Shown: positions 1 through 60,075 of the stretch, piece after piece
How the letters are laid out: each line of letters begins with the position of its first letter
Numbering within the stretch: the stretch's first letter is position 1
IMG/VR virus record: IMGVR_UViG_3300025133_000112
Span: 1 to 60,075 of that record
Source of the DNA: a virus
Taxonomy: Duplodnaviria > Caudoviricetes
Reading direction: 5' to 3' (one strand)
Length of the DNA stretch: 60,075 bases
The notes under the pieces: model-generated
Seen by the model: only the letters and a program-made list of their open reading frames with translations
Databases searched by the model: none
Told to the model about the DNA's origin: nothing
Made by a program: the position numbers and the translations under genes

Positions 1-2
1 TA

Positions 3-149
3 TATGGATCCATTCATGGATCAACTGATGCAAATAAAACTATTTGTAATTTTGACATAGATCATAATTGGTATATAATAAATAATACATTTGATGGTGA
101 AATTACTTGTAAGAAATGTTTAAAAATTTTGAGGGATTCGTCTAGTTAG
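3..149 (+). CDS. Partial (5'-truncated) small Cys/His protein
   Basis: Open frame YGSIHGSTDANKTIC...ITCKKCLKILRDSSS* runs from the window edge and overlaps tRNA-Glu by 19 nt. Confidence 0.45.
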   Translation, partial: YGSIHGSTDANKTICNFDIDHNWYIINNTFDGEITCKKCLKILRDSSS

Positions 150-208
150 GTCTAGGACACTAGCCTTTCACGCTAGTAACACGGGTTCAAATCCCGTATC
201 CCTTACCA
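131..208 (+). tRNA. tRNA-Glu(TTC)
   Basis: Acceptor GAGGGAT/ATCCCTT, anticodon arm CTAGC-CTTTCAC-GCTAG, TTCAAAT T-loop, encoded CCA. Confidence 0.95.
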
Positions 209-218
209 AAAGAATTTT

Positions 219-295
219 AGCGGGATAGAGCAGTTGGTTAGCTTACCGGCCTCATAAGCCGGATGTCGTCAGTTCAAATCTGACTCCCGCAACCA
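219..295 (+). tRNA. tRNA with CAT anticodon, initiator-Met-like
   Basis: Anticodon arm CCGGC-CTCATAA-GCCGG; 1:72 mismatch (A:A) as in initiator tRNAs; encoded CCA. Confidence 0.9.
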
Positions 296-300
296 AATTT

Positions 301-392
301 CTGGTTTATTCCTGTACACTTGCTCTCATAACAGGGTAAGAAATTAATTAAGGAATTCTAGACTGTTAATTAATACAATTAGGGTAAACTGG
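301..392 (+). ncRNA. Candidate small structured RNA
   Basis: CTGGTTTATTC (301-311) pairs with GGGTAAACTGG (382-392) using G-U pairs; internal hairpins; lies between tRNAs. Confidence 0.35.
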
Positions 393-399
393 ACCGGTT

Positions 400-564
400 T
401 TATAGATATTAATGATTAAGGAATTATATTAGGAGATCGATATCATGGTATAATTTATCGAGGTCATGAATTGCGATGAGATGAAATACAGCAATGTCTG
501 TAGCTCATGCGGTCCTTCAATATAGCCATGGATGAAAAAGGAAGAGCCACATTAATATCTATAA
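400..564 (+). ncRNA. Candidate structured ncRNA (~165 nt)
   Basis: Perfect 15-bp closing stem TTATAGATATTAATG/CATTAATATCTATAA with nested stems; lies inside the tRNA cluster. Confidence 0.6.
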
Positions 565-571
565 TTTATTT

Positions 572-647
572 GCCGATATAGCTCAGTTGGTAGAGTAGTT
601 GATTTGTAATCAACGGGTCGGGAGTTCAAATCTCTCTATCGGCTCCA
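572..647 (+). tRNA. tRNA-Thr(TGT)
   Basis: Acceptor GCCGATA/TATCGGC, anticodon arm GTTGA-TTTGTAA-TCAAC, CCA. Confidence 0.95.
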
Positions 648-648
648 T

Positions 649-725
649 GCGTTTATAGTGTTTAACGGATAGCACGACAGGCTTCCACCCTGTAAGTATG
701 GGTTCGAATCCCTTTAAACGCTCCA
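649..725 (+). tRNA. tRNA-Gly(TCC)
   Basis: Acceptor GCGTTTA/TAAACGC, anticodon arm ACAGG-CTTCCAC-CCTGT, U discriminator, CCA. Confidence 0.93.
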
Positions 726-726
726 T

Positions 727-825
727 AGCTCCTTAGTTCAGTTAGTGGAACAGTTAGTGGAACAGTTAGTGGAACACCTGGTTTGGGCCAGGTTGTCGGA
801 GGTTCGAATCCTCCAGGAGTTGCCA
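727..825 (+). pseudogene. Aberrant tRNA (Pro-TGG or Gln-TTG) with triplicated D-arm segment and 6-nt anticodon loop
   Basis: Acceptor AGCTCCT/AGGAGTT, T arm and CCA intact; CAGTTAGTGGAA x3 at 739-774; anticodon arm CCTGG-TTTGGG-CCAGG. Confidence 0.7.
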
Positions 826-834
826 TTTAAATAT

Positions 835-909
835 AGAGTCTTAGCTCAGTCTGGTTAGAGCATCGGATTCCAAATCCGAGTGTCGAGAGTTCAAATCTTT
901 CAGGCTCTG
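835..909 (+). tRNA. tRNA-Trp(CCA)
   Basis: Acceptor AGAGTCT/AGGCTCT, anticodon arm TCGGA-TTCCAAA-TCCGA; no encoded CCA end. Confidence 0.92.
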
Positions 910-932
910 CACTTATTAAAGGAGATATAATT

Positions 933-1174
933 ATGAAAACATATAAAGAAATTTGTAAAACATATATAGCTGATAAAAAGAATGCATGGCTTAAATATAG
1001 ATATGGTTCACAGGATAGAATATTACATGTATTGTCATGCTTGACTAAGAAACAAAATAATATGTTATAGATCCAATTACTAAATCAAGAAGATTACCAG
1101 ATGATTGGACAGTTGAATTAGATGAAAATATAAATATATCAGGTTTAGATTTAAATGATGAAATCATAACTTAA
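933..1174 (+). pseudogene. Small gene apparently broken by a 1-nt frameshift
   Basis: Strong RBS AAGGAGATATA; MKTYKEICK... stops at 1070 and a protein-like frame (YVIDPITKSRRLPDDW...) continues to 1174. Confidence 0.45.
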
Positions 1175-1186
1175 TAGGAGTCTTAT

Positions 1187-1498
1187 ATGAAAAAATTATT
1201 ATTTTTATTATTACTACTACTACCAGCAATTTGTTTTGCAGAAGATCAAAGATTTACCAAATTAGATGAAAATCTTGATGGTAAATTATCTAAAGATGAA
1301 TATGTTGAATCATTTTATACTAAGGATAAAAATGATGATGGATATATTTCTGAAGATGAAACAAATGGAAATATATCAAAATTAGATTTAGATAGTGATA
1401 GTAGATTATCAATGCCTGAATTTATAAATTCATTTAGTAAAAAAGATTTAGATAATGATGGATTCTTAATTGAATCTGAGCTTATAACAGTAAAGTAA
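1187..1498 (+). CDS. Secreted EF-hand protein
   Basis: Sec-type signal peptide MKKLLFLLLLLLPAICFA plus four DxNxDGxI/LSxxE-like loops. Confidence 0.8.
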   Translation: MKKLLFLLLLLLPAICFAEDQRFTKLDENLDGKLSKDEYVESFYTKDKNDDGYISEDETNGNISKLDLDSDSRLSMPEFINSFSKKDLDNDGFLIESELITVK

Positions 1499-1507
1499 AT
1501 AAAATGT

Positions 1508-1583
1508 TCGGGAGTAGCTCAGTTGGTAGAGCGTCGGTCTGTTAAACCGAATGTCGGGAGTTCAAGTCTCCCCTTCCGAGCCA
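1508..1583 (+). tRNA. tRNA-Asn(GTT)
   Basis: Acceptor TCGGGAG/CTTCCGA, anticodon arm TCGGT-CTGTTAA-ACCGA, CCA. Confidence 0.95.
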
Positions 1584-1667
1584 AATTATTTTTTAAAAAA
1601 TTATGACAAACTATGTAAATAATATATAATAGATCTAAACATTAATTATTTAAGGAGAAATTTAATC

Positions 1668-1877
1668 ATGAAGAATGGACTTTGGCAAAGAGTATGTAGC
1701 CTTGATGCAGATCCTTTTAATAGGGATAGAGCAAAAGCAAATCAAGCAACAAAGATTAATCCTGTATTTATAGATGCTTGTAGCAAAGCAGGAATTGATC
1801 CAACAACTCGTCAAGCAAGTAAGTGGAACCATAAGAAGGGTGCTGCTTTTAAAACTAAGAATCACATAAGATTTTAA
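1668..1877 (+). CDS. Hypothetical protein
   Basis: RBS AAGGAG and an upstream sigma70-like promoter (ATGACA...TATAAT). Confidence 0.7.
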   Translation: MKNGLWQRVCSLDADPFNRDRAKANQATKINPVFIDACSKAGIDPTTRQASKWNHKKGAAFKTKNHIRF

Positions 1878-2005
1878 TCTTATCAACCTTTAATGCAAAT
1901 AGGAGAAAACAGTATGAATTATTATTTATCCAACAATCTATATTATTTAAGTCCCCTATTTGCATCTTATCTCTGTAGTTTATATTAAAAGATACAAATA
2001 ATTCT

Positions 2006-2087
2006 GGAAGATTCGTTCATGGGGACAAACAGTGTTGAATACTGTGGGGCTTCGGCCTAGAGGGTTCGATTCCCTTGTCTTCCTCCA
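2006..2087 (+). tRNA. tRNA-Ser(TGA), atypical
   Basis: Acceptor GGAAGAT/GTCTTCC, 4-nt D loop, anticodon arm ACAGT-GTTGAAT-ACTGT, long variable arm with TTCG loop, CCA. Confidence 0.75.
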
Positions 2088-2152
2088 AATAATTTTGACA
2101 ATTTTAGTTTAAAATTATATAGTTAGTTATATAAAATTTAAGGAGAAATAAA

Positions 2153-2641
2153 ATGTTAAAGAATGGTGATGAATTTTTAATTATTAGAAAAGCAATTGTA
2201 TCTTTTATTCATGAAGATAAAAGTATTTGTTTTAATTGGAAAGATGAAGAAAAAATTGAAGATAATTATTATTATTATATTGATCTAAAACATGCAATTC
2301 CTTTAGACTCTATTGAATATAAAGCTGAAATTAATATTGGTGATAAAATTTTTGATGATGAAAAAAATGAGTTTGTTGAAATAGAATTGAATAATTTAAA
2401 TGATTATATTGATGGAGATTATTTAGTAATTAAATCATCAAAAGTTAAATTAAAAAAATGTCCTATTTGCAAAAAAATAAAATCACTTAAAATTCTTAGA
2501 GGTGATGATATAGGTTTAATGTATAACGGTCTTCCAAAAGATTTTGTTATAATATGTGATGGAAATAAAGGTGGTTGTGGTTTATCAAGTGGTGCATCAA
2601 AATCAAAAGAAGATGTTGTAAATAGATGGAATAAAAGATAA
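2153..2641 (+). CDS. Protein with C-terminal Lar-like (restriction alleviation) zinc finger
   Basis: LKKCPIC...CxxxxxxCG...VNRWNKR pattern typical of Lar-family domains; RBS and TTGACA promoter upstream. Confidence 0.6.
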   Translation: MLKNGDEFLIIRKAIVSFIHEDKSICFNWKDEEKIEDNYYYYIDLKHAIPLDSIEYKAEINIGDKIFDDEKNEFVEIELNNLNDYIDGDYLVIKSSKVKLKKCPICKKIKSLKILRGDDIGLMYNGLPKDFVIICDGNKGGCGLSSGASKSKEDVVNRWNKR

Positions 2642-2649
2642 CTTAATAT

Positions 2650-2733
2650 GGGACTATAGAGGAACTGGTCTACTCATGGGACTCAAAATCCCTGGCTTCG
2701 GCCGTCCGGGTTCGAATCCCGGTAGTCCTACCA
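2650..2733 (+). tRNA. tRNA-Leu(CAA)
   Basis: Acceptor GGGACTA/TAGTCCT, anticodon loop CTCAAAA, variable arm GGC-TTCG-GCC, CCA. Confidence 0.92.
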
Positions 2734-2752
2734 TTTAAAAGGAAAATTAGAA

Positions 2753-3010
2753 ATGATAACACATGTTGCAATAAAATATGATAATCTATCTTATATATTA
2801 GTAAAGCCGAATAGACATGGTGATTTAATAAAAATGATGGCTCAAGAATTTAGTATGAAAAAGGAAACTATGGGTGAACAAGGATTTTATTCACCCGATA
2901 CTGGTTTTTTAAATAGAAAGGATGCATTAAAGCATGTTGAAGAATGTGGACAAGAGTTAATTAGAAAAACACACCCAAAAGATGAACTATTTAGCGAGGA
3001 TCTATGGTAA
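2753..3010 (+). CDS. Conserved phage hypothetical protein
   Basis: RHxD...QGF...GFLNR...GQ...LFSEDLW pattern, recalled from small phage proteins. Confidence 0.7.
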   Translation: MITHVAIKYDNLSYILVKPNRHGDLIKMMAQEFSMKKETMGEQGFYSPDTGFLNRKDALKHVEECGQELIRKTHPKDELFSEDLW

Positions 3011-3369
3011 TGGAAAAAATATTAATAAAGGAAGTATTTATATCTATAATAAGAAAAATAAAAAATATTATTTATGATTTTTCTTATTATGCTGATAGTT
3101 CAGTACCTATTAAAAATGTTTATCCTGTTTATTCTGATCATGATTATCTAAATTTTAATCCATTTGATGCTGATTTTGAAGAGGGGATTAGATGTAGAAC
3201 TATTAAGATGGTTAAAACAAGAAAAGATCATCAATGTGCTTTAAATGACCATATTATTCCAAAGGGAAGTACTGTTAGATTTGAAAAGGCAATTGTTGAA
3301 GGTAAATGGGGTTCATATTATGTTTGTAAACCATGTATGATTAATTGGTTTAGGGAAATAGGAGTTTAA
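3010..3369 (+). CDS. Hypothetical zinc-binding protein
   Basis: KTRKDHQC...H...CKPC motif; coupled to the upstream stop codon. Confidence 0.65.
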   Translation: MEKILIKEVFISIIRKIKNIIYDFSYYADSSVPIKNVYPVYSDHDYLNFNPFDADFEEGIRCRTIKMVKTRKDHQCALNDHIIPKGSTVRFEKAIVEGKWGSYYVCKPCMINWFREIGV

Positions 3370-3370
3370 A

Positions 3371-3520
3371 ATGAACGATGAAATGATTGAAATTACAAGA
3401 GAAAGATTTGAAGAACTTAATGATTGTGAAGATAAACTATTAGCATTTGAAGCAGCTGGAGTTGATAATTGGAGTGGTTATGATTTTGCAATGGAAATAT
3501 TAAACGGAGAGCATGATTAG
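3371..3520 (+). CDS. gp5.9-like host RecBCD nuclease inhibitor
   Basis: 49-aa acidic ORF absent from the ORF track: MNDEMIEITRERFEEL...AFEAAGVDNWSGYDFAMEIL; the GVDNWxGY motif is that of T7-group gp5.9-like proteins; RBS GGAG. Confidence 0.65.
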   Translation: MNDEMIEITRERFEELNDCEDKLLAFEAAGVDNWSGYDFAMEILNGEHD

Positions 3521-3530
3521 GAGAAATAAA

Positions 3531-3710
3531 ATGTCATATAAAGTAGTACATATTATTAAAGGTTTTGATAATGGTAAATATAGTCATTTAGAAAAATATA
3601 TTGATGATAATGATAGTATTTTTATTATTGAAGATAAAACAGAAAATTTTTGGCATGCAGAAGATTTTTTCTATAGAAATGATATAGGATCTTTTATTGT
3701 AATAGATTAA
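3531..3710 (+). CDS. Hypothetical protein
   Basis: RBS AGGAG before ATG at 3531. Confidence 0.6.
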   Translation: MSYKVVHIIKGFDNGKYSHLEKYIDDNDSIFIIEDKTENFWHAEDFFYRNDIGSFIVID

Positions 3711-3714
3711 AAAT

Positions 3715-3755
3715 ACCCGGGTAGGCGAATTGGTATAGCCAACAGGTTTAGGCCC
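3715..3755 (+). pseudogene. 5' half of tRNA-Leu(TAG), truncated
   Basis: ACCCGGG-TA-GGCGAATTGGTATAGCC-A-ACAGG-TTTAGGC-CC, then unrelated sequence; no T arm found nearby. Confidence 0.7.
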
Positions 3756-3782
3756 AAAATAAACCTAAACTAGACCTAAACT

Positions 3783-3825
3783 AAGTAAATAATTATACTA
3801 AACTCAAAGGAGAAGTATAATTATG
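3783..3825 (+). promoter_or_regulatory. Late promoter plus hairpin occluding the endonuclease start region
   Basis: AAGTAAATAATTA motif; ATAATTATACT (3789-3799) pairs with AGTATAATTAT (3814-3824), enclosing the RBS and covering the AT of ATG. Confidence 0.7.
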
Positions 3826-4494
3826 CGATACTTAGTATATAAAATAACGAATTTAATAAATAATAGAATTTATATAGGAATTCATAGAACAAAAGATATA
3901 AATGATGATTATATGGGTTCTGGTAAAATTTTAAATCTAGCTAAAGAAAAATATGGACTAGATAAATTTAAAAAAGAAATTCTTTATGATTTTGATACAG
4001 AAGAAGAAATGCTTCTTATGGAAGAAAAGATAGTTAATGAAGAATTTCTTTTGAGACCAGATACTTATAATTTAATTAAAGGTGGAATTGGTGGATGGCC
4101 ATATAATAAAGTTATTATAAAAGATAAAGATGATAATAAATTTATGGTGTCAATTGATGATCCAAGATATTTATCTGGTGAATTTGTATCTTTAGTTAAA
4201 AATACATTAAATGTTAAAGATAAAAATGGAAATATTTTTAGAATTTATATTGATGATCCAAGATATTTATCTGGTGAATTAATACCTATTTGGTGTAATA
4301 GAAGTCATAGTGATGAAACTAAAAAGAAAATAAGTAAATCTGTTTCTAAAAGTATATCTGGTAAAAATCATCCACAATATGGTAAATGTTGGATTTATAA
4401 TTTAGAATTAAAGAAAAGCAAATCTATACCTAAAGATGAATTAGAAAATTGGATTAAAGATGGATGGGTTAAAGGACGTAAATTAAATTTTTAA
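3823..4494 (+). CDS. GIY-YIG (Seg-like) free-standing homing endonuclease
   Basis: LVYKITNLINNRIYIGIH...YMGSG...YNL; duplicated IDDPRYLSGE; NUMOD3-like HSDETKKKIS. Confidence 0.92.
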   Translation: MRYLVYKITNLINNRIYIGIHRTKDINDDYMGSGKILNLAKEKYGLDKFKKEILYDFDTEEEMLLMEEKIVNEEFLLRPDTYNLIKGGIGGWPYNKVIIKDKDDNKFMVSIDDPRYLSGEFVSLVKNTLNVKDKNGNIFRIYIDDPRYLSGELIPIWCNRSHSDETKKKISKSVSKSISGKNHPQYGKCWIYNLELKKSKSIPKDELENWIKDGWVKGRKLNF

Positions 4495-4498
4495 AGGA

Positions 4499-4696
4499 AT
4501 GATCATGACAAATAATAAAATTAGAGATAGAATAAGAACATTATTTTATAGTCCATTAGATTATGAAAATAGTATAAATGCTAGTAAAAATAGAATTATA
4601 AGAGAACATGAGAATAAATTAAAAGATAGTAAAATAGAATTTTTTAATTCACCACAAACTCAAAAAGAATGGTCTAATAAGGAGGTAAAAAAGTAA
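4499..4696 (+). CDS. Hypothetical protein
   Basis: ORF fills the gap between the endonuclease and gp32. Confidence 0.5.
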   Translation: MIMTNNKIRDRIRTLFYSPLDYENSINASKNRIIREHENKLKDSKIEFFNSPQTQKEWSNKEVKK

Positions 4697-4766
4697 ATAA
4701 TATTATAGAACAAATACAACAAAACGAAATTAACAACAAACAACAAAACGAAAGGAAAACAACAAC

Positions 4767-5702
4767 ATGGATTTTAAGAATTTTAAGAAGAACCGTAAAA
4801 ACCTAAGTAAAAGCGTAGATAAACTAAAAGCCCAAAAGCCATCATATATTGATGATAGATTTTGGACTCTCACCAAAGATGCAGCCTTTGTTGGCGAAGC
4901 AATTATCAGATTTCTTCCTCAGAAAGATATTGATCTTTCACCTGTAGCACTTTATTACAAGCATGGATTTCAAGAAAATGGAAAATGGTTTTGGGAAAAT
5001 TGTCCATTCACCCTTGGAAAGGATTGTCCAGTTTGTGATTATGTTCAGCCATTTTGGGATGAAGGTTCAGAACCTTCAAAGAAGAAAGCTGGAAAGTATA
5101 GTAGAAAGAAGAATCATGTAGCAAATATTCTTGTAGTAAAAGATCCTGCTAAACCAGAAAATAATGGAAAGCAATTTCTATTTAATTTTGGCGTAAGTAT
5201 CTTTGATAAGCTAATGGAAAAACTTGCTCCTGAATCTGAATTATCTGAAGTTTCTATGGTACATGATCTTTGGGATGGACAGAATTTTCACCTTAAATCA
5301 AAGAAGAAAGATAAGTATCCAAATTATGATACATCTGAATTTCTTCCTGCAAAAACCCCTATAGCTAAGACTGATAAAGAAATTGAGACATTCTATAATG
5401 CAATTATAGATCTTAATGAATTTATTGATCCAAATAAGTTTAGAGATTATAAGCTTATTGAAGAGAAATTCAATACTATCATGAAGATAAAATCTACAAA
5501 TAAAGTTGAAGTATCTGATAATACACCAGAAGCAACTGAGGAAATTTCTGAAGAATCTAATGTAGATTCTATTATCACTGAGTCTAATGATACTGAGGAA
5601 GCTTCTGTGACACTTGAGGATGATTCAAATGTTAAAGCAACAGATGAAGAGGATGATGATTTTAACTTTGATGATGATGATTTTAACTTTGATGACGAGT
5701 AG
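4767..5702 (+). CDS. gp32: Single-stranded DNA-binding protein
   Basis: DDRFW, IIRFLP, HGFQ..GKWFWENCP...CPVC, NILVVKDP, NYDTSEF, acidic tail. Confidence 0.95.
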   Translation: MDFKNFKKNRKNLSKSVDKLKAQKPSYIDDRFWTLTKDAAFVGEAIIRFLPQKDIDLSPVALYYKHGFQENGKWFWENCPFTLGKDCPVCDYVQPFWDEGSEPSKKKAGKYSRKKNHVANILVVKDPAKPENNGKQFLFNFGVSIFDKLMEKLAPESELSEVSMVHDLWDGQNFHLKSKKKDKYPNYDTSEFLPAKTPIAKTDKEIETFYNAIIDLNEFIDPNKFRDYKLIEEKFNTIMKIKSTNKVEVSDNTPEATEEISEESNVDSIITESNDTEEASVTLEDDSNVKATDEEDDDFNFDDDDFNFDDE

Positions 5703-5734
5703 AAATTAAACTAATTACTTTTGTTCTATAATAG

Positions 5735-5770
5735 AAAATGGCCTACTAAATATTTAGTAGGCCATTTTTA
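5735..5770. terminator. Bidirectional intrinsic terminator
   Basis: AAAATGGCCTACTAAA-TA-TTTAGTAGGCCATTTT between convergent genes. Confidence 0.85.
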
Positions 5771-5772
5771 TT

Positions 5773-6249
5773 TTAAGGTGTTACTGGTACTGATGTAACT
5801 GTATATCCATTCATTTGTATAAAAAATCCAATAGCATATATAATTAATGTTATAAATCCTATAATAAATGGTAACTTTATTTTTGCCCATGTACTTAAGG
5901 TATTTAAAGTTGTTTTTATTTTTATAACATTTGCATAAATTAATTTTATATATTTATCAATATTTTCTGTATGTTCTTGAATATCGTCAATAGCTTTGCC
6001 AAGAAGCGGTATTTTATCTATTTTTTTATCATTTGAATTAATTATTTGTGCATTAGTTTTAAACATTATTAATAAATCACTAAAGCACTCTTTGATGTAA
6101 TTTAAGTCTTCATGATGTTTTGTATAATCCTTATTATTAGGTAAATCGTCAACGAGGATCTCGATTCTTTTAACGAGGCTAGTGAACTCAGATAGAATTT
6201 CAGTATTTCGGATTACAATATCAATATACTTAGCATCATCATCGCCCAT
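5773..6249 (-). CDS. Coiled-coil protein with C-terminal transmembrane helix (possibly holin-like)
   Basis: Hydrophobic LPFIIGFITLIIYAIGFFI near the C-terminus. Confidence 0.6.
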   Translation of the reverse strand: MGDDDAKYIDIVIRNTEILSEFTSLVKRIEILVDDLPNNKDYTKHHEDLNYIKECFSDLLIMFKTNAQIINSNDKKIDKIPLLGKAIDDIQEHTENIDKYIKLIYANVIKIKTTLNTLSTWAKIKLPFIIGFITLIIYAIGFFIQMNGYTVTSVPVTP

Positions 6250-6437
6250 TTTTATTTTTCCTTTATTTTATTATTTATTTTATTCTTAACCTTTTTTATA
6301 GATTCTAATATTTTCTCTTGTTCTTCTTTAAGTTTATTGTTGAAAAATAATTCCCTATTAGTCATTATATTTTTTTCCTTTATAGTCAATTTATGGTATC
6401 CAATTGAATCTAGTATAAGCATAACATTTTTCTTTTA

Positions 6438-6872
6438 TTATTTTTCTATTTCGTTTATTTCTTCGATTATCTCATTTAATGTTTTTTCACCAACTCCACC
6501 TTTATCATCATCAGCATCTCCATTCGCTGGGATTTTACTAGATTCTTGTTTCTTGTTAATTTTTAATTGTTTATCATGCATCTCTTGTAATTCTTTAGAT
6601 GCATTTATCATCATTTTTATAACACTTGCACAAGCATCAATAGCTTTTGGGCTTTTATCTATTGCTATTGATTTTAAAGATTCTCCGACGACGGTCTCAC
6701 AAATAGCTATTGACTTTCTTAATTTTGTGCGTACAAATTCATAGTCACAACTTATATCTAATTTATAGTCATCATTGAATTCAAATTTTTCTTCTTTAAT
6801 TTCTAATTCTTTAATTTCAAGATCATCATCAATATCTAATATGTCTGCTATTCCTGCTATATTTGGTTTCAT
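6438..6872 (-). CDS. gp16: Terminase small subunit
   Basis: DYEFVRTKL...SPKAIDACASVIKMMINASKELQEMH pattern; position after gp15. Confidence 0.75.
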   Translation of the reverse strand: MKPNIAGIADILDIDDDLEIKELEIKEEKFEFNDDYKLDISCDYEFVRTKLRKSIAICETVVGESLKSIAIDKSPKAIDACASVIKMMINASKELQEMHDKQLKINKKQESSKIPANGDADDDKGGVGEKTLNEIIEEINEIEK

Positions 6873-7417
6873 TTTATCATATATCCTTTAATAAATTTTG
6901 GATCTATTTTCTTAGGCATCCTTATTTCTGTTAACATATAATAGTCTAAATCTGAACCGCCATTTTCTATATGTTTTTCATATAAATCTTTATCAATTAA
7001 CTTTTTTCTTTGAGTATCCATATTACCACGAGCAGCACCCATTTTCTTTAAAAAATCCTTTTGCTTCATTTGAATGACAAATACAAGTCTTTCATTCATT
7101 GGAGTATTTTTAGATTTTTTACCAGCACTTCTAAATGAAGATTTTGTTTTTTCTAAAGTCTTTGATTCTCCGCCCATAACACTCATTGAAGCATATGCTC
7201 TAGAAGTCATTGGATCTAATGCTAAAGATACCCATCCAGCAGTAGGTCCTTCGGTTGGTGCAACTATTCCATTCTTTTGAATAAATTCCAAATTATTTAT
7301 ATGAGTACCATGATAAAATGTAACAGGATCACTATCTAACCACCATCCAATTTTTGGATTAAAGTTAGATGGTATTTTCTTTATAGCTTCACTTAAATAT
7401 TCAATAAATGATATCAT
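6869..7417 (-). CDS. ADP-ribosyltransferase-fold protein with capsid-targeting leader
   Basis: MISFIEYLSE leader; FYHGTHINNLEFIQKNG, VSLA and a late E in TEIRMPKKIDP. Confidence 0.65.
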   Translation of the reverse strand: MISFIEYLSEAIKKIPSNFNPKIGWWLDSDPVTFYHGTHINNLEFIQKNGIVAPTEGPTAGWVSLALDPMTSRAYASMSVMGGESKTLEKTKSSFRSAGKKSKNTPMNERLVFVIQMKQKDFLKKMGAARGNMDTQRKKLIDKDLYEKHIENGGSDLDYYMLTEIRMPKKIDPKFIKGYMIK

Positions 7418-7882
7418 CTATCTCTCCAAATCAGTTTCAATATCTAAATCTTCTACTGCTATTCCCATTATATTTGTATTCATTTTATCATGTATCCTTA
7501 TTTACGATTATATAAAATATCTTTTAATTTGGATGCTATTCCACTTTTTCTATATTTATATTTAACAAAAATATTCTGGACTCCATTAGTACTAGATATC
7601 CACCCTATAGGCTCATTACTTATATATGCTATAACTATTTTAGATGGATTTTCATTTGGATAATTCAATACTGCACCAAATCCTCCAGATATTCCTTTAT
7701 GATCCAATAAAGATAATTTTTTAGTTAATTTTTTATCTTTAATTATATCTTTATTATTTAATATTTTAGAATATGATACTTTATATTCAACATCTTCACT
7801 TAAATATTCAATAAATGATATCATCTATCTCTCCAAATCATTTGTATCTAAATTAGTTTCAATATCTAAATCTTCTACTGCT
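7387..7882. repeat. Direct repeat (~75 bp, one 15-nt indel) of gp15 3' end + RBS + leader
   Basis: 7387-7461 versus 7794-7882 share CTTCACTTAAATATTCAATAAATGATATCATCTATCTCTCCAAATCA and GTTTCAATATCTAAATCTTCTACTGCTA. Confidence 0.9.
7498..7824 (-). CDS. GNAT-like acetyltransferase with capsid-targeting leader
   Basis: Same MISFIEYLSE leader; acetyl-CoA motif A IFVKYKYRKSGIASKL. Confidence 0.65.
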   Translation of the reverse strand: MISFIEYLSEDVEYKVSYSKILNNKDIIKDKKLTKKLSLLDHKGISGGFGAVLNYPNENPSKIVIAYISNEPIGWISSTNGVQNIFVKYKYRKSGIASKLKDILYNRK

Positions 7883-8631
7883 AACCAATCAGGCCATTCA
7901 GCATCTTGACCTTCAGTTTTTGTTTCATCAATTTCTTGTGTTATTTCATTCCATTCTAAATTAATATTTGATATCGCATCTGCTTCCTCATTTACAAACT
8001 TAATATTCATAAAATCAATCACCGTTGAATTTGTAATTGGTGGGTATAGGAAACCTTTTAAAGTAAAATTCATGTTAGCCATGAGTGTTCTGGAGTTTTC
8101 CTCATCCAAATCTGTTTCCATATCTAAAGTAACGCCATTAAAATTTACTGGAACATTACGTTGTATGCCTAAAGAATCTATTTCTTTAACTGTAATAGTA
8201 TAATGAGGATTAAAAAATGTTACAGCTTGTTCAATAATTTGTAATAAATCATCCATGTATTTAGACCAAATAACCATATCAATTGTAAAATTATATGGAA
8301 TTGGATTATACATAAAATCTTCTGATTTGCTATCAATATTTATTGAGATAGTATCAAGAGGACTTAATTTTCTTTCATCATCTGGTTCTAAATCAGTTAT
8401 AAGAAATGATATTCTAGGTAAAAGAGTAGAAATTTTATTACCTACAGCAGGATTTCTTTGTAATAGCGTAAATATTTTACGTTTACCAGCATATGTAATA
8501 GGAACAGTGATATCTTTTAAAACATTACCACTTTCGCTTGTTCTTAATATATGAATATCATTAAAAATATGTGCAAAAGCAATTATATATTTTTTAGTCA
8601 TATCCCAGAAAAAATGATTTTTTGAAAGCAT
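7825..8631 (-). CDS. gp15: Tail sheath stabilizer/completion protein
   Basis: KKYIIAFAHIFNDIHI, VPITY, LPRISF, PIPYN, LQIIEQ..FFNP, FTLKGFLYPP. Confidence 0.92.
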   Translation of the reverse strand: MLSKNHFFWDMTKKYIIAFAHIFNDIHILRTSESGNVLKDITVPITYAGKRKIFTLLQRNPAVGNKISTLLPRISFLITDLEPDDERKLSPLDTISINIDSKSEDFMYNPIPYNFTIDMVIWSKYMDDLLQIIEQAVTFFNPHYTITVKEIDSLGIQRNVPVNFNGVTLDMETDLDEENSRTLMANMNFTLKGFLYPPITNSTVIDFMNIKFVNEEADAISNINLEWNEITQEIDETKTEGQDAEWPDWLAVEDLDIETNLDTNDLER

Positions 8632-8642
8632 TTATCTATTCC

Positions 8643-10658
8643 TTAATATTTGTATAAATTAAAAGTAGAATCATCAGTATTTGTAGACATATCATTACTA
8701 ACAACAGAATAATTGCTACTATTTGAAACAACTGAATTATTTTCAGTTTTAACAGGTTCTTTAATTATTTTCTCTTTAACTTCATTTTTCTTATTTTCTA
8801 TTTGTACTGCTTCTAAAGCATTTAAATTTGTATTTAATTCAATTTGATCAAATAAATCTTTATTAATATTAGCTGATTCAATCATATCAGCATCAACATT
8901 ACTATCAATATTACTACTATCAACAATTGAATAATCTACCATTAAATCTGGTTGTTCAATATTAACAGGAGGTGCTGTTACTTCAACATTCCATACTTTA
9001 GATAATTCTTCTTCTGATAATTCTTTACGATCTGATCCCATTTCATTTAAAAAATCTTGAAATGCATCTTCTCTAGCAATACCATATGATTCTATATCAC
9101 CAGTCCATTCTACATTTTTTGCTTCAGTTTCTATAAATCTTTTTCTATATGATCTTAATTCATCATCAGAAAATTTTAAATATAAGTCTGCATTTTCTTG
9201 CATTTGTTTAGATTGACTTTCTCTTAATTGTTGTAAGTCTTCTTGTTCTAATTTTAAATCTAAAGCCCAATCTCTTTCAATTATAAGTTCTTCACCTTGT
9301 ATAACCATTAATGCAGCTTTTTGTTTTATTAATAATGCAGCAGTTGCTTTATCAACAATTGTTTCTGCATTTTTAAAGGTATCAGCTAACATACCTAATC
9401 TTTCAGATTCTAATTTCCATCTTGCTTCTTGTTCAGCATCTAATTTGTCATAAATCTTATTCATTAATGGAGAAATAACTTTTTTGTTTAATAAAGTACC
9501 AATACCAAAACCAATTGCACCAGCAACAGCAACTCCTAATGCAGGTAATGCTAATGAAACAGCACCAGATAAAGCAGTTCCTAATCCACCAACTACAGTA
9601 GTAATAACACCACCTAATTTAGTACCAAGACCAGCAAGAATAGAACTAATTTTTACACCTAAAATACCCTTTAATGAATCAAAAAATCCACCTGTTTCTT
9701 CTTGTGTTTCTGATTGATCTCCTTTAATATCTAAAAGATCTTTAAGGAGATCATTTCTTTCATCGTCTCTATTTATATTTTCATCTTGTTGCTGTTCTAT
9801 TAAAAAGGAATCTTCATTTTGTTTAGTATATTGGTCTTCACCATTCTTAACTAGTAAATTAAAATTAGATATTAAATCTTTAAATCCTTCAGTATTTACA
9901 GTTAATATTTTATCAAATAAATTAAAATCATTTTCAAAATATTCTTTATCTGATTCTTCTGACTCAATTGATATATCATTTGTTGCAGGTTCAATTGATA
10001 TATCATTTGTTGCAGGTTCAAGTTTATCAGATATATTATCATTTGATTCTAAAATAGGTTCAATTGATATATCATCTACTATAACATTAATATCATCAGG
10101 ATCACTTTCAGTATCTTCTTTTGACTCAATTGGTATATTATCTGTTGTAGGTTCAATTTTATCAGGTGGTTGTTCTACATCACCTAATGTAGATTCTTCC
10201 TTAATATTTCTAATTTCATCTAAAGTATTAGAAATAGTATCACTCATCATACTTATAATAGGAGAACCAGTTAATACACTTATATTTTTTATAATATTTT
10301 TTGGTTTAAAGGAATCTTTAATATCACCAATAACTTCAGATGTTTTCTTTGATGCTTTCTCTTTTGTTTTCCCTACTGCTGTACCAACAAATCCTTTCTT
10401 ATCTTCTTTTCTTTGTTTCTTTTCTTTTTTCTCTTTTTTCTTATCACTCTTTTCTTCTCTTTCAGATTCATTATTAAAATCTTCATTTTGTTTCTTAAGA
10501 GTATTAGAAATTTTAGACATCATAGAACTAAATAATTTAGAAGATTTCTTCATATTATCATTTAGCTGACTTGTATTTTCAATAATTTGTTCTAAATCCC
10601 TTTTTTCATTATTTATGGATTCATTAATTGTTTCTAATTTATCATTATTATCTGCCAT
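8643..10658 (-). CDS. gp29: Probable tape measure / baseplate hub protein
   Basis: Long helical protein with a Gly/Ala-rich hydrophobic segment; follows the gp26-like gene; PATNDISIE 27-bp tandem duplication. Confidence 0.7.
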   Translation of the reverse strand: MADNNDKLETINESINNEKRDLEQIIENTSQLNDNMKKSSKLFSSMMSKISNTLKKQNEDFNNESEREEKSDKKKEKKEKKQRKEDKKGFVGTAVGKTKEKASKKTSEVIGDIKDSFKPKNIIKNISVLTGSPIISMMSDTISNTLDEIRNIKEESTLGDVEQPPDKIEPTTDNIPIESKEDTESDPDDINVIVDDISIEPILESNDNISDKLEPATNDISIEPATNDISIESEESDKEYFENDFNLFDKILTVNTEGFKDLISNFNLLVKNGEDQYTKQNEDSFLIEQQQDENINRDDERNDLLKDLLDIKGDQSETQEETGGFFDSLKGILGVKISSILAGLGTKLGGVITTVVGGLGTALSGAVSLALPALGVAVAGAIGFGIGTLLNKKVISPLMNKIYDKLDAEQEARWKLESERLGMLADTFKNAETIVDKATAALLIKQKAALMVIQGEELIIERDWALDLKLEQEDLQQLRESQSKQMQENADLYLKFSDDELRSYRKRFIETEAKNVEWTGDIESYGIAREDAFQDFLNEMGSDRKELSEEELSKVWNVEVTAPPVNIEQPDLMVDYSIVDSSNIDSNVDADMIESANINKDLFDQIELNTNLNALEAVQIENKKNEVKEKIIKEPVKTENNSVVSNSSNYSVVSNDMSTNTDDSTFNLYKY

Positions 10659-10803
10659 GTTTTTTCATATTTCCTTCTTTCTTAAGAGCCTTAACTGTTA
10701 GAGCTGAATTAATTTCTAATTCATATGGATAAAGAGTCATAATAGAATGATAATCGAAATCGCTATATCTTTGAAATTTAAATACTTTTTCATAATATTT
10801 CAT
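10648..10803 (-). CDS. Short gp51-like ORF (possible -1 frameshift extension of gp26)
   Basis: MKYYEKVFKFQRYSDFDYHSIMTLYPYELEI...; its frame stays open back to T TTT TTA at 10836-10842. Confidence 0.7.
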   Translation of the reverse strand: MKYYEKVFKFQRYSDFDYHSIMTLYPYELEINSALTVKALKKEGNMKKHGR

Positions 10804-10820
10804 AATATTGCTATTTTCGA

Positions 10821-11531
10821 TTATTTGATGTATCCTAAAAAATCAATGACTTGGTCAAACTCCTCTTTGTTACAAAATGGACATTTTGTTTTTATTTCCA
10901 TACTCAAAGTAATAAGTTTATCTATTTCTGTAGTTAATATTTTAATTTGAGCAGCGCTTAGATTTTTTATAACATTTTTTATTAATTCTTGTGGATCTTC
11001 ATTTTTAATTATTTGTTTATTAAAAATTATTCTTTTAGTAGAAAAGGCAATTTTATTTAATTTCTTATCATATTTATCATCTTCATTTGAAATTGTCTTT
11101 GTTATTAAAAAATTAGTAGGACATAATTCAAATGATAATTCATCAGATATTTTAATAACTGATTTTATTTTATCTTCATCTTTATATACTAAAGATTTTT
11201 CAACATCTAATTTAAATTCATATGATTTTTCACATTCTGAACATTTATTTCTTTTTAGTGTTAAAATTTCATCAGTACTTTTAGATCTAAGAAAAACTAC
11301 AATTTTAACAAAATCAATTAATGATAATTCATCAATATCTATTTCTGTTATTAAACAATCTTTTAATACAAATAAATAATTAGTTATTAAATCATTTATA
11401 TTATCAGATTCTAAAGCAGTTAGAATTAGTTTTTCATGACCAATATTATATGGTCTATACTCAATTTCTTTATTTAAAACATGTAAAAAAACTCTATGTA
11501 CTGGAGCAACATTTATCTCTGGAATATTCAT
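10821..11531 (-). CDS. gp26: Baseplate hub assembly protein (gp26/gp51-like)
   Basis: IEYRPY..GHEKLIL, LRSKS.DE, CSEC and CPFC pairs. Confidence 0.8.
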   Translation of the reverse strand: MNIPEINVAPVHRVFLHVLNKEIEYRPYNIGHEKLILTALESDNINDLITNYLFVLKDCLITEIDIDELSLIDFVKIVVFLRSKSTDEILTLKRNKCSECEKSYEFKLDVEKSLVYKDEDKIKSVIKISDELSFELCPTNFLITKTISNEDDKYDKKLNKIAFSTKRIIFNKQIIKNEDPQELIKNVIKNLSAAQIKILTTEIDKLITLSMEIKTKCPFCNKEEFDQVIDFLGYIK

Positions 11532-11554
11532 TAATTTTCCTCTTTTTAAAAATA

Positions 11555-12307
11555 TTATAGTGATCTATTTACTAATTTAAAATTCTTTTGAGCTTTTCTC
11601 GATAAAACATTTCCTGAATTTATTTTTGCTGCTGGGTCAAAACCTAATTTATTTTCAATTTTGTAAAGATTTTCTTGTCCTATTATTCCACCAATTTTAG
11701 AACGTAATGTGTCTAATGGAAAACCAATATTTCCAAGAAAAAAACTACTATATTGAGCTTGACGTTCTTGTTGGTGAATTTGATATTCTGGATTTATATG
11801 ATTATTTACAACCAAATAGGCAACTTCATCAAATGCAACACTAATAGATAATGTTGTGAGTGTATCATTTTGGTCATAACCTAATTGTATATCTTCAATA
11901 TTAACTAAAGTAGCATTTAAAAGAAATGCTGACATTTTTATATCACCACGATTATTATATAATTCTATACTAATTTGTACATTATATTCTGATCTATAAC
12001 CTAATTGACCGTTTTCTGTTCTAATTACAGATATCCATTTATTAATAAATTCAAATAATTTATTGTTTTGATCAACATAAAAAGTAAAATTAGCTGGATC
12101 ATAATCAAAGTCTTGAGCTATATTTTGTTTTTTATTATCAAGAATAAATTGCTTTGTATTTATAGTCAAAAATGGAAAAGACGCATCTTTACAAAGATAC
12201 GAAACACTTTCATCACCTGTTTCTATAAATGGTGATGAAAATTGAACTTTGTAAAGATTTGGCTTTAAAAATCCAGTAAAATTAGATTTTATATCATTAA
12301 TTAGCAT
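11555..12307 (-). CDS. gp54: Baseplate-tail tube initiator
   Basis: Tube-protein paralogue (KPNLYKVQF, LCKDASFP, FTFYVD) adjacent to gp19. Confidence 0.7.
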   Translation of the reverse strand: MLINDIKSNFTGFLKPNLYKVQFSSPFIETGDESVSYLCKDASFPFLTINTKQFILDNKKQNIAQDFDYDPANFTFYVDQNNKLFEFINKWISVIRTENGQLGYRSEYNVQISIELYNNRGDIKMSAFLLNATLVNIEDIQLGYDQNDTLTTLSISVAFDEVAYLVVNNHINPEYQIHQQERQAQYSSFFLGNIGFPLDTLRSKIGGIIGQENLYKIENKLGFDPAAKINSGNVLSRKAQKNFKLVNRSL

Positions 12308-12309
12308 TA

Positions 12310-12795
12310 TTATACTTTATTCCAATTTGTATATCTTAATTCTACAGTATATTCTGCTATTGTATCTGTGCTTTCAAATGATAGTTCAACAGGTGAAATA
12401 TTAATAGGCCATAATCCAACAAGTTCATAATTAGTCAAATCATCACCTTGTTGATCAAGAAGTATAATATTTCCTGTTCTTTCATACTCTGCTGGAGTAG
12501 CACCAAACATAGCATCATTGTTTTTAATTTCTTCCATCCATGATTCCATAGCTGTTCTAATAACCAGATCTGTATCCATAAGAACTGTTATAGAAATTGG
12601 CTCAAAAACAACATCACCAGCAACGTGATGCTTCATGTTAAGAAATGGAACTTCAATTTCACCGATAGTTTTACCAGGAAGTTGAGTGGCTTTACACATA
12701 AAACGAAGTTTATCTGCTATGCCTGATATTTCCATCTTATATAGATTAGGACGTGCACCATTAATAAAGTTTGCTTTAAACTCTGATATTCTCAA
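12310..12795 (-). CDS. gp19: Tail tube protein
   Basis: GARPNLY, FMCKATQLPG..IG.IEVPF, AGD..F, WPINISPVELS, EYTV. Confidence 0.95.
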   Translation of the reverse strand: MRISEFKANFINGARPNLYKMEISGIADKLRFMCKATQLPGKTIGEIEVPFLNMKHHVAGDVVFEPISITVLMDTDLVIRTAMESWMEEIKNNDAMFGATPAEYERTGNIILLDQQGDDLTNYELVGLWPINISPVELSFESTDTIAEYTVELRYTNWNKV

Positions 12796-12832
12796 TTTTT
12801 TGTCTCCTTGTATAAAATAATTGTATTTTTTT

Positions 12833-12850
12833 ATTTTAATTATTTACTTT
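12833..12850 (-). promoter_or_regulatory. Phage late promoter AAAGTAAATAATTAAAAT (one of 10 exact copies)
   Basis: Exact copies begin at 12833, 17227, 19653, 24376, 37471, 39801, 40764, 44594, 46748 (minus) and 56109 (plus), each just upstream of a co-oriented gene. Confidence 0.85.
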
Positions 12851-12950
12851 TTAATATATAGTTATGTTTAAAGTATTGAATTAATAGAAAATTCAATAAA
12901 ATCAATATCTTGTATATTTGTCAAAATAAATGTATTATTTATCACTTTTT

Positions 12951-12994
12951 TGTTTACAATTACTAGTATGTATATTATATTAGATCTAGAAGTT
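12951..12994 (+). promoter_or_regulatory. Early sigma70-type promoter, class A
   Basis: TTTACA-17nt-TATATT; TTATATTAGATCTAGAAGTT is identical at 55423-55442 (minus). Confidence 0.75.
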
Positions 12995-13027
12995 AACATA
13001 AACAATATAACTTAAGGAGAACTAAAC

Positions 13028-13315
13028 ATGGAAAGAATAAACATAACAAATCAGGAAAGAACAGATCAGATAAATTTCCTTACAGATGCAATCAGAAATA
13101 ATGATGTTGTTGAGGTAGAAAAAGCAAAATGTAGAGTTAATCATCTTGCTGGATTAGAGATATACAAAGTATCTGCATATGATGAAGCAAAATATAATAT
13201 TGAGATTGCAACAACACAAGAAGATAGAGAGCATTGGATAGTTATGGCTGAAATAGAATGCCGAGCAATACATGCAAGAGAATATGAAAAGAGAAGAGAT
13301 GAAAGAAGAAAATAA
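13028..13315 (+). CDS. Hypothetical early protein
   Basis: RBS CTTAAGGAGAACTAAACATG. Confidence 0.75.
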   Translation: MERINITNQERTDQINFLTDAIRNNDVVEVEKAKCRVNHLAGLEIYKVSAYDEAKYNIEIATTQEDREHWIVMAEIECRAIHAREYEKRRDERRK

Positions 13316-13322
13316 TTTAAAT

Positions 13323-13340
13323 AGCCCTCTTCGGAGGGCT
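13323..13340 (+). promoter_or_regulatory. UUCG stem-loop directly before an RBS
   Basis: AGCCCTC-TTCG-GAGGGCT abutting TAAGGAG. Confidence 0.65.
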
Positions 13341-13355
13341 TAAGGAGAACTAAAC

Positions 13356-13565
13356 ATGGCTATAATAAATCTAAAATCTATTAATAATGGACCAATTAGA
13401 GAAGTTAAGCGTTTTGATAATGATACAATAATTTTAAGTTGGGATGAATTTGAAACATACTTTGCTTCAGAAAATCCGCATTATAAAAATATTGGGATAA
13501 TTGTTGATCTAAAAGAAGCTTTTGAAATTTATGATGCTTATGATATAATACCTTTAGAAGAATAA
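13356..13565 (+). CDS. Hypothetical early protein
   Basis: Same 21-nt RBS block as the 13028 gene. Confidence 0.7.
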   Translation: MAIINLKSINNGPIREVKRFDNDTIILSWDEFETYFASENPHYKNIGIIVDLKEAFEIYDAYDIIPLEE

Positions 13566-13578
13566 GGAGAACTAAAAA

Positions 13579-13764
13579 ATGCCTACTATTTTAAATCTTC
13601 ATCATTATGGAAATGCTCTTCATGTATATTGTAGATTAAGAGATTTAGGTATTCCTAGAAGTATTGCAAAGAAAATTGGATGGATTTATGAAAATATTCT
13701 TCATCCAGTATTGTATATATTTCCTAAATGGATTTATAGAAATATTATATATAGGGAGAACTAA
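13579..13764 (+). CDS. Hypothetical protein
   Basis: RBS TAAGGAGAACTAAA; HHYGNALHVYCRLRDLG motif. Confidence 0.7.
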   Translation: MPTILNLHHYGNALHVYCRLRDLGIPRSIAKKIGWIYENILHPVLYIFPKWIYRNIIYREN

Positions 13765-13766
13765 TT

Positions 13767-14366
13767 ATGACAAAATATGTATATAGAGTCCAAAATAAAG
13801 ATGGGCAAGGACCATATAATAGTAGTCATATATGGAGAAGTATACCACATATTAAAGAAAATAATAGACCCACACCATGTGAAGAGAATTTAGGTGATAT
13901 TCTTTTTATGATGAAAAAAGAATTTGGTGGTAAAAATGTATTATTTGGTTTTACTAAATTAACTAATTTAAGAAAATGGTTTACTAAAAAAGAATTAGAA
14001 AATTTAAAAGAAATAGGATATGTTATTTATAAATTTAAAGCTAAAGAAATTACTGAAGGTGAAAGACAATGTATTTTTGTTCCAAATGGAAAAGGTATAA
14101 AATATAACTTTAAAAAGGAGAATAAAATGCCAAGAGATATAAAAGATGTTATGATTAAAGTAATGGATCTAATTCCAATAGATTTTGAAGATAGGGAATA
14201 TCTTATTAGGGACATTAAAAGAATAGGAAAAGATAGTTTTTGGAAAGCACCAGAAGTTTTGTGTCAGTCTTGGGTTGATTTTGGTGATATATTAGAATGT
14301 TACTTAGAACCTAATAATGATGAAGATTGGATACTGAAAATAAAACAAATAATGGGAGATGTATAA
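13767..14366 (+). CDS. Hypothetical protein (probably two genes in frame; second start at 14127)
   Basis: YRVQNKDGQGPY N-terminus; internal AAGGAGAATAAAATG. Confidence 0.65.
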   Translation: MTKYVYRVQNKDGQGPYNSSHIWRSIPHIKENNRPTPCEENLGDILFMMKKEFGGKNVLFGFTKLTNLRKWFTKKELENLKEIGYVIYKFKAKEITEGERQCIFVPNGKGIKYNFKKENKMPRDIKDVMIKVMDLIPIDFEDREYLIRDIKRIGKDSFWKAPEVLCQSWVDFGDILECYLEPNNDEDWILKIKQIMGDV

Positions 14367-14378
14367 AGGAGAAATAAA

Positions 14379-14756
14379 ATGGATGTAGAACAAAATATTA
14401 TAGATCAAAAATATGTAAATAAAGTTAATAAAGGTAAAAAAATAACATCATGGTCTTGTACTAATTGTAATAAAATTATATCAAAATTATCATGGTCTAA
14501 ATTTTGTCCTGATTGTGGTAATAAATTTCCAACATTTATTGATTTAAATAAGAGTGTTGTAGAACAAAATAAGAATTATCAGATTGAATCAAAAAGACTA
14601 CATAATTTATTTAAATCAGATCTTGAAGAAGAGTTTGGTGTACAAAATCATATCAAAAAAGAAAAACTATTTATAATTGCCTATGAATATGGACATGCTA
14701 GAGGATTACATGATGTATTAGATTATTATAGTGACTTAGTAGAATTAATAAAATAA
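14379..14756 (+). CDS. Zinc-ribbon protein
   Basis: CTNC...FCPDCG; RBS AAGGAG. Confidence 0.7.
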   Translation: MDVEQNIIDQKYVNKVNKGKKITSWSCTNCNKIISKLSWSKFCPDCGNKFPTFIDLNKSVVEQNKNYQIESKRLHNLFKSDLEEEFGVQNHIKKEKLFIIAYEYGHARGLHDVLDYYSDLVELIK

Positions 14757-14758
14757 TT

Positions 14759-14802
14759 CTGACAAGTATATTTTTTGATTTATAATAGGTCTTGTGGTTG
14801 GG
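14759..14802 (+). promoter_or_regulatory. Early sigma70-type promoter, class B
   Basis: CTGACA-16nt-TATAAT; TTTATAATAGGTCTTGTGGTTGGG is identical at 55552-55575 (minus). Confidence 0.75.
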
Positions 14803-14842
14803 TATATTTAGTGAATAATATTAAAACAAAAGGAGAAATAAA

Positions 14843-15241
14843 ATGACAGATACAACAGGAATGTACAAGAAAATCATAGATATTATGACTAAGGGTGGTT
14901 ATAAAACAGATGAGATGGTTATTTATATTGCTAAAAATAAGCCATCAGTATTTTTAGATGTATGGGAATCTTTATACAAACCATTTAGTGATAAAGAAAT
15001 TTTTGATTTTAAGATTATTGAAATTATGATGAAAAAAGAATCAAAAATTCCATGTATAAAAGAGATTAGAAGATTAGGAATAGAAAATGGTTTAAAAGAA
15101 GCAAAAGAACTTATTGAAAGAATTGAAAATGAATATGATATATTTCGAGATACATCTCTTCCAAATATTGATAGAAGATGTGATTATGTATTTCCAGCAA
15201 ATATTTATAATATGTATAATAAAATAAAAGAATATCTATAG
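14843..15241 (+). CDS. Protein with ribosomal L7/L12 C-terminal-like motif
   Basis: KIPCIKEIRRLGIENGLKEAKELIE resembles the bL12 CTD motif KIxVIKxVR...GLKEAKxLVE. Confidence 0.65.
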   Translation: MTDTTGMYKKIIDIMTKGGYKTDEMVIYIAKNKPSVFLDVWESLYKPFSDKEIFDFKIIEIMMKKESKIPCIKEIRRLGIENGLKEAKELIERIENEYDIFRDTSLPNIDRRCDYVFPANIYNMYNKIKEYL

Positions 15242-15257
15242 AATAAGAATTTAAAAC

Positions 15258-15297
15258 AAAATGGGTCCAATAAAATTAATTTTATTGGACCCATTTT
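15258..15297. terminator. Bidirectional intrinsic terminator
   Basis: AAAATGGGTCCAATAAAATT/AATTTTATTGGACCCATTTT between the island and gp18. Confidence 0.85.
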
Positions 15298-15305
15298 CTA
15301 TTTTA

Positions 15306-17183
15306 TTAAGCTTTCTTTATTACTTCATCAAAGCTAACACCCTGTTTAACATTTACAAAATCAAGAATAATAAATTCAGCAGTCATAGTAGGCTTAACAT
15401 ATATAACTCCTCTAAATTCATTTCTTGAAATTACTTCAGGTGTATTTACTGTATCACTAACATCGACATAAAATTCAGTAATACCTTCTCTACCTTGAAC
15501 ATCTCGTAAATAAGGATCAACTAAACCTTTAAATTGACGTCTAGTGTATGGAGTATTTTTTTCACCCATAAAATATTTAGCTGCTAGAGCAATAGCCTTT
15601 TCAATTACAAGAAATAACCATCTGACGTCTAGTCTATTAAATGAACTTGGGGCTGCTAATAGAGTTTTTTGACCAAGAACAACATGACCATCACCAGGAC
15701 TTGTTATAATTGGATTAACATTAGCTTGATATAATTGATCTCTATAAGTTAATTTAGGATTAACTGCAAGCTTACTAGAATTCTTAACTAATCCTCTATT
15801 ATAAAATGCTGGAGCAAACCAAGGATCTCTTGTAAAGTGAGATTGAGCAGTAATACCAGCAACATCACCAGTCATAGGAACCCAACGATATTTATCTGCA
15901 TATGAATCATACTGATATTTCCAGTTACCATATAATGAAGCCCAGCTTGAACTTTTATTTAGAGTAGTAGTTGCATATGTTATCATATTAGATACTGCTG
16001 TAGCAACAGTTGAAACACCAACTACATCTGCTTTAGGCACATTTAATACGGCTATACAATCTTTTCTATCTTCAGTTAGATTATCTACAATATAAGCACC
16101 AGTAACAGCATCATTATTTGCACCATCTATAATCATTGATACATCAATCTCTTCTTTATTTTCGAAAAGATCATAACCAGTAGTTATATCACCAACAGCA
16201 GGATATCCATTTACTCCACCAGCAAGTACTGTTCCTATTTGAGAAGCAGGAGTATCAGTATTTGATGCTTTATCAAAAAGTAAAATATAATTTGAAGAAG
16301 TATTGATAAAATCTTCACAGTAATAATTTATATTATCAAGATTTTTTGCACCAGCAGTAAGAGAAACTGTCCATTTTTCTAGAATTGTATCAGAATCTGC
16401 ACCATCAATAACAGCAATTGCTACTTCACCAGCAAGAGGAGCATAATCAAATTCATCAACAAATGCAACTCCAGATATAATATCTTCTGTAGCAAAATCA
16501 TCTGCATTAGCAATAGCTACTTTTATATCAGATCCTCTTTCACCAGGATATTTAGCAAATATCTGCCATTTAGAATTATCAGCAGCAAATGTTGGTGTAT
16601 AATTTTCAACATCTTCATCATTACCAATATAATCACTAGCTGCAACTGGTGCACCATCAGCATCTACAATACCAGCCATTGTTGCTTCAGAGCTTGAAAA
16701 AGGATTAGCATTATCAACATCATTTGTATCAACAAATGTTCCTGTTGTGACTGATACTGTGACGTCATTTGTATCAATTGCAATTACTATACCTTCACCA
16801 TCATTACTATTAACACTATCACCTGTAATATCATCTCCAACTGAAAATGGAGCAGCATCATCAAGAGTTATAACAATATAATTTGCACTATCAATTTCTA
16901 AACCACCATTCTTTGCTGTAGCATCATCAACAGCTCTTACAACATATAAAGTACTAGCATATTGTAAAAAGTTCCATGCTGAATACCAATGTTCATATGT
17001 ATCATCATCTGGTTGATAAAATGTTGAAAGCAATTCGCTATCTTGTGTTATTAATGTTCTTTGAAAACAAGGACCCCATCTATATGCACCTACTACTCCT
17101 GTACTTGTAGTAGAAACCGCAGGTACAGATACAGAAAGGTCTTTTTCCTTTGTAACAACTTGTGGACTTAAATAAAAACCCAT
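15306..17183 (-). CDS. gp18: Tail sheath protein
   Basis: LSPQV..KEKDLS, WGP, NFLQY, YVVRA, GNWKYQYD.Y.DKYRWVP..GDVAG, PWFAPA, FNRLDVRWLF. Confidence 0.97.
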   Translation of the reverse strand: MGFYLSPQVVTKEKDLSVSVPAVSTTSTGVVGAYRWGPCFQRTLITQDSELLSTFYQPDDDTYEHWYSAWNFLQYASTLYVVRAVDDATAKNGGLEIDSANYIVITLDDAAPFSVGDDITGDSVNSNDGEGIVIAIDTNDVTVSVTTGTFVDTNDVDNANPFSSSEATMAGIVDADGAPVAASDYIGNDEDVENYTPTFAADNSKWQIFAKYPGERGSDIKVAIANADDFATEDIISGVAFVDEFDYAPLAGEVAIAVIDGADSDTILEKWTVSLTAGAKNLDNINYYCEDFINTSSNYILLFDKASNTDTPASQIGTVLAGGVNGYPAVGDITTGYDLFENKEEIDVSMIIDGANNDAVTGAYIVDNLTEDRKDCIAVLNVPKADVVGVSTVATAVSNMITYATTTLNKSSSWASLYGNWKYQYDSYADKYRWVPMTGDVAGITAQSHFTRDPWFAPAFYNRGLVKNSSKLAVNPKLTYRDQLYQANVNPIITSPGDGHVVLGQKTLLAAPSSFNRLDVRWLFLVIEKAIALAAKYFMGEKNTPYTRRQFKGLVDPYLRDVQGREGITEFYVDVSDTVNTPEVISRNEFRGVIYVKPTMTAEFIILDFVNVKQGVSFDEVIKKA

Positions 17184-17350
17184 ATGTTTATCTCCTTTAT
17201 GTTAAAATTTATTTTTTTATTCTTTTATTTTAATTATTTACTTTATTTATTGACAATTATTATAAAAATAAATAAAAATGGGTAGAAAGCGTTTCATAGC
17301 CACCTACCCATTATTAACTTAATCTCTAAATATTAAATATGTCTTAATTA

Positions 17351-17836
17351 TTAATCAGTATAATCTCCGGTAACAATTTCACCAACAGTCAATGCACCTG
17401 TCAATGGCTTTGTAACTGCAACAAATCCAGCACCTTGAGCAGCATCTGTAAGCTTTAGAACAGCAATACCAGAAGCGGCTGTTTGAATCATAAGATGAAG
17501 ATTAGCTGTGAGAGCTGTGAGAACTTCACCAGTAGAGGCTGTGATTGAATCAGGAGCAAGAGTACTTGCAAGACCTGCACCAGTTGAATCATCAGAAACT
17601 AGAAATTCAAGATTCCTGACACCTGTAAGGGTATTTCCATCAACATCCTGACATGTGATTGTGATTGTGATTGCATTTGTTGTACTAGCTGCAATTACAA
17701 TTGAAAACTGTGCTGGACCTTCTGTCATTGCCCTTACTGACTCAGTTACATTTACTAGTGCAGTAGAATTATCTATCTTGTTTGCACCAGATATATGAAG
17801 CTCCTGACATTTTATTACATCAAATAAATTTTCCAT
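17351..17836 (-). CDS. Probable virion structural protein (Thr/Ala-rich beta protein)
   Basis: Located in the late operon; RBS AAGGAG; beta-rich composition; hairpin downstream at ~17278-17312. Confidence 0.65.
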   Translation of the reverse strand: MENLFDVIKCQELHISGANKIDNSTALVNVTESVRAMTEGPAQFSIVIAASTTNAITITITCQDVDGNTLTGVRNLEFLVSDDSTGAGLASTLAPDSITASTGEVLTALTANLHLMIQTAASGIAVLKLTDAAQGAGFVAVTKPLTGALTVGEIVTGDYTD

Positions 17837-17862
17837 TTTTTTCTCCTTAAATTGTTTATTAT

Positions 17863-18135
17863 TTAAACTACATCTATTAAAGTTATTAAATCTTCAATAG
17901 TTTCTTCCTTTTCTACTTCTACTTCTACTTCTTCAACTTCTAATTTGTCTTCCTTTAAATCTTCTTCTAATTCTACTTCCATTTCATCTTCAACCTTTTC
18001 AAGAATAGATGAAAATTTCATTGCAATTTCATCATCATATTCAGAAATACCAGCTGGAACTTCTAAAAGTTCTCTTCCACCTGCATCCAATGTTAAATTT
18101 ATTCTTTTTCCTATTAAATTAAGATATTTTCCCAT
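17863..18135 (-). CDS. Small acidic protein
   Basis: Glu-rich ORF with RBS AGGA. Confidence 0.6.
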   Translation of the reverse strand: MGKYLNLIGKRINLTLDAGGRELLEVPAGISEYDDEIAMKFSSILEKVEDEMEVELEEDLKEDKLEVEEVEVEVEKEETIEDLITLIDVV

Positions 18136-18150
18136 ATTATACTATCCTTA

Positions 18151-18753
18151 TTATATATTACCAAAAACATCTGATTCTGAAAGATCTAAAATATCCGCTA
18201 TATTTGTTAATTGATCTTCTTCATCTGAATTTGTTATTGGTTCTTGATTAATAACATCTATCTCATCGATATTTACGTTTATGTCTTCATATGAATATTC
18301 AAATAATTTACATGTTAATTTATAAGAGTATTCTTTATGATTAAATTGATAAAAACCTTCTTTATCTTCTACATGAATAACTTCAAAAATTCTATCACTA
18401 ATAGGATGATATATTAAATCATCTTCTTTGGGTGGTTGACCAACTAAACCTTTAAAATTTTCGATTTCTACTGATAAAGTAATTTGATTATCAGGTGTAA
18501 AACCAAATTTACCAAATATATCACCTAATCCATCAAAATTTGAATAATTTTCAATATAAAATGTTACTGGTTTATTTTCTGTAAAACTTCCTAATGCATC
18601 TTCACCGAATATTTGATCTTCCTTAACATATTCTCTAGGTAAAAAATACATATCAATTCCTCTAATTTCTATAAGCTCATGTGTTGCATTAGCATATAAT
18701 TTAGCTTCATTGTTATCTGGAAAATATGTATTTTTAAAGTAAGGATTACTCAT
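18151..18753 (-). CDS. gp14: Neck/head-closure protein
   Basis: NPYF, ELIEIRG.DMYFLPRE, IFGED, KFG, P.EDDLIYHP, FEVIHVE, L.CKLFEYS. Confidence 0.93.
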   Translation of the reverse strand: MSNPYFKNTYFPDNNEAKLYANATHELIEIRGIDMYFLPREYVKEDQIFGEDALGSFTENKPVTFYIENYSNFDGLGDIFGKFGFTPDNQITLSVEIENFKGLVGQPPKEDDLIYHPISDRIFEVIHVEDKEGFYQFNHKEYSYKLTCKLFEYSYEDINVNIDEIDVINQEPITNSDEEDQLTNIADILDLSESDVFGNI

Positions 18754-19089
18754 CTATATGGCTCTAACTTTATTTATTTTAAATCTATAGTCCTCTACGA
18801 GTGGTAGATCACTCCCTAGATTTGAATCGTATGTTGCTTTAATGGTTACCATTCTAACCGTATCAGAATCATCAGTGATAGCAAGGTCATCACCAGAAAG
18901 CACTATATAAACAGTAGTTGCAGGTGTTTCTACAACATCTTCTCTACTATTAATTATAACTCCTGATATGTTACTTAAAGACCAAGTTATAGTTTTTGGC
19001 ATAACAGAATATTCATTTTCATCAAATCCTGAAACTGATAATATAAATGTAGATTCTTCAAATGCTTCTTCATTAATATATAATGGCAT
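18754..19089 (-). CDS. Hypothetical structural protein
   Basis: Beta-rich ORF abutting gp14. Confidence 0.65.
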   Translation of the reverse strand: MPLYINEEAFEESTFILSVSGFDENEYSVMPKTITWSLSNISGVIINSREDVVETPATTVYIVLSGDDLAITDDSDTVRMVTIKATYDSNLGSDLPLVEDYRFKINKVRAI

Positions 19090-19102
19090 TGTTATTCCTA
19101 AA

Positions 19103-19129
19103 GGTGAGATACTAATTTAGTATCTCACC
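19103..19129 (-). terminator. Hairpin/terminator
   Basis: GGTGAGATACTA/TAGTATCTCACC followed by TTT on the minus strand. Confidence 0.6.
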
Positions 19130-19136
19130 AATAAAA

Positions 19137-19505
19137 TTAGGTTGGATCAGTAAATTCACAATCAAATGCAGGAACAGTAACAGTATTTGTTGCTGTTAGA
19201 GCTTGTGAAGTACAAGTTGTAGTTAACTTAATTACAGATGATAATGAAAGTACAATATGAAGAGCTGTGCCAGTATCTGTAATTGTAATATCTGATTGTT
19301 GAGCAACAGTAAGTTTTCTACCACTAACATCACCAGCAGCTATAGTATAATCACCATTACCATCACCAGCAGTTAATGTTATATTTGCTAGACTGTTTGT
19401 TAGGTTTGCTGGTGTACCTGCATCACTAGTTACATCCAATTGTGTACATGTTGCAATTTCGTCTAAGGCTGCGTCTAAAACAGCATCACTTACGCTTTTT
19501 CCCAT
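19137..19505 (-). CDS. Putative structural protein
   Basis: DAVLDAALD...GDYTIAAGDVSGRKLTVAQQ; late promoter upstream; RBS AAGGAG. Confidence 0.7.
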   Translation of the reverse strand: MGKSVSDAVLDAALDEIATCTQLDVTSDAGTPANLTNSLANITLTAGDGNGDYTIAAGDVSGRKLTVAQQSDITITDTGTALHIVLSLSSVIKLTTTCTSQALTATNTVTVPAFDCEFTDPT

Positions 19506-19624
19506 TATTTTTCTCCTTTATTTTTACTCTTTTTAAATTTATTACCCATAGGTATTGAAGCATTTTGAACTTCTAAAACAATGCTTTTACTTTTCTTTTC
19601 ATTTTTCTCATTTTTATCGGTCAT
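19505..19624 (-). CDS. Small basic peptide (39 aa)
   Basis: MTDKNEKNEKKSKSIVLEVQNASIPMG...; RBS AGGAG; first ORF after the late promoter at 19653. Confidence 0.5.
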   Translation of the reverse strand: MTDKNEKNEKKSKSIVLEVQNASIPMGNKFKKSKNKGEK

Positions 19625-19669
19625 ATTTAATATTCTCCTATATTAAGTTTTAATTTTAATTATTTACTT

Positions 19670-22600
19670 TTATATAACCTTAAGTTCGAAAAAAGGTTTT
19701 ATTGCTTCTGTTTTAAAGAAAGGTTTTAAAGTCTCAACTTTAAATCTTAATTTATTATGAATAGCTAATAGATCAACATTATCAATACTTGATGCAAATC
19801 TCATACTATCTGGAACTACATCTCCGCCAAAATCAAGTGTGATATTATCAATATTAGAATCATTAATAAGATCATTAATATCTAATATATGTTTCTGAGT
19901 TAATATAGTATTATCAATAGTACTTGATATATCTAAATCTTCAACTGATAATAAAGCAGCTGAACTTAATTCAGTATTATCAATATTAGAATCTACATCT
20001 AAATCATTTGAAACTAATGTATGCTTCTGAGTTACTGAAACATTATCAATATTAGAAGCATTAGTAAGATCTTGAGGAGCTAATGTATGTTTCTGGGTTA
20101 AATCGTTATTGTCTATATTAGAAGCAATATCTAAATCATTTACAGAAAGAGATATTGATGTTGTAATAATAACATTATCAATATTAGAATCTACATTTAA
20201 ATCATTTGCATCTAAGGTAAAATGCTCAACTAAATCTGTATTATCAATATTAGAATCTATATCTAAATCTTGAGCAACTAATGTATGCTTCTGAGTTATT
20301 GATACATTATCTATGTTAGATAAAATATCTAAATCATTTATATCTAATATTGTTGCAGCACTAAGTTCAATATTATCAATATTAGAATCTACATCTAAAT
20401 CATTTGAAACTAATGTATGCTTCTGAGTTAAATCAATATTGTCTATATTAGAAGCAATATCTAAACTATTAGAAACTAATGTATGCTTCTGAGTTACTGA
20501 AACATTATCAATATTGCTTGATATATCAAGATCATTTACATCTAAAATAGTTGCAGCAGTAAGTTCAACATTATCAATATTGGAAGCAATGTCTAAATCA
20601 TTTGAAACTAGTGTATGCTTCTGAGTTAAATCTGTATTATCAATATTGGAAGCAATGTCTAAACTATCAGAAACTAGTGTAAAATGTTGAACTAAATCAG
20701 TATTATCGATATTAGAAGCAATGTCTAAATCATTTACATCTAAAATAGTTGCAGCAGTAAGTTCAACATTATCAATATTGGAAGCAATGTCTAAATCATT
20801 TGAAACTAGTGTAAAATGCTCAACTAAATCAGTATTATCGATATTACTTGATATATCTAAATCATTTGAAACTAATGTATGTTTCTGAGTTACTGAAACA
20901 TTATCAATATTAGAATCTACATCTAAATCTTCAACAATTAATAAAGTTGCAGAACTAAGTTCAACATTATCAATATTAGAAGCAATATCTAAACTATTAG
21001 AAACTAATGTATGCTTCTGAGTTACTGAAACATTATCAATATTGCTTGATATATCTAAATCATTTGAAACTAGTGTATGCTTCTGAGTTAAATCTGTATT
21101 ATCAATATTAGAAGCATTAGTAAGATCATTTACAGATAATGTAAAATGCTCAACCAAATCAATATTATCAATATTGGAATCTACATCTAAATCATTTGAA
21201 ACTAATGTATGCTTCTGAGTTAAATCAATATTGTCTATATTTGAATTTACATCTAAATCATTTACAGATAATGTAAAATGCTCAACCAAATCAATATTAT
21301 CAATATTGGAATCTACATCTAAATCATTTGAAACTAATGTATGTTTCTGGGTTAAATCTGTATTATCAATATTGGAAGCAATGTCTAAATCTTGAACAAC
21401 TAATGTAACTGATGAACTAAGTTCAATATTATCAATATTAGAAGCACCAGTAAGATCTTGAGCAACTAATGTATGTTTCTGGGTTAAATTAGTATTATCA
21501 ATATTGCTTGATATATCTAAATCATTTGAAACTAATGTATGCTTCTGGGTTAAATCTGTATTATCAATATTAGAAGCAATATCTAAATCATTTGAAACTA
21601 ATGTATGCTTTTGAATTAAATTAGTATTGTCTATATTTGAAGCAATGTCTAAATCTTCAATAACTAGTGTATGCTTCTGAGTTAAATCAATATTATCAAT
21701 ATTTGAATTTACATCTAAATCATTTGAAACTAGTGTATTTTTCTGAGTTAAATCAATATTGTCTATATTTGAATTTACATCTAAATCTTGAACAACTAAT
21801 GTAACTGATGAACTTACTTCAACATTATCAATGTTGGATGCAATGTCTAAACTATTAGAAACTAGAGTATGTTTCTGGGTTAATAATAATTCATCCCATG
21901 TAATCTCTTTTATACTAGCATTAGAAATAGTACAGGATTCTGAATCACCTAAATGTATTTTATTTGAAACTGTTGCTGTAGCATCAGCAATAAAATATTG
22001 ATTATATGTACCAGATGATGTTATTGCATTTATAAATTGGGAATTTGCACCAGCAGTACCAGCAACTTCCCAATCAAGTGACCCAGTTACAGCTTCAAAT
22101 GTAACACTAGCAAGGTATACTTTAGCTGTTGTTATACTAACAGAATAATTATATATTACTCCTGTTGGTACACCTGAACTTGATAAAACTTGATAATCAC
22201 TACCATTTTTTGATGCTGTAACAGTACAATCTGTTGGAGCAAAAACAGTCCAATTATCTGCTATATCTCCAGTAACTGTACCTGTTCCACCAGATGTTCC
22301 AGAAGTACCAGATAAATCATTATTTGTTTGTAATTCTGTACCAAGATTAGGATCTCCTAAATGACTTGCTACATCTAAACTATCAGAAACTAATGTATGT
22401 TTCTGAGTTAATGTAGTATTATCAATATTAGAAGCACCAGTAAGATCTTGAACAACTAATAACGTACTTGTTACATCTTCAAAATCCCAATATCCACATT
22501 GGTGAGTAACTCTGATTGTTTCACCAGCTCCAGTTATAGCACGATTACCAATATTATCATATGGATTAGTACCAGTACCTTTTGCATCATCAATTTCCCA

Positions 22601-22969
22601 ATCTAATGATGTATCTGGATTTGTTGTGAAAATATCAAGATAATCCTGATATGATGATCCTGGGGTTCTTGTAGCTCCATTATATCTAGTCCCATTAACA
22701 TAAATTAAAGCTCTAGATTTACCACCAGCTCCAACATCTCTTGATCTATGACAAAGAGTAAAACTATTTATGCTTGTTGCACTAGTAAGAGATGGGAAAG
22801 GTGTTCCAAAATCATTATTTGCATTACCACCATCGTCATTCTGAATATACGTGGTATCATCATCAGGGGCACCATGAATATCATCTATTTCTGTATAGTG
22901 GAATGTACCAGTAGTTACATTCCACTGTATAGAATCATCAGAATTCGGATATATATATTCAATAGTCAT
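19670..22969 (-). CDS. Long repetitive fibre-like protein (22-aa repeats)
   Basis: About 30 copies of LTQKHTLVSNDLDIASNIDNxx after N-terminal beta domains. Confidence 0.85.
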   Translation of the reverse strand: MTIEYIYPNSDDSIQWNVTTGTFHYTEIDDIHGAPDDDTTYIQNDDGGNANNDFGTPFPSLTSATSINSFTLCHRSRDVGAGGKSRALIYVNGTRYNGATRTPGSSYQDYLDIFTTNPDTSLDWEIDDAKGTGTNPYDNIGNRAITGAGETIRVTHQCGYWDFEDVTSTLLVVQDLTGASNIDNTTLTQKHTLVSDSLDVASHLGDPNLGTELQTNNDLSGTSGTSGGTGTVTGDIADNWTVFAPTDCTVTASKNGSDYQVLSSSGVPTGVIYNYSVSITTAKVYLASVTFEAVTGSLDWEVAGTAGANSQFINAITSSGTYNQYFIADATATVSNKIHLGDSESCTISNASIKEITWDELLLTQKHTLVSNSLDIASNIDNVEVSSSVTLVVQDLDVNSNIDNIDLTQKNTLVSNDLDVNSNIDNIDLTQKHTLVIEDLDIASNIDNTNLIQKHTLVSNDLDIASNIDNTDLTQKHTLVSNDLDISSNIDNTNLTQKHTLVAQDLTGASNIDNIELSSSVTLVVQDLDIASNIDNTDLTQKHTLVSNDLDVDSNIDNIDLVEHFTLSVNDLDVNSNIDNIDLTQKHTLVSNDLDVDSNIDNIDLVEHFTLSVNDLTNASNIDNTDLTQKHTLVSNDLDISSNIDNVSVTQKHTLVSNSLDIASNIDNVELSSATLLIVEDLDVDSNIDNVSVTQKHTLVSNDLDISSNIDNTDLVEHFTLVSNDLDIASNIDNVELTAATILDVNDLDIASNIDNTDLVQHFTLVSDSLDIASNIDNTDLTQKHTLVSNDLDIASNIDNVELTAATILDVNDLDISSNIDNVSVTQKHTLVSNSLDIASNIDNIDLTQKHTLVSNDLDVDSNIDNIELSAATILDINDLDILSNIDNVSITQKHTLVAQDLDIDSNIDNTDLVEHFTLDANDLNVDSNIDNVIITTSISLSVNDLDIASNIDNNDLTQKHTLAPQDLTNASNIDNVSVTQKHTLVSNDLDVDSNIDNTELSSAALLSVEDLDISSTIDNTILTQKHILDINDLINDSNIDNITLDFGGDVVPDSMRFASSIDNVDLLAIHNKLRFKVETLKPFFKTEAIKPFFELKVI
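19770..21890 (-). repeat. 66-bp degenerate coding tandem repeat
   Basis: Recurring CTAATGTATGCTTCTGAGTTA...TTATCAATATTAGAA...TCTAAATCATT units. Confidence 0.9.
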
Positions 22970-23463
22970 TATTTACTCTTTAGTTTTACAACATCTACTT
23001 CTAAATAAGTATCATATTCATCAAGAATATCATCATCAATTAATATGTCTGCTCTAATACAAGCTCCACAATTATTTGCAATCATAAATTGTTCCAAACT
23101 AGCTGTATCATAAAATCCATGTTGCTCTTGCATACTTTTTGTGAATATCTTTTTTGTAAATTTATCAGCTATTTTTAAATTAATAGAATCTTTATCTTTA
23201 GTTTTTATTTTAATATCTAAAGAATCATCAAAATATCCTAATAAAAGCCATAAGTTTGTTCTTCTATCTTCGATTGGATCGTCATTGTCTCTTACAAATC
23301 TTGTTGCAATAACAGTACCTTCTGGAAATTCTGGACCATAACCCTCACCAGCAGCATATTCTGCTTCAGTAGGTATTTTCCATTCAAGTTCTTTTATAAC
23401 AGTAGAAAAACCAGTTCCAATTTCAATGTCAATTTCATCTTGGTCTGTAATATCTTTAGCCAT
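22969..23463 (-). CDS. Hypothetical acidic protein
   Basis: Likely start MAKDITDQ at 23463 (RBS AAGGTG); coupled to the downstream fibre gene. Confidence 0.65.
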   Translation of the reverse strand: MAKDITDQDEIDIEIGTGFSTVIKELEWKIPTEAEYAAGEGYGPEFPEGTVIATRFVRDNDDPIEDRRTNLWLLLGYFDDSLDIKIKTKDKDSINLKIADKFTKKIFTKSMQEQHGFYDTASLEQFMIANNCGACIRADILIDDDILDEYDTYLEVDVVKLKSK

Positions 23464-23626
23464 TTTCACCTTCTTTATTTTTTCCACATTGTTTACATTT
23501 ATCAATAGTAATACTCCCACATTGTCTGCAAAAAGTTAGTTTTCTTTTTCTTTGTAATACTATTGGCTTTGAATAATCGCCGGTTCCACTACTTGTGTTT
23601 GTTTGTTCTTCTATACAATTTTTCAA
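23456..23626 (-). CDS. Small zinc-ribbon protein (TTG start)
   Basis: MKNCIEEQTNTSSG...RKRKLTFCRQCG...CKQCG; RBS AGGAG; not in the ORF track. Confidence 0.55.
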   Translation of the reverse strand: MKNCIEEQTNTSSGTGDYSKPIVLQRKRKLTFCRQCGSITIDKCKQCGKNKEGENG

Positions 23627-23640
23627 TTTTTAATTCTCCT

Positions 23641-24357
23641 TTATGCCACTTCCATATCTGGTGGCTCAGAATACTTATCTTCTAATTCTTCCTCTAATTT
23701 TTCTATTTCTGCTTCTGCTTGTGACATTATATCACCATAATTAAATTCGGCTCCACCAGGCATTTGTGCTCCAGCATATTTTTGAAGATTTGTTGCCCAT
23801 TGCTTTTTAGTTAATGCTACAGCATATTTTTTTAACCATCTATCGCCGTAAATATCTTCTAAATCTAATTCTGATTGATATACTTTTAGCATAAAAATAG
23901 TATCTTTTGTTGGTTCTATATGTAAAATTAATTGTTTTGATATAGAATTAAAATCAAATAATATATCATTATTATAAGATTCAATAAGATTTTTATAATT
24001 TGATCTCCATACAGTAATATCAACTAAACTATATCTATATCCATTACATCCTGATCCATCAACATTATATAAATTATTATAAAATCTATTTACAAGTAAA
24101 GGATCATCAAATGATAAACTATTTGTTCCTAATACTTCTAAAACATCATGAACATTTGAATCAAGAGTATAACTTGATGTACCAGCAGTTATATCTACAG
24201 GAATGTAACCTAAATTAACTCCGTCATAATGATTTTCATAAAATAATTGAACTGCATCATCTATTCTATAATCAAGTTGATCATTAGTTACTTCTACATT
24301 TATAATAGGTTCACCTAAACTACTTTTAATATATGTTCTAAAGTCCTTTATATCCAT
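23641..24357 (-). CDS. gp13: Neck protein
   Basis: LGEPIINVEVT.DQL..RIDDAVQ, HYDG, DRWLKKYA.AL.K.QW..NL.KY, PGG. Confidence 0.95.
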   Translation of the reverse strand: MDIKDFRTYIKSSLGEPIINVEVTNDQLDYRIDDAVQLFYENHYDGVNLGYIPVDITAGTSSYTLDSNVHDVLEVLGTNSLSFDDPLLVNRFYNNLYNVDGSGCNGYRYSLVDITVWRSNYKNLIESYNNDILFDFNSISKQLILHIEPTKDTIFMLKVYQSELDLEDIYGDRWLKKYAVALTKKQWATNLQKYAGAQMPGGAEFNYGDIMSQAEAEIEKLEEELEDKYSEPPDMEVA

Positions 24358-24401
24358 TTTATACCTTAATATTTTATTTTAATTATTTACTTTTAAACAA
24401 A

Positions 24402-24438
24402 AAAATGGGTTACCTAAATTAATAGGTAACCCATTTTA
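24402..24438. terminator. Intrinsic terminator after the lysis cassette
   Basis: AAAATGGGTTACCTA...TAGGTAACCCATTTT. Confidence 0.85.
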
Positions 24439-24466
24439 TAATCTTATTAAATTTTTATTTTAAATT

Positions 24467-24916
24467 TTAAATTTTATCTGTACTTGTTCCTTTTGCTTTA
24501 TCATAACTTCTCATAACAGCAATACCAAGCATGCCTGTTAAAAGAGTCATAAGAGCAGATGTATCTAAAATTGGAGGAGTACTTAAATCATTTGGTATCC
24601 ATTCTTTTGCTTGACCTAAAAACCAAATCCAAACTAACATAGGATATAAAATAAATTGATATCCTAATGAAAATACACCAATCCAACCAATAGCAGGTCT
24701 CCAACCAGCAACAAATATTGATTTATGACTAGCTTCAATTTTATTAATTTCTAATTGACCTTTTATCAAATCAGCATCAATTTTCTTTTCTTCAATATCA
24801 AGTTTTCTATCTTCAATATCCATCTGAAGACGCTCTTCATCAGATGTAACTAAATCATCTATGATTTCTCCTCCAGCACTAAATATTGAACCTAAATCAA
24901 AATCTACAAATGACAT
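24467..24916 (-). CDS. Holin (3TM / GTA-release family)
   Basis: Q.EINKIEA...IFVAGWRPAIGW...LL.GMLG...RSYDK.KG. Confidence 0.88.
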   Translation of the reverse strand: MSFVDFDLGSIFSAGGEIIDDLVTSDEERLQMDIEDRKLDIEEKKIDADLIKGQLEINKIEASHKSIFVAGWRPAIGWIGVFSLGYQFILYPMLVWIWFLGQAKEWIPNDLSTPPILDTSALMTLLTGMLGIAVMRSYDKAKGTSTDKI

Positions 24917-25458
24917 TATAAAACTCCTTTTAAGCTTCTATTAATCCATCCTAAAAGAAATTTAGATTGACTTTTATTAGAATTACATATTGTAGCATAA
25001 CGAGCAATTTTAGCCACGCAATAGCCAGTGATAAAAGTATTTGAATCTATAGAATCTATAGCAAATATAGATTTAGGACCTATGTAACCATCTGGTGTAA
25101 CATGAGCAACTATTTGAGCTAATCTTGATGCTACTCTAATACCAGCATTAACACCAAAATCAAAAATAGCTTCTGCATTTTCTTGATTATTTAAATCTCC
25201 ACAATGCATTGAATCCCAATAATTTTCTTCATAAAACTCTTGAACCATTTTTTTTAATTCTAAAGTCTCTATAGAAAAATAATTTTCTGAAGATCCAGAC
25301 ATTGCATTATCAATTATTTGCCATCCAAGCCAATTTGGATGAAATTTTCTTGATATACCGGCATATGTCATACCACCAGAATCACCTTCGATAGTATGAA
25401 CAATATACCCACCTTCATTTGACATCATCTTTTCAAATGCTGGTTTAAAATCTACCAT
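24916..25458 (-). CDS. Endolysin, glycoside hydrolase family 108
   Basis: EGGY...DSGGMTYAGI, FDFGVNAG, DG.IGPKS, FLLGWINR. Confidence 0.92.
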   Translation of the reverse strand: MVDFKPAFEKMMSNEGGYIVHTIEGDSGGMTYAGISRKFHPNWLGWQIIDNAMSGSSENYFSIETLELKKMVQEFYEENYWDSMHCGDLNNQENAEAIFDFGVNAGIRVASRLAQIVAHVTPDGYIGPKSIFAIDSIDSNTFITGYCVAKIARYATICNSNKSQSKFLLGWINRSLKGVL

Positions 25459-25462
25459 AATA

Positions 25463-25717
25463 TTATTTTACTTCCTGTAAATCTTCCTTTAGCATGATTA
25501 AATTTGACATAACTAAATTTAGAGTTTTAATATTATTATTAGTATTTTCAACTTGTTCATCTACCATTTCAATTGAAAGACCATTAACAATATCATCAAG
25601 CTTCTCGCCAGTTAAACTATCAAATTGCTTAACTGTATATTCAAATGTTCCGTCCTCATTTTTCTTAAAAGAAACAGCTCCCTTTTCCTTTAAAATGTGA
25701 TAAATTGATGCATCCAT
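25463..25717 (-). CDS. Hypothetical protein
   Basis: RBS AAGGAG; promoter-like GTGACA...TATACT and TATAAATA upstream. Confidence 0.7.
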   Translation of the reverse strand: MDASIYHILKEKGAVSFKKNEDGTFEYTVKQFDSLTGEKLDDIVNGLSIEMVDEQVENTNNNIKTLNLVMSNLIMLKEDLQEVK

Positions 25718-25889
25718 AAAAATATTCTCCTTGTTAAATGTTAAATGTTAATTTATTTATACAGTATATACTATTTCAAAAATTTTGTCACAAATATTTT
25801 ACTCTATTTCATATATATTATCATAGGCATCCATAATGTGCCTAATGATCCTAGATTTTATAGATGTGATATCTTTTCTTCTAATGGTT

Positions 25890-28800
25890 CTAATTAACTT
25901 TCCATATTTTAAGATCAATATAAATTTCCTTGATTCCCCTAGATGCTGCTTTGCCTCTTTCAGTACCAACAGAGTCAACAGCAACATTAGTTTGAAGCTC
26001 TATTGTGGCAGGAGCTGTCAGTGTAAACCGACCTGATAATGGTATAGGTGTATTTTCATCTGCCCCAGTAGACTGATTGATGCTAATACTTGGAACATAA
26101 AAGAGTCCATCTCCTGTGTTTAAAGCAAGAGGGTTAAAAGCTAAAATACCTGTTGACCCGTCTGCAACAAACAGTCTTGTTCCATCTCCCCAGACAGCAA
26201 CAGCAGTGTCTGTATCGTAAGAATCTATAGTACCAGAAGCTAGATCATTAGGATCAAAAGCAAGGATGCCATTGGTTCCATCTGCAACATAAAGGGTTGT
26301 TCCATCTCCCCAGACACCTTGAGCAGAACCGTCTGTATTGTAAGAATCAATAATACCAGAAGCTAGATCATTAGGATCAAAAGCAAGGATACCATTGGTG
26401 GTCCAATCTGTAACAAACAGTCTTGTTCCATCTCCCCAGACATCAAAACTGGTGCCTGTTGTATTGTAAGAATCAATAATACCAGAAGCTAGATCATTGG
26501 GATCAAAAGCAAGGATGCCACTGGCTCTGTTGGTAACAAACAGTCTTGTTCCATCTCCCCAGACATTTTCAGCAGTATCTGATGTATTGTAAGAATCTAT
26601 AATACCAGAAGCTAGATCATTAGGATCAAAAGCTAAAATACCTGTGGACGAGTTTGCAACATAAAGGGTTGTTCCATCTCCCCAGACACCTTGAGCAGAA
26701 TCTAATGTATCGTAAGAATCTATAGTACCAGAAGCTAGATCATTGGGATCAAAAGCAAGGATACCATTGGTTCCATCTGCAACAAACAGTCTTGTTCCAT
26801 CTCCCCAGACACCTTTAGCGTTGCCTGTTGTATTATAAGAATCTATATCACCAGAAGCTAGATCATTGGGATCAAAAGCTAAAATACCTGTTGACCCGTC
26901 TGCAACAAACAGTCTTGTTCCATCTCCCCAGACACGTACAACACCACCTGATGTATTGTAAGAATCTATCAAGTCAAAAAGTGGTTGTATTCGACTCTGA
27001 CTTGACCCAGACTCATTAACAACATTTGTACTATCAATATGATATTCACCGGCTGGCAAAATCATCTGATTACTTGATAAAGATGCATCTGTAATTTCAT
27101 TTGTAATCTCTGTATTTAGAGTTGCGGTATTCCATGTGTCCGCAGTATAGGCACCACCATTAACCCCGCTATTCTGTTGGTGTTGAATGTGTAGCAGTGA
27201 CCCAAAACTAAGATTACCATCAATAGTACCAATCGCTCCGGCACTACTTATTGACATTATTTTGCCATCGGAAATTATATTTCCAGATACGGCTGGATTG
27301 AAGTTGATCTCACCAGATGAGAAATCACCCTCTATTAATCTTCCACCAGATCCAGCAACATCTGATTCGAGAATGAATTTATGATCGTCGGTAACTGTGT
27401 CGAGGTCTGCTTTGTAGCCAATTACTACATTAAATTCTGCGCTTGTAGCATATGCTCCTGAGTAGTCTCCAAGAAAGGTATTACCTGCACCAGTACATTT
27501 CCACCCAGACACTCCACCAATCATAACATTTCCAATTTGATCAGTAAGTTCAAGCCCTGTTGATGCACCAATTAAAATATTGCGATCACCTGTATTAATA
27601 TTAGATCCGGATAAATATCCAATAGATATATTATGGTCACCACCAGTCATATCATATCCAGCCCTATAGCCCATGGAGATATTGAAACCGCCAGTAAGTA
27701 TTCCAAGACCGTTTGCTTCGTAACCTATGGCGATATTATCAGATCCTGTAGTTGTATAATATAGACTTAAAGCTCCTACTCCTACGTTGCGAGATCCAGA
27801 GAGGGCAATACCCCCATCTGAAGATCCGGAATTGTCTCCCAATAAAGTATTAGAATCACCAGTAACGCGATATGCGGCATTATAACCCAATGCAGAATTC
27901 CTTGATCCTGTCAGGAGGTAACCACTGCCCTTTCCAATAACGGAATTATATTCACCAGTTTTATTTGTATATAATGTTTGATACCCAACTGATGTATTGC
28001 CGTCCCCTTCAATATCTGCGGATGACTCTCCTTGGGATTCATACCCTATCGCCGTACAGAAATCAGCGAGTGTGTATGCCGCACCTGCTTTATACCCAAC
28101 ACAGGTAATACCTTCTCCTGTCATACCCTCCGATTGTGACGATCCCGCCGATTGATGCCCTATTCCTACAGCACCATCAGACTCGCAATAGTTTCCAGCC
28201 TCCGCACCCATCATAACTGAGTAATTGCCTGTACCTTCTCCATAGGCTTCCCTTCCAATAATACAACAATGGCTCAATCCTGTAGCTGTGGAGTCTGCTG
28301 CTACATACTGACCTATCAAAACGTTACTTGTCCCTGAAGTTATATTTACACCGCACTCTGAGCCGATCATTACATTTTTAATACCTGCTGCAACAGAAGA
28401 CCCCGTACTATATCCTAAAAATGTATTACCCAATCCAGTAGCAAGGGTACCAGCTTTATATCCAATAAAAGTATTTTCATGACCTGTTGAATTTGTTTTA
28501 CCCGCTTGCCATCCCAAATACGTGCAGCATTGTCCAGATGTGTGTAGTAATCCAGATTGATGCCCAACTGCTACAAGCCCCGTAGAGATTGTAGAAACAG
28601 CACCAGCAGAATTACCAATACAGACTTGTTGACCACCAGTATTATTAAGTCCTGCACCTCTTCCGATTATAACATTTTCGCCACTACTACTTGAATTTTC
28701 TCCAGCCCTATGGCCTATTATTGTACTTTCAAAATCACTACCACTATTCTGCCCAGCATTATATCCAACATATACATTGAAATCACCAATTGTATTTTCT

Positions 28801-30362
28801 CCTGCTCCAGATCCAATATATGTCACTTCATCCTGGGATACTGTAGTAACACCTACTGCACCAGCTCTATATCCAACAAGAGTACAATTATCTGCTGAAA
28901 TATTAGCTGCACCAGTATTTGACCCCATAAATGTATTATTAACACCACTTGTATTTAATAAAGCTGCATTAATACCCATAAATGTATTATTAGTTCCTAT
29001 GGTATTAGCTTTACCAGCATTAGTTCCAATTGCTGTTATTGTTGCAGATGTTGAATATCCAGCATTAAAACCCATTATTGTTGAACTTGAACATGATGCA
29101 TTTACAGCGGCAAAGGGACCAAATATTGAATTTTGAGTACCTGAATTAGATATACCTGAAAATATTTCTGAACCATAAAGAGCATTACTTGATCCTGTTG
29201 CTTGATTTCCACACCATTCACCAACATATGTATTATATCCAGCCCCTACATTACTAGCACCAGCACTATCACCAATAAAAGTGTTATATTCACCAGTACT
29301 AATTAAACCAGCTAAACTACCCATAAAGGTATTTCCATCTGAACTAATATTAGCTTTTCCAGTATTATATCCAATAAATGTATTACTAGCACCATCTACA
29401 TTTACTAATCCTGTTTCATATCCTAAGAATGTATTTTTAGTCCCTGAAGTATTAGCTTTTCCTGAAGTATATCCAATAAAGACAGATCCATTCGCAATAT
29501 TATTATACCCAGCCTGGAACCCAATAAGAATAGATGTTCCACAATTGGCATTATATCCAGCAGAATATCCAAGCACACAGTTATATCCACCACCAGTAGT
29601 AGTATTAAAGGTTTCACCACCGACTATAGTATTTTGACCTCCAGTACATCCATATCCTGCCCACTCTCCGATGTAGGTATTATATGAACCACTTACATTT
29701 GAACGACCAGCAGAATTACCAATATTAGTGTTATACTCACCACTTCCTTGTAATAATCCTGCATTATTACCAACAAAGGTATGACCAACATTTGTATTGC
29801 TTAATCCTGAATTAAGTCCAATTATTACATTATCTGAATCAGAAAAATTATTATCATCATTAATATCTAAGAATATAATATCATCATATAAATATATTCC
29901 TATCTTTGTATTTGTTCTTGTTAAAGTAGTTGCTCCTGCAGTGGATGCATCTAAATATAATGTATCTCCTATAACAGCAGTTGCAACTGCTTTTGTTACT
30001 AATCCACTACAAAAAACTGTTGATTTGGTAACATCTGCTATTCCAATAAATCTTTGAGCTGATGTACCATTAGCAATAGCCTTTTCATATTCACTACTTG
30101 TTGTATTATAATAAACTAAATCTCCATCAGAAACTGTACCTTCAAATGTAACATCTAATATAAGATTTTGTCCCATAAAAGTATGAGTTCCGTCTATAAA
30201 AATACCATTACTTTCAAGTTCATCTCTTAACTTTGCTGTTCTATTAACTAATTCTTGTGCTTGTTGATTAGCTTGACCACCAGCTCCACCAACTACATAA
30301 TCAGCTAATTCTAACTGATATATTCCTGTTTCCCATACACTTGATTCTGTTAAATCTGTCAT
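25890..30362 (-). CDS. Long tail fibre / receptor-binding protein
   Basis: N-terminus W..GIYQLE..D.V.GG..G.AN.QA.EL.NRT of myophage fibres; many 14-aa NxxIGxxAG repeats; C-terminal LVIVD-like repeats. Confidence 0.88.
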   Translation of the reverse strand: MTDLTESSVWETGIYQLELADYVVGGAGGQANQQAQELVNRTAKLRDELESNGIFIDGTHTFMGQNLILDVTFEGTVSDGDLVYYNTTSSEYEKAIANGTSAQRFIGIADVTKSTVFCSGLVTKAVATAVIGDTLYLDASTAGATTLTRTNTKIGIYLYDDIIFLDINDDNNFSDSDNVIIGLNSGLSNTNVGHTFVGNNAGLLQGSGEYNTNIGNSAGRSNVSGSYNTYIGEWAGYGCTGGQNTIVGGETFNTTTGGGYNCVLGYSAGYNANCGTSILIGFQAGYNNIANGSVFIGYTSGKANTSGTKNTFLGYETGLVNVDGASNTFIGYNTGKANISSDGNTFMGSLAGLISTGEYNTFIGDSAGASNVGAGYNTYVGEWCGNQATGSSNALYGSEIFSGISNSGTQNSIFGPFAAVNASCSSSTIMGFNAGYSTSATITAIGTNAGKANTIGTNNTFMGINAALLNTSGVNNTFMGSNTGAANISADNCTLVGYRAGAVGVTTVSQDEVTYIGSGAGENTIGDFNVYVGYNAGQNSGSDFESTIIGHRAGENSSSSGENVIIGRGAGLNNTGGQQVCIGNSAGAVSTISTGLVAVGHQSGLLHTSGQCCTYLGWQAGKTNSTGHENTFIGYKAGTLATGLGNTFLGYSTGSSVAAGIKNVMIGSECGVNITSGTSNVLIGQYVAADSTATGLSHCCIIGREAYGEGTGNYSVMMGAEAGNYCESDGAVGIGHQSAGSSQSEGMTGEGITCVGYKAGAAYTLADFCTAIGYESQGESSADIEGDGNTSVGYQTLYTNKTGEYNSVIGKGSGYLLTGSRNSALGYNAAYRVTGDSNTLLGDNSGSSDGGIALSGSRNVGVGALSLYYTTTGSDNIAIGYEANGLGILTGGFNISMGYRAGYDMTGGDHNISIGYLSGSNINTGDRNILIGASTGLELTDQIGNVMIGGVSGWKCTGAGNTFLGDYSGAYATSAEFNVVIGYKADLDTVTDDHKFILESDVAGSGGRLIEGDFSSGEINFNPAVSGNIISDGKIMSISSAGAIGTIDGNLSFGSLLHIQHQQNSGVNGGAYTADTWNTATLNTEITNEITDASLSSNQMILPAGEYHIDSTNVVNESGSSQSRIQPLFDLIDSYNTSGGVVRVWGDGTRLFVADGSTGILAFDPNDLASGDIDSYNTTGNAKGVWGDGTRLFVADGTNGILAFDPNDLASGTIDSYDTLDSAQGVWGDGTTLYVANSSTGILAFDPNDLASGIIDSYNTSDTAENVWGDGTRLFVTNRASGILAFDPNDLASGIIDSYNTTGTSFDVWGDGTRLFVTDWTTNGILAFDPNDLASGIIDSYNTDGSAQGVWGDGTTLYVADGTNGILAFDPNDLASGTIDSYDTDTAVAVWGDGTRLFVADGSTGILAFNPLALNTGDGLFYVPSISINQSTGADENTPIPLSGRFTLTAPATIELQTNVAVDSVGTERGKAASRGIKEIYIDLKIWKVN
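26125..26972 (-). repeat. Seven ~123-bp near-identical repeats (LVIVD-like propeller blades)
   Basis: IDSYNT....VWGDGTRLFVADG..GILAFDPNDLASG x7. Confidence 0.9.
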
Positions 30363-30389
30363 TTATTTTATCCTCTTAATCCATTATTA

Positions 30390-30851
30390 TTATGCAGAAT
30401 ATGATACTGTTATAGTCCATGTTCCACTAATGTAAATTGTATCTTCTTTTGATATTGCGCTTTTAACTTTTCTTGAAAATAAAGTTGAATCAGCAGTAAA
30501 TAAACCATATTCAGTAACTACATTTCCATTATATTCAAGCAAATCTAAATCAAATTCTACTTCAAGTGAATTTGTTGTTGGATATGTAATACCTTCTACT
30601 GCTTTAAGAAATTGATTAGTTAATCCTGTATCTGATGCATCTTCTGCTGCTGTGCCAGTACCAAATCCAATTTGACTAATATAATTTGATGCTCCACTAT
30701 TACCCAAAAGTAAACAAACTTTTTCTAAACCATCATCAACAACTTCATTTTTACCTCTAAAATGATTATTTAAAACTATAAAACCATTTCTTATTGTGAA
30801 TGAATTTATTTCTAATTCACAATTAATTTTTAATTTATCAATATTCTTCAT
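30390..30851 (-). CDS. Baseplate/tail-fibre attachment protein
   Basis: IGFGTG...DTGL, NG..VTEYGLF...LFSRK...I.K.....G.WTI, typical of genes before simple-myophage fibres. Confidence 0.7.
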   Translation of the reverse strand: MKNIDKLKINCELEINSFTIRNGFIVLNNHFRGKNEVVDDGLEKVCLLLGNSGASNYISQIGFGTGTAAEDASDTGLTNQFLKAVEGITYPTTNSLEVEFDLDLLEYNGNVVTEYGLFTADSTLFSRKVKSAISKEDTIYISGTWTITVSYSA

Positions 30852-30861
30852 TTACTTCTCC

Positions 30862-31533
30862 TTAAGCGTCTGGTATTTCTAGTACAGAATTTGCACTATA
30901 TTGTATTGCACCATTATATTGATGATCTCCATTATATTGAGAGAATGAAGAAACTTCTGCATAAAATTCATCAGATATTGTAATGCCTTCTGGTATATCA
31001 AATGGTGCAATATTAAAAATAGTTCTAAACCCAGCAGGGTGAACTTGCTCAATTAAATCTGATACTTTATCAAAATCAATATCTACTTCAAATTCATATG
31101 TATATAAATTGCCTGGTGAATCTGAATAAACTATATTAAATTCATCAACTTCAGTATTTTCATCTGGATCATGAATAACTATATCTGTTAAAGATTTAAA
31201 TAATGCTTCAAATGATTTTTTATTTCCTTTACTATTCATTATTAGTTTACTTAATTCTAATAATCTTCTTTTATTCTGAGATGTTAATTCATATCTATCT
31301 AAATTCACAACATCTTTAAAATAATTATTTAAATAATCATCTAAAAGTTCATCATAAACAGTATTAGTATTACAATTATCTGTTATTTTTAAAATTTTAT
31401 CTGAATATGTTTGATCTAAAAATCTTAAATAAACTCTTATGAAATCAACATATTTTGGATATTGATCTATAAGATGTTTAGGTAAAAGAGTTTCTGTTAT
31501 ATATTCTAATTTTTTATTATAATCAGTAGCCAA
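30862..31533 (-). CDS. Short baseplate wedge protein (gp7-like)
   Basis: LLP...QYPK.VDFI..YL, SKG..KSF..LF, VHPAGF; follows gp6. Confidence 0.7.
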   Translation of the reverse strand: MATDYNKKLEYITETLLPKHLIDQYPKYVDFIRVYLRFLDQTYSDKILKITDNCNTNTVYDELLDDYLNNYFKDVVNLDRYELTSQNKRRLLELSKLIMNSKGNKKSFEALFKSLTDIVIHDPDENTEVDEFNIVYSDSPGNLYTYEFEVDIDFDKVSDLIEQVHPAGFRTIFNIAPFDIPEGITISDEFYAEVSSFSQYNGDHQYNGAIQYSANSVLEIPDA

Positions 31534-31544
31534 ATTAAATTACC

Positions 31545-33221
31545 TTATACAAGATTTAATGTGATATCATTAAATTTTAAATATGTTTCTTTTTCTAATG
31601 TTAAATTTGTTGTATCTGTAAGAGTAAATCCTATATCATAAGTATCACCTTCAGATAGTCCACCAAATGTTGTATCTAAAACAATAAAACCTGTTGTATA
31701 ATTAATACTTCCAACTGTTCCAGAATTCCATTCTATATTTCCAGCACCATCATCACTTATAGCAAAACCATTTATTGTTCCTGATATACTACTAGTATTA
31801 ACTGCATTATTTAATCTAATTACATTATAATCATCTGCTGAATGCCTAACAGTTACATTTGTTGTGTAAGTAATATAAGTATAAATAACTGTTTGTAGAT
31901 CATCTACAAACCCAATTAAATCAGATAAATAAAATGATTTTTTATATCCTTCTGATAAATCTAAATAAGCATTTGTTAGTGCTTCTATATCTTCAGAAAT
32001 TCCAACTAATGATTGATAACTAACATTTACTGTAGGACTAACATTAAAAAACATTGGATGTAGAAATTTAAAAAATAAATTTATATATTTATATATTGAA
32101 AGAAAATCTTCAATATCTGACCATTCTCCACTAGTTATATAATCTAAATCTGTTTTAAGCATAGAGAAATAAACATATCCTAAATCTCTTGTTGATCCAG
32201 TTTCTATAATATGATCATCATCTCCAGTATCTATATATTCTTTTTCACCACCCCAAGCGATTGCACTATCAAGAGTATCATAATCAGACCATCTTTTTAT
32301 TAGATTATTATAATCTCCTTCTGTAACTGCTCTTCCTTGAGTAGTATAAAATAATGGAGCTCTTGATTGAATACCTTCATTTACTTCTTCATCTACACCA
32401 TTAGCTAATGAATCAGATGTTGAAATATCTAAATATTCAATATTTGTTGCATCAGGATCAGTATTTGTGATTGTTCCAGTAGTTCCATTATATGTAATAC
32501 CATTTGTATAAATATATTCTATTCTTATTCTATCTCCATCAGGAGGTATTGTGAATAATTGACCGTCATCAAATTTAATAATAAAATTTTCAAAATATTC
32601 AATATAATAAACTTCTTCATCAAATTCAAAGTCATCACTATTTACAGACTTCCATGGAGTAGTACTTTCTATCCATCCACCTACACCATCAGACGCATCT
32701 ACATATACATCAAAATAATCATTATCTACATTTGTTGTATTACTTAATGTGAATCTTTGAAATGCCGTACCATCTGATGTAAATGTTTCTGTTGTAGGTA
32801 TTCCTTCATATAAATCAACAACATAAACACTACCATCATTAATAGTAATATCTTCAACATTTGTTAATAATAATGATCCCATATTCCATGTAGAATATTT
32901 AGGTATGATTATTGTATATGTGTCATTTCTTTGTAAAGATACAGAAATATAAGGAGCAGATTTTCTTGCTGGAAGATAATTTAGCATATGAGAAAGTTTC
33001 TTAATATTAGAATCAATCTCTGCATTTTTAAGGGTTAAATCATTCACTGTCTGATTAAGATAAAATGCCGGTGTTTGTGTAGCAAATGCAAGTACATCTA
33101 ATAGGCTAGAAGCCGCTGAGCCTTCAAAATTATAATCAGTGAATTCTGTTGAAGACTCAAAAAATTCTTGTAAATTAACTTTAATCTCTTCTAAGTCTAA
33201 ATCGTAATATTCATTAGCCAT
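31545..33221 (-). CDS. gp6: Baseplate wedge subunit
   Basis: EFTDYNFEGS..S.LLDVLA, LNY.P, AP..YTTQGRAVT..DY, AWGGE. Confidence 0.93.
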   Translation of the reverse strand: MANEYYDLDLEEIKVNLQEFFESSTEFTDYNFEGSAASSLLDVLAFATQTPAFYLNQTVNDLTLKNAEIDSNIKKLSHMLNYLPARKSAPYISVSLQRNDTYTIIIPKYSTWNMGSLLLTNVEDITINDGSVYVVDLYEGIPTTETFTSDGTAFQRFTLSNTTNVDNDYFDVYVDASDGVGGWIESTTPWKSVNSDDFEFDEEVYYIEYFENFIIKFDDGQLFTIPPDGDRIRIEYIYTNGITYNGTTGTITNTDPDATNIEYLDISTSDSLANGVDEEVNEGIQSRAPLFYTTQGRAVTEGDYNNLIKRWSDYDTLDSAIAWGGEKEYIDTGDDDHIIETGSTRDLGYVYFSMLKTDLDYITSGEWSDIEDFLSIYKYINLFFKFLHPMFFNVSPTVNVSYQSLVGISEDIEALTNAYLDLSEGYKKSFYLSDLIGFVDDLQTVIYTYITYTTNVTVRHSADDYNVIRLNNAVNTSSISGTINGFAISDDGAGNIEWNSGTVGSINYTTGFIVLDTTFGGLSEGDTYDIGFTLTDTTNLTLEKETYLKFNDITLNLV

Positions 33222-33229
33222 ATTTTATC

Positions 33230-33622
33230 CTACTTAATAATTCCTAGATTAATTAAAATACTATCTTCAGTATTTAGATTTTTAATTTTATATTTAATTA
33301 AAACATCAAAAGATTGTCTTGATATATTTGGTTCAGCAGTGATTTCAATAATATCAACTCGTTTTTCCCAATTTAAAAGTGCTATTTCAATTTCATCACC
33401 TATTTGTAAGGCAGTTAATCCATTGATTTTTTCACCTAAAAGTTTTCTTATTCTGCTACCAAATTTAGGATTTTGATATCTAACCTTTTCTAAAATATTT
33501 GTTAAAATTACATTTTTAATAGATTGTTTAATGGAATCTTCATTAGTTAAAACACCTAATTCTCCATTTTCATCCATTTCAAAATTAAAATCAAAATCTT
33601 TGTATGTTATATTTTCAGCCAT
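33230..33622 (-). CDS. gp25: Baseplate wedge / sheath initiator
   Basis: YKDFD..F, SIKQSIKNVILT, P.FGS.I..LL.E, WEKRV. Confidence 0.9.
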   Translation of the reverse strand: MAENITYKDFDFNFEMDENGELGVLTNEDSIKQSIKNVILTNILEKVRYQNPKFGSRIRKLLGEKINGLTALQIGDEIEIALLNWEKRVDIIEITAEPNISRQSFDVLIKYKIKNLNTEDSILINLGIIK

Positions 33623-33645
33623 TATATTTATTTACTCTTATGTGT

Positions 33646-33867
33646 TTATGAAACTGTACTATCACCAGTAATTAATGTAACGGGTGCACCTAAATTGCCT
33701 GTTGCACTCAATGTTGTAAGTGTTACTGTCTGGGATAGTATTGCGTCATAAATTATTGTTGCTAAAGCATCAGCATATACACTCTTTACACTCCCTTCTG
33801 CTGTTGCATTCATGGTATCAATCATATCCTCTAAATCACCTTTTATGTCTGCTTGTACAACTGTCAT
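33646..33867 (-). CDS. Small protein after gp5 (possible spike-associated)
   Basis: Position between gp5 and gp25; RBS AGGAG. Confidence 0.55.
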   Translation of the reverse strand: MTVVQADIKGDLEDMIDTMNATAEGSVKSVYADALATIIYDAILSQTVTLTTLSATGNLGAPVTLITGDSTVS

Positions 33868-33877
33868 AAATTTCTCC

Positions 33878-34945
33878 TTATTCTAAAAGACTATCAAGTC
33901 TTGTTTGAACTCCTGCTAATGCAGTTTGACTAGCTCCATCTACAGCTTGATTTGTTGGTCCTCCAAAAGTCATTATTGCTTTTGTTTTTGTAATTAAATC
34001 AGTTATTACATCATAAAGATTATCTGATCCATTATAAATAGTTATTTTTGCTCCTGTAGAATTAATATCTACTTTTCCACTTGCTGTTAAAGTAAAGGTT
34101 CCACCTGTAACATTTACTGCTAAATTTCCTGCAGTATTTTCAGTATTAGTTCCTGTAATATCTTTAATAACATTTCCTTCAACTCTTTCTAATTGATTTC
34201 CAACAATTTCTACATTTTCTCCACCTTCAATTCTAACATTTTTAATACCTTTAACATATAAATTATCGTCACTAGTTATTATAGCATATTTCTTTGCTTT
34301 AATATTTTCAACTTTATCACCGTTTGTGTGATATTCATCAAAGGTACCTGATTTATGAAATAAATGAATTCTTTCTGCATCTGTAGTATCATCTAATTCA
34401 AAAAAATGACCACTAGCAGTTTCAATAACTCTATTTTGTGGATAAACTGTAGCATAATCTGTTACAGGTTCACTAAATTCTGTTCCATTACAATCAACAT
34501 TTTCTTCAACATTATCAGTTTTATCTTGAATTATTGTTTGATCTATATTCTCATTTCTTGCTAATCTTGATATTTGTGATTCTCCAACAAGATCACTTAT
34601 TGGATTAGTTCCAGATGGATCTGAGAAACCCTGGTTAAAATCAGGTAGTTCTACAAGTATTTTAGGTATAGTACCTATTAATATTGGAAATTGTTCATCC
34701 ACGTCCATATATGAACATATTCCAACAGAACCTATTGCAGGCACAGCAATATCACATTGACCAGAAATATTTGAAGATGTTGTTGGTGATAGAAGATTAG
34801 CCCAAGGTAAATCTTCTACAGGAAGATAATTATTTTGAGTATCATCATCTCTATTTTCTGTATGTTTTCCAATAACTCTTAATTGTATTTTTCCTGCTTT
34901 ATCAGGATCAATGTTATTTTCTACTATACAATAATATAATTTCAT
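33878..34945 (-). CDS. gp5: Baseplate central spike without lysozyme domain
   Basis: VE..IDP...G....RVIG.HT, DLPWA, YP.N.V.ET.SGH..E.DDT...ERIH..H.SGTF.E, beta-helix repeats. Confidence 0.9.
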   Translation of the reverse strand: MKLYYCIVENNIDPDKAGKIQLRVIGKHTENRDDDTQNNYLPVEDLPWANLLSPTTSSNISGQCDIAVPAIGSVGICSYMDVDEQFPILIGTIPKILVELPDFNQGFSDPSGTNPISDLVGESQISRLARNENIDQTIIQDKTDNVEENVDCNGTEFSEPVTDYATVYPQNRVIETASGHFFELDDTTDAERIHLFHKSGTFDEYHTNGDKVENIKAKKYAIITSDDNLYVKGIKNVRIEGGENVEIVGNQLERVEGNVIKDITGTNTENTAGNLAVNVTGGTFTLTASGKVDINSTGAKITIYNGSDNLYDVITDLITKTKAIMTFGGPTNQAVDGASQTALAGVQTRLDSLLE

Positions 34946-34951
34946 ATTTAC

Positions 34952-36145
34952 CTATATATTAATTAAAGATGTTATTTGATCTAATGAATCATTTGAAAAT
35001 GCTGCATTTTTTGATAATAAAACCATTTGCTCATATCTATTACTTTGTAAAAAAGTATGTTTAATATTATTAATAAACCATTTTCCATCAAATGATTCAT
35101 TAACACTATTTTCATTATCTAAATTTGGAAAAGAAAATTCTAATACTTTTCCACATTTTCTTATAAAATCTCCATTAACTCTAATTACTAAATTATACTG
35201 ATTAAGAAGTTTTAATTGGGCTAATCTAGTATTTATTAAATCATGTTCTAAATAATTATCAGAAACATTATTTAAAGCATTTGATAAATCTGAATTAAAA
35301 AAACTATATTTTCCTAAAGATGTTATTTCATTTTCTAATTCAGAAAATGTATTTTCAGTTTTTGTATAATCATAATTAATTTCATTAAAATTAAACATTG
35401 TAGAACCAAAAAAACCAGTTTTAAATAATGTTAAAAGATCAAAATAAGCATTAAATTTATATTCTATAATATTATTTAATCTAACAAAGGCGTCTGTTGT
35501 TCTCTCATATGTTAATTGTTGAATTTCTGATTCAGACATTAATTCTGATATTGGCTTAAAATTAAAACCATCAAAATCTTCAAAAAATATATAATCAGAA
35601 TAATCTGATGTTTTTGAATTATTACAAATAAAATCTATTATTTTTTGTATTGTCCAATAATTTGAATTAAAAGAAAATGATTCTAAATTAGAAGTAGATG
35701 ATAGTGTTTTAGTTGAATCTAAAACATTGTCTAATAACCATTGGATAGTATTTTCATTAGAATCATCAAATTTTCTACTTAAAGAATTACTATTAGCTAA
35801 TAGCATCTCATTAGAACAAATATAAAGAATAAACATTTTATTTTTTTGTAAATTACTTTGAACTTCTACGTCTTTATCTAATTTATATACTTTAAAATTT
35901 AATGTTATTGCATCATCAAATTGATTAGTTATAATATCAATTTGAATATCTTCATTACCTGTTATAGGAATATTGCTTATTAAATCTAATGTATCTAATA
36001 TTGTTATTTTTCCATTTAGGAAATTATTAAATATAGATTCATAAATATTAATTTCTAAAAATAATTTAGTTAGATCAATAGTTTTTCCAGTATTACTAGT
36101 CATAATAATCGAAAGATTTTCAACTGTTGAAAGTATTTCAGCCAT
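34952..36145 (-). CDS. gp27: Baseplate hub protein
   Basis: INIYESIF..FL.G.I...D, PI.G.E, FFE..DGFNF, G.W.I..IKH; precedes gp5. Confidence 0.75.
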   Translation of the reverse strand: MAEILSTVENLSIIMTSNTGKTIDLTKLFLEINIYESIFNNFLNGKITILDTLDLISNIPITGNEDIQIDIITNQFDDAITLNFKVYKLDKDVEVQSNLQKNKMFILYICSNEMLLANSNSLSRKFDDSNENTIQWLLDNVLDSTKTLSSTSNLESFSFNSNYWTIQKIIDFICNNSKTSDYSDYIFFEDFDGFNFKPISELMSESEIQQLTYERTTDAFVRLNNIIEYKFNAYFDLLTLFKTGFFGSTMFNFNEINYDYTKTENTFSELENEITSLGKYSFFNSDLSNALNNVSDNYLEHDLINTRLAQLKLLNQYNLVIRVNGDFIRKCGKVLEFSFPNLDNENSVNESFDGKWFINNIKHTFLQSNRYEQMVLLSKNAAFSNDSLDQITSLINI

Positions 36146-36146
36146 A

Positions 36147-36776
36147 TTATGATTGTCTCACTATATCTTTAAGTATTTTTTGTATAAATTCTGGTTTTAT
36201 TATTCTTATTACTCGTTTTTCATCATTATCATCAGTTAATAAATCATAATTTGTTATATATGATGCTTCACTTAATACTTGAGTTAAAGATGAAATTGTT
36301 GTTTTATCAGAAGCATATGTTGAAGCATTATCTACTCCATTTGAAGCAACAAATTCTCCAACAGAAATATTGACTACTACATCATTTCCTGATATACTAA
36401 CTATTGTACCTCTACCTGAATTTCCATTATCACCATCACCGCTTATATATCCATTAACTGAAAAATCATCAACACTAGATAAAGTTAAAGTTGTTGTAGT
36501 ACTTAGATCTTGTGCAAATTTTTGTACCATATCTTCACTTAACGGCATATCAAATAAAACATCTCTAAATCCATTTAAAATTGCTATTAACCACCATATA
36601 GATGCATCATTATATAAATAATCACATATTGATTCTAGAGATTCACCTTCTTGAATTCTATATGTTGATATATAGGATGTATCTATATCAGTAGCAAAAT
36701 AATATTTCCAATTTAAATTTCGCCCTATTGTTCCATCTTCAAATGTGTATAGTGGTAATAAATTAAAATATTTCAT
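36147..36776 (-). CDS. gp53: Baseplate wedge protein with inserted module
   Basis: YF..LP, LysM-like Y.IQEGE..E.I...LY....WW.I..LN, N.EKR.I.IIKP. Confidence 0.85.
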   Translation of the reverse strand: MKYFNLLPLYTFEDGTIGRNLNWKYYFATDIDTSYISTYRIQEGESLESICDYLYNDASIWWLIAILNGFRDVLFDMPLSEDMVQKFAQDLSTTTTLTLSSVDDFSVNGYISGDGDNGNSGRGTIVSISGNDVVVNISVGEFVASNGVDNASTYASDKTTISSLTQVLSEASYITNYDLLTDDNDEKRVIRIIKPEFIQKILKDIVRQS

Positions 36777-36779
36777 AGT

Positions 36780-37454
36780 TTATAAATAATCATTTTTAGA
36801 TATATGATCTAATTCTTTAAATGTTAGTTCTAAATCGATTTTTGGAGGTGCACCATCATGAAAAGGTATTTTTGTATCAGTAAAATAATTATCATTTATA
36901 CTTGTTAATACGCAATCTTTTATTTTGATAACACTTTTATCTTGAGGAAATACTATTAGTACATTCCAAAAATTTGGATATGATACTTTCCATCCTTCAT
37001 ATACTGGTAGTGAATTTCTTTTAAATGCTTTAATTATATTTGCTAATGAAGCTGATTCTTCTGGACTTGATGGTATTAATTCATATGAAAATGAAAATTG
37101 TCTAAAATTAACTCCATCATATATTAAACTGGCAGCATCGTTTTGAGCTACACCTGCTAAAAAAGCAGCTCTTGTTGCAAATGTTCCGCCTAATGATTTT
37201 ACCTTTTGTGCTAATGCAGCTTTTGCTCCTTCAACAAGACTTTCTGTAACATTTTCAGTTTCATTCCATCTATTTGAAATTAAACTACTAATTCCATTTG
37301 CAGATAAAGGTAATCGTATACTTTCAGTATTTGTTTTTGCTGTTTCTAAAGATTGACTTTTTTTACCTTTAGTAGACCAATCAAATGCTGAAAATAATAT
37401 ATATGGTTGGATATCTTCATTTAAGTTTTTTGGAAATTCAAAATCTGCTGACAT
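36780..37454 (-). CDS. gp48: Baseplate tail tube cap
   Basis: Y.GV.FRQFSF.Y.L.P.S.EE...L..II..FK, YP, C.LTSI...Y, DG.P...DL.LTFKE. Confidence 0.85.
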   Translation of the reverse strand: MSADFEFPKNLNEDIQPYILFSAFDWSTKGKKSQSLETAKTNTESIRLPLSANGISSLISNRWNETENVTESLVEGAKAALAQKVKSLGGTFATRAAFLAGVAQNDAASLIYDGVNFRQFSFSYELIPSSPEESASLANIIKAFKRNSLPVYEGWKVSYPNFWNVLIVFPQDKSVIKIKDCVLTSINDNYFTDTKIPFHDGAPPKIDLELTFKELDHISKNDYL

Positions 37455-37519
37455 ATTTTACCTTTATATTATTTTAATTATTTACTTTTTTAAAAAATTT
37501 GACAAGTTTATAATACAGA

Positions 37520-37585
37520 AATGGGTCATATTTTATAAAAAATATGACCCAATATTAATGACTTCTGGATCGTATGATCCAGAAG
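37520..37585 (-). terminator. Two hairpins downstream of gp23
   Basis: CTTCTGGATC-GTAT-GATCCAGAAG (37562-37585) and TGGGTCATATTTT/AAAATATGACCCA (37522-37551). Confidence 0.7.
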
Positions 37586-37608
37586 AATAGTAAGGTTATT
37601 AAATACTA

Positions 37609-38961
37609 TTAGGCAGGAAGATTTGCTACTGAGATTGCCTTGTAGTAATTTTCTGCGCCATAAACATTATCAGTAAGAGCATAGCGAGTACTGAAGAATG
37701 TTCTTGGTTGATTATCCTCTTCACCGTAACCCTTACGAACTTGAAGTGGAATATATGGAGAGTAGAAAACACCAGCATCTATCTCTGTCGGACCTTTATA
37801 GCCAAGATAAATTGTATCATCAGTAGCATAGAGGTCAACAAAAACTTTCATACCCATTGCAGTACCAGCATAAACAGTCTGAACAGGATCAACTCCATTT
37901 GTATCAAGCTTACCTGAAGATTCAAATACTGAAAGAACAGCAGGAGAAACAATCATAAATGTTGCTTGACCACGCTTATTAGCAACAGCAACTTGACGTT
38001 TTACTCTTGAAGTCATAGTCATAAGATTTTGATACTTCTCAAGTTCCCAACGACCATCAGCAGATGTATAATCAAAAGCTGTAGTAGAACCGATATTAGC
38101 GATTAGATAATTAATCATTTCACGATTCATTTCCATTATAACTTCATCAGAAGCAACTGTACTTAGAAGAGCTTCAGCATTCATATTATGAATTGCTTGT
38201 AAATCTTCTTCAAGTTCATTAGTCCATTTTGCTTTTAACTTTCTAGTCTTAGCAGTTGCAGTAGCAGTTTCAATCTCAAAACCAACTTCCTTCATGTTAG
38301 TTGAAAGGGCCTCACCAGTAGCAGTAGCATAAGATCCACTATAATTACTGAAAATCACGTTAAATAGTGCTTCATTCTCATATACGGCAGAAATTGTGGT
38401 ATCATCTGCATTATATGGATTAGCATTATCAACACCATTTGCAACAACAAATGTTCCAGAAACAACTTCTACAAGAAGATTATTACCTTCTTTGTGGCGA
38501 ACAACACCAACACCATCATTACCATTATCACTATCACCAGTGATATCACCACCAACTGTATAATTGGTTCCAGATGCAACAGTAAGAATAACTGAAGTTG
38601 CTCTTGTGAGAGAGTTTACAGAATCATTCTGGAATGTTGCTCTAAGTGCAAAAATCAGACCAGATGGTCCGCTTAGAGGCTGAGTACCAAAAATCTGAGG
38701 ACCAATCATTGCAGGCATAACACGTCTTAACATTGGAATTAGAATTGGGCTATAATTACCAATTGCAGAAGCCATAGTTGATTCATCAAGACTTTCATCT
38801 TTAGTACCAGCATATTTTTCAATGTTCTCAAAAAGTTGAGCATTCATTGCATAATCTTTTTCTTCTATCTTAGGACAAGCAGAGACATAATCACTCCATT
38901 TTCCTTTACCTTCCATAAGCGGTATCCACTTATCGATTATTGCTTTTTCTACCTTAATCAT
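37609..38961 (-). CDS. gp23: Major capsid protein
   Basis: PILIPMLRRVMP, G.QPL.GPSGLIFALR, RKLKAKWT.EL..DL.A.H, E.NRE, GYKG....DAG.FY.PYIPL, QPR..F.TRY. Confidence 0.97.
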   Translation of the reverse strand: MIKVEKAIIDKWIPLMEGKGKWSDYVSACPKIEEKDYAMNAQLFENIEKYAGTKDESLDESTMASAIGNYSPILIPMLRRVMPAMIGPQIFGTQPLSGPSGLIFALRATFQNDSVNSLTRATSVILTVASGTNYTVGGDITGDSDNGNDGVGVVRHKEGNNLLVEVVSGTFVVANGVDNANPYNADDTTISAVYENEALFNVIFSNYSGSYATATGEALSTNMKEVGFEIETATATAKTRKLKAKWTNELEEDLQAIHNMNAEALLSTVASDEVIMEMNREMINYLIANIGSTTAFDYTSADGRWELEKYQNLMTMTSRVKRQVAVANKRGQATFMIVSPAVLSVFESSGKLDTNGVDPVQTVYAGTAMGMKVFVDLYATDDTIYLGYKGPTEIDAGVFYSPYIPLQVRKGYGEEDNQPRTFFSTRYALTDNVYGAENYYKAISVANLPA

Positions 38962-39026
38962 TTATTTTCTCCTTATTAGAGTTTTTAAGTTATTTTATTT
39001 TTATAAATTAGTATATATTTAGTTCA

Positions 39027-39764
39027 TTACATTAAAGAACTTGGAAAATATTTATCAATTTCATATTCTTCAAGATCTTGATCTTCTTCTAAAGCATCAC
39101 CAGTAAGATCTGATTCATTTGAATTAAGATCTTCTTCTAAAATATCTTTAGATTTAACACCAATATTTTCTGCTAAAATAGTAACCTTTGTTCCAAAATC
39201 TTCAATAGTTTGAAATTTGTCATTTTTAATAAGTTTCATAACTTTTTCTGAATCACTATCAGTAAGAGCTTCAGTTAATTCTGTAAACTTAAATGCTTTT
39301 TCATATTCAAATGTTTGCTTATCTGATTCAAGATTTGCATTTAAAGATTCATTAAGCTCAGTCTTAAGAGTACTTATTTGGCCAGTAAGATCTTTCATTA
39401 CATCTATTTCAGACTCAGGTATATCAATATGACATTCTGTTAAAAGCTTAGTTACTCCAGTCATAATCTTATCAGCAGTTTTTGCTTTAAGATTTTCTGT
39501 TATAATACCTTCATTTTCTATTAGAAAATCAGTTACAGTAAGACCAACATAATCATTTAGTTTTTCAACTAATTCTTCTTTAAATTCTGTTAAATCTGAT
39601 TGACATTTTTCTTCTAGTTCTGCATTCTTAGCTTCAGTAAGAGCTTCAACCTTTTCGGTAGCTTTAGCCTCAACTAAAGTTTCAAACATTACTTCAATTT
39701 CATTTCCAACATCTTCTGTTAGAACTTCACTAAAGTGTTTTTCTAAAATATCTTTTATCTTCAT
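39027..39764 (-). CDS. gp22: Prohead core scaffold protein
   Basis: Acidic coiled coil directly upstream of gp23. Confidence 0.85.
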   Translation of the reverse strand: MKIKDILEKHFSEVLTEDVGNEIEVMFETLVEAKATEKVEALTEAKNAELEEKCQSDLTEFKEELVEKLNDYVGLTVTDFLIENEGIITENLKAKTADKIMTGVTKLLTECHIDIPESEIDVMKDLTGQISTLKTELNESLNANLESDKQTFEYEKAFKFTELTEALTDSDSEKVMKLIKNDKFQTIEDFGTKVTILAENIGVKSKDILEEDLNSNESDLTGDALEEDQDLEEYEIDKYFPSSLM

Positions 39765-39821
39765 GATAAATTTACTCCTATTTTTAATGGTTTATTATAT
39801 ATTTTAATTATTTACTTTATT

Positions 39822-40490
39822 TTATTTTAATTTGTTAAAATAATCTTTAAAAATGTCTATATACGCATTATTTAATTGACTTTTTGGTGTTTTATTGATA
39901 ATATTATGATATTCGTCAAGAGTTTCATTTAAATCTTTTCCGATTAAAACACCGTTTTCATACACCCATTCATGATTTTCCATAATAGCAGTCATAAATG
40001 CATCAGGTGCAGAAGGTTCATGTTCAATATCACCAAGAGAAACAATTCGTAATCCTTGCACAACTCTAACACCATTAGAAACTTTAGTTGCACCAAATGC
40101 CCTAGATGATATTCCAAATCCTATTTTTGCATCAATTAAATTTTTAAGAATTTTACCCTTTGGAAATTCTGTTAATACTTCTGCCTTTGTTATAAAAGCA
40201 TCATTATCTTGAGTTACCTTTACAAATTTATGACATGCATTTTCATAATTAATTTTATGTTTATTTTTTTCAGGATGACCTAATTCACCTAAAGCTCTAT
40301 CAACATGTAAATATTTATCAGTATGAGCATTAATTGCTTCTGTTAAAATTTGTGTAGGGTAAATTCGACCATTACCATTTGGGGTGTTACCTTGTAAAGT
40401 AATACCTTCTATATAGTATTTTCTTTGATGTTCTTTACCTTCTGTAAGAATATTCATTTCTTGATATTCTTCAGTTAAAAACTCTTCCAT
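39822..40490 (-). CDS. gp21: Prohead protease
   Basis: IEGI.LQ...NGNGRIYP, RALGELGHP, PKGKI, GISSRA.G, PSAPDAF. Confidence 0.95.
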   Translation of the reverse strand: MEEFLTEEYQEMNILTEGKEHQRKYYIEGITLQGNTPNGNGRIYPTQILTEAINAHTDKYLHVDRALGELGHPEKNKHKINYENACHKFVKVTQDNDAFITKAEVLTEFPKGKILKNLIDAKIGFGISSRAFGATKVSNGVRVVQGLRIVSLGDIEHEPSAPDAFMTAIMENHEWVYENGVLIGKDLNETLDEYHNIINKTPKSQLNNAYIDIFKDYFNKLK

Positions 40491-40514
40491 TGTTTTATTC
40501 CTTATAGAATAAGA

Positions 40515-40748
40515 TTAATCTTCATCAGAATCTTTTTTATCTTTATCATCCTCTGATTCTTCATCATCTTCTTTTTCTTCTTCAAGTTTATCTTTATCAG
40601 TGCAGCCTTCAGTTAAAGACTCTTTATACATTTCCTTTTCTATTTTATCAATTTTTTCATCAAAATTGGTTTGAATCATTTCCTTTAACTCTTCTTTAAA
40701 ACCTATTACATCATTCTCAACACATTTCTTTAATAGACTATCTGTCAT
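40515..40748 (-). CDS. Small acidic prohead core protein (gp67-like)
   Basis: Between the portal and protease genes; acidic; late promoter upstream. Confidence 0.6.
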   Translation of the reverse strand: MTDSLLKKCVENDVIGFKEELKEMIQTNFDEKIDKIEKEMYKESLTEGCTDKDKLEEEKEDDEESEDDKDKKDSDED

Positions 40749-40781
40749 TTTATATTCTCCTATATTTTAATTATTTACTTT

Positions 40782-42272
40782 TTATTCTTCATCTTCATCT
40801 TTATATTTTGGATCAGTCTTTTCTTTCTCTATTAATTCATTTTGATGTTCAATATCTTCATCTGTCATTTTAAAAATTTGTTTCTGTACATACTCATGAG
40901 AGAAATATTTACCAATATATTCGTTTAAAGAATCAGCTATTTCTATTCTACCATTTAATATTTCTTCATCTTTTAATGAATCAAAATAAGAATCGGTTTC
41001 CCAATTTAATATTATTTTTTGATAATTATCATTCCATTCATTAATATTTATAATTTTCTTTAAGATTAATTGTTTCTTTAAACAATCTAAAAATACATAT
41101 CCAAATTTAGATTGTAATTTTTTTACAAATTTAGAAAATTTAAGTTCTTCTCTTGTTATTTCTCCACTATTACCTAAATTAACAACAGCCTTTTCATCTT
41201 GATCAATTCTTGCTGTAGGTACATTCAATGATTTATAAAGTTTCTTTTTGAAATATAAAATATCTTCTATTTTATCAACCAATGCTCCATTAGAAATAGT
41301 ATCAATTTCTGTACCTTTTTGAGTTGAAGTTCTAGGTATATAGAAATCTTCCAACATGGTCATTGTATTTTTAGATTGATTAGTTTTACCTGTTGTAGAA
41401 TCATATGATATTTTATTTTTAAACTTATTTATAAGTTTTTGAACATACGCTTCTGCCTTCTTTTTGGGTAATTTACCAACATCAATATAAAAAACTCTTC
41501 TTTCAGGAGCTCTTGTTAATCTATAAATAACAGCAGAATCTTCAATTAGTGTTAATTGATTTAATGGTTTAATAGATTTATGTAAATATGAAATAAAAAA
41601 CTCTTCATCTTCATTAGTTAATCCAGATGGAGCGTATGTTATTAATTGTTCAGGTACTTTAAAAATAACTTGATTATCTGTATTTTTTCCATAGTATCCA
41701 CCTAATCTATTTCTTTTACATGCATCAGAATCATCTAATTTCCAAATATAAAAACTCTTTTTTGATTTTACATCTTTATATCTAAAAATATCTAATGGAG
41801 ATAGTAAATTTATTTTTAATAATCCTTTACCTGGATTTTTTAAATCAACAACATTTTGAAAATAGATTCTACCATCAACATACCATTTTCTAAAATATTC
41901 ATCACCTATATTATTAAAATCTAATAAAGATACTACATATTCAAATTCATTTATGATTTTCTTTTTAATATTATCAGAAAATTCAGTTTTATCTAAATTG
42001 ACATTTATAACATCATTTTCATCATATACTACAGCTTCATTTATAATTTCATCTACTGCTAAGCTAACTTCAAAGGTTAATGATACTTCTCTATATGTTC
42101 TTATTAATTGTTTAATATTCTTAAAAACAACATCAAAACTATAATCCCAAGATATATTATTTTCATCAACTTCTATAGCTTCAGGCTTAGATAAATTTGG
42201 AAGCTCAATAATATTATCGTTTATCTTTTCAGCCCATTTTTTTATTGGTTCTTTTATTGTATCAATTAACAT
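40782..42272 (-). CDS. gp20: Portal protein
   Basis: FRKWYVDGRI, SYLHK.IKP.NQL..IED..VIYR.TRAPERRVFYIDVG.LPK.KAE.Y, MLEDF..PR. Confidence 0.97.
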   Translation of the reverse strand: MLIDTIKEPIKKWAEKINDNIIELPNLSKPEAIEVDENNISWDYSFDVVFKNIKQLIRTYREVSLTFEVSLAVDEIINEAVVYDENDVINVNLDKTEFSDNIKKKIINEFEYVVSLLDFNNIGDEYFRKWYVDGRIYFQNVVDLKNPGKGLLKINLLSPLDIFRYKDVKSKKSFYIWKLDDSDACKRNRLGGYYGKNTDNQVIFKVPEQLITYAPSGLTNEDEEFFISYLHKSIKPLNQLTLIEDSAVIYRLTRAPERRVFYIDVGKLPKKKAEAYVQKLINKFKNKISYDSTTGKTNQSKNTMTMLEDFYIPRTSTQKGTEIDTISNGALVDKIEDILYFKKKLYKSLNVPTARIDQDEKAVVNLGNSGEITREELKFSKFVKKLQSKFGYVFLDCLKKQLILKKIININEWNDNYQKIILNWETDSYFDSLKDEEILNGRIEIADSLNEYIGKYFSHEYVQKQIFKMTDEDIEHQNELIEKEKTDPKYKDEDEE

Positions 42273-42284
42273 TAATTTCTATCC

Positions 42285-43919
42285 TTATAAAAAAGCTAAA
42301 ATCTTATATTTAACATCAGTTGTGCATGTAACATATACATTTGTTGAATCATGGGTACCTTCTGTAATTACAAATCCACCACCTGAATTGTCATCAGTAA
42401 CAGATACTAAAACCCCTGTTGGTGTACCTGATAGCCCATGAGCTATTGTTTGTTGAGATGCAGTTCCAGTTTGTTCAGTTGAAACAAATCTATCAGAAAC
42501 TAAAGCATATTGTGGATGATCATCATCATCTAATCCTGATAATGAACCATGATCATTTACAGATCCAGCAGTTCCACCACCAAATGAATATCTGAAATCA
42601 ATATAATCATCACCAGTATCAGTAGTTCTAATTCTTGATTTTACATCATTTGTATATCCATTAGATGTTTGGTATATAACTGATGCTATAGCTAAAAATT
42701 CTTGAAATGGCATTCCGGTGGTAATAAGATTATTAATTTCTGTTGCTGCTGCCTCTCTAGCTTGATTTAGTCTTGTAAAATCACCTTGACCTTGAATAGA
42801 TATAATTGGTTGATTTGAATCATTAGTTGCAAATAAATGACATAAACCAAAATCATTATTAGTTATTTCTGTTTGTTGCCAAGTTGTCCCTGTCCATTCA
42901 TTATATGCTAATCTAGAACCACCGCCAACAAAATTTTTAACTGGGAAATTTGTTGCAGTATCTTTTCTCCAATACCCAAATGTACCAGTTTTATAAAATA
43001 CTGGAATTTGTGCTGGAGATGCTACCCCAGAAAAATCAAATTTGATATCTTCATCCCATATAATACCCGTACCATATCCAAATTGAGCAGAAGCATCAAG
43101 ATTTCCATCACCATCAGAAACAATACTGACTAGACCTAAACCTTCTTGAAATCTTGTTCCTACAGTCTCATGAAGATATTGATGAGTCATAGGGTCCATT
43201 GTTAGCCCATGTCTCTCATCTGCTACCAATATTAAAGTATTAGCATCTGCATCCCAATAACCATTAGATATATATGCATATTTTAATATTATTGATTCTA
43301 CAAATGTTTGTGTTGATTGTAAAACACCATCTGCATCAAAATAGAAATGCCACATTCCTTCAGTGTCAGTTATTGTTGCTGTTTGTGCTTCATCAAATGT
43401 ATATAAAATTCTATCACTATATACATCAAAATCAGCTCCAGAAGGTGTAATACTAAAGGTTAGTGTTCCATCATCAAAGCTAATAACAGAATCATCTCTG
43501 TTTGGAAAACCTGAAGGAACACTTACATTATCATCTTGAGCCAAAAATATATCAATTTCAGTTAGAGTATAGTATCTATAATCGTGATCATGGCCATATG
43601 AATTATCAATTTTATCCCATGTAGAACCATTATAAACTAGCCAATCAGCAACAAGATAATCAACTGCTCCTATTGTACCTTCAACAGAACAGATATAATA
43701 ATCACCTTGATTAGGTCCAACAGGGTATGAACCTGTGGAACAATCCCAAACACCTTTATAGTATACTGCACCTGTTACTGCATCAGGAAGTTGAGCTATT
43801 GGTACCTGTGCATTTTCATCTAATCCACAAAGACCATTAGCAATATTTTTAAGAGAATTTATTTGACCTAAAGTTAAACCATCTCTAAATATATCATACC
43901 TATTTTTGCTTTTAATCAT
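42285..43919 (-). CDS. Virion fibre-like structural protein
   Basis: YKG.WD...GDYY...DWLVYNG..W.KIDN module and HGSLSGLDDDDHPQY motif. Confidence 0.7.
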   Translation of the reverse strand: MIKSKNRYDIFRDGLTLGQINSLKNIANGLCGLDENAQVPIAQLPDAVTGAVYYKGVWDCSTGSYPVGPNQGDYYICSVEGTIGAVDYLVADWLVYNGSTWDKIDNSYGHDHDYRYYTLTEIDIFLAQDDNVSVPSGFPNRDDSVISFDDGTLTFSITPSGADFDVYSDRILYTFDEAQTATITDTEGMWHFYFDADGVLQSTQTFVESIILKYAYISNGYWDADANTLILVADERHGLTMDPMTHQYLHETVGTRFQEGLGLVSIVSDGDGNLDASAQFGYGTGIIWDEDIKFDFSGVASPAQIPVFYKTGTFGYWRKDTATNFPVKNFVGGGSRLAYNEWTGTTWQQTEITNNDFGLCHLFATNDSNQPIISIQGQGDFTRLNQAREAAATEINNLITTGMPFQEFLAIASVIYQTSNGYTNDVKSRIRTTDTGDDYIDFRYSFGGGTAGSVNDHGSLSGLDDDDHPQYALVSDRFVSTEQTGTASQQTIAHGLSGTPTGVLVSVTDDNSGGGFVITEGTHDSTNVYVTCTTDVKYKILAFL

Positions 43920-43921
43920 TT

Positions 43922-44284
43922 TTATACATATCCATTATCAACAGAAAATTCAACATTAATTACACCAGTATCTAAACCAGCAAATGTTAATTTTACAGTT
44001 TCTTCGTTTAATGCTGTAGGTATAGGTAATCTAAATAATCCAGTTGCTACCATATTAATTGATGCTGGAGTAATAGCACCAGTATCAACAAGTATCTGAC
44101 TAAAAAAGTCATCAGTATTAATTATAGTATTCTGAAATGATATCGTTATAAAAACATCATCAGCACCAGCTTTAGTGTAATCAATATATGCAATTACACC
44201 TTCACCTCTAGCTGAACCTTTTCCAGGAATATCATAAGTGACATCATTACCATCTACAGTACCTGTTTCAGAACTTATAGACAT
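43922..44284 (-). CDS. Hypothetical structural protein
   Basis: Beta-rich ORF in the late operon; RBS AGGAG. Confidence 0.65.
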   Translation of the reverse strand: MSISSETGTVDGNDVTYDIPGKGSARGEGVIAYIDYTKAGADDVFITISFQNTIINTDDFFSQILVDTGAITPASINMVATGLFRLPIPTALNEETVKLTFAGLDTGVINVEFSVDNGYV

Positions 44285-44298
44285 AATTCAATCTCCTA

Positions 44299-44574
44299 TT
44301 ATGGATTAGCATCACCATCTGCATTACCATAAGCATATGCATTTCCATTTTTAACTTTAATTTCTTGACCATTATCAAGCTTTAATATATAATCCATACC
44401 AGACTTAGCAACAACCATACCATATCCAAAACTAACATCTTTACCAGGATTATCATTGGCTGCAGATTCAAGATCGTATTTTATAGAATCACCTACATTG
44501 TAATATGATGTATCTTCAGTTAGTATATCTGTGAATATACTATTTAGATTTTCTTTGTTCATTTTATTCTCCAT
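44299..44574 (-). CDS. Hypothetical late protein
   Basis: Directly after the late promoter at 44594. Confidence 0.65.
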   Translation of the reverse strand: MENKMNKENLNSIFTDILTEDTSYYNVGDSIKYDLESAANDNPGKDVSFGYGMVVAKSGMDYILKLDNGQEIKVKNGNAYAYGNADGDANP

Positions 44575-44618
44575 TAGAATTATTTTATGTTTAATTTTAA
44601 TTATTTACTTTTTATTAA

Positions 44619-45857
44619 TTAGATTTTTTTAGGTTCTATCCAAGAAATTTTATCATATGATTTAGCTGTATATGCTATAATATCTTCATCTATATTATAG
44701 CCTTGAATGTTCTCTGTATCTTGGAGGTCTATTTTGAATGAATGTATATCTTTATTTGTAAATACATGTATATTTTGACTTGCCTTTGAAGAAAATTGCA
44801 AATCGTTATCTGAATATGCATTAGATCCGCATAAACTAGATGATCTAGCATAATAATCAGTTATTAGAGCAGAATGTAAATGTCCATATATAGCAAAATC
44901 AATTTTAATACCTCTATCTGAATATTTACCTCTAATTGATTGCATAGATTTTGCATGGTCGGCTTTCACTTGATGACCATGAAGTAATAATAAATTTTTA
45001 TCATTAATATTTACTACTAATTCTGCTGATGACCCTTCAATAAATTTAATTTTTTTATTATTTCTAAACATTAATTTTAAAATTTGATTAATTGTATAAT
45101 CATAATTATCACTCATCATTATTTCTGATATACCATACTCATCTTTAACTCTACCCTCATTTCCTGATACTGATGCTATACTTACATTAAAATTCTTGTT
45201 GAGATCTAATATAACTTGTTCAAATAAAATGGCACTAAGCGCACATGCTTTAGCTCTATTTGTAGCCATATTAAGTAATTCATCTAATCTTCTATCAGAA
45301 TTTATTAAATCTCCAGTAAATGAAATTAATACATTTTTAACATTATAAGAATTAAAAATAATAGTTGATTCAGCAACCATTTTTTGTAATCTTTTAGCAG
45401 CTATTTTAAAATCAAATTGATTACTGGGTATATTGATTAGTTCATTAAGATGAGTATCAGTTAGATGAAAAACTCCATAATTATCATTATTAATTGAATT
45501 ATGACTTATAACCTTATTTTTAGGTCTTTTTTTGAATATACTGATTAATTCATTTGTTAATTCAGAAACAGCATTATCATACCGATATTGTTCTCGAATC
45601 TTTCTTTCTATTCTTTGTTGATCTTGTAATTTTTGAATCTTTTTTGATGATTTAAGTGATTCAATTAAAACTTTACCATCATCGTCATTATCATCATATT
45701 CTTCTTCATTTTTCCAAAAATGTCTAAGAACTTCTCGAACATAACTACTACTGCACTTTAAAATTTTTGATATATCACTAGATATCATATTTGAATTTTT
45801 TTCTTTTAAGTCTAAAATGTCACGTTGTAGATCTGTTACAAGTTTACTCTTATCCAT
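44619..45857 (-). CDS. Calcineurin-like metallophosphoesterase with N-terminal HTH-like region
   Basis: DTH, GDLI, GNEG, HGH, GHLH motifs. Confidence 0.85.
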   Translation of the reverse strand: MDKSKLVTDLQRDILDLKEKNSNMISSDISKILKCSSSYVREVLRHFWKNEEEYDDNDDDGKVLIESLKSSKKIQKLQDQQRIERKIREQYRYDNAVSELTNELISIFKKRPKNKVISHNSINNDNYGVFHLTDTHLNELINIPSNQFDFKIAAKRLQKMVAESTIIFNSYNVKNVLISFTGDLINSDRRLDELLNMATNRAKACALSAILFEQVILDLNKNFNVSIASVSGNEGRVKDEYGISEIMMSDNYDYTINQILKLMFRNNKKIKFIEGSSAELVVNINDKNLLLLHGHQVKADHAKSMQSIRGKYSDRGIKIDFAIYGHLHSALITDYYARSSSLCGSNAYSDNDLQFSSKASQNIHVFTNKDIHSFKIDLQDTENIQGYNIDEDIIAYTAKSYDKISWIEPKKI

Positions 45858-45866
45858 ATTAATCCT

Positions 45867-46016
45867 TTATTTAAATTTATAATTGCATATATCTAATGCT
45901 TGCTTTTTATCCTCTTTATTTTTTAGATCAAAATTGGTTTCTTTCTCAAAGAATTCCATACATCTTTTTATATAATCAGCCTTCTTCTCGTCTTTATTTG
46001 GACCAGGTATTAACAT
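45867..46016 (-). CDS. Small phage protein (49 aa)
   Basis: MLIPGPNKDEKKADYIKRCM...QALDIC; RBS AAGGA; not in the ORF track. Confidence 0.6.
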   Translation of the reverse strand: MLIPGPNKDEKKADYIKRCMEFFEKETNFDLKNKEDKKQALDICNYKFK

Positions 46017-46027
46017 AACTTATTCCT

Positions 46028-46390
46028 TTAATGAATAATTGGTTCAGAAATTAAATTAAATATAATCATATGCTCTTCTTCTGTTAAAACTTTATCTAAT
46101 TCGATCTTTATTGTACTTTCTTTTTCATCTAAATTTTCTTTTAATAAATATGCAGCAAGTATAAATTGTAAATATTTCTCACTTGGTATAAATTTTAATA
46201 AAGTTACCTTTATTTTTCTTATCATATTCTTAAAAAGATCAATAGAATCTTTTTCTTCTTTTGATTTAGGTTCGTTTATTTTAACTCCATTTTTATCTAT
46301 TATACCTAATTCAAAAGCTTTCCATTTTCGAAATGGTTTTGTTAATAAAGCAACAAAAGTTATAGCTTGTAATTTACTAAATGCTCCCAT
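46028..46390 (-). CDS. Conserved T4-like hypothetical protein
   Basis: LLTKPF.KW.AF.LGIID.NG motif recalled from T4-like phages. Confidence 0.75.
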   Translation of the reverse strand: MGAFSKLQAITFVALLTKPFRKWKAFELGIIDKNGVKINEPKSKEEKDSIDLFKNMIRKIKVTLLKFIPSEKYLQFILAAYLLKENLDEKESTIKIELDKVLTEEEHMIIFNLISEPIIH

Positions 46391-46725
46391 TATAGCTCCA
46401 CAAATGCACTTGCTATATCATCATAGTCAATTTTATGTTTTTTGGATATCTTTTCAAGATCTTTCTCATACATAAAATATATATGATCAAGATAGTCATT
46501 TACCTTATCTTTATTTTTAACTGCGTCTTTTTTAAGCTTTTCTGCTTGTTTATCACCATCAATAAGATTTTTAAGCTCTTTCTTAAGCTTATCTGATGAC
46601 TCAAATAATACAAAATCATAGTCTATTTTAACTATATCTTTAAATTCTGTCTTTTTACTCTCTTCTAATTCATCAGTGTTTATTGTCTTGGCACATGATT
46701 TAATAAATAACTTATTAAAATCCAT
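46390..46725 (-). CDS. Hypothetical late protein
   Basis: Late promoter at 46748 and RBS AGGAG. Confidence 0.65.
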   Translation of the reverse strand: MDFNKLFIKSCAKTINTDELEESKKTEFKDIVKIDYDFVLFESSDKLKKELKNLIDGDKQAEKLKKDAVKNKDKVNDYLDHIYFMYEKDLEKISKKHKIDYDDIASAFVEL

Positions 46726-46770
46726 CAGTAAATCTCCTATTTGTTTTATTTTAATTATTTACTTTATTTA

Positions 46771-48201
46771 TTAGTCTAAAAATGTATCAAATAATTCATT
46801 TATATCAGATTTAGTTGTATTATCTATTTTCTTTACTGATTGTCTATTTACCATTTTAGCCATCAATGCAGTAGTTTTTGGAGAATTACTAATATACGGC
46901 ACTGGATCATCATCTTTTTTATGATTACATAACATAGCATATTCAAATTTAGTGTTTATAACTAATCTATGATTAATAATACCACCAAATCTATTCTTTA
47001 ATGACTTCCAAAGTATAATATTTTTTGATGAAAGTTCCTCATTTCCATACATTGCAATTATAAGGTCACATGTAGCTGGTAAACCATAAGATTCCGCTGT
47101 ATCTGTCATTGATGGATCACTACTTCCTGCACCTCCTCTATTAAACTGAGTTGCACTTATTCCAGCAAATTCTTTTTCAACCATCAGGCCTCTAAGTTCT
47201 TCGGCTATAGCTTTAATTATAGTATAGGAGTCACCAGATGAATACCGATCACTTCTCATTAAATTTATGTAATCTACTATAACTATTTTTGGCTTAAACC
47301 CTGATTTAAGTTTTAAATCATTAATATGATTTCTGATACTCATTGTTGAAGCACCAGCAGTTGGGAATTCTTGTATAAATAATCTACCATAAGAATCTTT
47401 TTTAGTTTCTAATATTGAATCTCTAAATTCATCAAATTCTAATGAAGGTAAATCATTTATCTCCATATCAAGATAATTAGCATCAAATAATTGTGCTATC
47501 TTTTCTCGTGACATTTCAAGCGTAACATAAAGAACATCATATCCATTTCTAACATATGATGCTCCTAATGATACCATAGACATTGTTTTACCACTATGCG
47601 TGTCTCCCATAAATACTGATAGGGCCTTTGGCTCAATGCCTCCACCACATAATGTATTAAATTCATCAAGATGACAAGGATATTTTCTTTTTTCTGTAGT
47701 CATTGATTCATGACGTTTTTTAATATCTTTTGGATCCCAAAAATCGATACCTAAATCATTTTTGAATGAAACTGATAATGCTTCTCTTACAATAGATTCT
47801 ATTTTTGAATTTGGCTCATTTTTATCTTCATAAATATTAACAGCGCTAAATATAGCATTTTCCATTGCTTTATCTTTGCAATAGTCTTCAGTCTCATCAA
47901 TTAGCCAATCAAAATCATGATCTTCATTATAATTATCTTGAACATCTTGGAGTAAATCTGTTACTTTTTCATATGAATCTTCATTTATATTATCTTTCTT
48001 TTGTAATGCACTTATAATAGCAGTATATGTTGGTTTTCTATTATATTTATTTATAAATGATCTTATTACAGAATATACTAATTTAGTTTCATATGAATCA
48101 AAAAAGTCTTTCTTTAAAAAAGGAAAGACCTTTATGATATAATCATTATCTTCTATAAGTTTTTTGAGTATTATTTTTTCCAATATATGCCCTTTAATCA
48201 A
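46771..48201 (-). CDS. gp41: Replicative DnaB-like helicase
   Basis: Walker A GDTHSGKT, LYVTLEM, QEFPT, VDYINL, IAEELRGL, SATQ.NR, AESYGLPAT.D, KNRFG. Confidence 0.95.
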   Translation of the reverse strand: MIKGHILEKIILKKLIEDNDYIIKVFPFLKKDFFDSYETKLVYSVIRSFINKYNRKPTYTAIISALQKKDNINEDSYEKVTDLLQDVQDNYNEDHDFDWLIDETEDYCKDKAMENAIFSAVNIYEDKNEPNSKIESIVREALSVSFKNDLGIDFWDPKDIKKRHESMTTEKRKYPCHLDEFNTLCGGGIEPKALSVFMGDTHSGKTMSMVSLGASYVRNGYDVLYVTLEMSREKIAQLFDANYLDMEINDLPSLEFDEFRDSILETKKDSYGRLFIQEFPTAGASTMSIRNHINDLKLKSGFKPKIVIVDYINLMRSDRYSSGDSYTIIKAIAEELRGLMVEKEFAGISATQFNRGGAGSSDPSMTDTAESYGLPATCDLIIAMYGNEELSSKNIILWKSLKNRFGGIINHRLVINTKFEYAMLCNHKKDDDPVPYISNSPKTTALMAKMVNRQSVKKIDNTTKSDINELFDTFLD

Positions 48202-49273
48202 ATAATGAATTTAAATCTATTTCTCTTTCGAGTGGAATGAATGTTGAAACACAAACTTTTTTAATATTCTCTAAAACCTTTAAATAAGTTTTAAAATACA
48301 TAGTTTTATAATCTACATATTCTCTAAACTCATCTGGAAATTTATTTACAAATGAAATTACATTTGAATATAAGGGATTTGGTTCTTTAAGATAGACAAA
48401 TTTGATTTTTTCGCCTTCTCTTATTAAATCAAAATTATGTTGGATATTATTTGTTTCAACCCAATTATTATATGCTATTGCTCCTCTAACATGAATAGGA
48501 GTTCCTTTTATATGAAATCCTTTACCGTCACTATATTTTTTAATATTATTTGCTGATCTCGGGAATGCTATCTCTTCGCAGGTATATTTGTAGAATTCTT
48601 GTTTTGTAGTTCTAATATAATCTATAAGTTTATCTTTGTCAAGTAATAGAAGTCTTATAGATTCTTTTAGTTTATTTCTAACTAATTTTGGAGTTGAAGA
48701 TTGAACAATTGGTAATCCTTTAACTTTTAGTTTAGGTTCTGAATATCTAACTCCTTCATCATCCCAAACAGTCATAGCATATTTCTTTTTTGCTGTCCAT
48801 AAACATTTAGAAATTACCTTTTCACGTTTCATTACCATATCATTTTCAGATCCAAGATATTCTGCTAAATCATCATACCCTTTATCTATAATTGGCTGAA
48901 TAATTTTATCTGTAAACTTATCTATTTTATCTAAAAGTTCATTTGTTGTTAAATCAGGAAATTTCTTTTGAATTCCTTTTACTGCAGTTTCAATTGAAAT
49001 ATATGCTGAATCAGTATCACAATATACTACTTCCCATTTCCACTTCTTTTGGAGTGGGTGATTCATTAAATATTCTTCTATCCATCTAATTATTAACTGA
49101 CCTGATAGAGTAATTGCTGAAGCAAGTCTCATATCATAATATCTAAAATATTTATTAGCTAGTGCCCCATATTCACTATTCATTAAAATTTTAAGTGTCA
49201 TCTGCTTATTATTTAATGCAGATATTTCAGACTCTAATCTGTTTTTTTCTTTAAGTAATTCCTCTTTATTCAT
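48194..49273 (-). CDS. gp43: Family B DNA polymerase, C-terminal half only (gp43B)
   Basis: KILMNSEYG (motif B), ITLSGQ, YCDTDS (motif C), KKKYA, SSTP, P.HVRG; no exonuclease domain or motif A. Confidence 0.92.
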   Translation of the reverse strand: MNKEELLKEKNRLESEISALNNKQMTLKILMNSEYGALANKYFRYYDMRLASAITLSGQLIIRWIEEYLMNHPLQKKWKWEVVYCDTDSAYISIETAVKGIQKKFPDLTTNELLDKIDKFTDKIIQPIIDKGYDDLAEYLGSENDMVMKREKVISKCLWTAKKKYAMTVWDDEGVRYSEPKLKVKGLPIVQSSTPKLVRNKLKESIRLLLLDKDKLIDYIRTTKQEFYKYTCEEIAFPRSANNIKKYSDGKGFHIKGTPIHVRGAIAYNNWVETNNIQHNFDLIREGEKIKFVYLKEPNPLYSNVISFVNKFPDEFREYVDYKTMYFKTYLKVLENIKKVCVSTFIPLEREIDLNSLFD

Positions 49274-49322
49274 ATTTATCCTATTTCTAAATTAAATTAC
49301 ATAATAACCTTTTTAACTATTA

Positions 49323-49901
49323 CTATTTCTCCTTATTTAGTAATAGTCTATATATACCAAGAAAATATGCATCTGTCAAATCATATAATGATTCTTTATT
49401 ATAATCACATTCTTGAATATATTTCATAAAATCATTACATATAGGTCCAGGTAATTTAGCAACCATCATTTGTTTTAATGGATCTTTATCAAATAATTCT
49501 TTAGCAACTTTTCTATTTTCTTTACTTGATTGATTATTTCTCCATTCTGTTGGTGCAATAACACCAATTAAATTATTTGGTAAATATTGTCTAAAATGAG
49601 TTCTAATTCCCCAATGCATTCCATCAATTAAGTCTTTCATTGTTGACTTAGAACCCAATGAAAGACCTTCAATTACCATATCAAGTGAATCATAGCGTCC
49701 ATAATCAGAATATTTAGCATATATTTTTTCAAGCTCTTCTTTAATATATAATAGTAAATCTTCTTGATATGTTTCATCAATAATATCTTTAGTTTTAATT
49801 ATACCAAAATCTTCTAATTCATTTGTATATTGATTAAATACACACCAACCAGTTGATCTTAGAGATGCATCTAAAGATATTAAATATTCTGTATTAATCA
49901 T
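49323..49901 (-). CDS. RuvC-like Holliday junction resolvase
   Basis: ISLDASLRSTGW, VIEG, P.EW, DLTDAY. Confidence 0.75.
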   Translation of the reverse strand: MINTEYLISLDASLRSTGWCVFNQYTNELEDFGIIKTKDIIDETYQEDLLLYIKEELEKIYAKYSDYGRYDSLDMVIEGLSLGSKSTMKDLIDGMHWGIRTHFRQYLPNNLIGVIAPTEWRNNQSSKENRKVAKELFDKDPLKQMMVAKLPGPICNDFMKYIQECDYNKESLYDLTDAYFLGIYRLLLNKEK

Positions 49902-49913
49902 TTATTTTCCTTA

Positions 49914-50207
49914 TTAACTTATATTCTTTAAATTATCTTTTATGAAAAAGTTCATACCTTCCATAATACTATCAAATTCATATATGTCTATTTCATTTGA
50001 AATAGCCTGTTTTATAATATCTTTTAATTTGCTAGGATTACAAAAATGATTCATTTGATTGGTTAAACATATTGATTGGTGTTCTTTCATATTAAGCATC
50101 ATAATACACCAAACCTGATTTTCTATTATAAACATATAATATTTATTAAAATCTAAATTTTCTATAGATACTACATTATTATCATTTACTATTACCTTCT
50201 TAATCAT
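49914..50207 (-). CDS. Hypothetical protein
   Basis: ORF with RBS AGGAG. Confidence 0.6.
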   Translation of the reverse strand: MIKKVIVNDNNVVSIENLDFNKYYMFIIENQVWCIMMLNMKEHQSICLTNQMNHFCNPSKLKDIIKQAISNEIDIYEFDSIMEGMNFFIKDNLKNIS

Positions 50208-50217
50208 TTTATTTCTC

Positions 50218-52050
50218 CTATTTTTCTATTAATTTTGAAAATCTTGTTTTTTCTGCAATATATGATTTTTCAAATTTATCTTCTAATTCTTTCCTATGAG
50301 ATATTGTAAATGTTGTATATCCCATTTCCTTTAGTTTATTAAGAATCTCAATTAATCCATCAAGTCCATCTTTATCAAGATTTGCATCAGCAACTTCATC
50401 AAGAATCAAAATATTTGATGAGACATAATTTCTGCTTTTAGCAATATTTAGAAATGCAAATAATATGCTTAGATCAGCTCTAGCCTTTTCTCCAGCAGAT
50501 AATGAATAATATGAACATTTAGTATATCCCTTTATTATTGTTTCTTTTAATTCATCATCAAATTTGATTCTATAATCTGCTTGAAATATCTCAAGAAATA
50601 GATTTATAAACTTATTCAATAAAGGTATATATTTCTTTATTATATATTGTTTTATGCCTTTGTCACTTAATAGTTTAAATGCTAAGTCATAAGCCTTCAT
50701 CGTATTTTGATATTTAGTCAATGATTTCTTTTCCTTTTTAATCCTTTTATTAATATCTTTTCTATCATCATTAACTTCTACCTTTTTAGGATTTTTAAGC
50801 TCTTCTATTTCTTCTTTAATTCTTTTTGCTCTATTCTTATTTGTTTTAATATGACTATCTTTATTATTAATATCTCTATTAGCCATATTAATTTTATTAT
50901 TATTTTGGGTTATACTAGAATCAATGTTCATAACTTTATCTGATAAATTTTGAATTTTATCATAAAGTTTATCTAACTTTTTAGATTTTAAATCTAATTT
51001 TGTTAATTTGTCCTTAATAGAATTTTCTTTATCTTTTAGTTCATCTATACTATTTTTTAGTTTTGTTGATATTTCTTCTGAATATTCTGAATCAATATCT
51101 TGCTGACATGTTGGACAAACATCATTATTATCAAAGAAATCAAATCGTTCTTGTTTACCTTCTAATTTTGTGATAACTCTAACTTTTGAATTAACACCCT
51201 TTTCTTTAAAATCTCTTATTTTTGTTTGCTGTTTGGTATATTTTTCTTGAAGCTCTTCTTTCTCTTCTATTTTTATTTTTCTTTCTTCTGTTAATTCTTC
51301 TATTTCTTTATTTGTATTTTCAATTACAATCTCTAATTCTTTTTGTTCAGTCTTATAATTCTTACAACTATCTTTAAGATCTTGTAGTTCTTTCTTCAAT
51401 TCCTTAATTTTATCAGCATTACTCTCATTAAGGCTCTTTAACATATTAACAATAACTTCAATATTTGACTCAAACTTTTCTATCTTAGTCTCACAATCTT
51501 TAATAGACTCTTTAATTATGCTAACCTTGGCCTTCAGGTTCTTCAGGATGTTACCAAATATCTCTATGTTTAGTAAATCTTCAATAAATAATCTTTTTTC
51601 CGACAGTGTCATCTGGAGAAATGGATTATAATTTGTAGATGATATAAATAATGTATGCCTTAGATTGGCAGTATTTATATTTAGAAACTGAGATAACCAT
51701 TTTTGCTGATCAATTGATTTTGAATCTTCATCTAATGATTTTCCATCAACAATTATATTAAAAATATCTGGTTTAATTCCACGTTCTATAATAACATCTT
51801 TACCATTATGTTCTAATATTAATTTACCATAACAGTCTTTTTTATTTAGTCTATTAATTAATTCTAGTTTCTTTAGTTTTTTTCTATATGGTTTACCAGT
51901 CAAAACAAAATGAAGGACATCTAATAATACAGATTTTCCATGTCCATTTATTCCAGTGATACCGATAGTTTGATTAGTATCAAGAGGTAATTTTGTTAAT
52001 TTATTTCCATATGAAAGAATATTTTTAAATTCTACACTTTTAAATTTCAT
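50218..52050 (-). CDS. gp46: Recombination ATPase (Rad50/SbcC-like)
   Basis: KNILSYGN, GINGHGKS, CPTC hook, LSAGEKAR, LILDEV, ISH. Confidence 0.95.
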   Translation of the reverse strand: MKFKSVEFKNILSYGNKLTKLPLDTNQTIGITGINGHGKSVLLDVLHFVLTGKPYRKKLKKLELINRLNKKDCYGKLILEHNGKDVIIERGIKPDIFNIIVDGKSLDEDSKSIDQQKWLSQFLNINTANLRHTLFISSTNYNPFLQMTLSEKRLFIEDLLNIEIFGNILKNLKAKVSIIKESIKDCETKIEKFESNIEVIVNMLKSLNESNADKIKELKKELQDLKDSCKNYKTEQKELEIVIENTNKEIEELTEERKIKIEEKEELQEKYTKQQTKIRDFKEKGVNSKVRVITKLEGKQERFDFFDNNDVCPTCQQDIDSEYSEEISTKLKNSIDELKDKENSIKDKLTKLDLKSKKLDKLYDKIQNLSDKVMNIDSSITQNNNKINMANRDINNKDSHIKTNKNRAKRIKEEIEELKNPKKVEVNDDRKDINKRIKKEKKSLTKYQNTMKAYDLAFKLLSDKGIKQYIIKKYIPLLNKFINLFLEIFQADYRIKFDDELKETIIKGYTKCSYYSLSAGEKARADLSILFAFLNIAKSRNYVSSNILILDEVADANLDKDGLDGLIEILNKLKEMGYTTFTISHRKELEDKFEKSYIAEKTRFSKLIEK

Positions 52051-52052
52051 TA

Positions 52053-53066
52053 CTATTCCTCTGCTAATATATTATTATACTCACCAATTATCAATTCATA
52101 TGATTCTTTCTTTACACTTTCTTCTTCACCTTCATATGATTCTATACATTCTTTTACAATCTCAACAAATTCTTCATCTTCTTCAATAGTAATTGCTTCA
52201 TCAAGAATAATTGTATTATCAATAATTTCATGCTTTACACTATTCTCAATAATTTCAATAAGTTTAGTCTCATCTATTTTCTTTAATTTTCTATTAATAT
52301 AGATCCTTAAAAACTTATCTTTATATTGATCAAGATTCTCAAACTTATATTCATTATTTATATTAATCTTAACAAAAATTTCATCAACTAATGATTGGGA
52401 TATAAGATCATTTCTATCAATTATGATTATTCTTTTCTTATCACCATAATCATTCCAATCTAATTGACACATAGATCCAATATAGATAATATTTCCAATT
52501 TCTTGGGTTAGATGAAAATGACCAGAAAAGACTCTTTCGAATTTCTTGAAATAATCTGATCTTAAAGAACTACCACAAAGTATACCTTTTGTCATTTGTG
52601 CACCATTAATATCAAAATGACCAAAACAATATTTTGCATTAGAAGTTTTTATAGATTTCATGCATATTTCTGAATTTTCTTTATTCATCCAAGGTACAAA
52701 TAAACATTTATCCTTATCAATAATAATTTCTTTTGGTTCATTATCTATAATAGTAACATTTTCAAATTCTCCAAATAATTCTTTAGGAGCATTTAATTTA
52801 TTAGTATTTTTATAATAAGCATCATGATTACCAACAACTATTATATAATTTAATTCAGGATCTATTATGTGTTTTTTGATAATTTGTAATGTAGTATAAG
52901 TAATATACTTTCTATTATCACAAATATCTCCTGCTAATATAATAGTTTTTATGCCTTGTTTTTTAATAGATTCTATTACTTTTAAATAAGACTGGATCTG
53001 ATATTTAACAAAAATATCGTGATCCTCCTTTTTACCAAAATGTAGATCTCCTATTATAGCATACAT
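52053..53066 (-). CDS. gp47: Recombination nuclease (Mre11/SbcD-like)
   Basis: GDLHFG, GD..DNR, GNHD, VPW, GHF, SGHFH. Confidence 0.95.
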   Translation of the reverse strand: MYAIIGDLHFGKKEDHDIFVKYQIQSYLKVIESIKKQGIKTIILAGDICDNRKYITYTTLQIIKKHIIDPELNYIIVVGNHDAYYKNTNKLNAPKELFGEFENVTIIDNEPKEIIIDKDKCLFVPWMNKENSEICMKSIKTSNAKYCFGHFDINGAQMTKGILCGSSLRSDYFKKFERVFSGHFHLTQEIGNIIYIGSMCQLDWNDYGDKKRIIIIDRNDLISQSLVDEIFVKININNEYKFENLDQYKDKFLRIYINRKLKKIDETKLIEIIENSVKHEIIDNTIILDEAITIEEDEEFVEIVKECIESYEGEEESVKKESYELIIGEYNNILAEE

Positions 53067-53068
53067 AT

Positions 53069-53461
53069 CTATCTACCAAATCTCTCTTTAACTATATCTA
53101 ATACTGCTGGTCCAACTATATACCAATTAACACAATCTTTATTAAACCCTGAGTATATTGTTAGGGGACACCCATAAGCAGCATCATCAACATATAAATT
53201 AGCAAAAATCTTTTTACTGTTATTCCAATTTTTTTGTTCAGGATTATTATTTATACCATACAGAGGTATATTATTATCATTCATATAATTTACTGCATCT
53301 TGAAGTTCTTTTCCATCTCTAATAGTATAGAGAATAATTTTTGCTCCTGCATCAATCCATTTTTTCATATATTTAAAGGCTTCTGGATTGCTTTGTCCAA
53401 GTTTTGGATAAGCAAAATCTACAATTGTGCCATCAAAATCTACTGCTATAACTGTTTCCAT
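53069..53461 (-). CDS. Cap-less HAD-superfamily hydrolase
   Basis: IAVDFDGTIV, IILYT.R, K..A..YVDD. Confidence 0.85.
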   Translation of the reverse strand: METVIAVDFDGTIVDFAYPKLGQSNPEAFKYMKKWIDAGAKIILYTIRDGKELQDAVNYMNDNNIPLYGINNNPEQKNWNNSKKIFANLYVDDAAYGCPLTIYSGFNKDCVNWYIVGPAVLDIVKERFGR

Positions 53462-53462
53462 T

Positions 53463-53801
53463 TTATGTTATCCCCTTTATTATGTTTTTATAAAAATATT
53501 CATATCTATCATACTGCATTTGTAAAACTACCGAATCTGATGCATCATGACTACAATCAATAGAATCACCAAAAAGTATATTACCACAACCAGTAGTTAA
53601 ATCTGTACCACTATAATCACCCATTATAAAATTATTTTTACCTGTCGTTAACAGATATCCAGCATATCTACCACAAATCCAATTATTTGATGGTGTTATT
53701 TTTGCCCATTCATAAAGTTGATTATTTAATTCTAAAAATGACTGATTTTTAGGTACAGGAATTTTCAAATACCAGTTTTTCATTTTTTCAACATAATCCA
53801 T
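53463..53801 (-). CDS. Hypothetical protein with tail-fibre-type NxxxGxxAG repeats
   Basis: NNWICGRYAGYLLTTGKNNFIMGDYSGTDLTTGCGNILFG. Confidence 0.55.
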   Translation of the reverse strand: MDYVEKMKNWYLKIPVPKNQSFLELNNQLYEWAKITPSNNWICGRYAGYLLTTGKNNFIMGDYSGTDLTTGCGNILFGDSIDCSHDASDSVVLQMQYDRYEYFYKNIIKGIT

Positions 53802-53807
53802 ATTTTA

Positions 53808-54032
53808 TTACATTCCCCTTATATATTGTCCTTTTTTATAGGAATCCCAGAATAGTGTTCCTTTTAGCTTAAACTTTGTAATAATATTATTAACATGTCT
53901 TCTCTTTTTATAATCCTCAAATTTCTCATCTGGCATTCGACATAAGGTATTAGCAGTCATTGTTTTTAGCATTTCATCAGTTGTATCTGGTAGAATTTCT
54001 TCTACTTCTTCAAGTTTCATATTTGAATCCAT
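53808..54032 (-). CDS. Hypothetical protein
   Basis: R.PDE.FEDYK.RR...KG.LFWDS pattern. Confidence 0.65.
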   Translation of the reverse strand: MDSNMKLEEVEEILPDTTDEMLKTMTANTLCRMPDEKFEDYKKRRHVNNIITKFKLKGTLFWDSYKKGQYIRGM

Positions 54033-54270
54033 AAATTCCCCCTCTTTCTAAGTTTAAAATTGCATTATCAAAATTATTATTTTTTAATATATCATTTTCC
54101 ATTCTTTTTGTCAATTCTTTATTAGAAACAATTTCAACATTATAATGATTCTTTTGTGCCAGTGAGGCTATTTCTAATGCTCTTGCTGCTGATCCTAATC
54201 CAGGGTCACCAACTACTAATACTTTTGGCTCATCCATTTTCATGTACGGGATAAAAGGATTCAGTTTCAA
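54010..54270 (-). CDS. Hypothetical protein (start may be 54237 or 54243)
   Basis: ORF overlaps both neighbours in a dense early operon. Confidence 0.5.
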   Translation of the reverse strand: MKLNPFIPYMKMDEPKVLVVGDPGLGSAARALEIASLAQKNHYNVEIVSNKELTKRMENDILKNNNFDNAILNLERGGIYGFKYET

Positions 54271-54607
54271 AGACTCGTAAAAATGTCTCTAATTCGACTT
54301 CATCTGATATATCTAAATCAACTTTAGATGCAACATATTCCATTGTTCTATGAATTTTATTTAAGAAACTAGTCCTTTTTAATGGTTGATTATCAATAAA
54401 TCCAATAACATTTGCGCTTCCAACACAAAAATTTGATTCTGCAGAACGAAGATATTTCTTTATTTCTTTAACAGTGATTCCATAATACTCACCTAGAACC
54501 TGAAACAATTTATCAGTCATAATTTCTGTTTCAACTGCTATTTCATATAATATCTCATGTAATACAAATCCTATCTCACTATTTGTAAGTCCTTTAAATT
54601 GTTCCAT
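54230..54607 (-). CDS. Hypothetical protein
   Basis: RBS AAGGAG. Confidence 0.65.
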   Translation of the reverse strand: MEQFKGLTNSEIGFVLHEILYEIAVETEIMTDKLFQVLGEYYGITVKEIKKYLRSAESNFCVGSANVIGFIDNQPLKRTSFLNKIHRTMEYVASKVDLDISDEVELETFLRVFETESFYPVHENG

Positions 54608-54616
54608 TTATTCTCC

Positions 54617-54868
54617 TTAAAATATACTTTCCATATTTGTATGATGAATACTTTTTGTAAAACATTTTGGACATTCATATGCTAATCCAATATTGGTATT
54701 TGGTTTCATGCTATTTCTGAAACCTCCTATAGGGTATTCTCCATATCCTATAACACAACTTTTACCATCATTATCAAAGAACATATCAAAATCACACAAT
54801 GGACATTTGCCTGACATCTCTTGTTCTTCAAATCCTTCTGTATTAATTTTCTCTGTTATTTTTGGCAT
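54617..54868 (-). CDS. Zinc-ribbon protein
   Basis: CPLC...ECPKC; RBS AGGAGG. Confidence 0.7.
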   Translation of the reverse strand: MPKITEKINTEGFEEQEMSGKCPLCDFDMFFDNDGKSCVIGYGEYPIGGFRNSMKPNTNIGLAYECPKCFTKSIHHTNMESIF

Positions 54869-54878
54869 TTATTCCTCC

Positions 54879-55091
54879 TTATATTAATGATATTAACTGT
54901 TTTACAAGACTTAATTGAGTTTCAATACTATAACCGTTTTCAACCCATTGTTCAAACATGATATCAAGATCCTCCATAGTTGTATTCATTTCTTTTAGAA
55001 TATCTTTATTGAAATTTTCCTTATCATTTTCATCCATCCATGATTCATGACAATACGAAAACATTTCATCTAGTTCTTTTTGATATTTCAT
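54879..55091 (-). CDS. Hypothetical protein
   Basis: Likely start MKYQKEL after RBS AAGGAG. Confidence 0.6.
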   Translation of the reverse strand: MKYQKELDEMFSYCHESWMDENDKENFNKDILKEMNTTMEDLDIMFEQWVENGYSIETQLSLVKQLISLI

Positions 55092-55104
55092 TTTATTTCT
55101 CCTT

Positions 55105-55383
55105 TTATTTTGGTAATCTAACTCTAGGGATTTCATCAAGTTCAGTCATTTTCTGAAATCCCCAACAAGGAACAGGAGTTTCATAAGTATCTTTATCTCC
55201 TGTAATTTGGTTGATATAAGTTGACTGAAATTCTGGCTCAGTCTTAAACCATTTTAACCAAGCCTTTCCATATCCATTAAATCCAAAAGATCTTCCAAAC
55301 CAAGTACCAGATTCTGACTGAGCCATCTGAACTCTTCTTCCATATGTATCATTTCCAGTAAAAAATCTAGTAGCCTTTGCCAT
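55105..55383 (-). CDS. Hypothetical early protein
   Basis: Likely start MAKATRFF at 55383 (RBS AGGAG) after the class A promoter. Confidence 0.7.
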   Translation of the reverse strand: MAKATRFFTGNDTYGRRVQMAQSESGTWFGRSFGFNGYGKAWLKWFKTEPEFQSTYINQITGDKDTYETPVPCWGFQKMTELDEIPRVRLPK

Positions 55384-55422
55384 AATTATTTCTCCTGAAT
55401 TTAAGTTTTTATGTATGTTGCC

Positions 55423-55466
55423 AACTTCTAGATCTAATATAACACATCTGTCAGAAAAAGTAAACA
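55423..55466 (-). promoter_or_regulatory. Early promoter class A (second copy)
   Basis: TTTACT-17nt-TATATT-AGATCTAGAAGTT. Confidence 0.75.
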
Positions 55467-55551
55467 AAATATTAATTATTTCCGGGCTTTATTAAGGAGG
55501 GAGAGAGGAGAAATACTAATTATTTTCCCTATTACTATCCAATCAATTTAC

Positions 55552-55595
55552 CCCAACCACAAGACCTATTATAAACTAAAAAAGGTGCTTGTCAA
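55552..55595 (-). promoter_or_regulatory. Early promoter class B (second copy)
   Basis: TTGACA-16nt-TATAAT-AGGTCTTGTGGTTGGG. Confidence 0.75.
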
Positions 55596-55713
55596 AAAGA
55601 ATTCAATTAATTTTCCATTATATACATATTTTAAGTAAATGTATATAATTTTTTGACAATTATAATAAATTAATATAATATTAAAGTAACCTAAACCTAA
55701 AATAAGGATATTT

Positions 55714-56109
55714 ATGCCTAAAGATAATTATATAGATAAGGAATTAATGCAAGATGAAATAGTTAAATTTAAAGAAACAAATATAATTTCAGAAGAATTA
55801 CATATGATGTTTTTTGAAATGTGTAATAGAATAGGAAATAAACCAAATTTTGTAAATTATACATATAAAGATGATTTTATCTATGAAGCATATGATAGAT
55901 GCCTATATGCAGTAGATAAATACAATATTGATAAAAGGAATCCATATGGTTATTTCACAACTGTAATTTATAATAGAATTTTATGGGTTTTACATAAAGA
56001 AAGACAAGAGAAAGAGAAAAAGGATAATTTAAGAGAGATTCTATTTAATAATATAGTAGATAGATATCCTAATATAGATCAACGTCTATTATTTGAAGAC
56101 GAAGAATAA
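55714..56109 (+). CDS. gp55: Late-transcription sigma factor
   Basis: NYID, KPNFVNYTYKDDFI, NPYGYFT..IYN...KE; TTGACA...TATAAT promoter upstream. Confidence 0.9.
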   Translation: MPKDNYIDKELMQDEIVKFKETNIISEELHMMFFEMCNRIGNKPNFVNYTYKDDFIYEAYDRCLYAVDKYNIDKRNPYGYFTTVIYNRILWVLHKERQEKEKKDNLREILFNNIVDRYPNIDQRLLFEDEE

Positions 56110-56144
56110 AAGTAAATAATTAAAATAAAAAGGATTATTTACTT

Positions 56145-56609
56145 ATGCCACAAGAATATGCTTATGAAAATTCGTTTAAAGTTGAGATATTATCAGAAAA
56201 ATATAAATATCTTAATAATTCCATAGTTGATACTTCAATTCCTGGATTAACTATTGGTACATCTGAATACCCAACTGCAAAAAGACCATTAACAGTGCCA
56301 GGTACAGGTACAATTATTGATCAATTAGCATTAACATTTATTTTAGATGAAAGTTATACTAATTGGAGACTTGTTTATTCTTGGTTAAATTCATTATCTA
56401 GTTTTTCAGAAACAGATGATAATCCTGATGATATAAGTGATATTGGAATTCATATATTAAACAATAAATTAAATCATGAATTTGTTATTCAACTTCAAGA
56501 TTGTTTTCCAATATCATTATCTGAAATTCCTTTAAATAGCCAAATAAATTCAGCAACTTCTATTAAATTTGATGTGACATTTGTCATAAATGGTATTATA
56601 ATAGATTAA
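56145..56609 (+). CDS. gp3: Tail tube terminator
   Basis: IPGLTIG, PG, L..FILDE...NW..VY.W, I.ILNN, FP.SLS. Confidence 0.85.
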   Translation: MPQEYAYENSFKVEILSEKYKYLNNSIVDTSIPGLTIGTSEYPTAKRPLTVPGTGTIIDQLALTFILDESYTNWRLVYSWLNSLSSFSETDDNPDDISDIGIHILNNKLNHEFVIQLQDCFPISLSEIPLNSQINSATSIKFDVTFVINGIIID

Positions 56610-56633
56610 TAAATAAAATTGCTGGAGAATGAA

Positions 56634-57033
56634 ATGGACTTTAATGAATTAACAGAAATGGTTAAATCTGATTTTGAGTTAAATGAACAACATTTACAAA
56701 CAAAAATCAGAGAAATACCAAATTTGCATAATAAATATTTTAAGATATTTTTTTAAAGAAAAAACAAAATTAATAACATTAGAAAATAGTCTTAATTTGT
56801 TATTTAGAGAAAAATGGTATTATTATATGAATGATTTCGACTATAAGGTCGAAAAGAAACATTTAACTTGGCATGTAGAATCAGATCCAGATTATAGTAA
56901 ATTATTAGTTCAATTTAATAAACAGAAGCATTTAGTTGATTTTTTCGAACAAACACTTAAGAAGTGTAATACTCTTAGTTTTGATATTAAAAATTTAATA
57001 GATTATAAAAAATTCATGGTAGGCGAAAATTAG
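56634..57033 (+). CDS. uvsY: Recombination mediator, frameshifted at a T7 run (56748-56754)
   Basis: N-part MDFNELTEMVKSDFEL...IPNLHNKYF (56634-56756) and C-part EKWYYY...SFDIKNLIDYKKF..G lie in different frames; position between gp3 and uvsW. Confidence 0.8.
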
Positions 57034-58502
57034 TGGTTAAAGTACATTATCATAATGAGTCATTTGTTTTTTTAGAATGTGATTTAGATCAAGCTGTAGA
57101 TATAAATAATCGATTTGCATTTTTTGCAGATAATTATTTCTATTCACCAAAATATAAATCGGGCATCTGGGATGGGAAAATAAAGCTTTTTAGAATTAAA
57201 ACAGGTCTCTTTCCAATTGGATTATTATCTGATCTTTTCAAATATTTTAAATTACATTCTATAAAATACCAAATTGTTGATAAGAATATAGTTTCTAAAG
57301 CTAGAAAATATTCTAAGAAAAAAATATGTGATTTTAACTCAAAGGTAATGAAAAATGAACTCACACCTAGAGATTATCAATTACAATCAGTTCAATTATC
57401 TCTTTATCATAAAAAAAGAGTAATATTATCTCCAACAGCATCAGGTAAATCATTTATTATATTTTTACTATTTAATATGCTAAAATATTTAAATGATGAT
57501 TTTAATTTTCTATTATTGGTTCCTACAACTTCTTTAGTTGAACAAATGGCATCTGATTTTCAAGAATATGCTGAAAATTTATGTGACTTTGATGAATATA
57601 CACATAAGATTTATTCAGGTAAGGATAAAAATACAACAAAGCCAATCACAATATCAACTTGGCAAAGTATGCAGAATATGCCTACAAAATATTTTGAGAA
57701 ATTTGATGCTGTTGTTTGTGATGAGGTTCATACAGCAAAGGGCGCAGAATTAGCAAATATTATTCAAAATTGTGTAAATGCTGAATATAAAATAGGATTA
57801 TCTGGAACATTACAGGATTCAAGTATAGATAAATTACAATTAAAATCTTTATTTGGTCAAATCAATAGAGTTACTGATTCAAAGACTTTAATGAAAAGAG
57901 GTCTTTTATCTAAACTTAGAATAAAAGGAATAATTTTAAATCATAATAATGCAGATAGAAATCTTTGTAAAAAGATGGTTTGGCAAGATGAAGTTGCATT
58001 TATAAATAGTAAAAAAGATAAAATAAGACTATTATCAAAATTAATCGAAAAAGAAGATAATAGTCTTATTTTATTCAAAACAATAGAATATGGAAAAACT
58101 TTATATGAATGTCTAAAAAAGAAATATCCTAATAAACAATTTTTTTATGTTGATGGCTCAGTATCAACAGATTATAGAGAAAATATTAGAAAAGTTTCAG
58201 AAGTTAATGATAATGTAGTTATTGTTGCATCTTATGGTACATTCAGTACTGGAATTAATATTAAAAATCTACATAAGATTATGTTTGCTGAGTCAATGAA
58301 AAGTTCTATAAAAATAATCCAATCTATTGGTAGAGTATTAAGATTACATAAAAATAAGAAATTTGCTACTCTTTATGATATCTGTGATAATTTATCTTGG
58401 AAAAAACGATATAATTATACTTTAAATCATTTCCTACATCGTATTGAAATATATGAAAAGGAAGGATTTAATTATAGCATAAAAGAAATTGATTTAAAGT
58501 AA
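57033..58502 (+). CDS. uvsW: SF2 RNA-DNA/DNA helicase
   Basis: WDGKIKLF, PRDYQ, SPTASGKS, VPTTSLVEQM..DF, DEVH, ASYGTFSTGINIKNLH, QSIGRVLR. Confidence 0.97.
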   Translation: MVKVHYHNESFVFLECDLDQAVDINNRFAFFADNYFYSPKYKSGIWDGKIKLFRIKTGLFPIGLLSDLFKYFKLHSIKYQIVDKNIVSKARKYSKKKICDFNSKVMKNELTPRDYQLQSVQLSLYHKKRVILSPTASGKSFIIFLLFNMLKYLNDDFNFLLLVPTTSLVEQMASDFQEYAENLCDFDEYTHKIYSGKDKNTTKPITISTWQSMQNMPTKYFEKFDAVVCDEVHTAKGAELANIIQNCVNAEYKIGLSGTLQDSSIDKLQLKSLFGQINRVTDSKTLMKRGLLSKLRIKGIILNHNNADRNLCKKMVWQDEVAFINSKKDKIRLLSKLIEKEDNSLILFKTIEYGKTLYECLKKKYPNKQFFYVDGSVSTDYRENIRKVSEVNDNVVIVASYGTFSTGINIKNLHKIMFAESMKSSIKIIQSIGRVLRLHKNKKFATLYDICDNLSWKKRYNYTLNHFLHRIEIYEKEGFNYSIKEIDLK

Positions 58503-58524
58503 ATAATTATAATAAGATTATAAT

Positions 58525-58890
58525 ATGACAGATGAAGCAATAAAAAAGATATTATTTAATAATATCAATAAGATAGATGATATTTTTAGTTTTATTAAAA
58601 AATTTAATGGAATTATTTTATATAATGACCATAAAATAATATTTAGAGCTAGTAGATATTATCTATTAATCAAAAAGTATAATAATCATTATTACTTAGA
58701 AAAAGGTAAAATTCAAATTAATTCAAAGGAAAAAATAGATGAAACTCATTTAGCTATATCAAAAGAAGTACTAAAAATGGCTAATGATCAATTAAATCAT
58801 ATATTTAGAAAAATTATTAGTAACAATAAAGTTATATTAGATGATATAACTAAATATTATATGATTCAAATAAATAATAAAAAGAGGTAA
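58525..58890 (+). CDS. Hypothetical protein
   Basis: Late-promoter variant AAAGTAAATAATTATAAT just upstream. Confidence 0.5.
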   Translation: MTDEAIKKILFNNINKIDDIFSFIKKFNGIILYNDHKIIFRASRYYLLIKKYNNHYYLEKGKIQINSKEKIDETHLAISKEVLKMANDQLNHIFRKIISNNKVILDDITKYYMIQINNKKR

Positions 58891-58891
58891 T

Positions 58892-59335
58892 ATGAGCAGA
58901 AAGAAGCCTCAATATAGTCAAGGCTTATATAAACCAATAAATCCACATAAATATAATGGTAATGCAAATAATATCATATATAGAAGTGGATTAGAATTAA
59001 AGTATTTTAGATATGTTGATTTAAATTCAAGTATATTAAAATGGGGTTCAGAAACAGTAATTGTACCATATATTTCAATTGATGGTAGACCTCATAGATA
59101 TTTTCTTGATTTATGGCTTAAAACAAAATGCAAAAATGGAGCAATAAAAGAATATATATGTGAAATTAAGCCTAAATGTTTTGTTGAACAACCAAAACCT
59201 CAAAAAAGAAAAACAAAGAAATGGATGGGAAAATATAGAACTTGGTTAGTAAATCAAGCTAAATGGGATGCAGCAACAAAATTTGCTATACAAAAAGGTT
59301 GGGAGTTTAAAATCTTGACTGATCATGATATATAA
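58892..59335 (+). CDS. gp4: Head completion nuclease (TnsA-like)
   Basis: G.YKP.NP.KY.G....IIYRS..E, W.SE...VPY, HRYF.D, EIKP, VNQAKW.AA. Confidence 0.93.
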   Translation: MSRKKPQYSQGLYKPINPHKYNGNANNIIYRSGLELKYFRYVDLNSSILKWGSETVIVPYISIDGRPHRYFLDLWLKTKCKNGAIKEYICEIKPKCFVEQPKPQKRKTKKWMGKYRTWLVNQAKWDAATKFAIQKGWEFKILTDHDI

Positions 59336-59344
59336 AGGTATAAA

Positions 59345-59560
59345 ATGAAATCTTTTAAAGAGTATTTAATAGAATTTTTTAATGAAGGTAATCAAATTCC
59401 TCTTTTGAGAAGAAAAGGAATTAATGGATCAAAAGTATTTTGCCCTAAATGTGGTAAAACATTTGTGTATTATAAACAAAAAACTCAATGTAGGCATTGT
59501 AAATCAAATATTGTTTCTACTATGCAAACTAACGATAAATTAGATAATGAATTAAATTAG
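59345..59560 (+). CDS. Zinc-ribbon protein with capsid-targeting-like leader
   Basis: MKSFKEYLIE; CPKCG...CRHC. Confidence 0.6.
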   Translation: MKSFKEYLIEFFNEGNQIPLLRRKGINGSKVFCPKCGKTFVYYKQKTQCRHCKSNIVSTMQTNDKLDNELN

Positions 59561-59573
59561 GAGATAATATAAG

Positions 59574-59966
59574 ATGACAACAACACCAATAGCACAAATT
59601 TTACTAAGTGATGGTACTTTAGTAGATGCAATAGATATTGATACAGCAGGTTCACAGATTACAATAACCTATCTTGAATTGATCCTTACTGTTACAGCAA
59701 GCACAAATTTTTCAGTAGGTACATCTATAACAGGTGATAGCGATAATGGAAATGATGGTGTAGGTGAGGTAATGGCTAAAGATGGTAATGATTTGACAGT
59801 AAGGCTCATTTCAGGAACATTTGTTTCTGGTAATGGGGTTGATAATGTTAGTCCTTATAGTGCAGATGATACCACAATAACGGCTGTAGCTCAAAATGTT
59901 AAGGTTTATAGGACTAGTTTTAATATAAATGAAATCATAGGGACATATTACAATACTGGCGAATAA
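59574..59966 (+). CDS. Small protein built around the module shared with gp23, gp18 and gp53
   Basis: FSVGTSITGDSDNGNDGVG...SGTFV..NGVDN..PY.ADDTTI. Confidence 0.8.
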   Translation: MTTTPIAQILLSDGTLVDAIDIDTAGSQITITYLELILTVTASTNFSVGTSITGDSDNGNDGVGEVMAKDGNDLTVRLISGTFVSGNGVDNVSPYSADDTTITAVAQNVKVYRTSFNINEIIGTYYNTGE

Positions 59967-60032
59967 TGCTTGACAAACCAGTTTTTATCAAATACCATAG
60001 CAGATATATAATAATATAAAGGAGATATAAAC

Positions 60033-60075
60033 ATGAAATCATTTACATCTATAATTGAGGAAGGAAAGGATATTA
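60033..60075 (+). CDS. Partial ORF, capsid-targeting-like start
   Basis: RBS AAGGAGATATA; MKSFTSIIEEGKDI runs off the window. Confidence 0.55.
   Translation, partial: MKSFTSIIEEGKDI

What the first reader, a model, noticed from the sequence alone, without database searches (positions are those of the whole stretch)
6845..7885. Stackable cassette of capsid-targeted enzymes (ART + GNAT) between gp15 and gp16, with a chimeric recombination scar
Seen: two unrelated enzyme genes start with the identical MISFIEYLSE, each preceded by a copy of the gp15 3' end and followed by AAGGATA(T/C)ATGATAAAATGAA, the gp16 start region. The spacer is a 21-aa ORF (7418-7483, minus), MNTNIMGIAVEDLDIETDLER. Its first half mimics the gp16 N-terminus (MKPNIAGIA) and its second half is the gp15 C-terminus (AVEDLDIET..DLER), joined at shared TAGCAG. 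Known: T4 internal proteins carry a ~10-aa leader cut by gp21 after (I/L)xE and are injected with the DNA; T4 Alt is a packaged ADP-ribosyltransferase. Inference: a slot that supplies late expression and a packaging tag to interchangeable payloads and expands by unequal crossover, giving an injected host-modifying or anti-defence arsenal.
Basis: partly seen in the sequence, partly recalled or inferred. Interest (0 to 1): 0.82.

Follow-up and report, generated by a model that had tools for sequence, protein, structure and literature searches.

The report
Head-loading leader on two stacked phage genes
A marine T4-like phage carries, between two essential virion genes, two unrelated genes that begin with the same ten-residue tag resembling the one phage T4 uses to load proteins into its head, and a recombination scar plus a one-gene relative show how the second gene was added.

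Summary
On the minus strand the order is gp15 (8631-7825), ORF108, a 21-codon chimeric ORF, ORF182, then small terminase gp16 (6872-6438). Both ORFs start with MISFIEYLSE. A close relative (L203) and a variant in the same marine run have only ORF182. The window therefore holds exactly one extra 407-nt unit, 7824-7418.

The leader matches T4's capsid targeting sequence (IPII/IPIII MKTYQEFIAE) at the residues reported to matter: aromatic at 4 and 7, L/I at 8, E at 10. The contig encodes gp21-type protease and gp22-type scaffold. A loose form of the leader opens ORFs at 120 of 120 matches in 119 viral loci; a permuted control gave 0.

ORF182 is a PARP-like ADP-ribosyltransferase-fold protein. Its family carries such leaders at many virion-module sites, so the tag belongs to the gene, not the slot. 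ORF108 has only the first two-thirds of a GNAT fold. Its relatives lack the leader, so it was grafted on here.

Packaging, cleavage, injection and enzyme activities are inferred, not shown. This scan has noted similar leader-tagged cargo sets in other genomes. New here are the scar, the natural one-versus-two polymorphism and the ART family. Verdict: new variant of a known kind, interest 0.6.

The parts
7825..8631 (-). gp15, tail sheath stabiliser / tail completion. Its last codons (TTG GAG AGA TAG) carry the GGAGAG ribosome-binding site of the next gene.
   Evidence: Pfam PF16724 E 1.7e-58; phrog_227 E 1.8e-63; sequence read
7498..7824 (-). ORF108: 10-aa CTS-like leader (7824-7795), then a short GNAT-like body that ends after the motif-A helix, with its own TAA stop.
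   Evidence: model pLDDT 82.4; all top Foldseek hits are GNATs, best E 4.9e-4; Pfam GNAT hits are below threshold; homologues lack the leader
7480..7497 (-). Relic of the 3' end of an ORF182-family gene (GGATACATGATAAAATGA = GYMIK*), in frame behind ORF108's stop codon.
   Evidence: the family C-terminus KGYMxK is conserved
7418..7483 (-). 21-codon chimeric ORF, the recombination scar. It joins a gp16 5' relic (7483-7456) to a gp15 3' relic (7455-7418, lacking 15 nt) at the microhomology TAGCAG (7461-7456). Its TAG abuts the ORF182 ATG.
   Evidence: absent from relative L203; bridged by an independent contig covering 7404-7823
7418..7824 (-). The 407-nt unit that is extra relative to the single-cargo relative.
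   Evidence: global alignment with L203; repeat spacing of 407; a joint from 7417 to 7833 in run X1
6869..7417 (-). ORF182: CTS-like leader (7417-7388), then a PARP-like ADP-ribosyltransferase-fold domain. Its stop codon overlaps the gp16 start (ATGA).
   Evidence: 67 homologues; invariant H36, Y75 and E164; model pLDDT 86.2; KptA Z 9.9, and 48 of the 50 listed matches are ART-fold or ART-related entries; Pfam PARP in 21 of 65 members
6438..6872 (-). gp16, small terminase subunit.
   Evidence: phrog_735 E 7.8e-10, phrog_445 E 7.6e-5
39822..40490 (-). gp21-type prohead protease, the presumed enzyme that would remove the leader.
   Evidence: phrog_207 E 6.7e-48
39027..39764 (-). gp22-type scaffold with 18 (L/I)xE sites, the presumed docking core for the leader.
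   Evidence: phrog_237 E 1.8e-30; site count
59345..59560 (+). ORF71, the third leader-tagged gene (MKSFKEYLIE). A zinc-ribbon-like 71-aa protein directly after gp4 head completion.
   Evidence: gp4 assigned by phrog_218 E 1.3e-48

Best explanation
This is a two-gene array of leader-tagged cargo genes wedged between gp15 and the small terminase gene of an uncultured marine T4-like myophage.

Shown:
- Both genes begin with the same 10 residues.
- Each is preceded by the same GGAGAG-containing gp15 tail, and each start codon abuts the stop codon of the ORF upstream.
- A close relative, and a co-occurring strain, have only the ART gene.
- The extra 407-nt unit is bounded upstream exactly 1 nt after leader codon 10. 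Downstream it is bounded by a relic of an ART-gene tail plus the first 28 nt of a gp16, joined to a gp15 tail at a 6-nt microhomology.

Inferred origin: an ART gene copy had its body replaced by a leaderless GNAT-like gene, exactly behind the leader. Unequal, microhomology-mediated crossover then stacked this copy in front of an intact ART gene. The crossover occurred either between two co-infecting relatives or after a tandem duplication.

Inferred function:
- The leader acts like the T4 capsid targeting sequence. It docks the nascent protein onto the gp22 scaffold core of the prohead.
- The gp21-type protease cuts after Leu8-Ser9-Glu10.
- The mature 172-aa PARP-like ADP-ribosyltransferase, and possibly the 98-aa GNAT-like protein, stay in the head and enter the next host with the DNA.
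- There the ART would modify a host protein or nucleic acid using NAD+.
For: Anatomy.

Single-cargo relative: L203 is collinear, with gp15 about 85% and the ART gene about 93% nt identical by my reading of the alignment, and it lacks the 407-nt unit.

Population polymorphism: in run X1 a contig at depth 11 bridges the scar. Another at depth 8.68 joins 7417 to 7833 with 10 intervening letters, as in L203. Run X2, under a different study code, holds the gp15-leader-ORF108 junction with 0 differences.

Leader compared with T4: IPII and IPIII start MKTYQEFIAE and IPI starts MKTFKEF. The review PMC9026906 (passages read) states that the first 10 residues of IPIII suffice, that residues 4 and 7 matter for targeting and 8 and 10 for processing, and that gp21 cuts after L/I-x-E. 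Here residue 4 is F, 7 is Y, 8 is L and 10 is E.

Machinery: gp21-, gp22-, gp23- and gp20-type genes lie in the same contig. gp22 has 18 (L/I)xE sites, and gp23 has LDE at 58-60 ahead of its conserved core.

The leader is a peptide-level signal on unrelated proteins:
All 120 matches open an ORF, and in 116 of 120 the in-frame open stretch upstream is at most 30 codons.
- A permuted pattern of the same composition gave 0.
- The strict MI[ST]FIEYLxE form gave 17 loci with several different payload types, some next to gp21/gp22/gp23.
- A leader regex found 166 ORFs in 160 loci against 1 in the reversed sequences. Runs of 3-4 mostly abutting leader genes occur in L011, L032, L030, L059 and L066.

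ART family: in 51 of 65 members an (L/I)xE ends at residue 8-11.

The leader was grafted onto ORF108: its 9 retrieved relatives lack it, and two viral loci hold it among small non-structural genes.

The ART gene sits directly upstream of terS in three phages: the window, L203 and L156.
Against: - There is no virion proteomics, N-terminal sequencing or activity data for either protein or any close relative.
- The Kuja (Ackermannviridae) ART homologue has no leader, and 14 of 65 family members lack an (L/I)xE ending at residues 8-11. The ART can therefore exist untagged.
- ORF108 lacks the C-terminal third of the GNAT fold. It has only 11 hits in 1.84 billion representatives. It may be inactive or a passenger.
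- Late transcription is inferred only from gene packing. TATAAATA is not enriched (31 found vs 27 expected), promoter-like sites are at chance level (22 vs 21.3) and no terminator-like site was found.
- The two routes to the array (two parents, or duplication followed by replacement) cannot be told apart.
- The H/Y/E residues were not superposed residue by residue on a solved ART.
Confidence: 0.6

Rival explanations
1. The shared N-terminus is not a head-loading signal. It serves some other purpose, for example a translation-initiation context, a degron, or a tag for another assembly such as the neck or terminase. The proteins would then act inside the producing cell only.
For: No packaging data exist. 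The genes sit beside neck and terminase genes rather than head genes. The 50-nt repeat includes the ribosome-binding site, so part of its conservation in the window could be at RNA level. The Kuja homologue works without a leader.
Against: Across phages the leader is conserved as a peptide with different codons and variable residues at positions 2, 3, 5 and 9, while F/Y4, Y/F7, L/I8 and E10 persist. It matches the T4 CTS at the positions shown experimentally to matter. A permuted pattern gave 0 hits. The roughly 200-aa leader family that follows gp4 is related to a PA5oct protein annotated as found in virions by ESI-MS/MS.
Confidence: 0.12
2. Only the ART is functional cargo. ORF108 is an inert by-product of recombination, a truncated GNAT remnant that happens to be in frame behind a duplicated leader and is on its way to loss.
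For: It ends after the motif-A helix and lacks beta5-alpha4-beta6, which the longer relatives P0084 and P0078 appear to retain. Pfam GNAT hits are below gathering scores: 20 bits against 23.6. The single-cargo strain coexists at similar depth.
Against: Short relatives of 97-114 aa end at the same ...KLKDILYNRK in other contigs, with up to 69% identity. The short form is therefore a conserved family and not a product of this event. The ORF is intact, with 0 differences in contigs of two runs under different study codes. The fusion is exact: leader, two residues, then cargo from its residue 2.
Confidence: 0.2
3. The tandem arrangement is an assembly chimera of two strains, one carrying ORF108 and one carrying ORF182 in the same slot.
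For: The window is a metagenome contig. Two strains do coexist in run X1, and assembly graphs break at the 50-nt repeat: the pieces end at 7404 and 7823.
Against: The gp16-relic/gp15-relic joint shares only 6 nt, too short to mislead a k-mer assembler. It lies inside a 420-nt contig with 0 differences (7404-7823). No contig was seen in which ORF108 runs on into a full gp16.
Confidence: 0.03

Closest known systems
Phage T4 internal proteins IPI, IPII and IPIII with their capsid targeting sequence (Mullaney and Black 1996; Repoila et al. 1994; both known here only through the reviews PMC9026906 and PMC3012670, passages read)
   Same: A 10-residue N-terminal leader with aromatic residues at 4 and 7 and (L/I)xE at 8-10. 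The same leader sits on unrelated mature proteins. Tagged genes lie next to each other (T4 ipIII and ipII are adjacent). gp21- and gp22-type genes are in the same genome. A tagged gene lies near gp4: T4 ipI is about 3 kb from gene 4, and ORF71 abuts gp4 here.
   Different: The leader sequence is divergent (MISFIEYLSE vs MKTYQEFIAE). The locus is different (gp15-gp16). The cargo are enzyme-fold proteins rather than small basic proteins. The phage is only about 30% identical to known T4-like phages in gp15. Nothing here is shown experimentally.
T4 Alt, the packaged and injected ADP-ribosyltransferase
   Same: An ART delivered from the head and trimmed by gp21. The review passage says Alt modifies host RNA polymerase and is cleaved at both ends.
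   Different: ORF182 is small (182 aa) and PARP-like, with candidate H-Y-E residues. Alt is recalled as a large R-S-E-type enzyme. No sequence relation was seen in the Pfam scans. No direct pairwise comparison with Alt was made.
PARP / diphtheria-toxin-like ARTs, Tpt1/KptA and DarT
   Same: Predicted fold: KptA NAD lobe Z 9.9, rmsd 2.5 over 89 residues, 22% identity; DarT Z 6.7-7.2; PARP13 Z 6.8. The YHGT motif aligns with the LYHGT of Tpt1. Pfam PARP matches 21 of 65 family members.
   Different: The window protein itself matches no Pfam family. The best Foldseek E-value is only 1.4e-3. It lacks the RNA-binding lobe of Tpt1. The target is unknown.
GCN5-related N-acetyltransferases (RimI, AAC, NatC)
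   Same: The fold of residues 16-104 and a motif-A-like RKSGIA.
   Different: It stops after helix alpha3, so the beta5-alpha4-beta6 part is missing. It is below Pfam thresholds.
Phage head proteins with fused toxin domains (MuF-type polymorphic toxins; recalled, no paper read)
   Same: In non-T4-like contigs, ORF182-family domains are the C-terminal part of larger proteins encoded between the large terminase and portal genes (L192, L193, L195).
   Different: In the window the ART is a free-standing gene with a cleavable leader. It is not fused to a head protein.

Membership tests
T4-type CTS / internal-protein system | N-terminal leader of about 10 residues with targeting determinants at positions 4 and 7 | tested here: met
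   F4 and Y7 in ORF108 and ORF182 against Y4 and F7 in T4 IPII/IPIII. The determinants are as given in PMC9026906.
T4-type CTS / internal-protein system | (L/I)-x-E processing site at leader residues 8-10 | tested here: met
   L8-S9-E10. The motif is as given. This is a sequence match only; cleavage was not observed.
T4-type CTS / internal-protein system | gp21-family prohead protease and gp22-type scaffold core in the same phage | tested here: met
   phrog_207 E 6.7e-48 and phrog_237 E 1.8e-30
T4-type CTS / internal-protein system | The same leader on mutually unrelated mature proteins | tested here: met
   ART fold against GNAT-like fold, plus ORF71. Many payload types occur in viral contigs.
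T4-type CTS / internal-protein system | Protein physically packaged in the head, leader removed, protein ejected into the host | not testable with these tools
   Needs virion mass spectrometry or a packaging assay.
ADP-ribosyltransferase superfamily, PARP-like H-Y-E clade | ART fold | tested here: met
   Model pLDDT 86.2. By title, 48 of the 50 listed VIA matches are ART-fold or ART-related entries, best Z 9.9. Foldseek top hits are all ARTs, but E is 1.4e-3 or weaker.
ADP-ribosyltransferase superfamily, PARP-like H-Y-E clade | Conserved His, Tyr and Glu at the NAD+ site | tested here: inconclusive
   H36, Y75 and E164 are invariant in 65 sequences, and YHGT aligns with the Tpt1 LYHGT. The Tyr and Glu were not superposed on a solved active site.
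ADP-ribosyltransferase superfamily, PARP-like H-Y-E clade | Match to a curated family model | tested here: inconclusive
   The window protein matches 0 Pfam families. Of its 65 family members, 21 match PF00644 PARP, best E 3.2e-5.
GNAT acetyltransferases | Complete fold including beta5-alpha4-beta6 behind motif A | tested here: not met
   The model ends with helix 96-104. Targets are 134-181 aa, with TM normalised to target 0.33-0.46. Longer relatives carry the missing part.
GNAT acetyltransferases | Motif A (R/Q-x-x-G-x-G/A) | tested here: met
   RKSGIA at residues 92-97. R92 is invariant and G95 nearly so.
GNAT acetyltransferases | Pfam gathering score | tested here: not met
   The best hit is PF13673 at 20 bits against a cut-off of 23.6.

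The most novel reading that the evidence does not exclude
T4-like phages of the sea possess a general plug-in system. A short module (ribosome-binding site plus a 10-residue leader ending in the protease site) turns any gene recombined exactly behind it into head-packaged, injected cargo. Arrays of such cargo grow by microhomology-mediated unequal crossover between co-infecting strains. The window would then capture one such step in a living population. It would also identify a widespread PARP-like ADP-ribosyltransferase as an injected host-takeover or anti-defence enzyme.
Probability: 0.4. Interest if true: 0.8.

Novelty: new variant of a known kind. Interest (0 to 1): 0.6.

Why it matters
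If the leader works as in T4, the injected protein set of uncultured marine T4-like phages could be read directly from sequence. It would include a PARP-like ADP-ribosyltransferase family found in at least 61 viral contigs and 45 cultured Vibrio phage records.

The scar and the co-occurring one-gene strain give a rare view of how such cargo sets gain members. Cargo was exchanged precisely at the predicted protease site, and the units were stacked at a 6-nt microhomology.

It also suggests a natural, portable tag for loading foreign proteins into non-E. coli T4-like phages.

In the held library, string searches for MKTFKEYL, MKSFKEYL and MISFIEYL found no paper holding them. 'Capsid targeting sequence' with 'cyanophage' gave only the T4 review, and I saw none by title or abstract start among the 25 of 63 papers listed. 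Subscription journals are not covered by these searches.

Tried and rejected
- The search for related loci with gp15 alone in viral contigs found no relative.
- blastn of the region against cultured phages gave no match. tblastn of ORF108 against cultured phages gave no match.
It was replaced by the exhaustive representative search.
- The HTVC008M gene in the gp15-terS interval is unrelated to ORF182 (E 0.37) and has no leader.
- The T4 late-promoter word TATAAATA (recalled consensus) is not enriched: 31 found vs 27.2 expected. Sigma-70-like sites are at chance level and no terminator-like site was found. Timing of expression therefore could not be read from motifs.
- Foldseek of the ORF182 model found nothing at E <= 1e-3. 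The ART call rests on the uniformity of the hits, the VIA Z-scores and the family-wide Pfam hits.
- The Atlas search gave only unnamed viral clusters, plus a 0.91 lead to a cluster labelled DarT/PARP.
- A 35-nt match of an 8166-nt contig at 7768-7802 was not followed up.
- Repoila et al. 1994 (PMC395341) is not held.
- I considered but did not run a complex prediction of the leader with scaffold or protease. A short peptide against a scaffold is unlikely to give a usable verdict.
- Whether the array arose from two parents or by duplication then replacement stays unresolved. The gp16 relic differs at 6 of 44 nt and the gp15-tail/leader copy at 1 of 50.
Full report
**What is there**

The window is the whole 60,075-bp contig held for this genome (28% G+C). 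It is part of a T4-like myophage. PHROG and Pfam scans identify the following:
- gp32
- small terminase gp16 (6872-6438)
- gp15 (8631-7825)
- tail tube and sheath
- gp13 and gp14
- baseplate genes
- major capsid protein gp23
- scaffold gp22
- prohead protease gp21 (40490-39822, phrog_207 E 6.7e-48)
- portal gp20
- gp55, UvsY, UvsW
- gp4

Its gp15 is only about 30% identical to those of Pelagibacter phage HTVC008M and cyanomyophages. Runs that hold the stretch are labelled marine metagenome.

Between gp15 and gp16, on the minus strand, lie ORF108 (7824-7498), a 21-codon ORF (7483-7418) and ORF182 (7417-6869). Both long ORFs start with MISFIEYLSE.

- 50 nt at 98% identity, spacing 407. This is the last 19 nt of gp15, the 30-nt leader and 1 further nt.
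- 37 nt at 95%, spacing 422. This is further gp15 tail. The second copy lacks 15 nt.
- 44 nt at 86%, spacing 611. This is the gp16 start region.

The alignment shows that the spacer is a gp16-start copy fused to a gp15-tail copy at TAGCAG.

One point needs correcting. AAGGATAYATGATAAAATGA mostly encodes the conserved C-terminus of the ORF182 family (KGYMxK). So the spacer also carries a relic of an ART gene tail, in frame behind ORF108's own TAA.

**A single-cargo relative, and polymorphism in nature**

The only close relative found in the metagenome collection is L203, a 2,435-bp contig. It runs tape-measure-like gene, gp15, ORF182 homologue (89% identical, MISFKEYLSE), then the gp16 start. 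It has no ORF108 and no spacer. A global alignment shows the window has exactly one extra block, 7824-7418, of 407 nt.

Contigs of run X1 show both states:
- a 420-nt piece covering 7404-7823 with 0 differences (depth 11), which bridges the scar
- a piece that joins 7417 to 7833 with ten other letters between (depth 8.68), as in L203

Run X2, filed under a different study code, holds 7584-7734 and 7772-7922 with 0 differences. X1 may be the sample the window came from, so it does not count as independent. The 6-nt joint cannot be a k-mer assembly artefact.

**The leader**

T4 IPII and IPIII begin MKTYQEFIAE, and IPI begins MKTFKEF. The review PMC9026906 (passages read) reports four points:
- The first ten residues of IPIII suffice for packaging.
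- Residues 4 and 7 matter for targeting.
- Residues 8 and 10 matter for processing.
- gp21 cuts after L/I-x-E.

MISFIEYLSE has F4, Y7, L8 and E10. A third gene in the window, ORF71 (59345-59560), starts MKSFKEYLIE, encodes a zinc-ribbon-like protein and abuts gp4. In T4, ipI lies about 3 kb from gene 4.

The leader is widespread and specific:
All 120 matches open an ORF. In 4 of 120 the in-frame open stretch upstream exceeds 30 codons.
- A permuted pattern of the same codons found 0.
- Most hits are a family of about 200 aa, starting about 0.5 kb downstream of gp4. Of the 80 loci with flanks, 58 hold gp4. This family is distantly related (29.7% identity, E 3e-9) to a PA5oct protein annotated as a structural protein found by ESI-MS/MS.
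- Other payloads are unrelated to each other. By eye they include DIDETLF-type, cysteine-rich, very basic and flavodoxin-like sequences.
- A leader regex finds 166 ORFs in 160 fetched loci, against 1 in the reversed sequences. In 24 loci there are two or more, and L011, L032, L030, L059 and L066 hold runs of three or four that mostly abut. These loci were chosen for holding a leader or an ART gene, and some overlap. The fractions are therefore not prevalence estimates.

**ORF182**

It has 67 homologues. I aligned 65 of them and left out the two short ones, P0026 and P0034. Invariant residues include H36 (YHGTH), Y75, G82-G83-E84, R110 and E164.

The AlphaFold model has pLDDT 86.2 and pTM 0.82. 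Structural and family evidence:
- Foldseek's best rows are all ADP-ribosyltransferases (KptA/Tpt1, DarT, Rhs toxins, cholera toxin), but with E of 1.4e-3 or weaker.
- In the Foldseek-independent search, 48 of the 50 listed entries are ART-fold or ART-related by title. The exceptions are an uncharacterised Caulobacter protein and a toxin-antitoxin entry. The best matches are KptA (Z 9.9, rmsd 2.5, 89 residues, 22% identity), TreX (7.8) and DarT (7.2).
- Pfam PARP matches 21 of the 65 family members, best E 3.2e-5. The window protein itself matches none.

The family carries CTS-like N-termini. An (L/I)xE ends at residues 8-11 in 51 of 65 members, and the same is seen by eye in the viral loci.

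Its genomic sites vary. I analysed 55 of the 61 loci and scanned 84 of the 104 neighbouring ORFs, dropping those of near-identical loci.
- directly upstream of terS: window, L203, L156
- between gp13 and gp14: L168, L186, L200
- between gp25 and gp6: L149
- beside the sheath gene: L158
- between large terminase and portal: L191-L195
- near PhoH, RNR or uvsW: other loci

The Kuja (Ackermannviridae) homologue has no leader. So the tag travels with the gene, and the gene favours virion modules.

**ORF108**

The exhaustive search found 11 hits in 1.84 billion representatives. The nine relatives retrieved lack MISFIEYLSE. The closest (69% identical, 97 aa) aligns from its residue 2 to ORF108 residue 13, and ends at the same ...YNRK.

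The model (pLDDT 82.4) resembles only GNAT acetyltransferases: best E 4.9e-4, TM normalised to query about 0.5-0.6 and to target 0.33-0.46. It stops after the motif-A helix. Longer relatives (P0084, P0078) appear to retain the rest. Pfam GNAT hits are below threshold.

Two viral loci hold relatives among small non-structural genes.

ORF108 is therefore a naturally short GNAT-like protein that acquired the leader here. Whether it is an enzyme is open.

**How the array arose (inferred)**

The upstream boundary of identity lies 1 nt after leader codon 10, at the predicted cleavage site. The downstream boundary lies at the ART tail relic. So a leaderless gene replaced the body of an ART gene copy between the leader and the tail.

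Stacking joined gp16 codon 9 to the gp15 tail at TAGCAG. Two routes are possible:
- unequal crossover between two relatives with different cargo. The gp16 relic differs at 6 of 44 nt and reads MNTNIMGIA rather than MKPNIAGIA.
- tandem duplication followed by replacement.

The scar keeps the gp16-type start and the gp15-type GGAGAG-TAG-ATG junction. ORF182 may therefore still be translated by coupling. This last point is inference.

**How it most likely works (inferred by analogy)**

1. The genes are expressed with the neighbouring virion genes.
2. The leader docks on the gp22 core.
3. The gp21-type protease cuts after LSE.
4. The mature ART, and perhaps the GNAT-like protein, stay in the head and are ejected into the next host.

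No step of this chain is shown here.

**Relation to what is known**

Diverse T-even internal proteins that share only a CTS are established (PMC3012670, passage read). This scan has already noted similar leader-tagged cargo sets in other uncultured T4-like genomes: e1-6006006, e1-5798442, e1-6075631, e1-5468953 and e1-5758590. These are unchecked AI notes and do not count as support.

New here:
- the scar
- the one-versus-two polymorphism in a natural sample
- cargo exchange at the cleavage site
- the PARP-like ART family with its leader

**Verdict**

A new variant of a known kind. Interest 0.6.

Noticed in passing
window 59345-59560 (+): ORF71 starts MKSFKEYLIE and encodes a 71-aa zinc-ribbon-like protein (CPKCG...CRHC) directly after gp4 head completion. 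It is a third candidate head-loaded protein.
   Followed up: partly
L001-L080 (e.g. L002:3437-4030): A family of about 190-210 aa starting MK[ST]FKEYLxESKKxYxFKxKVAG begins about 0.5 kb downstream of gp4 in 58 of 80 flanked viral loci. It is distantly related to PA5oct gp282, which is annotated as a virion protein found by ESI-MS/MS.
   Followed up: partly
L011:3259-4812, L032:1279-4959, L059:989-5788, L066:3066-4629: Runs of three or four mostly abutting genes that each start with a CTS-like leader. No visible scars lie between them.
   Followed up: partly
window 5773-6422 (-) and 4767-5702 (+): The large terminase gene does not follow the small terminase gene. Two small ORFs follow gp16 (56 aa, and 158 aa with a hydrophobic C-terminus), then gp32 on the other strand.
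   Followed up: no
window 3823-4494 (+): A homing-endonuclease-like gene (phrog_314 E 1.6e-43) lies just upstream of gp32.
   Followed up: no
L192:1788-3194, L193:3189-3941, L195:3431-4222: In non-T4-like contigs the ORF182-type ART domain is the C-terminal part of larger proteins encoded between the large terminase and portal genes.
   Followed up: no
L156:4687-5004 and L120:4337-4888: The gp15-terS interval holds other, untagged genes in other phages. L156 has a cysteine/histidine-rich 105-aa ORF ahead of the ART gene. HTVC008M has a 183-aa hypothetical protein.
   Followed up: partly
window 11555-12795 (-) and 56145-56609 (+): There are three tail-tube-family paralogues (phrog_45). Two are adjacent and one lies next to gp55.
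   Followed up: no

Follow-up and report, generated by a model that had tools for sequence, protein, structure and literature searches.

The window, by which we mean the whole 60,075-nucleotide stretch of Caudoviricetes DNA that was analysed, encodes relatives of the T4 tail sheath protein gp18, the baseplate wedge proteins gp6 and gp53 and the major capsid protein (MCP) gp23, as well as a small stand-alone protein, orf130 (Table 1). The sheath, gp53-like, capsid and stand-alone proteins each harbor one copy of a domain of about 68-70 residues, referred to here as the module, and three of the four copies lie on the minus strand.

Table 1. Genes, module copies and the exchanged capsid segment in the window
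Feature	Protein residues	Position (nt)	Strand	Evidence
gp18-like tail sheath gene	625 aa	15306-17183	-	PF04984, PF17482, PF22671, phrog_23; T4 gp18 E 4e-86
Module in sheath	aa 103-172	16668-16877	-	HMM E 7.8e-34
gp6-like baseplate wedge gene	558 aa	31545-33221	-	phrog_219; T4 gp6 E 2.8e-9
gp53-like baseplate wedge gene	209 aa	36147-36776	-	PF11246 on aa 22-84 only; phrog_232
Module in gp53-like protein	aa 95-164	36285-36494	-	HMM E 1.1e-33
gp23-like MCP gene	450 aa	37609-38961	-	PF07068 E 8.7e-84; phrog_138
Recombinant cassette in MCP gene, module plus both linkers	codons ~101-230	38272-38661	-	nucleotide identity
Module in MCP, E-loop insertion-domain slot	aa 124-193	38383-38592	-	HMM E 1.2e-35
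orf130, stand-alone protein around module	130 aa	59574-59966	+	no Pfam, PHROG or NCBIfam family
Module in orf130	aa 36-105	59679-59888	+	HMM E 1.1e-37

An earlier note on this DNA had recognised the four copies from the sequence alone, and its coordinates agree with ours to within 3 nt; the peptides that it quoted match, and the capsid copy is bounded by FALR and EALF as it had stated. The HMM that it had called for was built from the four copies, and every six-frame piece of the window of at least 25 aa, 956 in number, was searched with it. The profile recovered its own four copies with E-values of 1.1e-37 to 1.1e-33, and the next-best frame reached only E 0.02. The note's main idea of one homologous module within otherwise unrelated virion proteins is borne out. 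A candidate fifth copy, in the ORF at 44299-44574, was rejected, scoring E 0.02 with the four-copy HMM but E 0.52 with a broader HMM of 90 domains. The 60-kb contig, which makes up the entire record, contains exactly four copies. Further ones may lie outside the window, which is perhaps about one-third of the phage genome, judging from a CheckV completeness of 48% for an 89-kb contig from a relative.

The note had also raised the possibility that the module belongs to a family already characterised, but no Pfam, NCBIfam or PHROG family matches it above threshold. A Pfam search extended to E-values of 10 returned nothing except an SH3 match at 0.09, the module profile found only a chance match, to a TDP-glucose dehydratase, among PDB sequences, and neither search revealed homology to any carbohydrate-binding family. 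Precomputed Pfam annotation of other module-bearing proteins shows only the families of the host proteins. Comparison of orf130 by tblastn with 50,697 phage records gave only two chance matches, to archaeal viruses at E 0.02, and the whole record of Campylobacter phage IBB_35 contained no match to a module profile (A3) at E <=0.01. Among species-representative genomes, narrow sequence patterns (A1) gave 54 matches and no relatives, a result that leaves room for diverged cellular copies. A library of 1.84 billion proteins was queried with the orf130 sequence alone, and the ESM Atlas contained only unnamed viral clusters plus one in which 22% of the members carry Phage-Gp8. The main texts of the non-subscription literature searched hold no account of the module, nor of any domain that capsid, sheath and baseplate have in common. 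This unannotated domain family is worth a Pfam entry.

Structural models predict that the module is an autonomously folding six-stranded beta-barrel. The AlphaFold2 model of orf130 is all-beta with a pLDDT of 83.7, rising above 90 over the module, and in the model of the MCP the module forms six strands at pLDDT 80-85, flanked by linkers that fall below 50. The closest fold to the orf130 model is 1s0u (Z 6.6, rmsd 2.4, 64 residues aligned), followed by several at Z 4.6-6. Its best likenesses are small barrels with Z of 5-6.6, a range (Z under 8) in which a match can mean no more than a common arrangement. They include domains of the EF-Tu/eIF2-gamma domain-II type as well as domains from chains of phage capsids, tubes and baseplates. 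Chains of T4 gp23 and gp24 are not among the best 50 fold matches listed, an absence that does not amount to exclusion. A Foldseek search of the PDB with the same model gave no match at E <=0.001; V1/F1 subunits were returned with probabilities of about 0.9 but E-values above 0.03. The copies share a conserved face, represented by the motif VDN..PY....TTI, in which D/N residues are combined with an aromatic residue.

Among solved structures, T4 gp23 is the best match for the MCP both by sequence and by fold. Residues 64-116 of the MCP align to T4 gp23 85-137 and residues 223-434 to T4 247-484, so that the module falls between the aligned segments, in the E-loop, with the conserved FALRA strand on one side and the P-domain on the other; phmmer aligned nothing across MCP residues 117-222. 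An E-loop insertion domain is found at residues 125-180 in phiM9, and no part of the gp23 homologs varies more than this domain (phiM9 paper). The earlier note had taken the T4 insertion-domain position to be empty here, whereas the T4 alignment and the phiM9 domain place the module within that very slot. Its mention of a looser insert in the capsids of Campylobacter phages fares better: when the MCPs of five isolates were scanned locally with the HMM, IBB_35 gp23 showed a weak, looser match in the same place (i-E 4e-4); the slot sequences of a cyanophage, Melnitz, Cr30 and XG4 did not match the module HMM. The MCP module is carried by all 16 testable capsid relatives, which are 44-89% identical, and for this reason the capsid copy is old and vertically inherited; it is the oldest and most widespread of the copies. 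The capsid is a candidate donor, as the note had suggested. Placing all MCP copies in one clade is not rejected by the AU test (p 0.29).

The segment around the capsid module is a cassette that has been swapped between lineages by recombination; the mosaic was examined at both the nucleotide and the protein level. In summed segment counts, 379 of 390 nucleotides are identical to L010 inside the cassette and 725 of 960 outside it, whereas L008 shows the reverse pattern, with 299 of 390 inside and 888 of 960 outside.

In the sheath, whole-protein alignment places the module opposite residues ~106-170 of T4 gp18, in the slot of domain I, and the module is inserted into domain II just where residues 98-188 are in T4. 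Domain I of T4 gp18 is defined as residues 98-188 inserted into domain II, and is described as a protruding six-stranded beta-barrel that is free of contacts within the sheath and binds both the baseplate and the retracted long tail fibres (PMC3004832). Homology of the module to domain I of T-even gp18 is undetectable: hhalign of profile A3 against RB3 gp18 residues 90-195 gave a probability of 1.5% over 11 columns, and hmmsearch with the module HMM gave 6.1 bits. All five aligned relatives, at 42-70% identity, lack the sheath module (L027, L029, L030, L031 and L032). Because these module-free sheaths carry no domain whatever in the slot, the slot tolerates anything and says little about function.

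The baseplate proteins present a similar picture. Both the N and the C ends of the gp53-like protein align to solved gp53 chains; its module is kept in the L008 ortholog, and the lineage of L048 and L010 has 10 residues there instead. In gp6 it is the window that has the empty site, at residues 267/268 (~32418-32423), where sister lineages hold a module: the orthologs in L010, L001 and L007 (639-641 aa) have it between two segments that align to the window protein, and it is also found in gp6 of L060. The sister lineage that lacks the gp53 module has one in gp6 instead. The L008 ortholog of gp6, at 559 aa and 90% identity, is without the module, as is the window protein. The stand-alone orf130 is probably a virion protein. 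It has orthologs or paralogs of 125-138 aa elsewhere, and a gp4-like head-completion gene (phrog_218) precedes it both here and in L006. The T4-type late promoter TATAAATA is uninformative, with 31 matches against 27 expected and none directly upstream of orf130.

Within the window and outside it, bearers of the module include the MCP, the sheath, gp53 and gp6, together with stand-alone genes and several large unknown proteins. When 10 related records were searched whole, four had the MCP copy only, two had two copies and four had none. The insertion sites are different again in other phages, as in the sheath of P0017 and the gp6 of P0024. The clean presence and absence differences in sheath, gp53 and gp6, together with these other sites, support the earlier proposal that the module can move among host proteins, and the non-capsid copies are sporadic, coming and going between close relatives. 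The module is also found in tandem arrays in bacterial lipoproteins with a signal peptide and lipobox, one in a MAG of the Bacteriovoracaceae and others on contigs of 0.57 and 1.7 Mb. The arrays adjoin He_PIG Ig-like domains in these predicted surface lipoproteins.

We favor, with a probability of roughly 0.6, the view that the module is a promiscuous accessory domain of the virion surface in the style of the Ig-like domains, and that in the capsid it acts as a capsomer clamp. It would be displayed on the virion exterior by this T4-like clade, an exposure suggested by the T4 positions and by models of the monomers, and its oldest home would be the E-loop of the MCP, a slot filled in T4 by an unrelated insertion domain. 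In T4 the I domain lies on a neighbouring subunit, where it strengthens the capsomer (PMC9958956; PMC3185693), and by analogy the capsid module most likely does likewise, although its role could differ from that of the T4 domain. From the capsid, the module may have been copied in frame into putatively solvent-exposed slots in the sheath, in gp53, in the gp6 of sister lineages and in a number of large unknown proteins; it also occurs on its own, in small genes of which orf130 is one. Since they are gained and lost between close relatives, these secondary copies would be dispensable accessories rather than core structure, perhaps making weak contacts with folded-back fibres or other parts of the virion, or else with polymers of the cell surface. 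Homologous recombination would exchange the exposed capsid segment between lineages, as expected of a surface under diversifying pressure.

Of the other explanations, the first regards the modules of head, sheath and baseplate as a shared docking site, a single address for one partner such as folded-back tail fibres, whiskers or a decoration protein. The position of the sheath copy in the slot of a domain described as binding retracted long tail fibres and baseplate (PMC3004832) would suit this, as would the conserved face. A single partner would, however, need all of the sites, and relatives variously have MCP plus gp53, MCP plus gp6 or, in several cases, MCP alone; the shifting insertion sites in other phages and the tandem arrays in bacterial lipoproteins also count against a shared dock, which we consider unlikely. 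We are equally doubtful that every copy, that of the capsid included, is an adhesin for glycans or cell surfaces that makes the whole particle sticky, after the adherence model for Hoc and Ig-like domains. The promiscuous, sporadic distribution resembles that of phage Ig-like domains, the lipoprotein arrays sit beside He_PIG Ig-like domains, and the D/N and aromatic residues of the motif would suit an adhesin, but the searches above found no homology to any carbohydrate-binding family, and the retention of the capsid copy throughout the clade points to a structural role there. A broader possibility, to which we give a similarly low weight, is a virion-wide role for the module as an address domain, every copy offering its conserved face to a common ligand; this could be the folded-back fibres, a host-surface polymer or soluble proteins of the orf130 type acting as adaptors. 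Were this so, cassette swapping and the gain and loss of copies would re-program the stickiness of the particle or evade host sensors of the capsid surface, and the module would constitute a novel class among the promiscuous surface domains of phages, one shared also with lipoproteins of predatory bacteria.

A Ca2+-binding site or modification acceptor in the D/N/G-rich loop is improbable. The loop, GDSDNGNDG, is D/N-rich and near-identical in the MCP, orf130 and L010 gp6 copies, but is the least conserved part of the module across the family, varying in length and composition. In distant MCP copies it reads QGGTSTGDGNG, TTDGAGAG or GDTSGATG, in L008 it has a 3-residue insert, and only one residue, the glycine G27, is invariant over 32 module sequences. 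The Ca2+ site that the note had proposed does not hold as a family-wide feature, as there is no conserved acidic loop of the DxDxDG or EF-hand type.

Least credible is recent duplication or concerted evolution within the genome, which would make the copies young, homogenised paralogs: the copies in the MCP and orf130 reach 67% amino-acid identity, against 39-47% for the remaining pairs, but a single clade of the four window copies is rejected by the AU test (p-AU 0.00027, delta lnL 101), DNA identity among the copies is only 57-72% with a longest exact run of 18 nt, and each copy pairs with its own ortholog in other phages. The same test overturns the note's expectation that copies cluster by genome; because they do not, and because their DNA has diverged so far, the window copies are not recent duplicates.

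If the module is indeed a promiscuous surface accessory domain, an unannotated barrel family plays across capsid, sheath and baseplate the part that Ig-like domains do. The case is unusual in that, throughout a T4-like clade, one copy serves as the obligatory insertion domain of the capsid, in that close relatives provide natural presence and absence knock-outs, and in that the capsid copy is traded as a recombination cassette. This makes it a tractable system for studying the function of surface domains and the entry of new domains into the rigid lattices of capsid and sheath, and it points to insertion sites that are tolerated and could be of use in phage display.

Several known domains invite comparison. 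The best structural likenesses of the orf130 model are domain II of the translation GTPases and the N-terminal barrels of the F1/V1-ATPases, which differ in having only 6-20% sequence identity, Z in the common range and no functional link. Domain I of T4 gp18 occupies the same sheath slot and is likewise described as a six-stranded beta-barrel but, unlike the module, has an extra helix. The I domain of T4 gp23 and gp24 occupies the same slot of the gp23 fold, tethered by two long linkers, yet no sequence similarity to the module was found. We know of no reports of it from other virion proteins. It is described as chitin-binding-like (PMC3185693); the module is modelled as a six-stranded barrel.

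The closest parallel in behavior is found in the Ig-like domains. To our knowledge, nearly all of the promiscuous virion accessory domains so far described are Ig-like; Fraser and colleagues reportedly drew attention in 2006 to such domains (Big_2, I-set and FN3) on phage structural proteins, and they are thought to act through weak surface contacts. Like these domains, including T4 Hoc, the module is a small, autonomous beta domain found on different classes of virion protein, those of capsid, tail and baseplate, sporadic among close relatives, variable in sequence and tandemly arrayed in cellular surface proteins. It is nonetheless predicted to be a six-stranded barrel rather than an Ig sandwich, with barrels in the fold search and no Big, I-set or FN3 signature, or other match, in Pfam. 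One of its copies is a universally retained E-loop domain of the capsid rather than an optional add-on, and whereas the Ig-like domains of phages are terminal additions, the module copies are internal insertions.

The record in its entirety is a contig of 60,075 bp with 28% GC, and is a fragment of a T4-like myovirus genome whose full size is put at ~185 kb. Family searches identify the sheath, portal, prohead protease, scaffold and a gp23-like capsid protein (MCP), gp48-, gp53-, gp5- and gp6-like baseplate proteins together with neck proteins, and also genes for replication and for a gp55-like late sigma factor. The MCP is only ~31% identical to any isolate phage capsid protein. The four peptides quoted in the earlier note as copies of one module are all found where it had placed them, three of the four on the minus strand. 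The copies share 39-47% of their amino acids in pairwise comparison, with the MCP and orf130 (a stand-alone protein of 130 residues) at 67%. In a search of all 956 six-frame pieces of the window, a profile of the four copies recovers them at E values of 1e-33 to 1e-37, against 0.02 for the next piece; a resemblance of this order is far more than chance would give. That next piece, considered as a fifth copy, falls to E 0.52 with a broader, 90-domain profile, with which the count remains four.

Positions in the window of the four module copies and of other features mentioned in the text
Feature	Residues (aa)	Window positions	Strand
Module in sheath	103-172	16668-16877	-
Module in gp53	95-164	36285-36494	-
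Module in MCP	124-193	38383-38592	-
Module in orf130	36-105	59679-59888	+
Small ORF between gp4-like gene and orf130		59345-59560	+
tRNA cluster		131-2733
1099-aa ORF, tail region		19670-22969	-
412-aa 'exonuclease' ORF		44619-45857	-
359-aa polymerase ORF		48194-49273	-

Several other features of the window may be recorded. A cluster of nine tRNAs (Glu, Met, Thr, Gly, Cys, Trp, Asn, Ser and Leu) includes an odd-looking 'Cys (aca)' call of 99 nt. The DNA polymerase is seemingly split: the 359-aa ORF is matched by phage polymerases in their C-terminal half only (phrog_262 at positions 494-837; phrog_1918 over its full length), and the separate 'exonuclease' ORF lies 2.3 kb away with a DnaB-like helicase gene between the two. 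The 1099-aa ORF among the tail genes is without a PHROG family; over its residues 796-1005 it weakly resembles PP1 regulatory subunit 7 (E 0.002), in the manner of leucine-rich repeats.

The module has long been part of the capsid protein. Relatives of the MCP are encoded at 19 IMG/VR loci, three of them with the C-terminus only, and the module is found at the same place in 16 of the 16 other relatives (44-89% identical), with a shared core, GVVRHKEGNNLLVEVVSGTF, that fades with distance. The module is obligatory in the capsid E-loop of this clade. In alignment, MCP residues 64-116 correspond to T4 gp23 85-137 and residues 223-434 to T4 247-484, with no alignment to gp23 between 116 and 223. 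The T4 insertion position, which had been thought empty in this protein, is in fact the slot that the module fills. The corresponding segment of the phiM9 gp23 homolog, the E-loop insertion domain at residues 125-180, is described as the part that 'varies most' (PMC4621102). A looser insert at this site had also been proposed for Campylobacter phage capsids. A profile scan of five sequences gives a weak same-site match in IBB_35 gp23 (residues 124-180, i-E 4e-4) and no module match in the capsid proteins of cyanophage S-BM3, Melnitz, Cr30 and XG4; the proposal holds weakly, and a stricter whole-record search of IBB_35 does not report the gp23 match.

In the sheath, gp53, gp6 and further proteins, presence and absence among relatives show that the module is optional and mobile, in keeping with the domain mobility proposed in the earlier note. 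These natural variants suggest that a phage would tolerate deletion of its sheath, gp53 or gp6 copy. Five of five aligned sheath relatives (loci L027, L029, L030, L031 and L032, 42-70% identical) have no insertion at the module site. The sheaths P0023, P0026 and L043 carry the module at the same site as the window, that of L035 has a diverged copy there, and in P0017 it lies ~90 residues beyond. For gp53, the lineage of L008 has the module, that of L010 and L048 has 10 residues instead, and in P0014 the module follows an extra segment. Between the window and L008 the module is the most diverged part of gp53, at 59% identity against 79-84% for the flanks. The gp6 proteins of the window and L008 (90% identical) are without the module, which L010, L001, L007 and L060 carry precisely at the junction of window residues 267 and 268, and P0024 near residue 527. 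A 751-aa gp6 ortholog (L022 16768-19020) has another insertion, not the module, near its N-terminal third. A whole-record search of ten related records found the capsid copy alone in four, two copies in two and none in four, one of these last being without the relevant half of the capsid gene. The four copies in 60 kb of the window are the highest number among the records examined.

At the DNA level the window copies show 57-72% identity and share no exact run longer than 18 nt, and each pairs with an ortholog from elsewhere when 78 copies are placed in one tree. AU tests were made on a 52-row tree from which lipoprotein repeats and partial domain hits were left out. Clustering by genome, with the four window copies as one clade, is rejected (p-AU 0.00027). 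From the divergence, the pairing and this rejection, it follows that the copies are neither recent paralogs nor homogenised within the genome. A single clade of all 17 capsid copies is not rejected (p 0.29), and one of the six sheath copies is borderline (p 0.037). The secondary copies had more than one origin, and the suggestion that the capsid copy was the donor, though unproven, fits the free tree.

The capsid gene itself is a mosaic. Summed over segment counts, it is identical to that of L008 at 888 of 960 nt outside codons ~101-230 and at 299 of 390 inside, and to that of L010 at 725 of 960 outside and 379 of 390 inside. Synonymous differences are distributed likewise, so that the pattern reflects exchange and not just rapid protein evolution: the capsid module has been exchanged by recombination.

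A phmmer search with orf130 against 1.84 billion representatives returned 35 proteins at E <= 0.001, of which 14 reach <= 1e-10, and a profile search of longer proteins added further carriers. These encompass gp23-family capsid proteins, sheaths (P0017, P0026, L043 and the two-copy P0023), gp53 (P0014 and P0031), gp6 (P0024 and proteins of 638-641 aa), stand-alone proteins of 125-138 aa, a ~200-aa family with the module N-terminal, and unknown proteins of 576-905 aa in which the module occurs one to three times. Carriers of 0.9-1.6 kaa combine a signal peptide, a lipobox and a He_PIG Ig-like domain with three to five tandem copies; one comes from a Bacteriovoracaceae MAG, and others belong to contigs of 0.57 and 1.7 Mb and are therefore cellular. 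The module is thus common to phage virion proteins and bacterial surface lipoproteins. One multi-module lipoprotein (P0018, 1238 aa, 575-kb contig) bears the source name 'preprotein translocase subunit YajC', probably a spurious annotation set off by small barrel repeats.

The stand-alone orf130 has a good ribosome-binding site and is probably a small virion protein. A gp4-like head-completion gene precedes it in the window, as also in L006; the small ORF that intervenes in the window has two Cys-x2-Cys pairs and reads as zinc-ribbon-like. Two tandem paralogs, one of 132 aa (70% identical to orf130) and one of 138 aa (64%), are found on a metagenome contig (L062 1641-2431).

The module is covered by none of the curated families searched. 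Pfam gives no match to the isolated copies except SH3 at 0.09, and none to the module region of ten further carriers; NCBIfam has no match to it, PHROGs leaves orf130 without a family, and a 32-sequence module profile (A3) finds no real match among PDB sequences. The AlphaFold2 model of orf130, from an alignment with 14 relatives, has a pLDDT of 83.7, rising above 90 in the module, which is all-beta. The same six strands recur in the MCP model (122-127, 138-141, 150-157, 160-167, 175-177 and 187-193; pLDDT 80-85), between linkers of pLDDT < 50 (108-119 and 211-225), giving the picture of an independent domain held by two tethers. Foldseek found no match to the orf130 model in the PDB at E <= 0.001. 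An exhaustive structural aligner returned small barrels at Z 5-6.6, including an eIF2-gamma domain (1s0u; Z 6.6, rmsd 2.4, 64 aligned), one chain, 1031 residues long, from the Klebsiella phage baseplate entry 9f4a (Z 6.3, 80 aligned) and SelB/EF-Tu-type domains; parts of a number of phage capsid, tube and spike chains follow at Z 4-5. These values are within the range that the aligner calls common, so only a fold class is drawn from them, predicted to be a six-stranded barrel. As modelled, the module represents a new autonomous barrel domain family.

Known T4 domains occupy two of the same slots. The T4 gp23 I domain, of ~60 residues, is described as an E-loop insertion that rests on an adjacent subunit within its capsomer and strengthens the capsomer (PMC9958956), and has been characterised as chitin-binding-like (PMC3185693). 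It is unrelated to the module, although the shared position suggests that the capsid copy may likewise act as a capsomer clamp. The sheath site is the one that T4 gp18 fills with its domain I (residues 98-188), reported as a six-stranded barrel with a helix that protrudes from the sheath, takes no part in sheath contacts, and binds the baseplate and retracted long fibres (PMC3004832); homology between the two is not detectable by sequence comparison. By analogy and from the models, the module would be exposed on the outside of the virion, and the copies outside the capsid may have accessory contact or adhesion roles. In behaviour, its closest known analogue is the set of Ig-like domains in phage structural proteins, from which it is nevertheless set apart by both fold and family.
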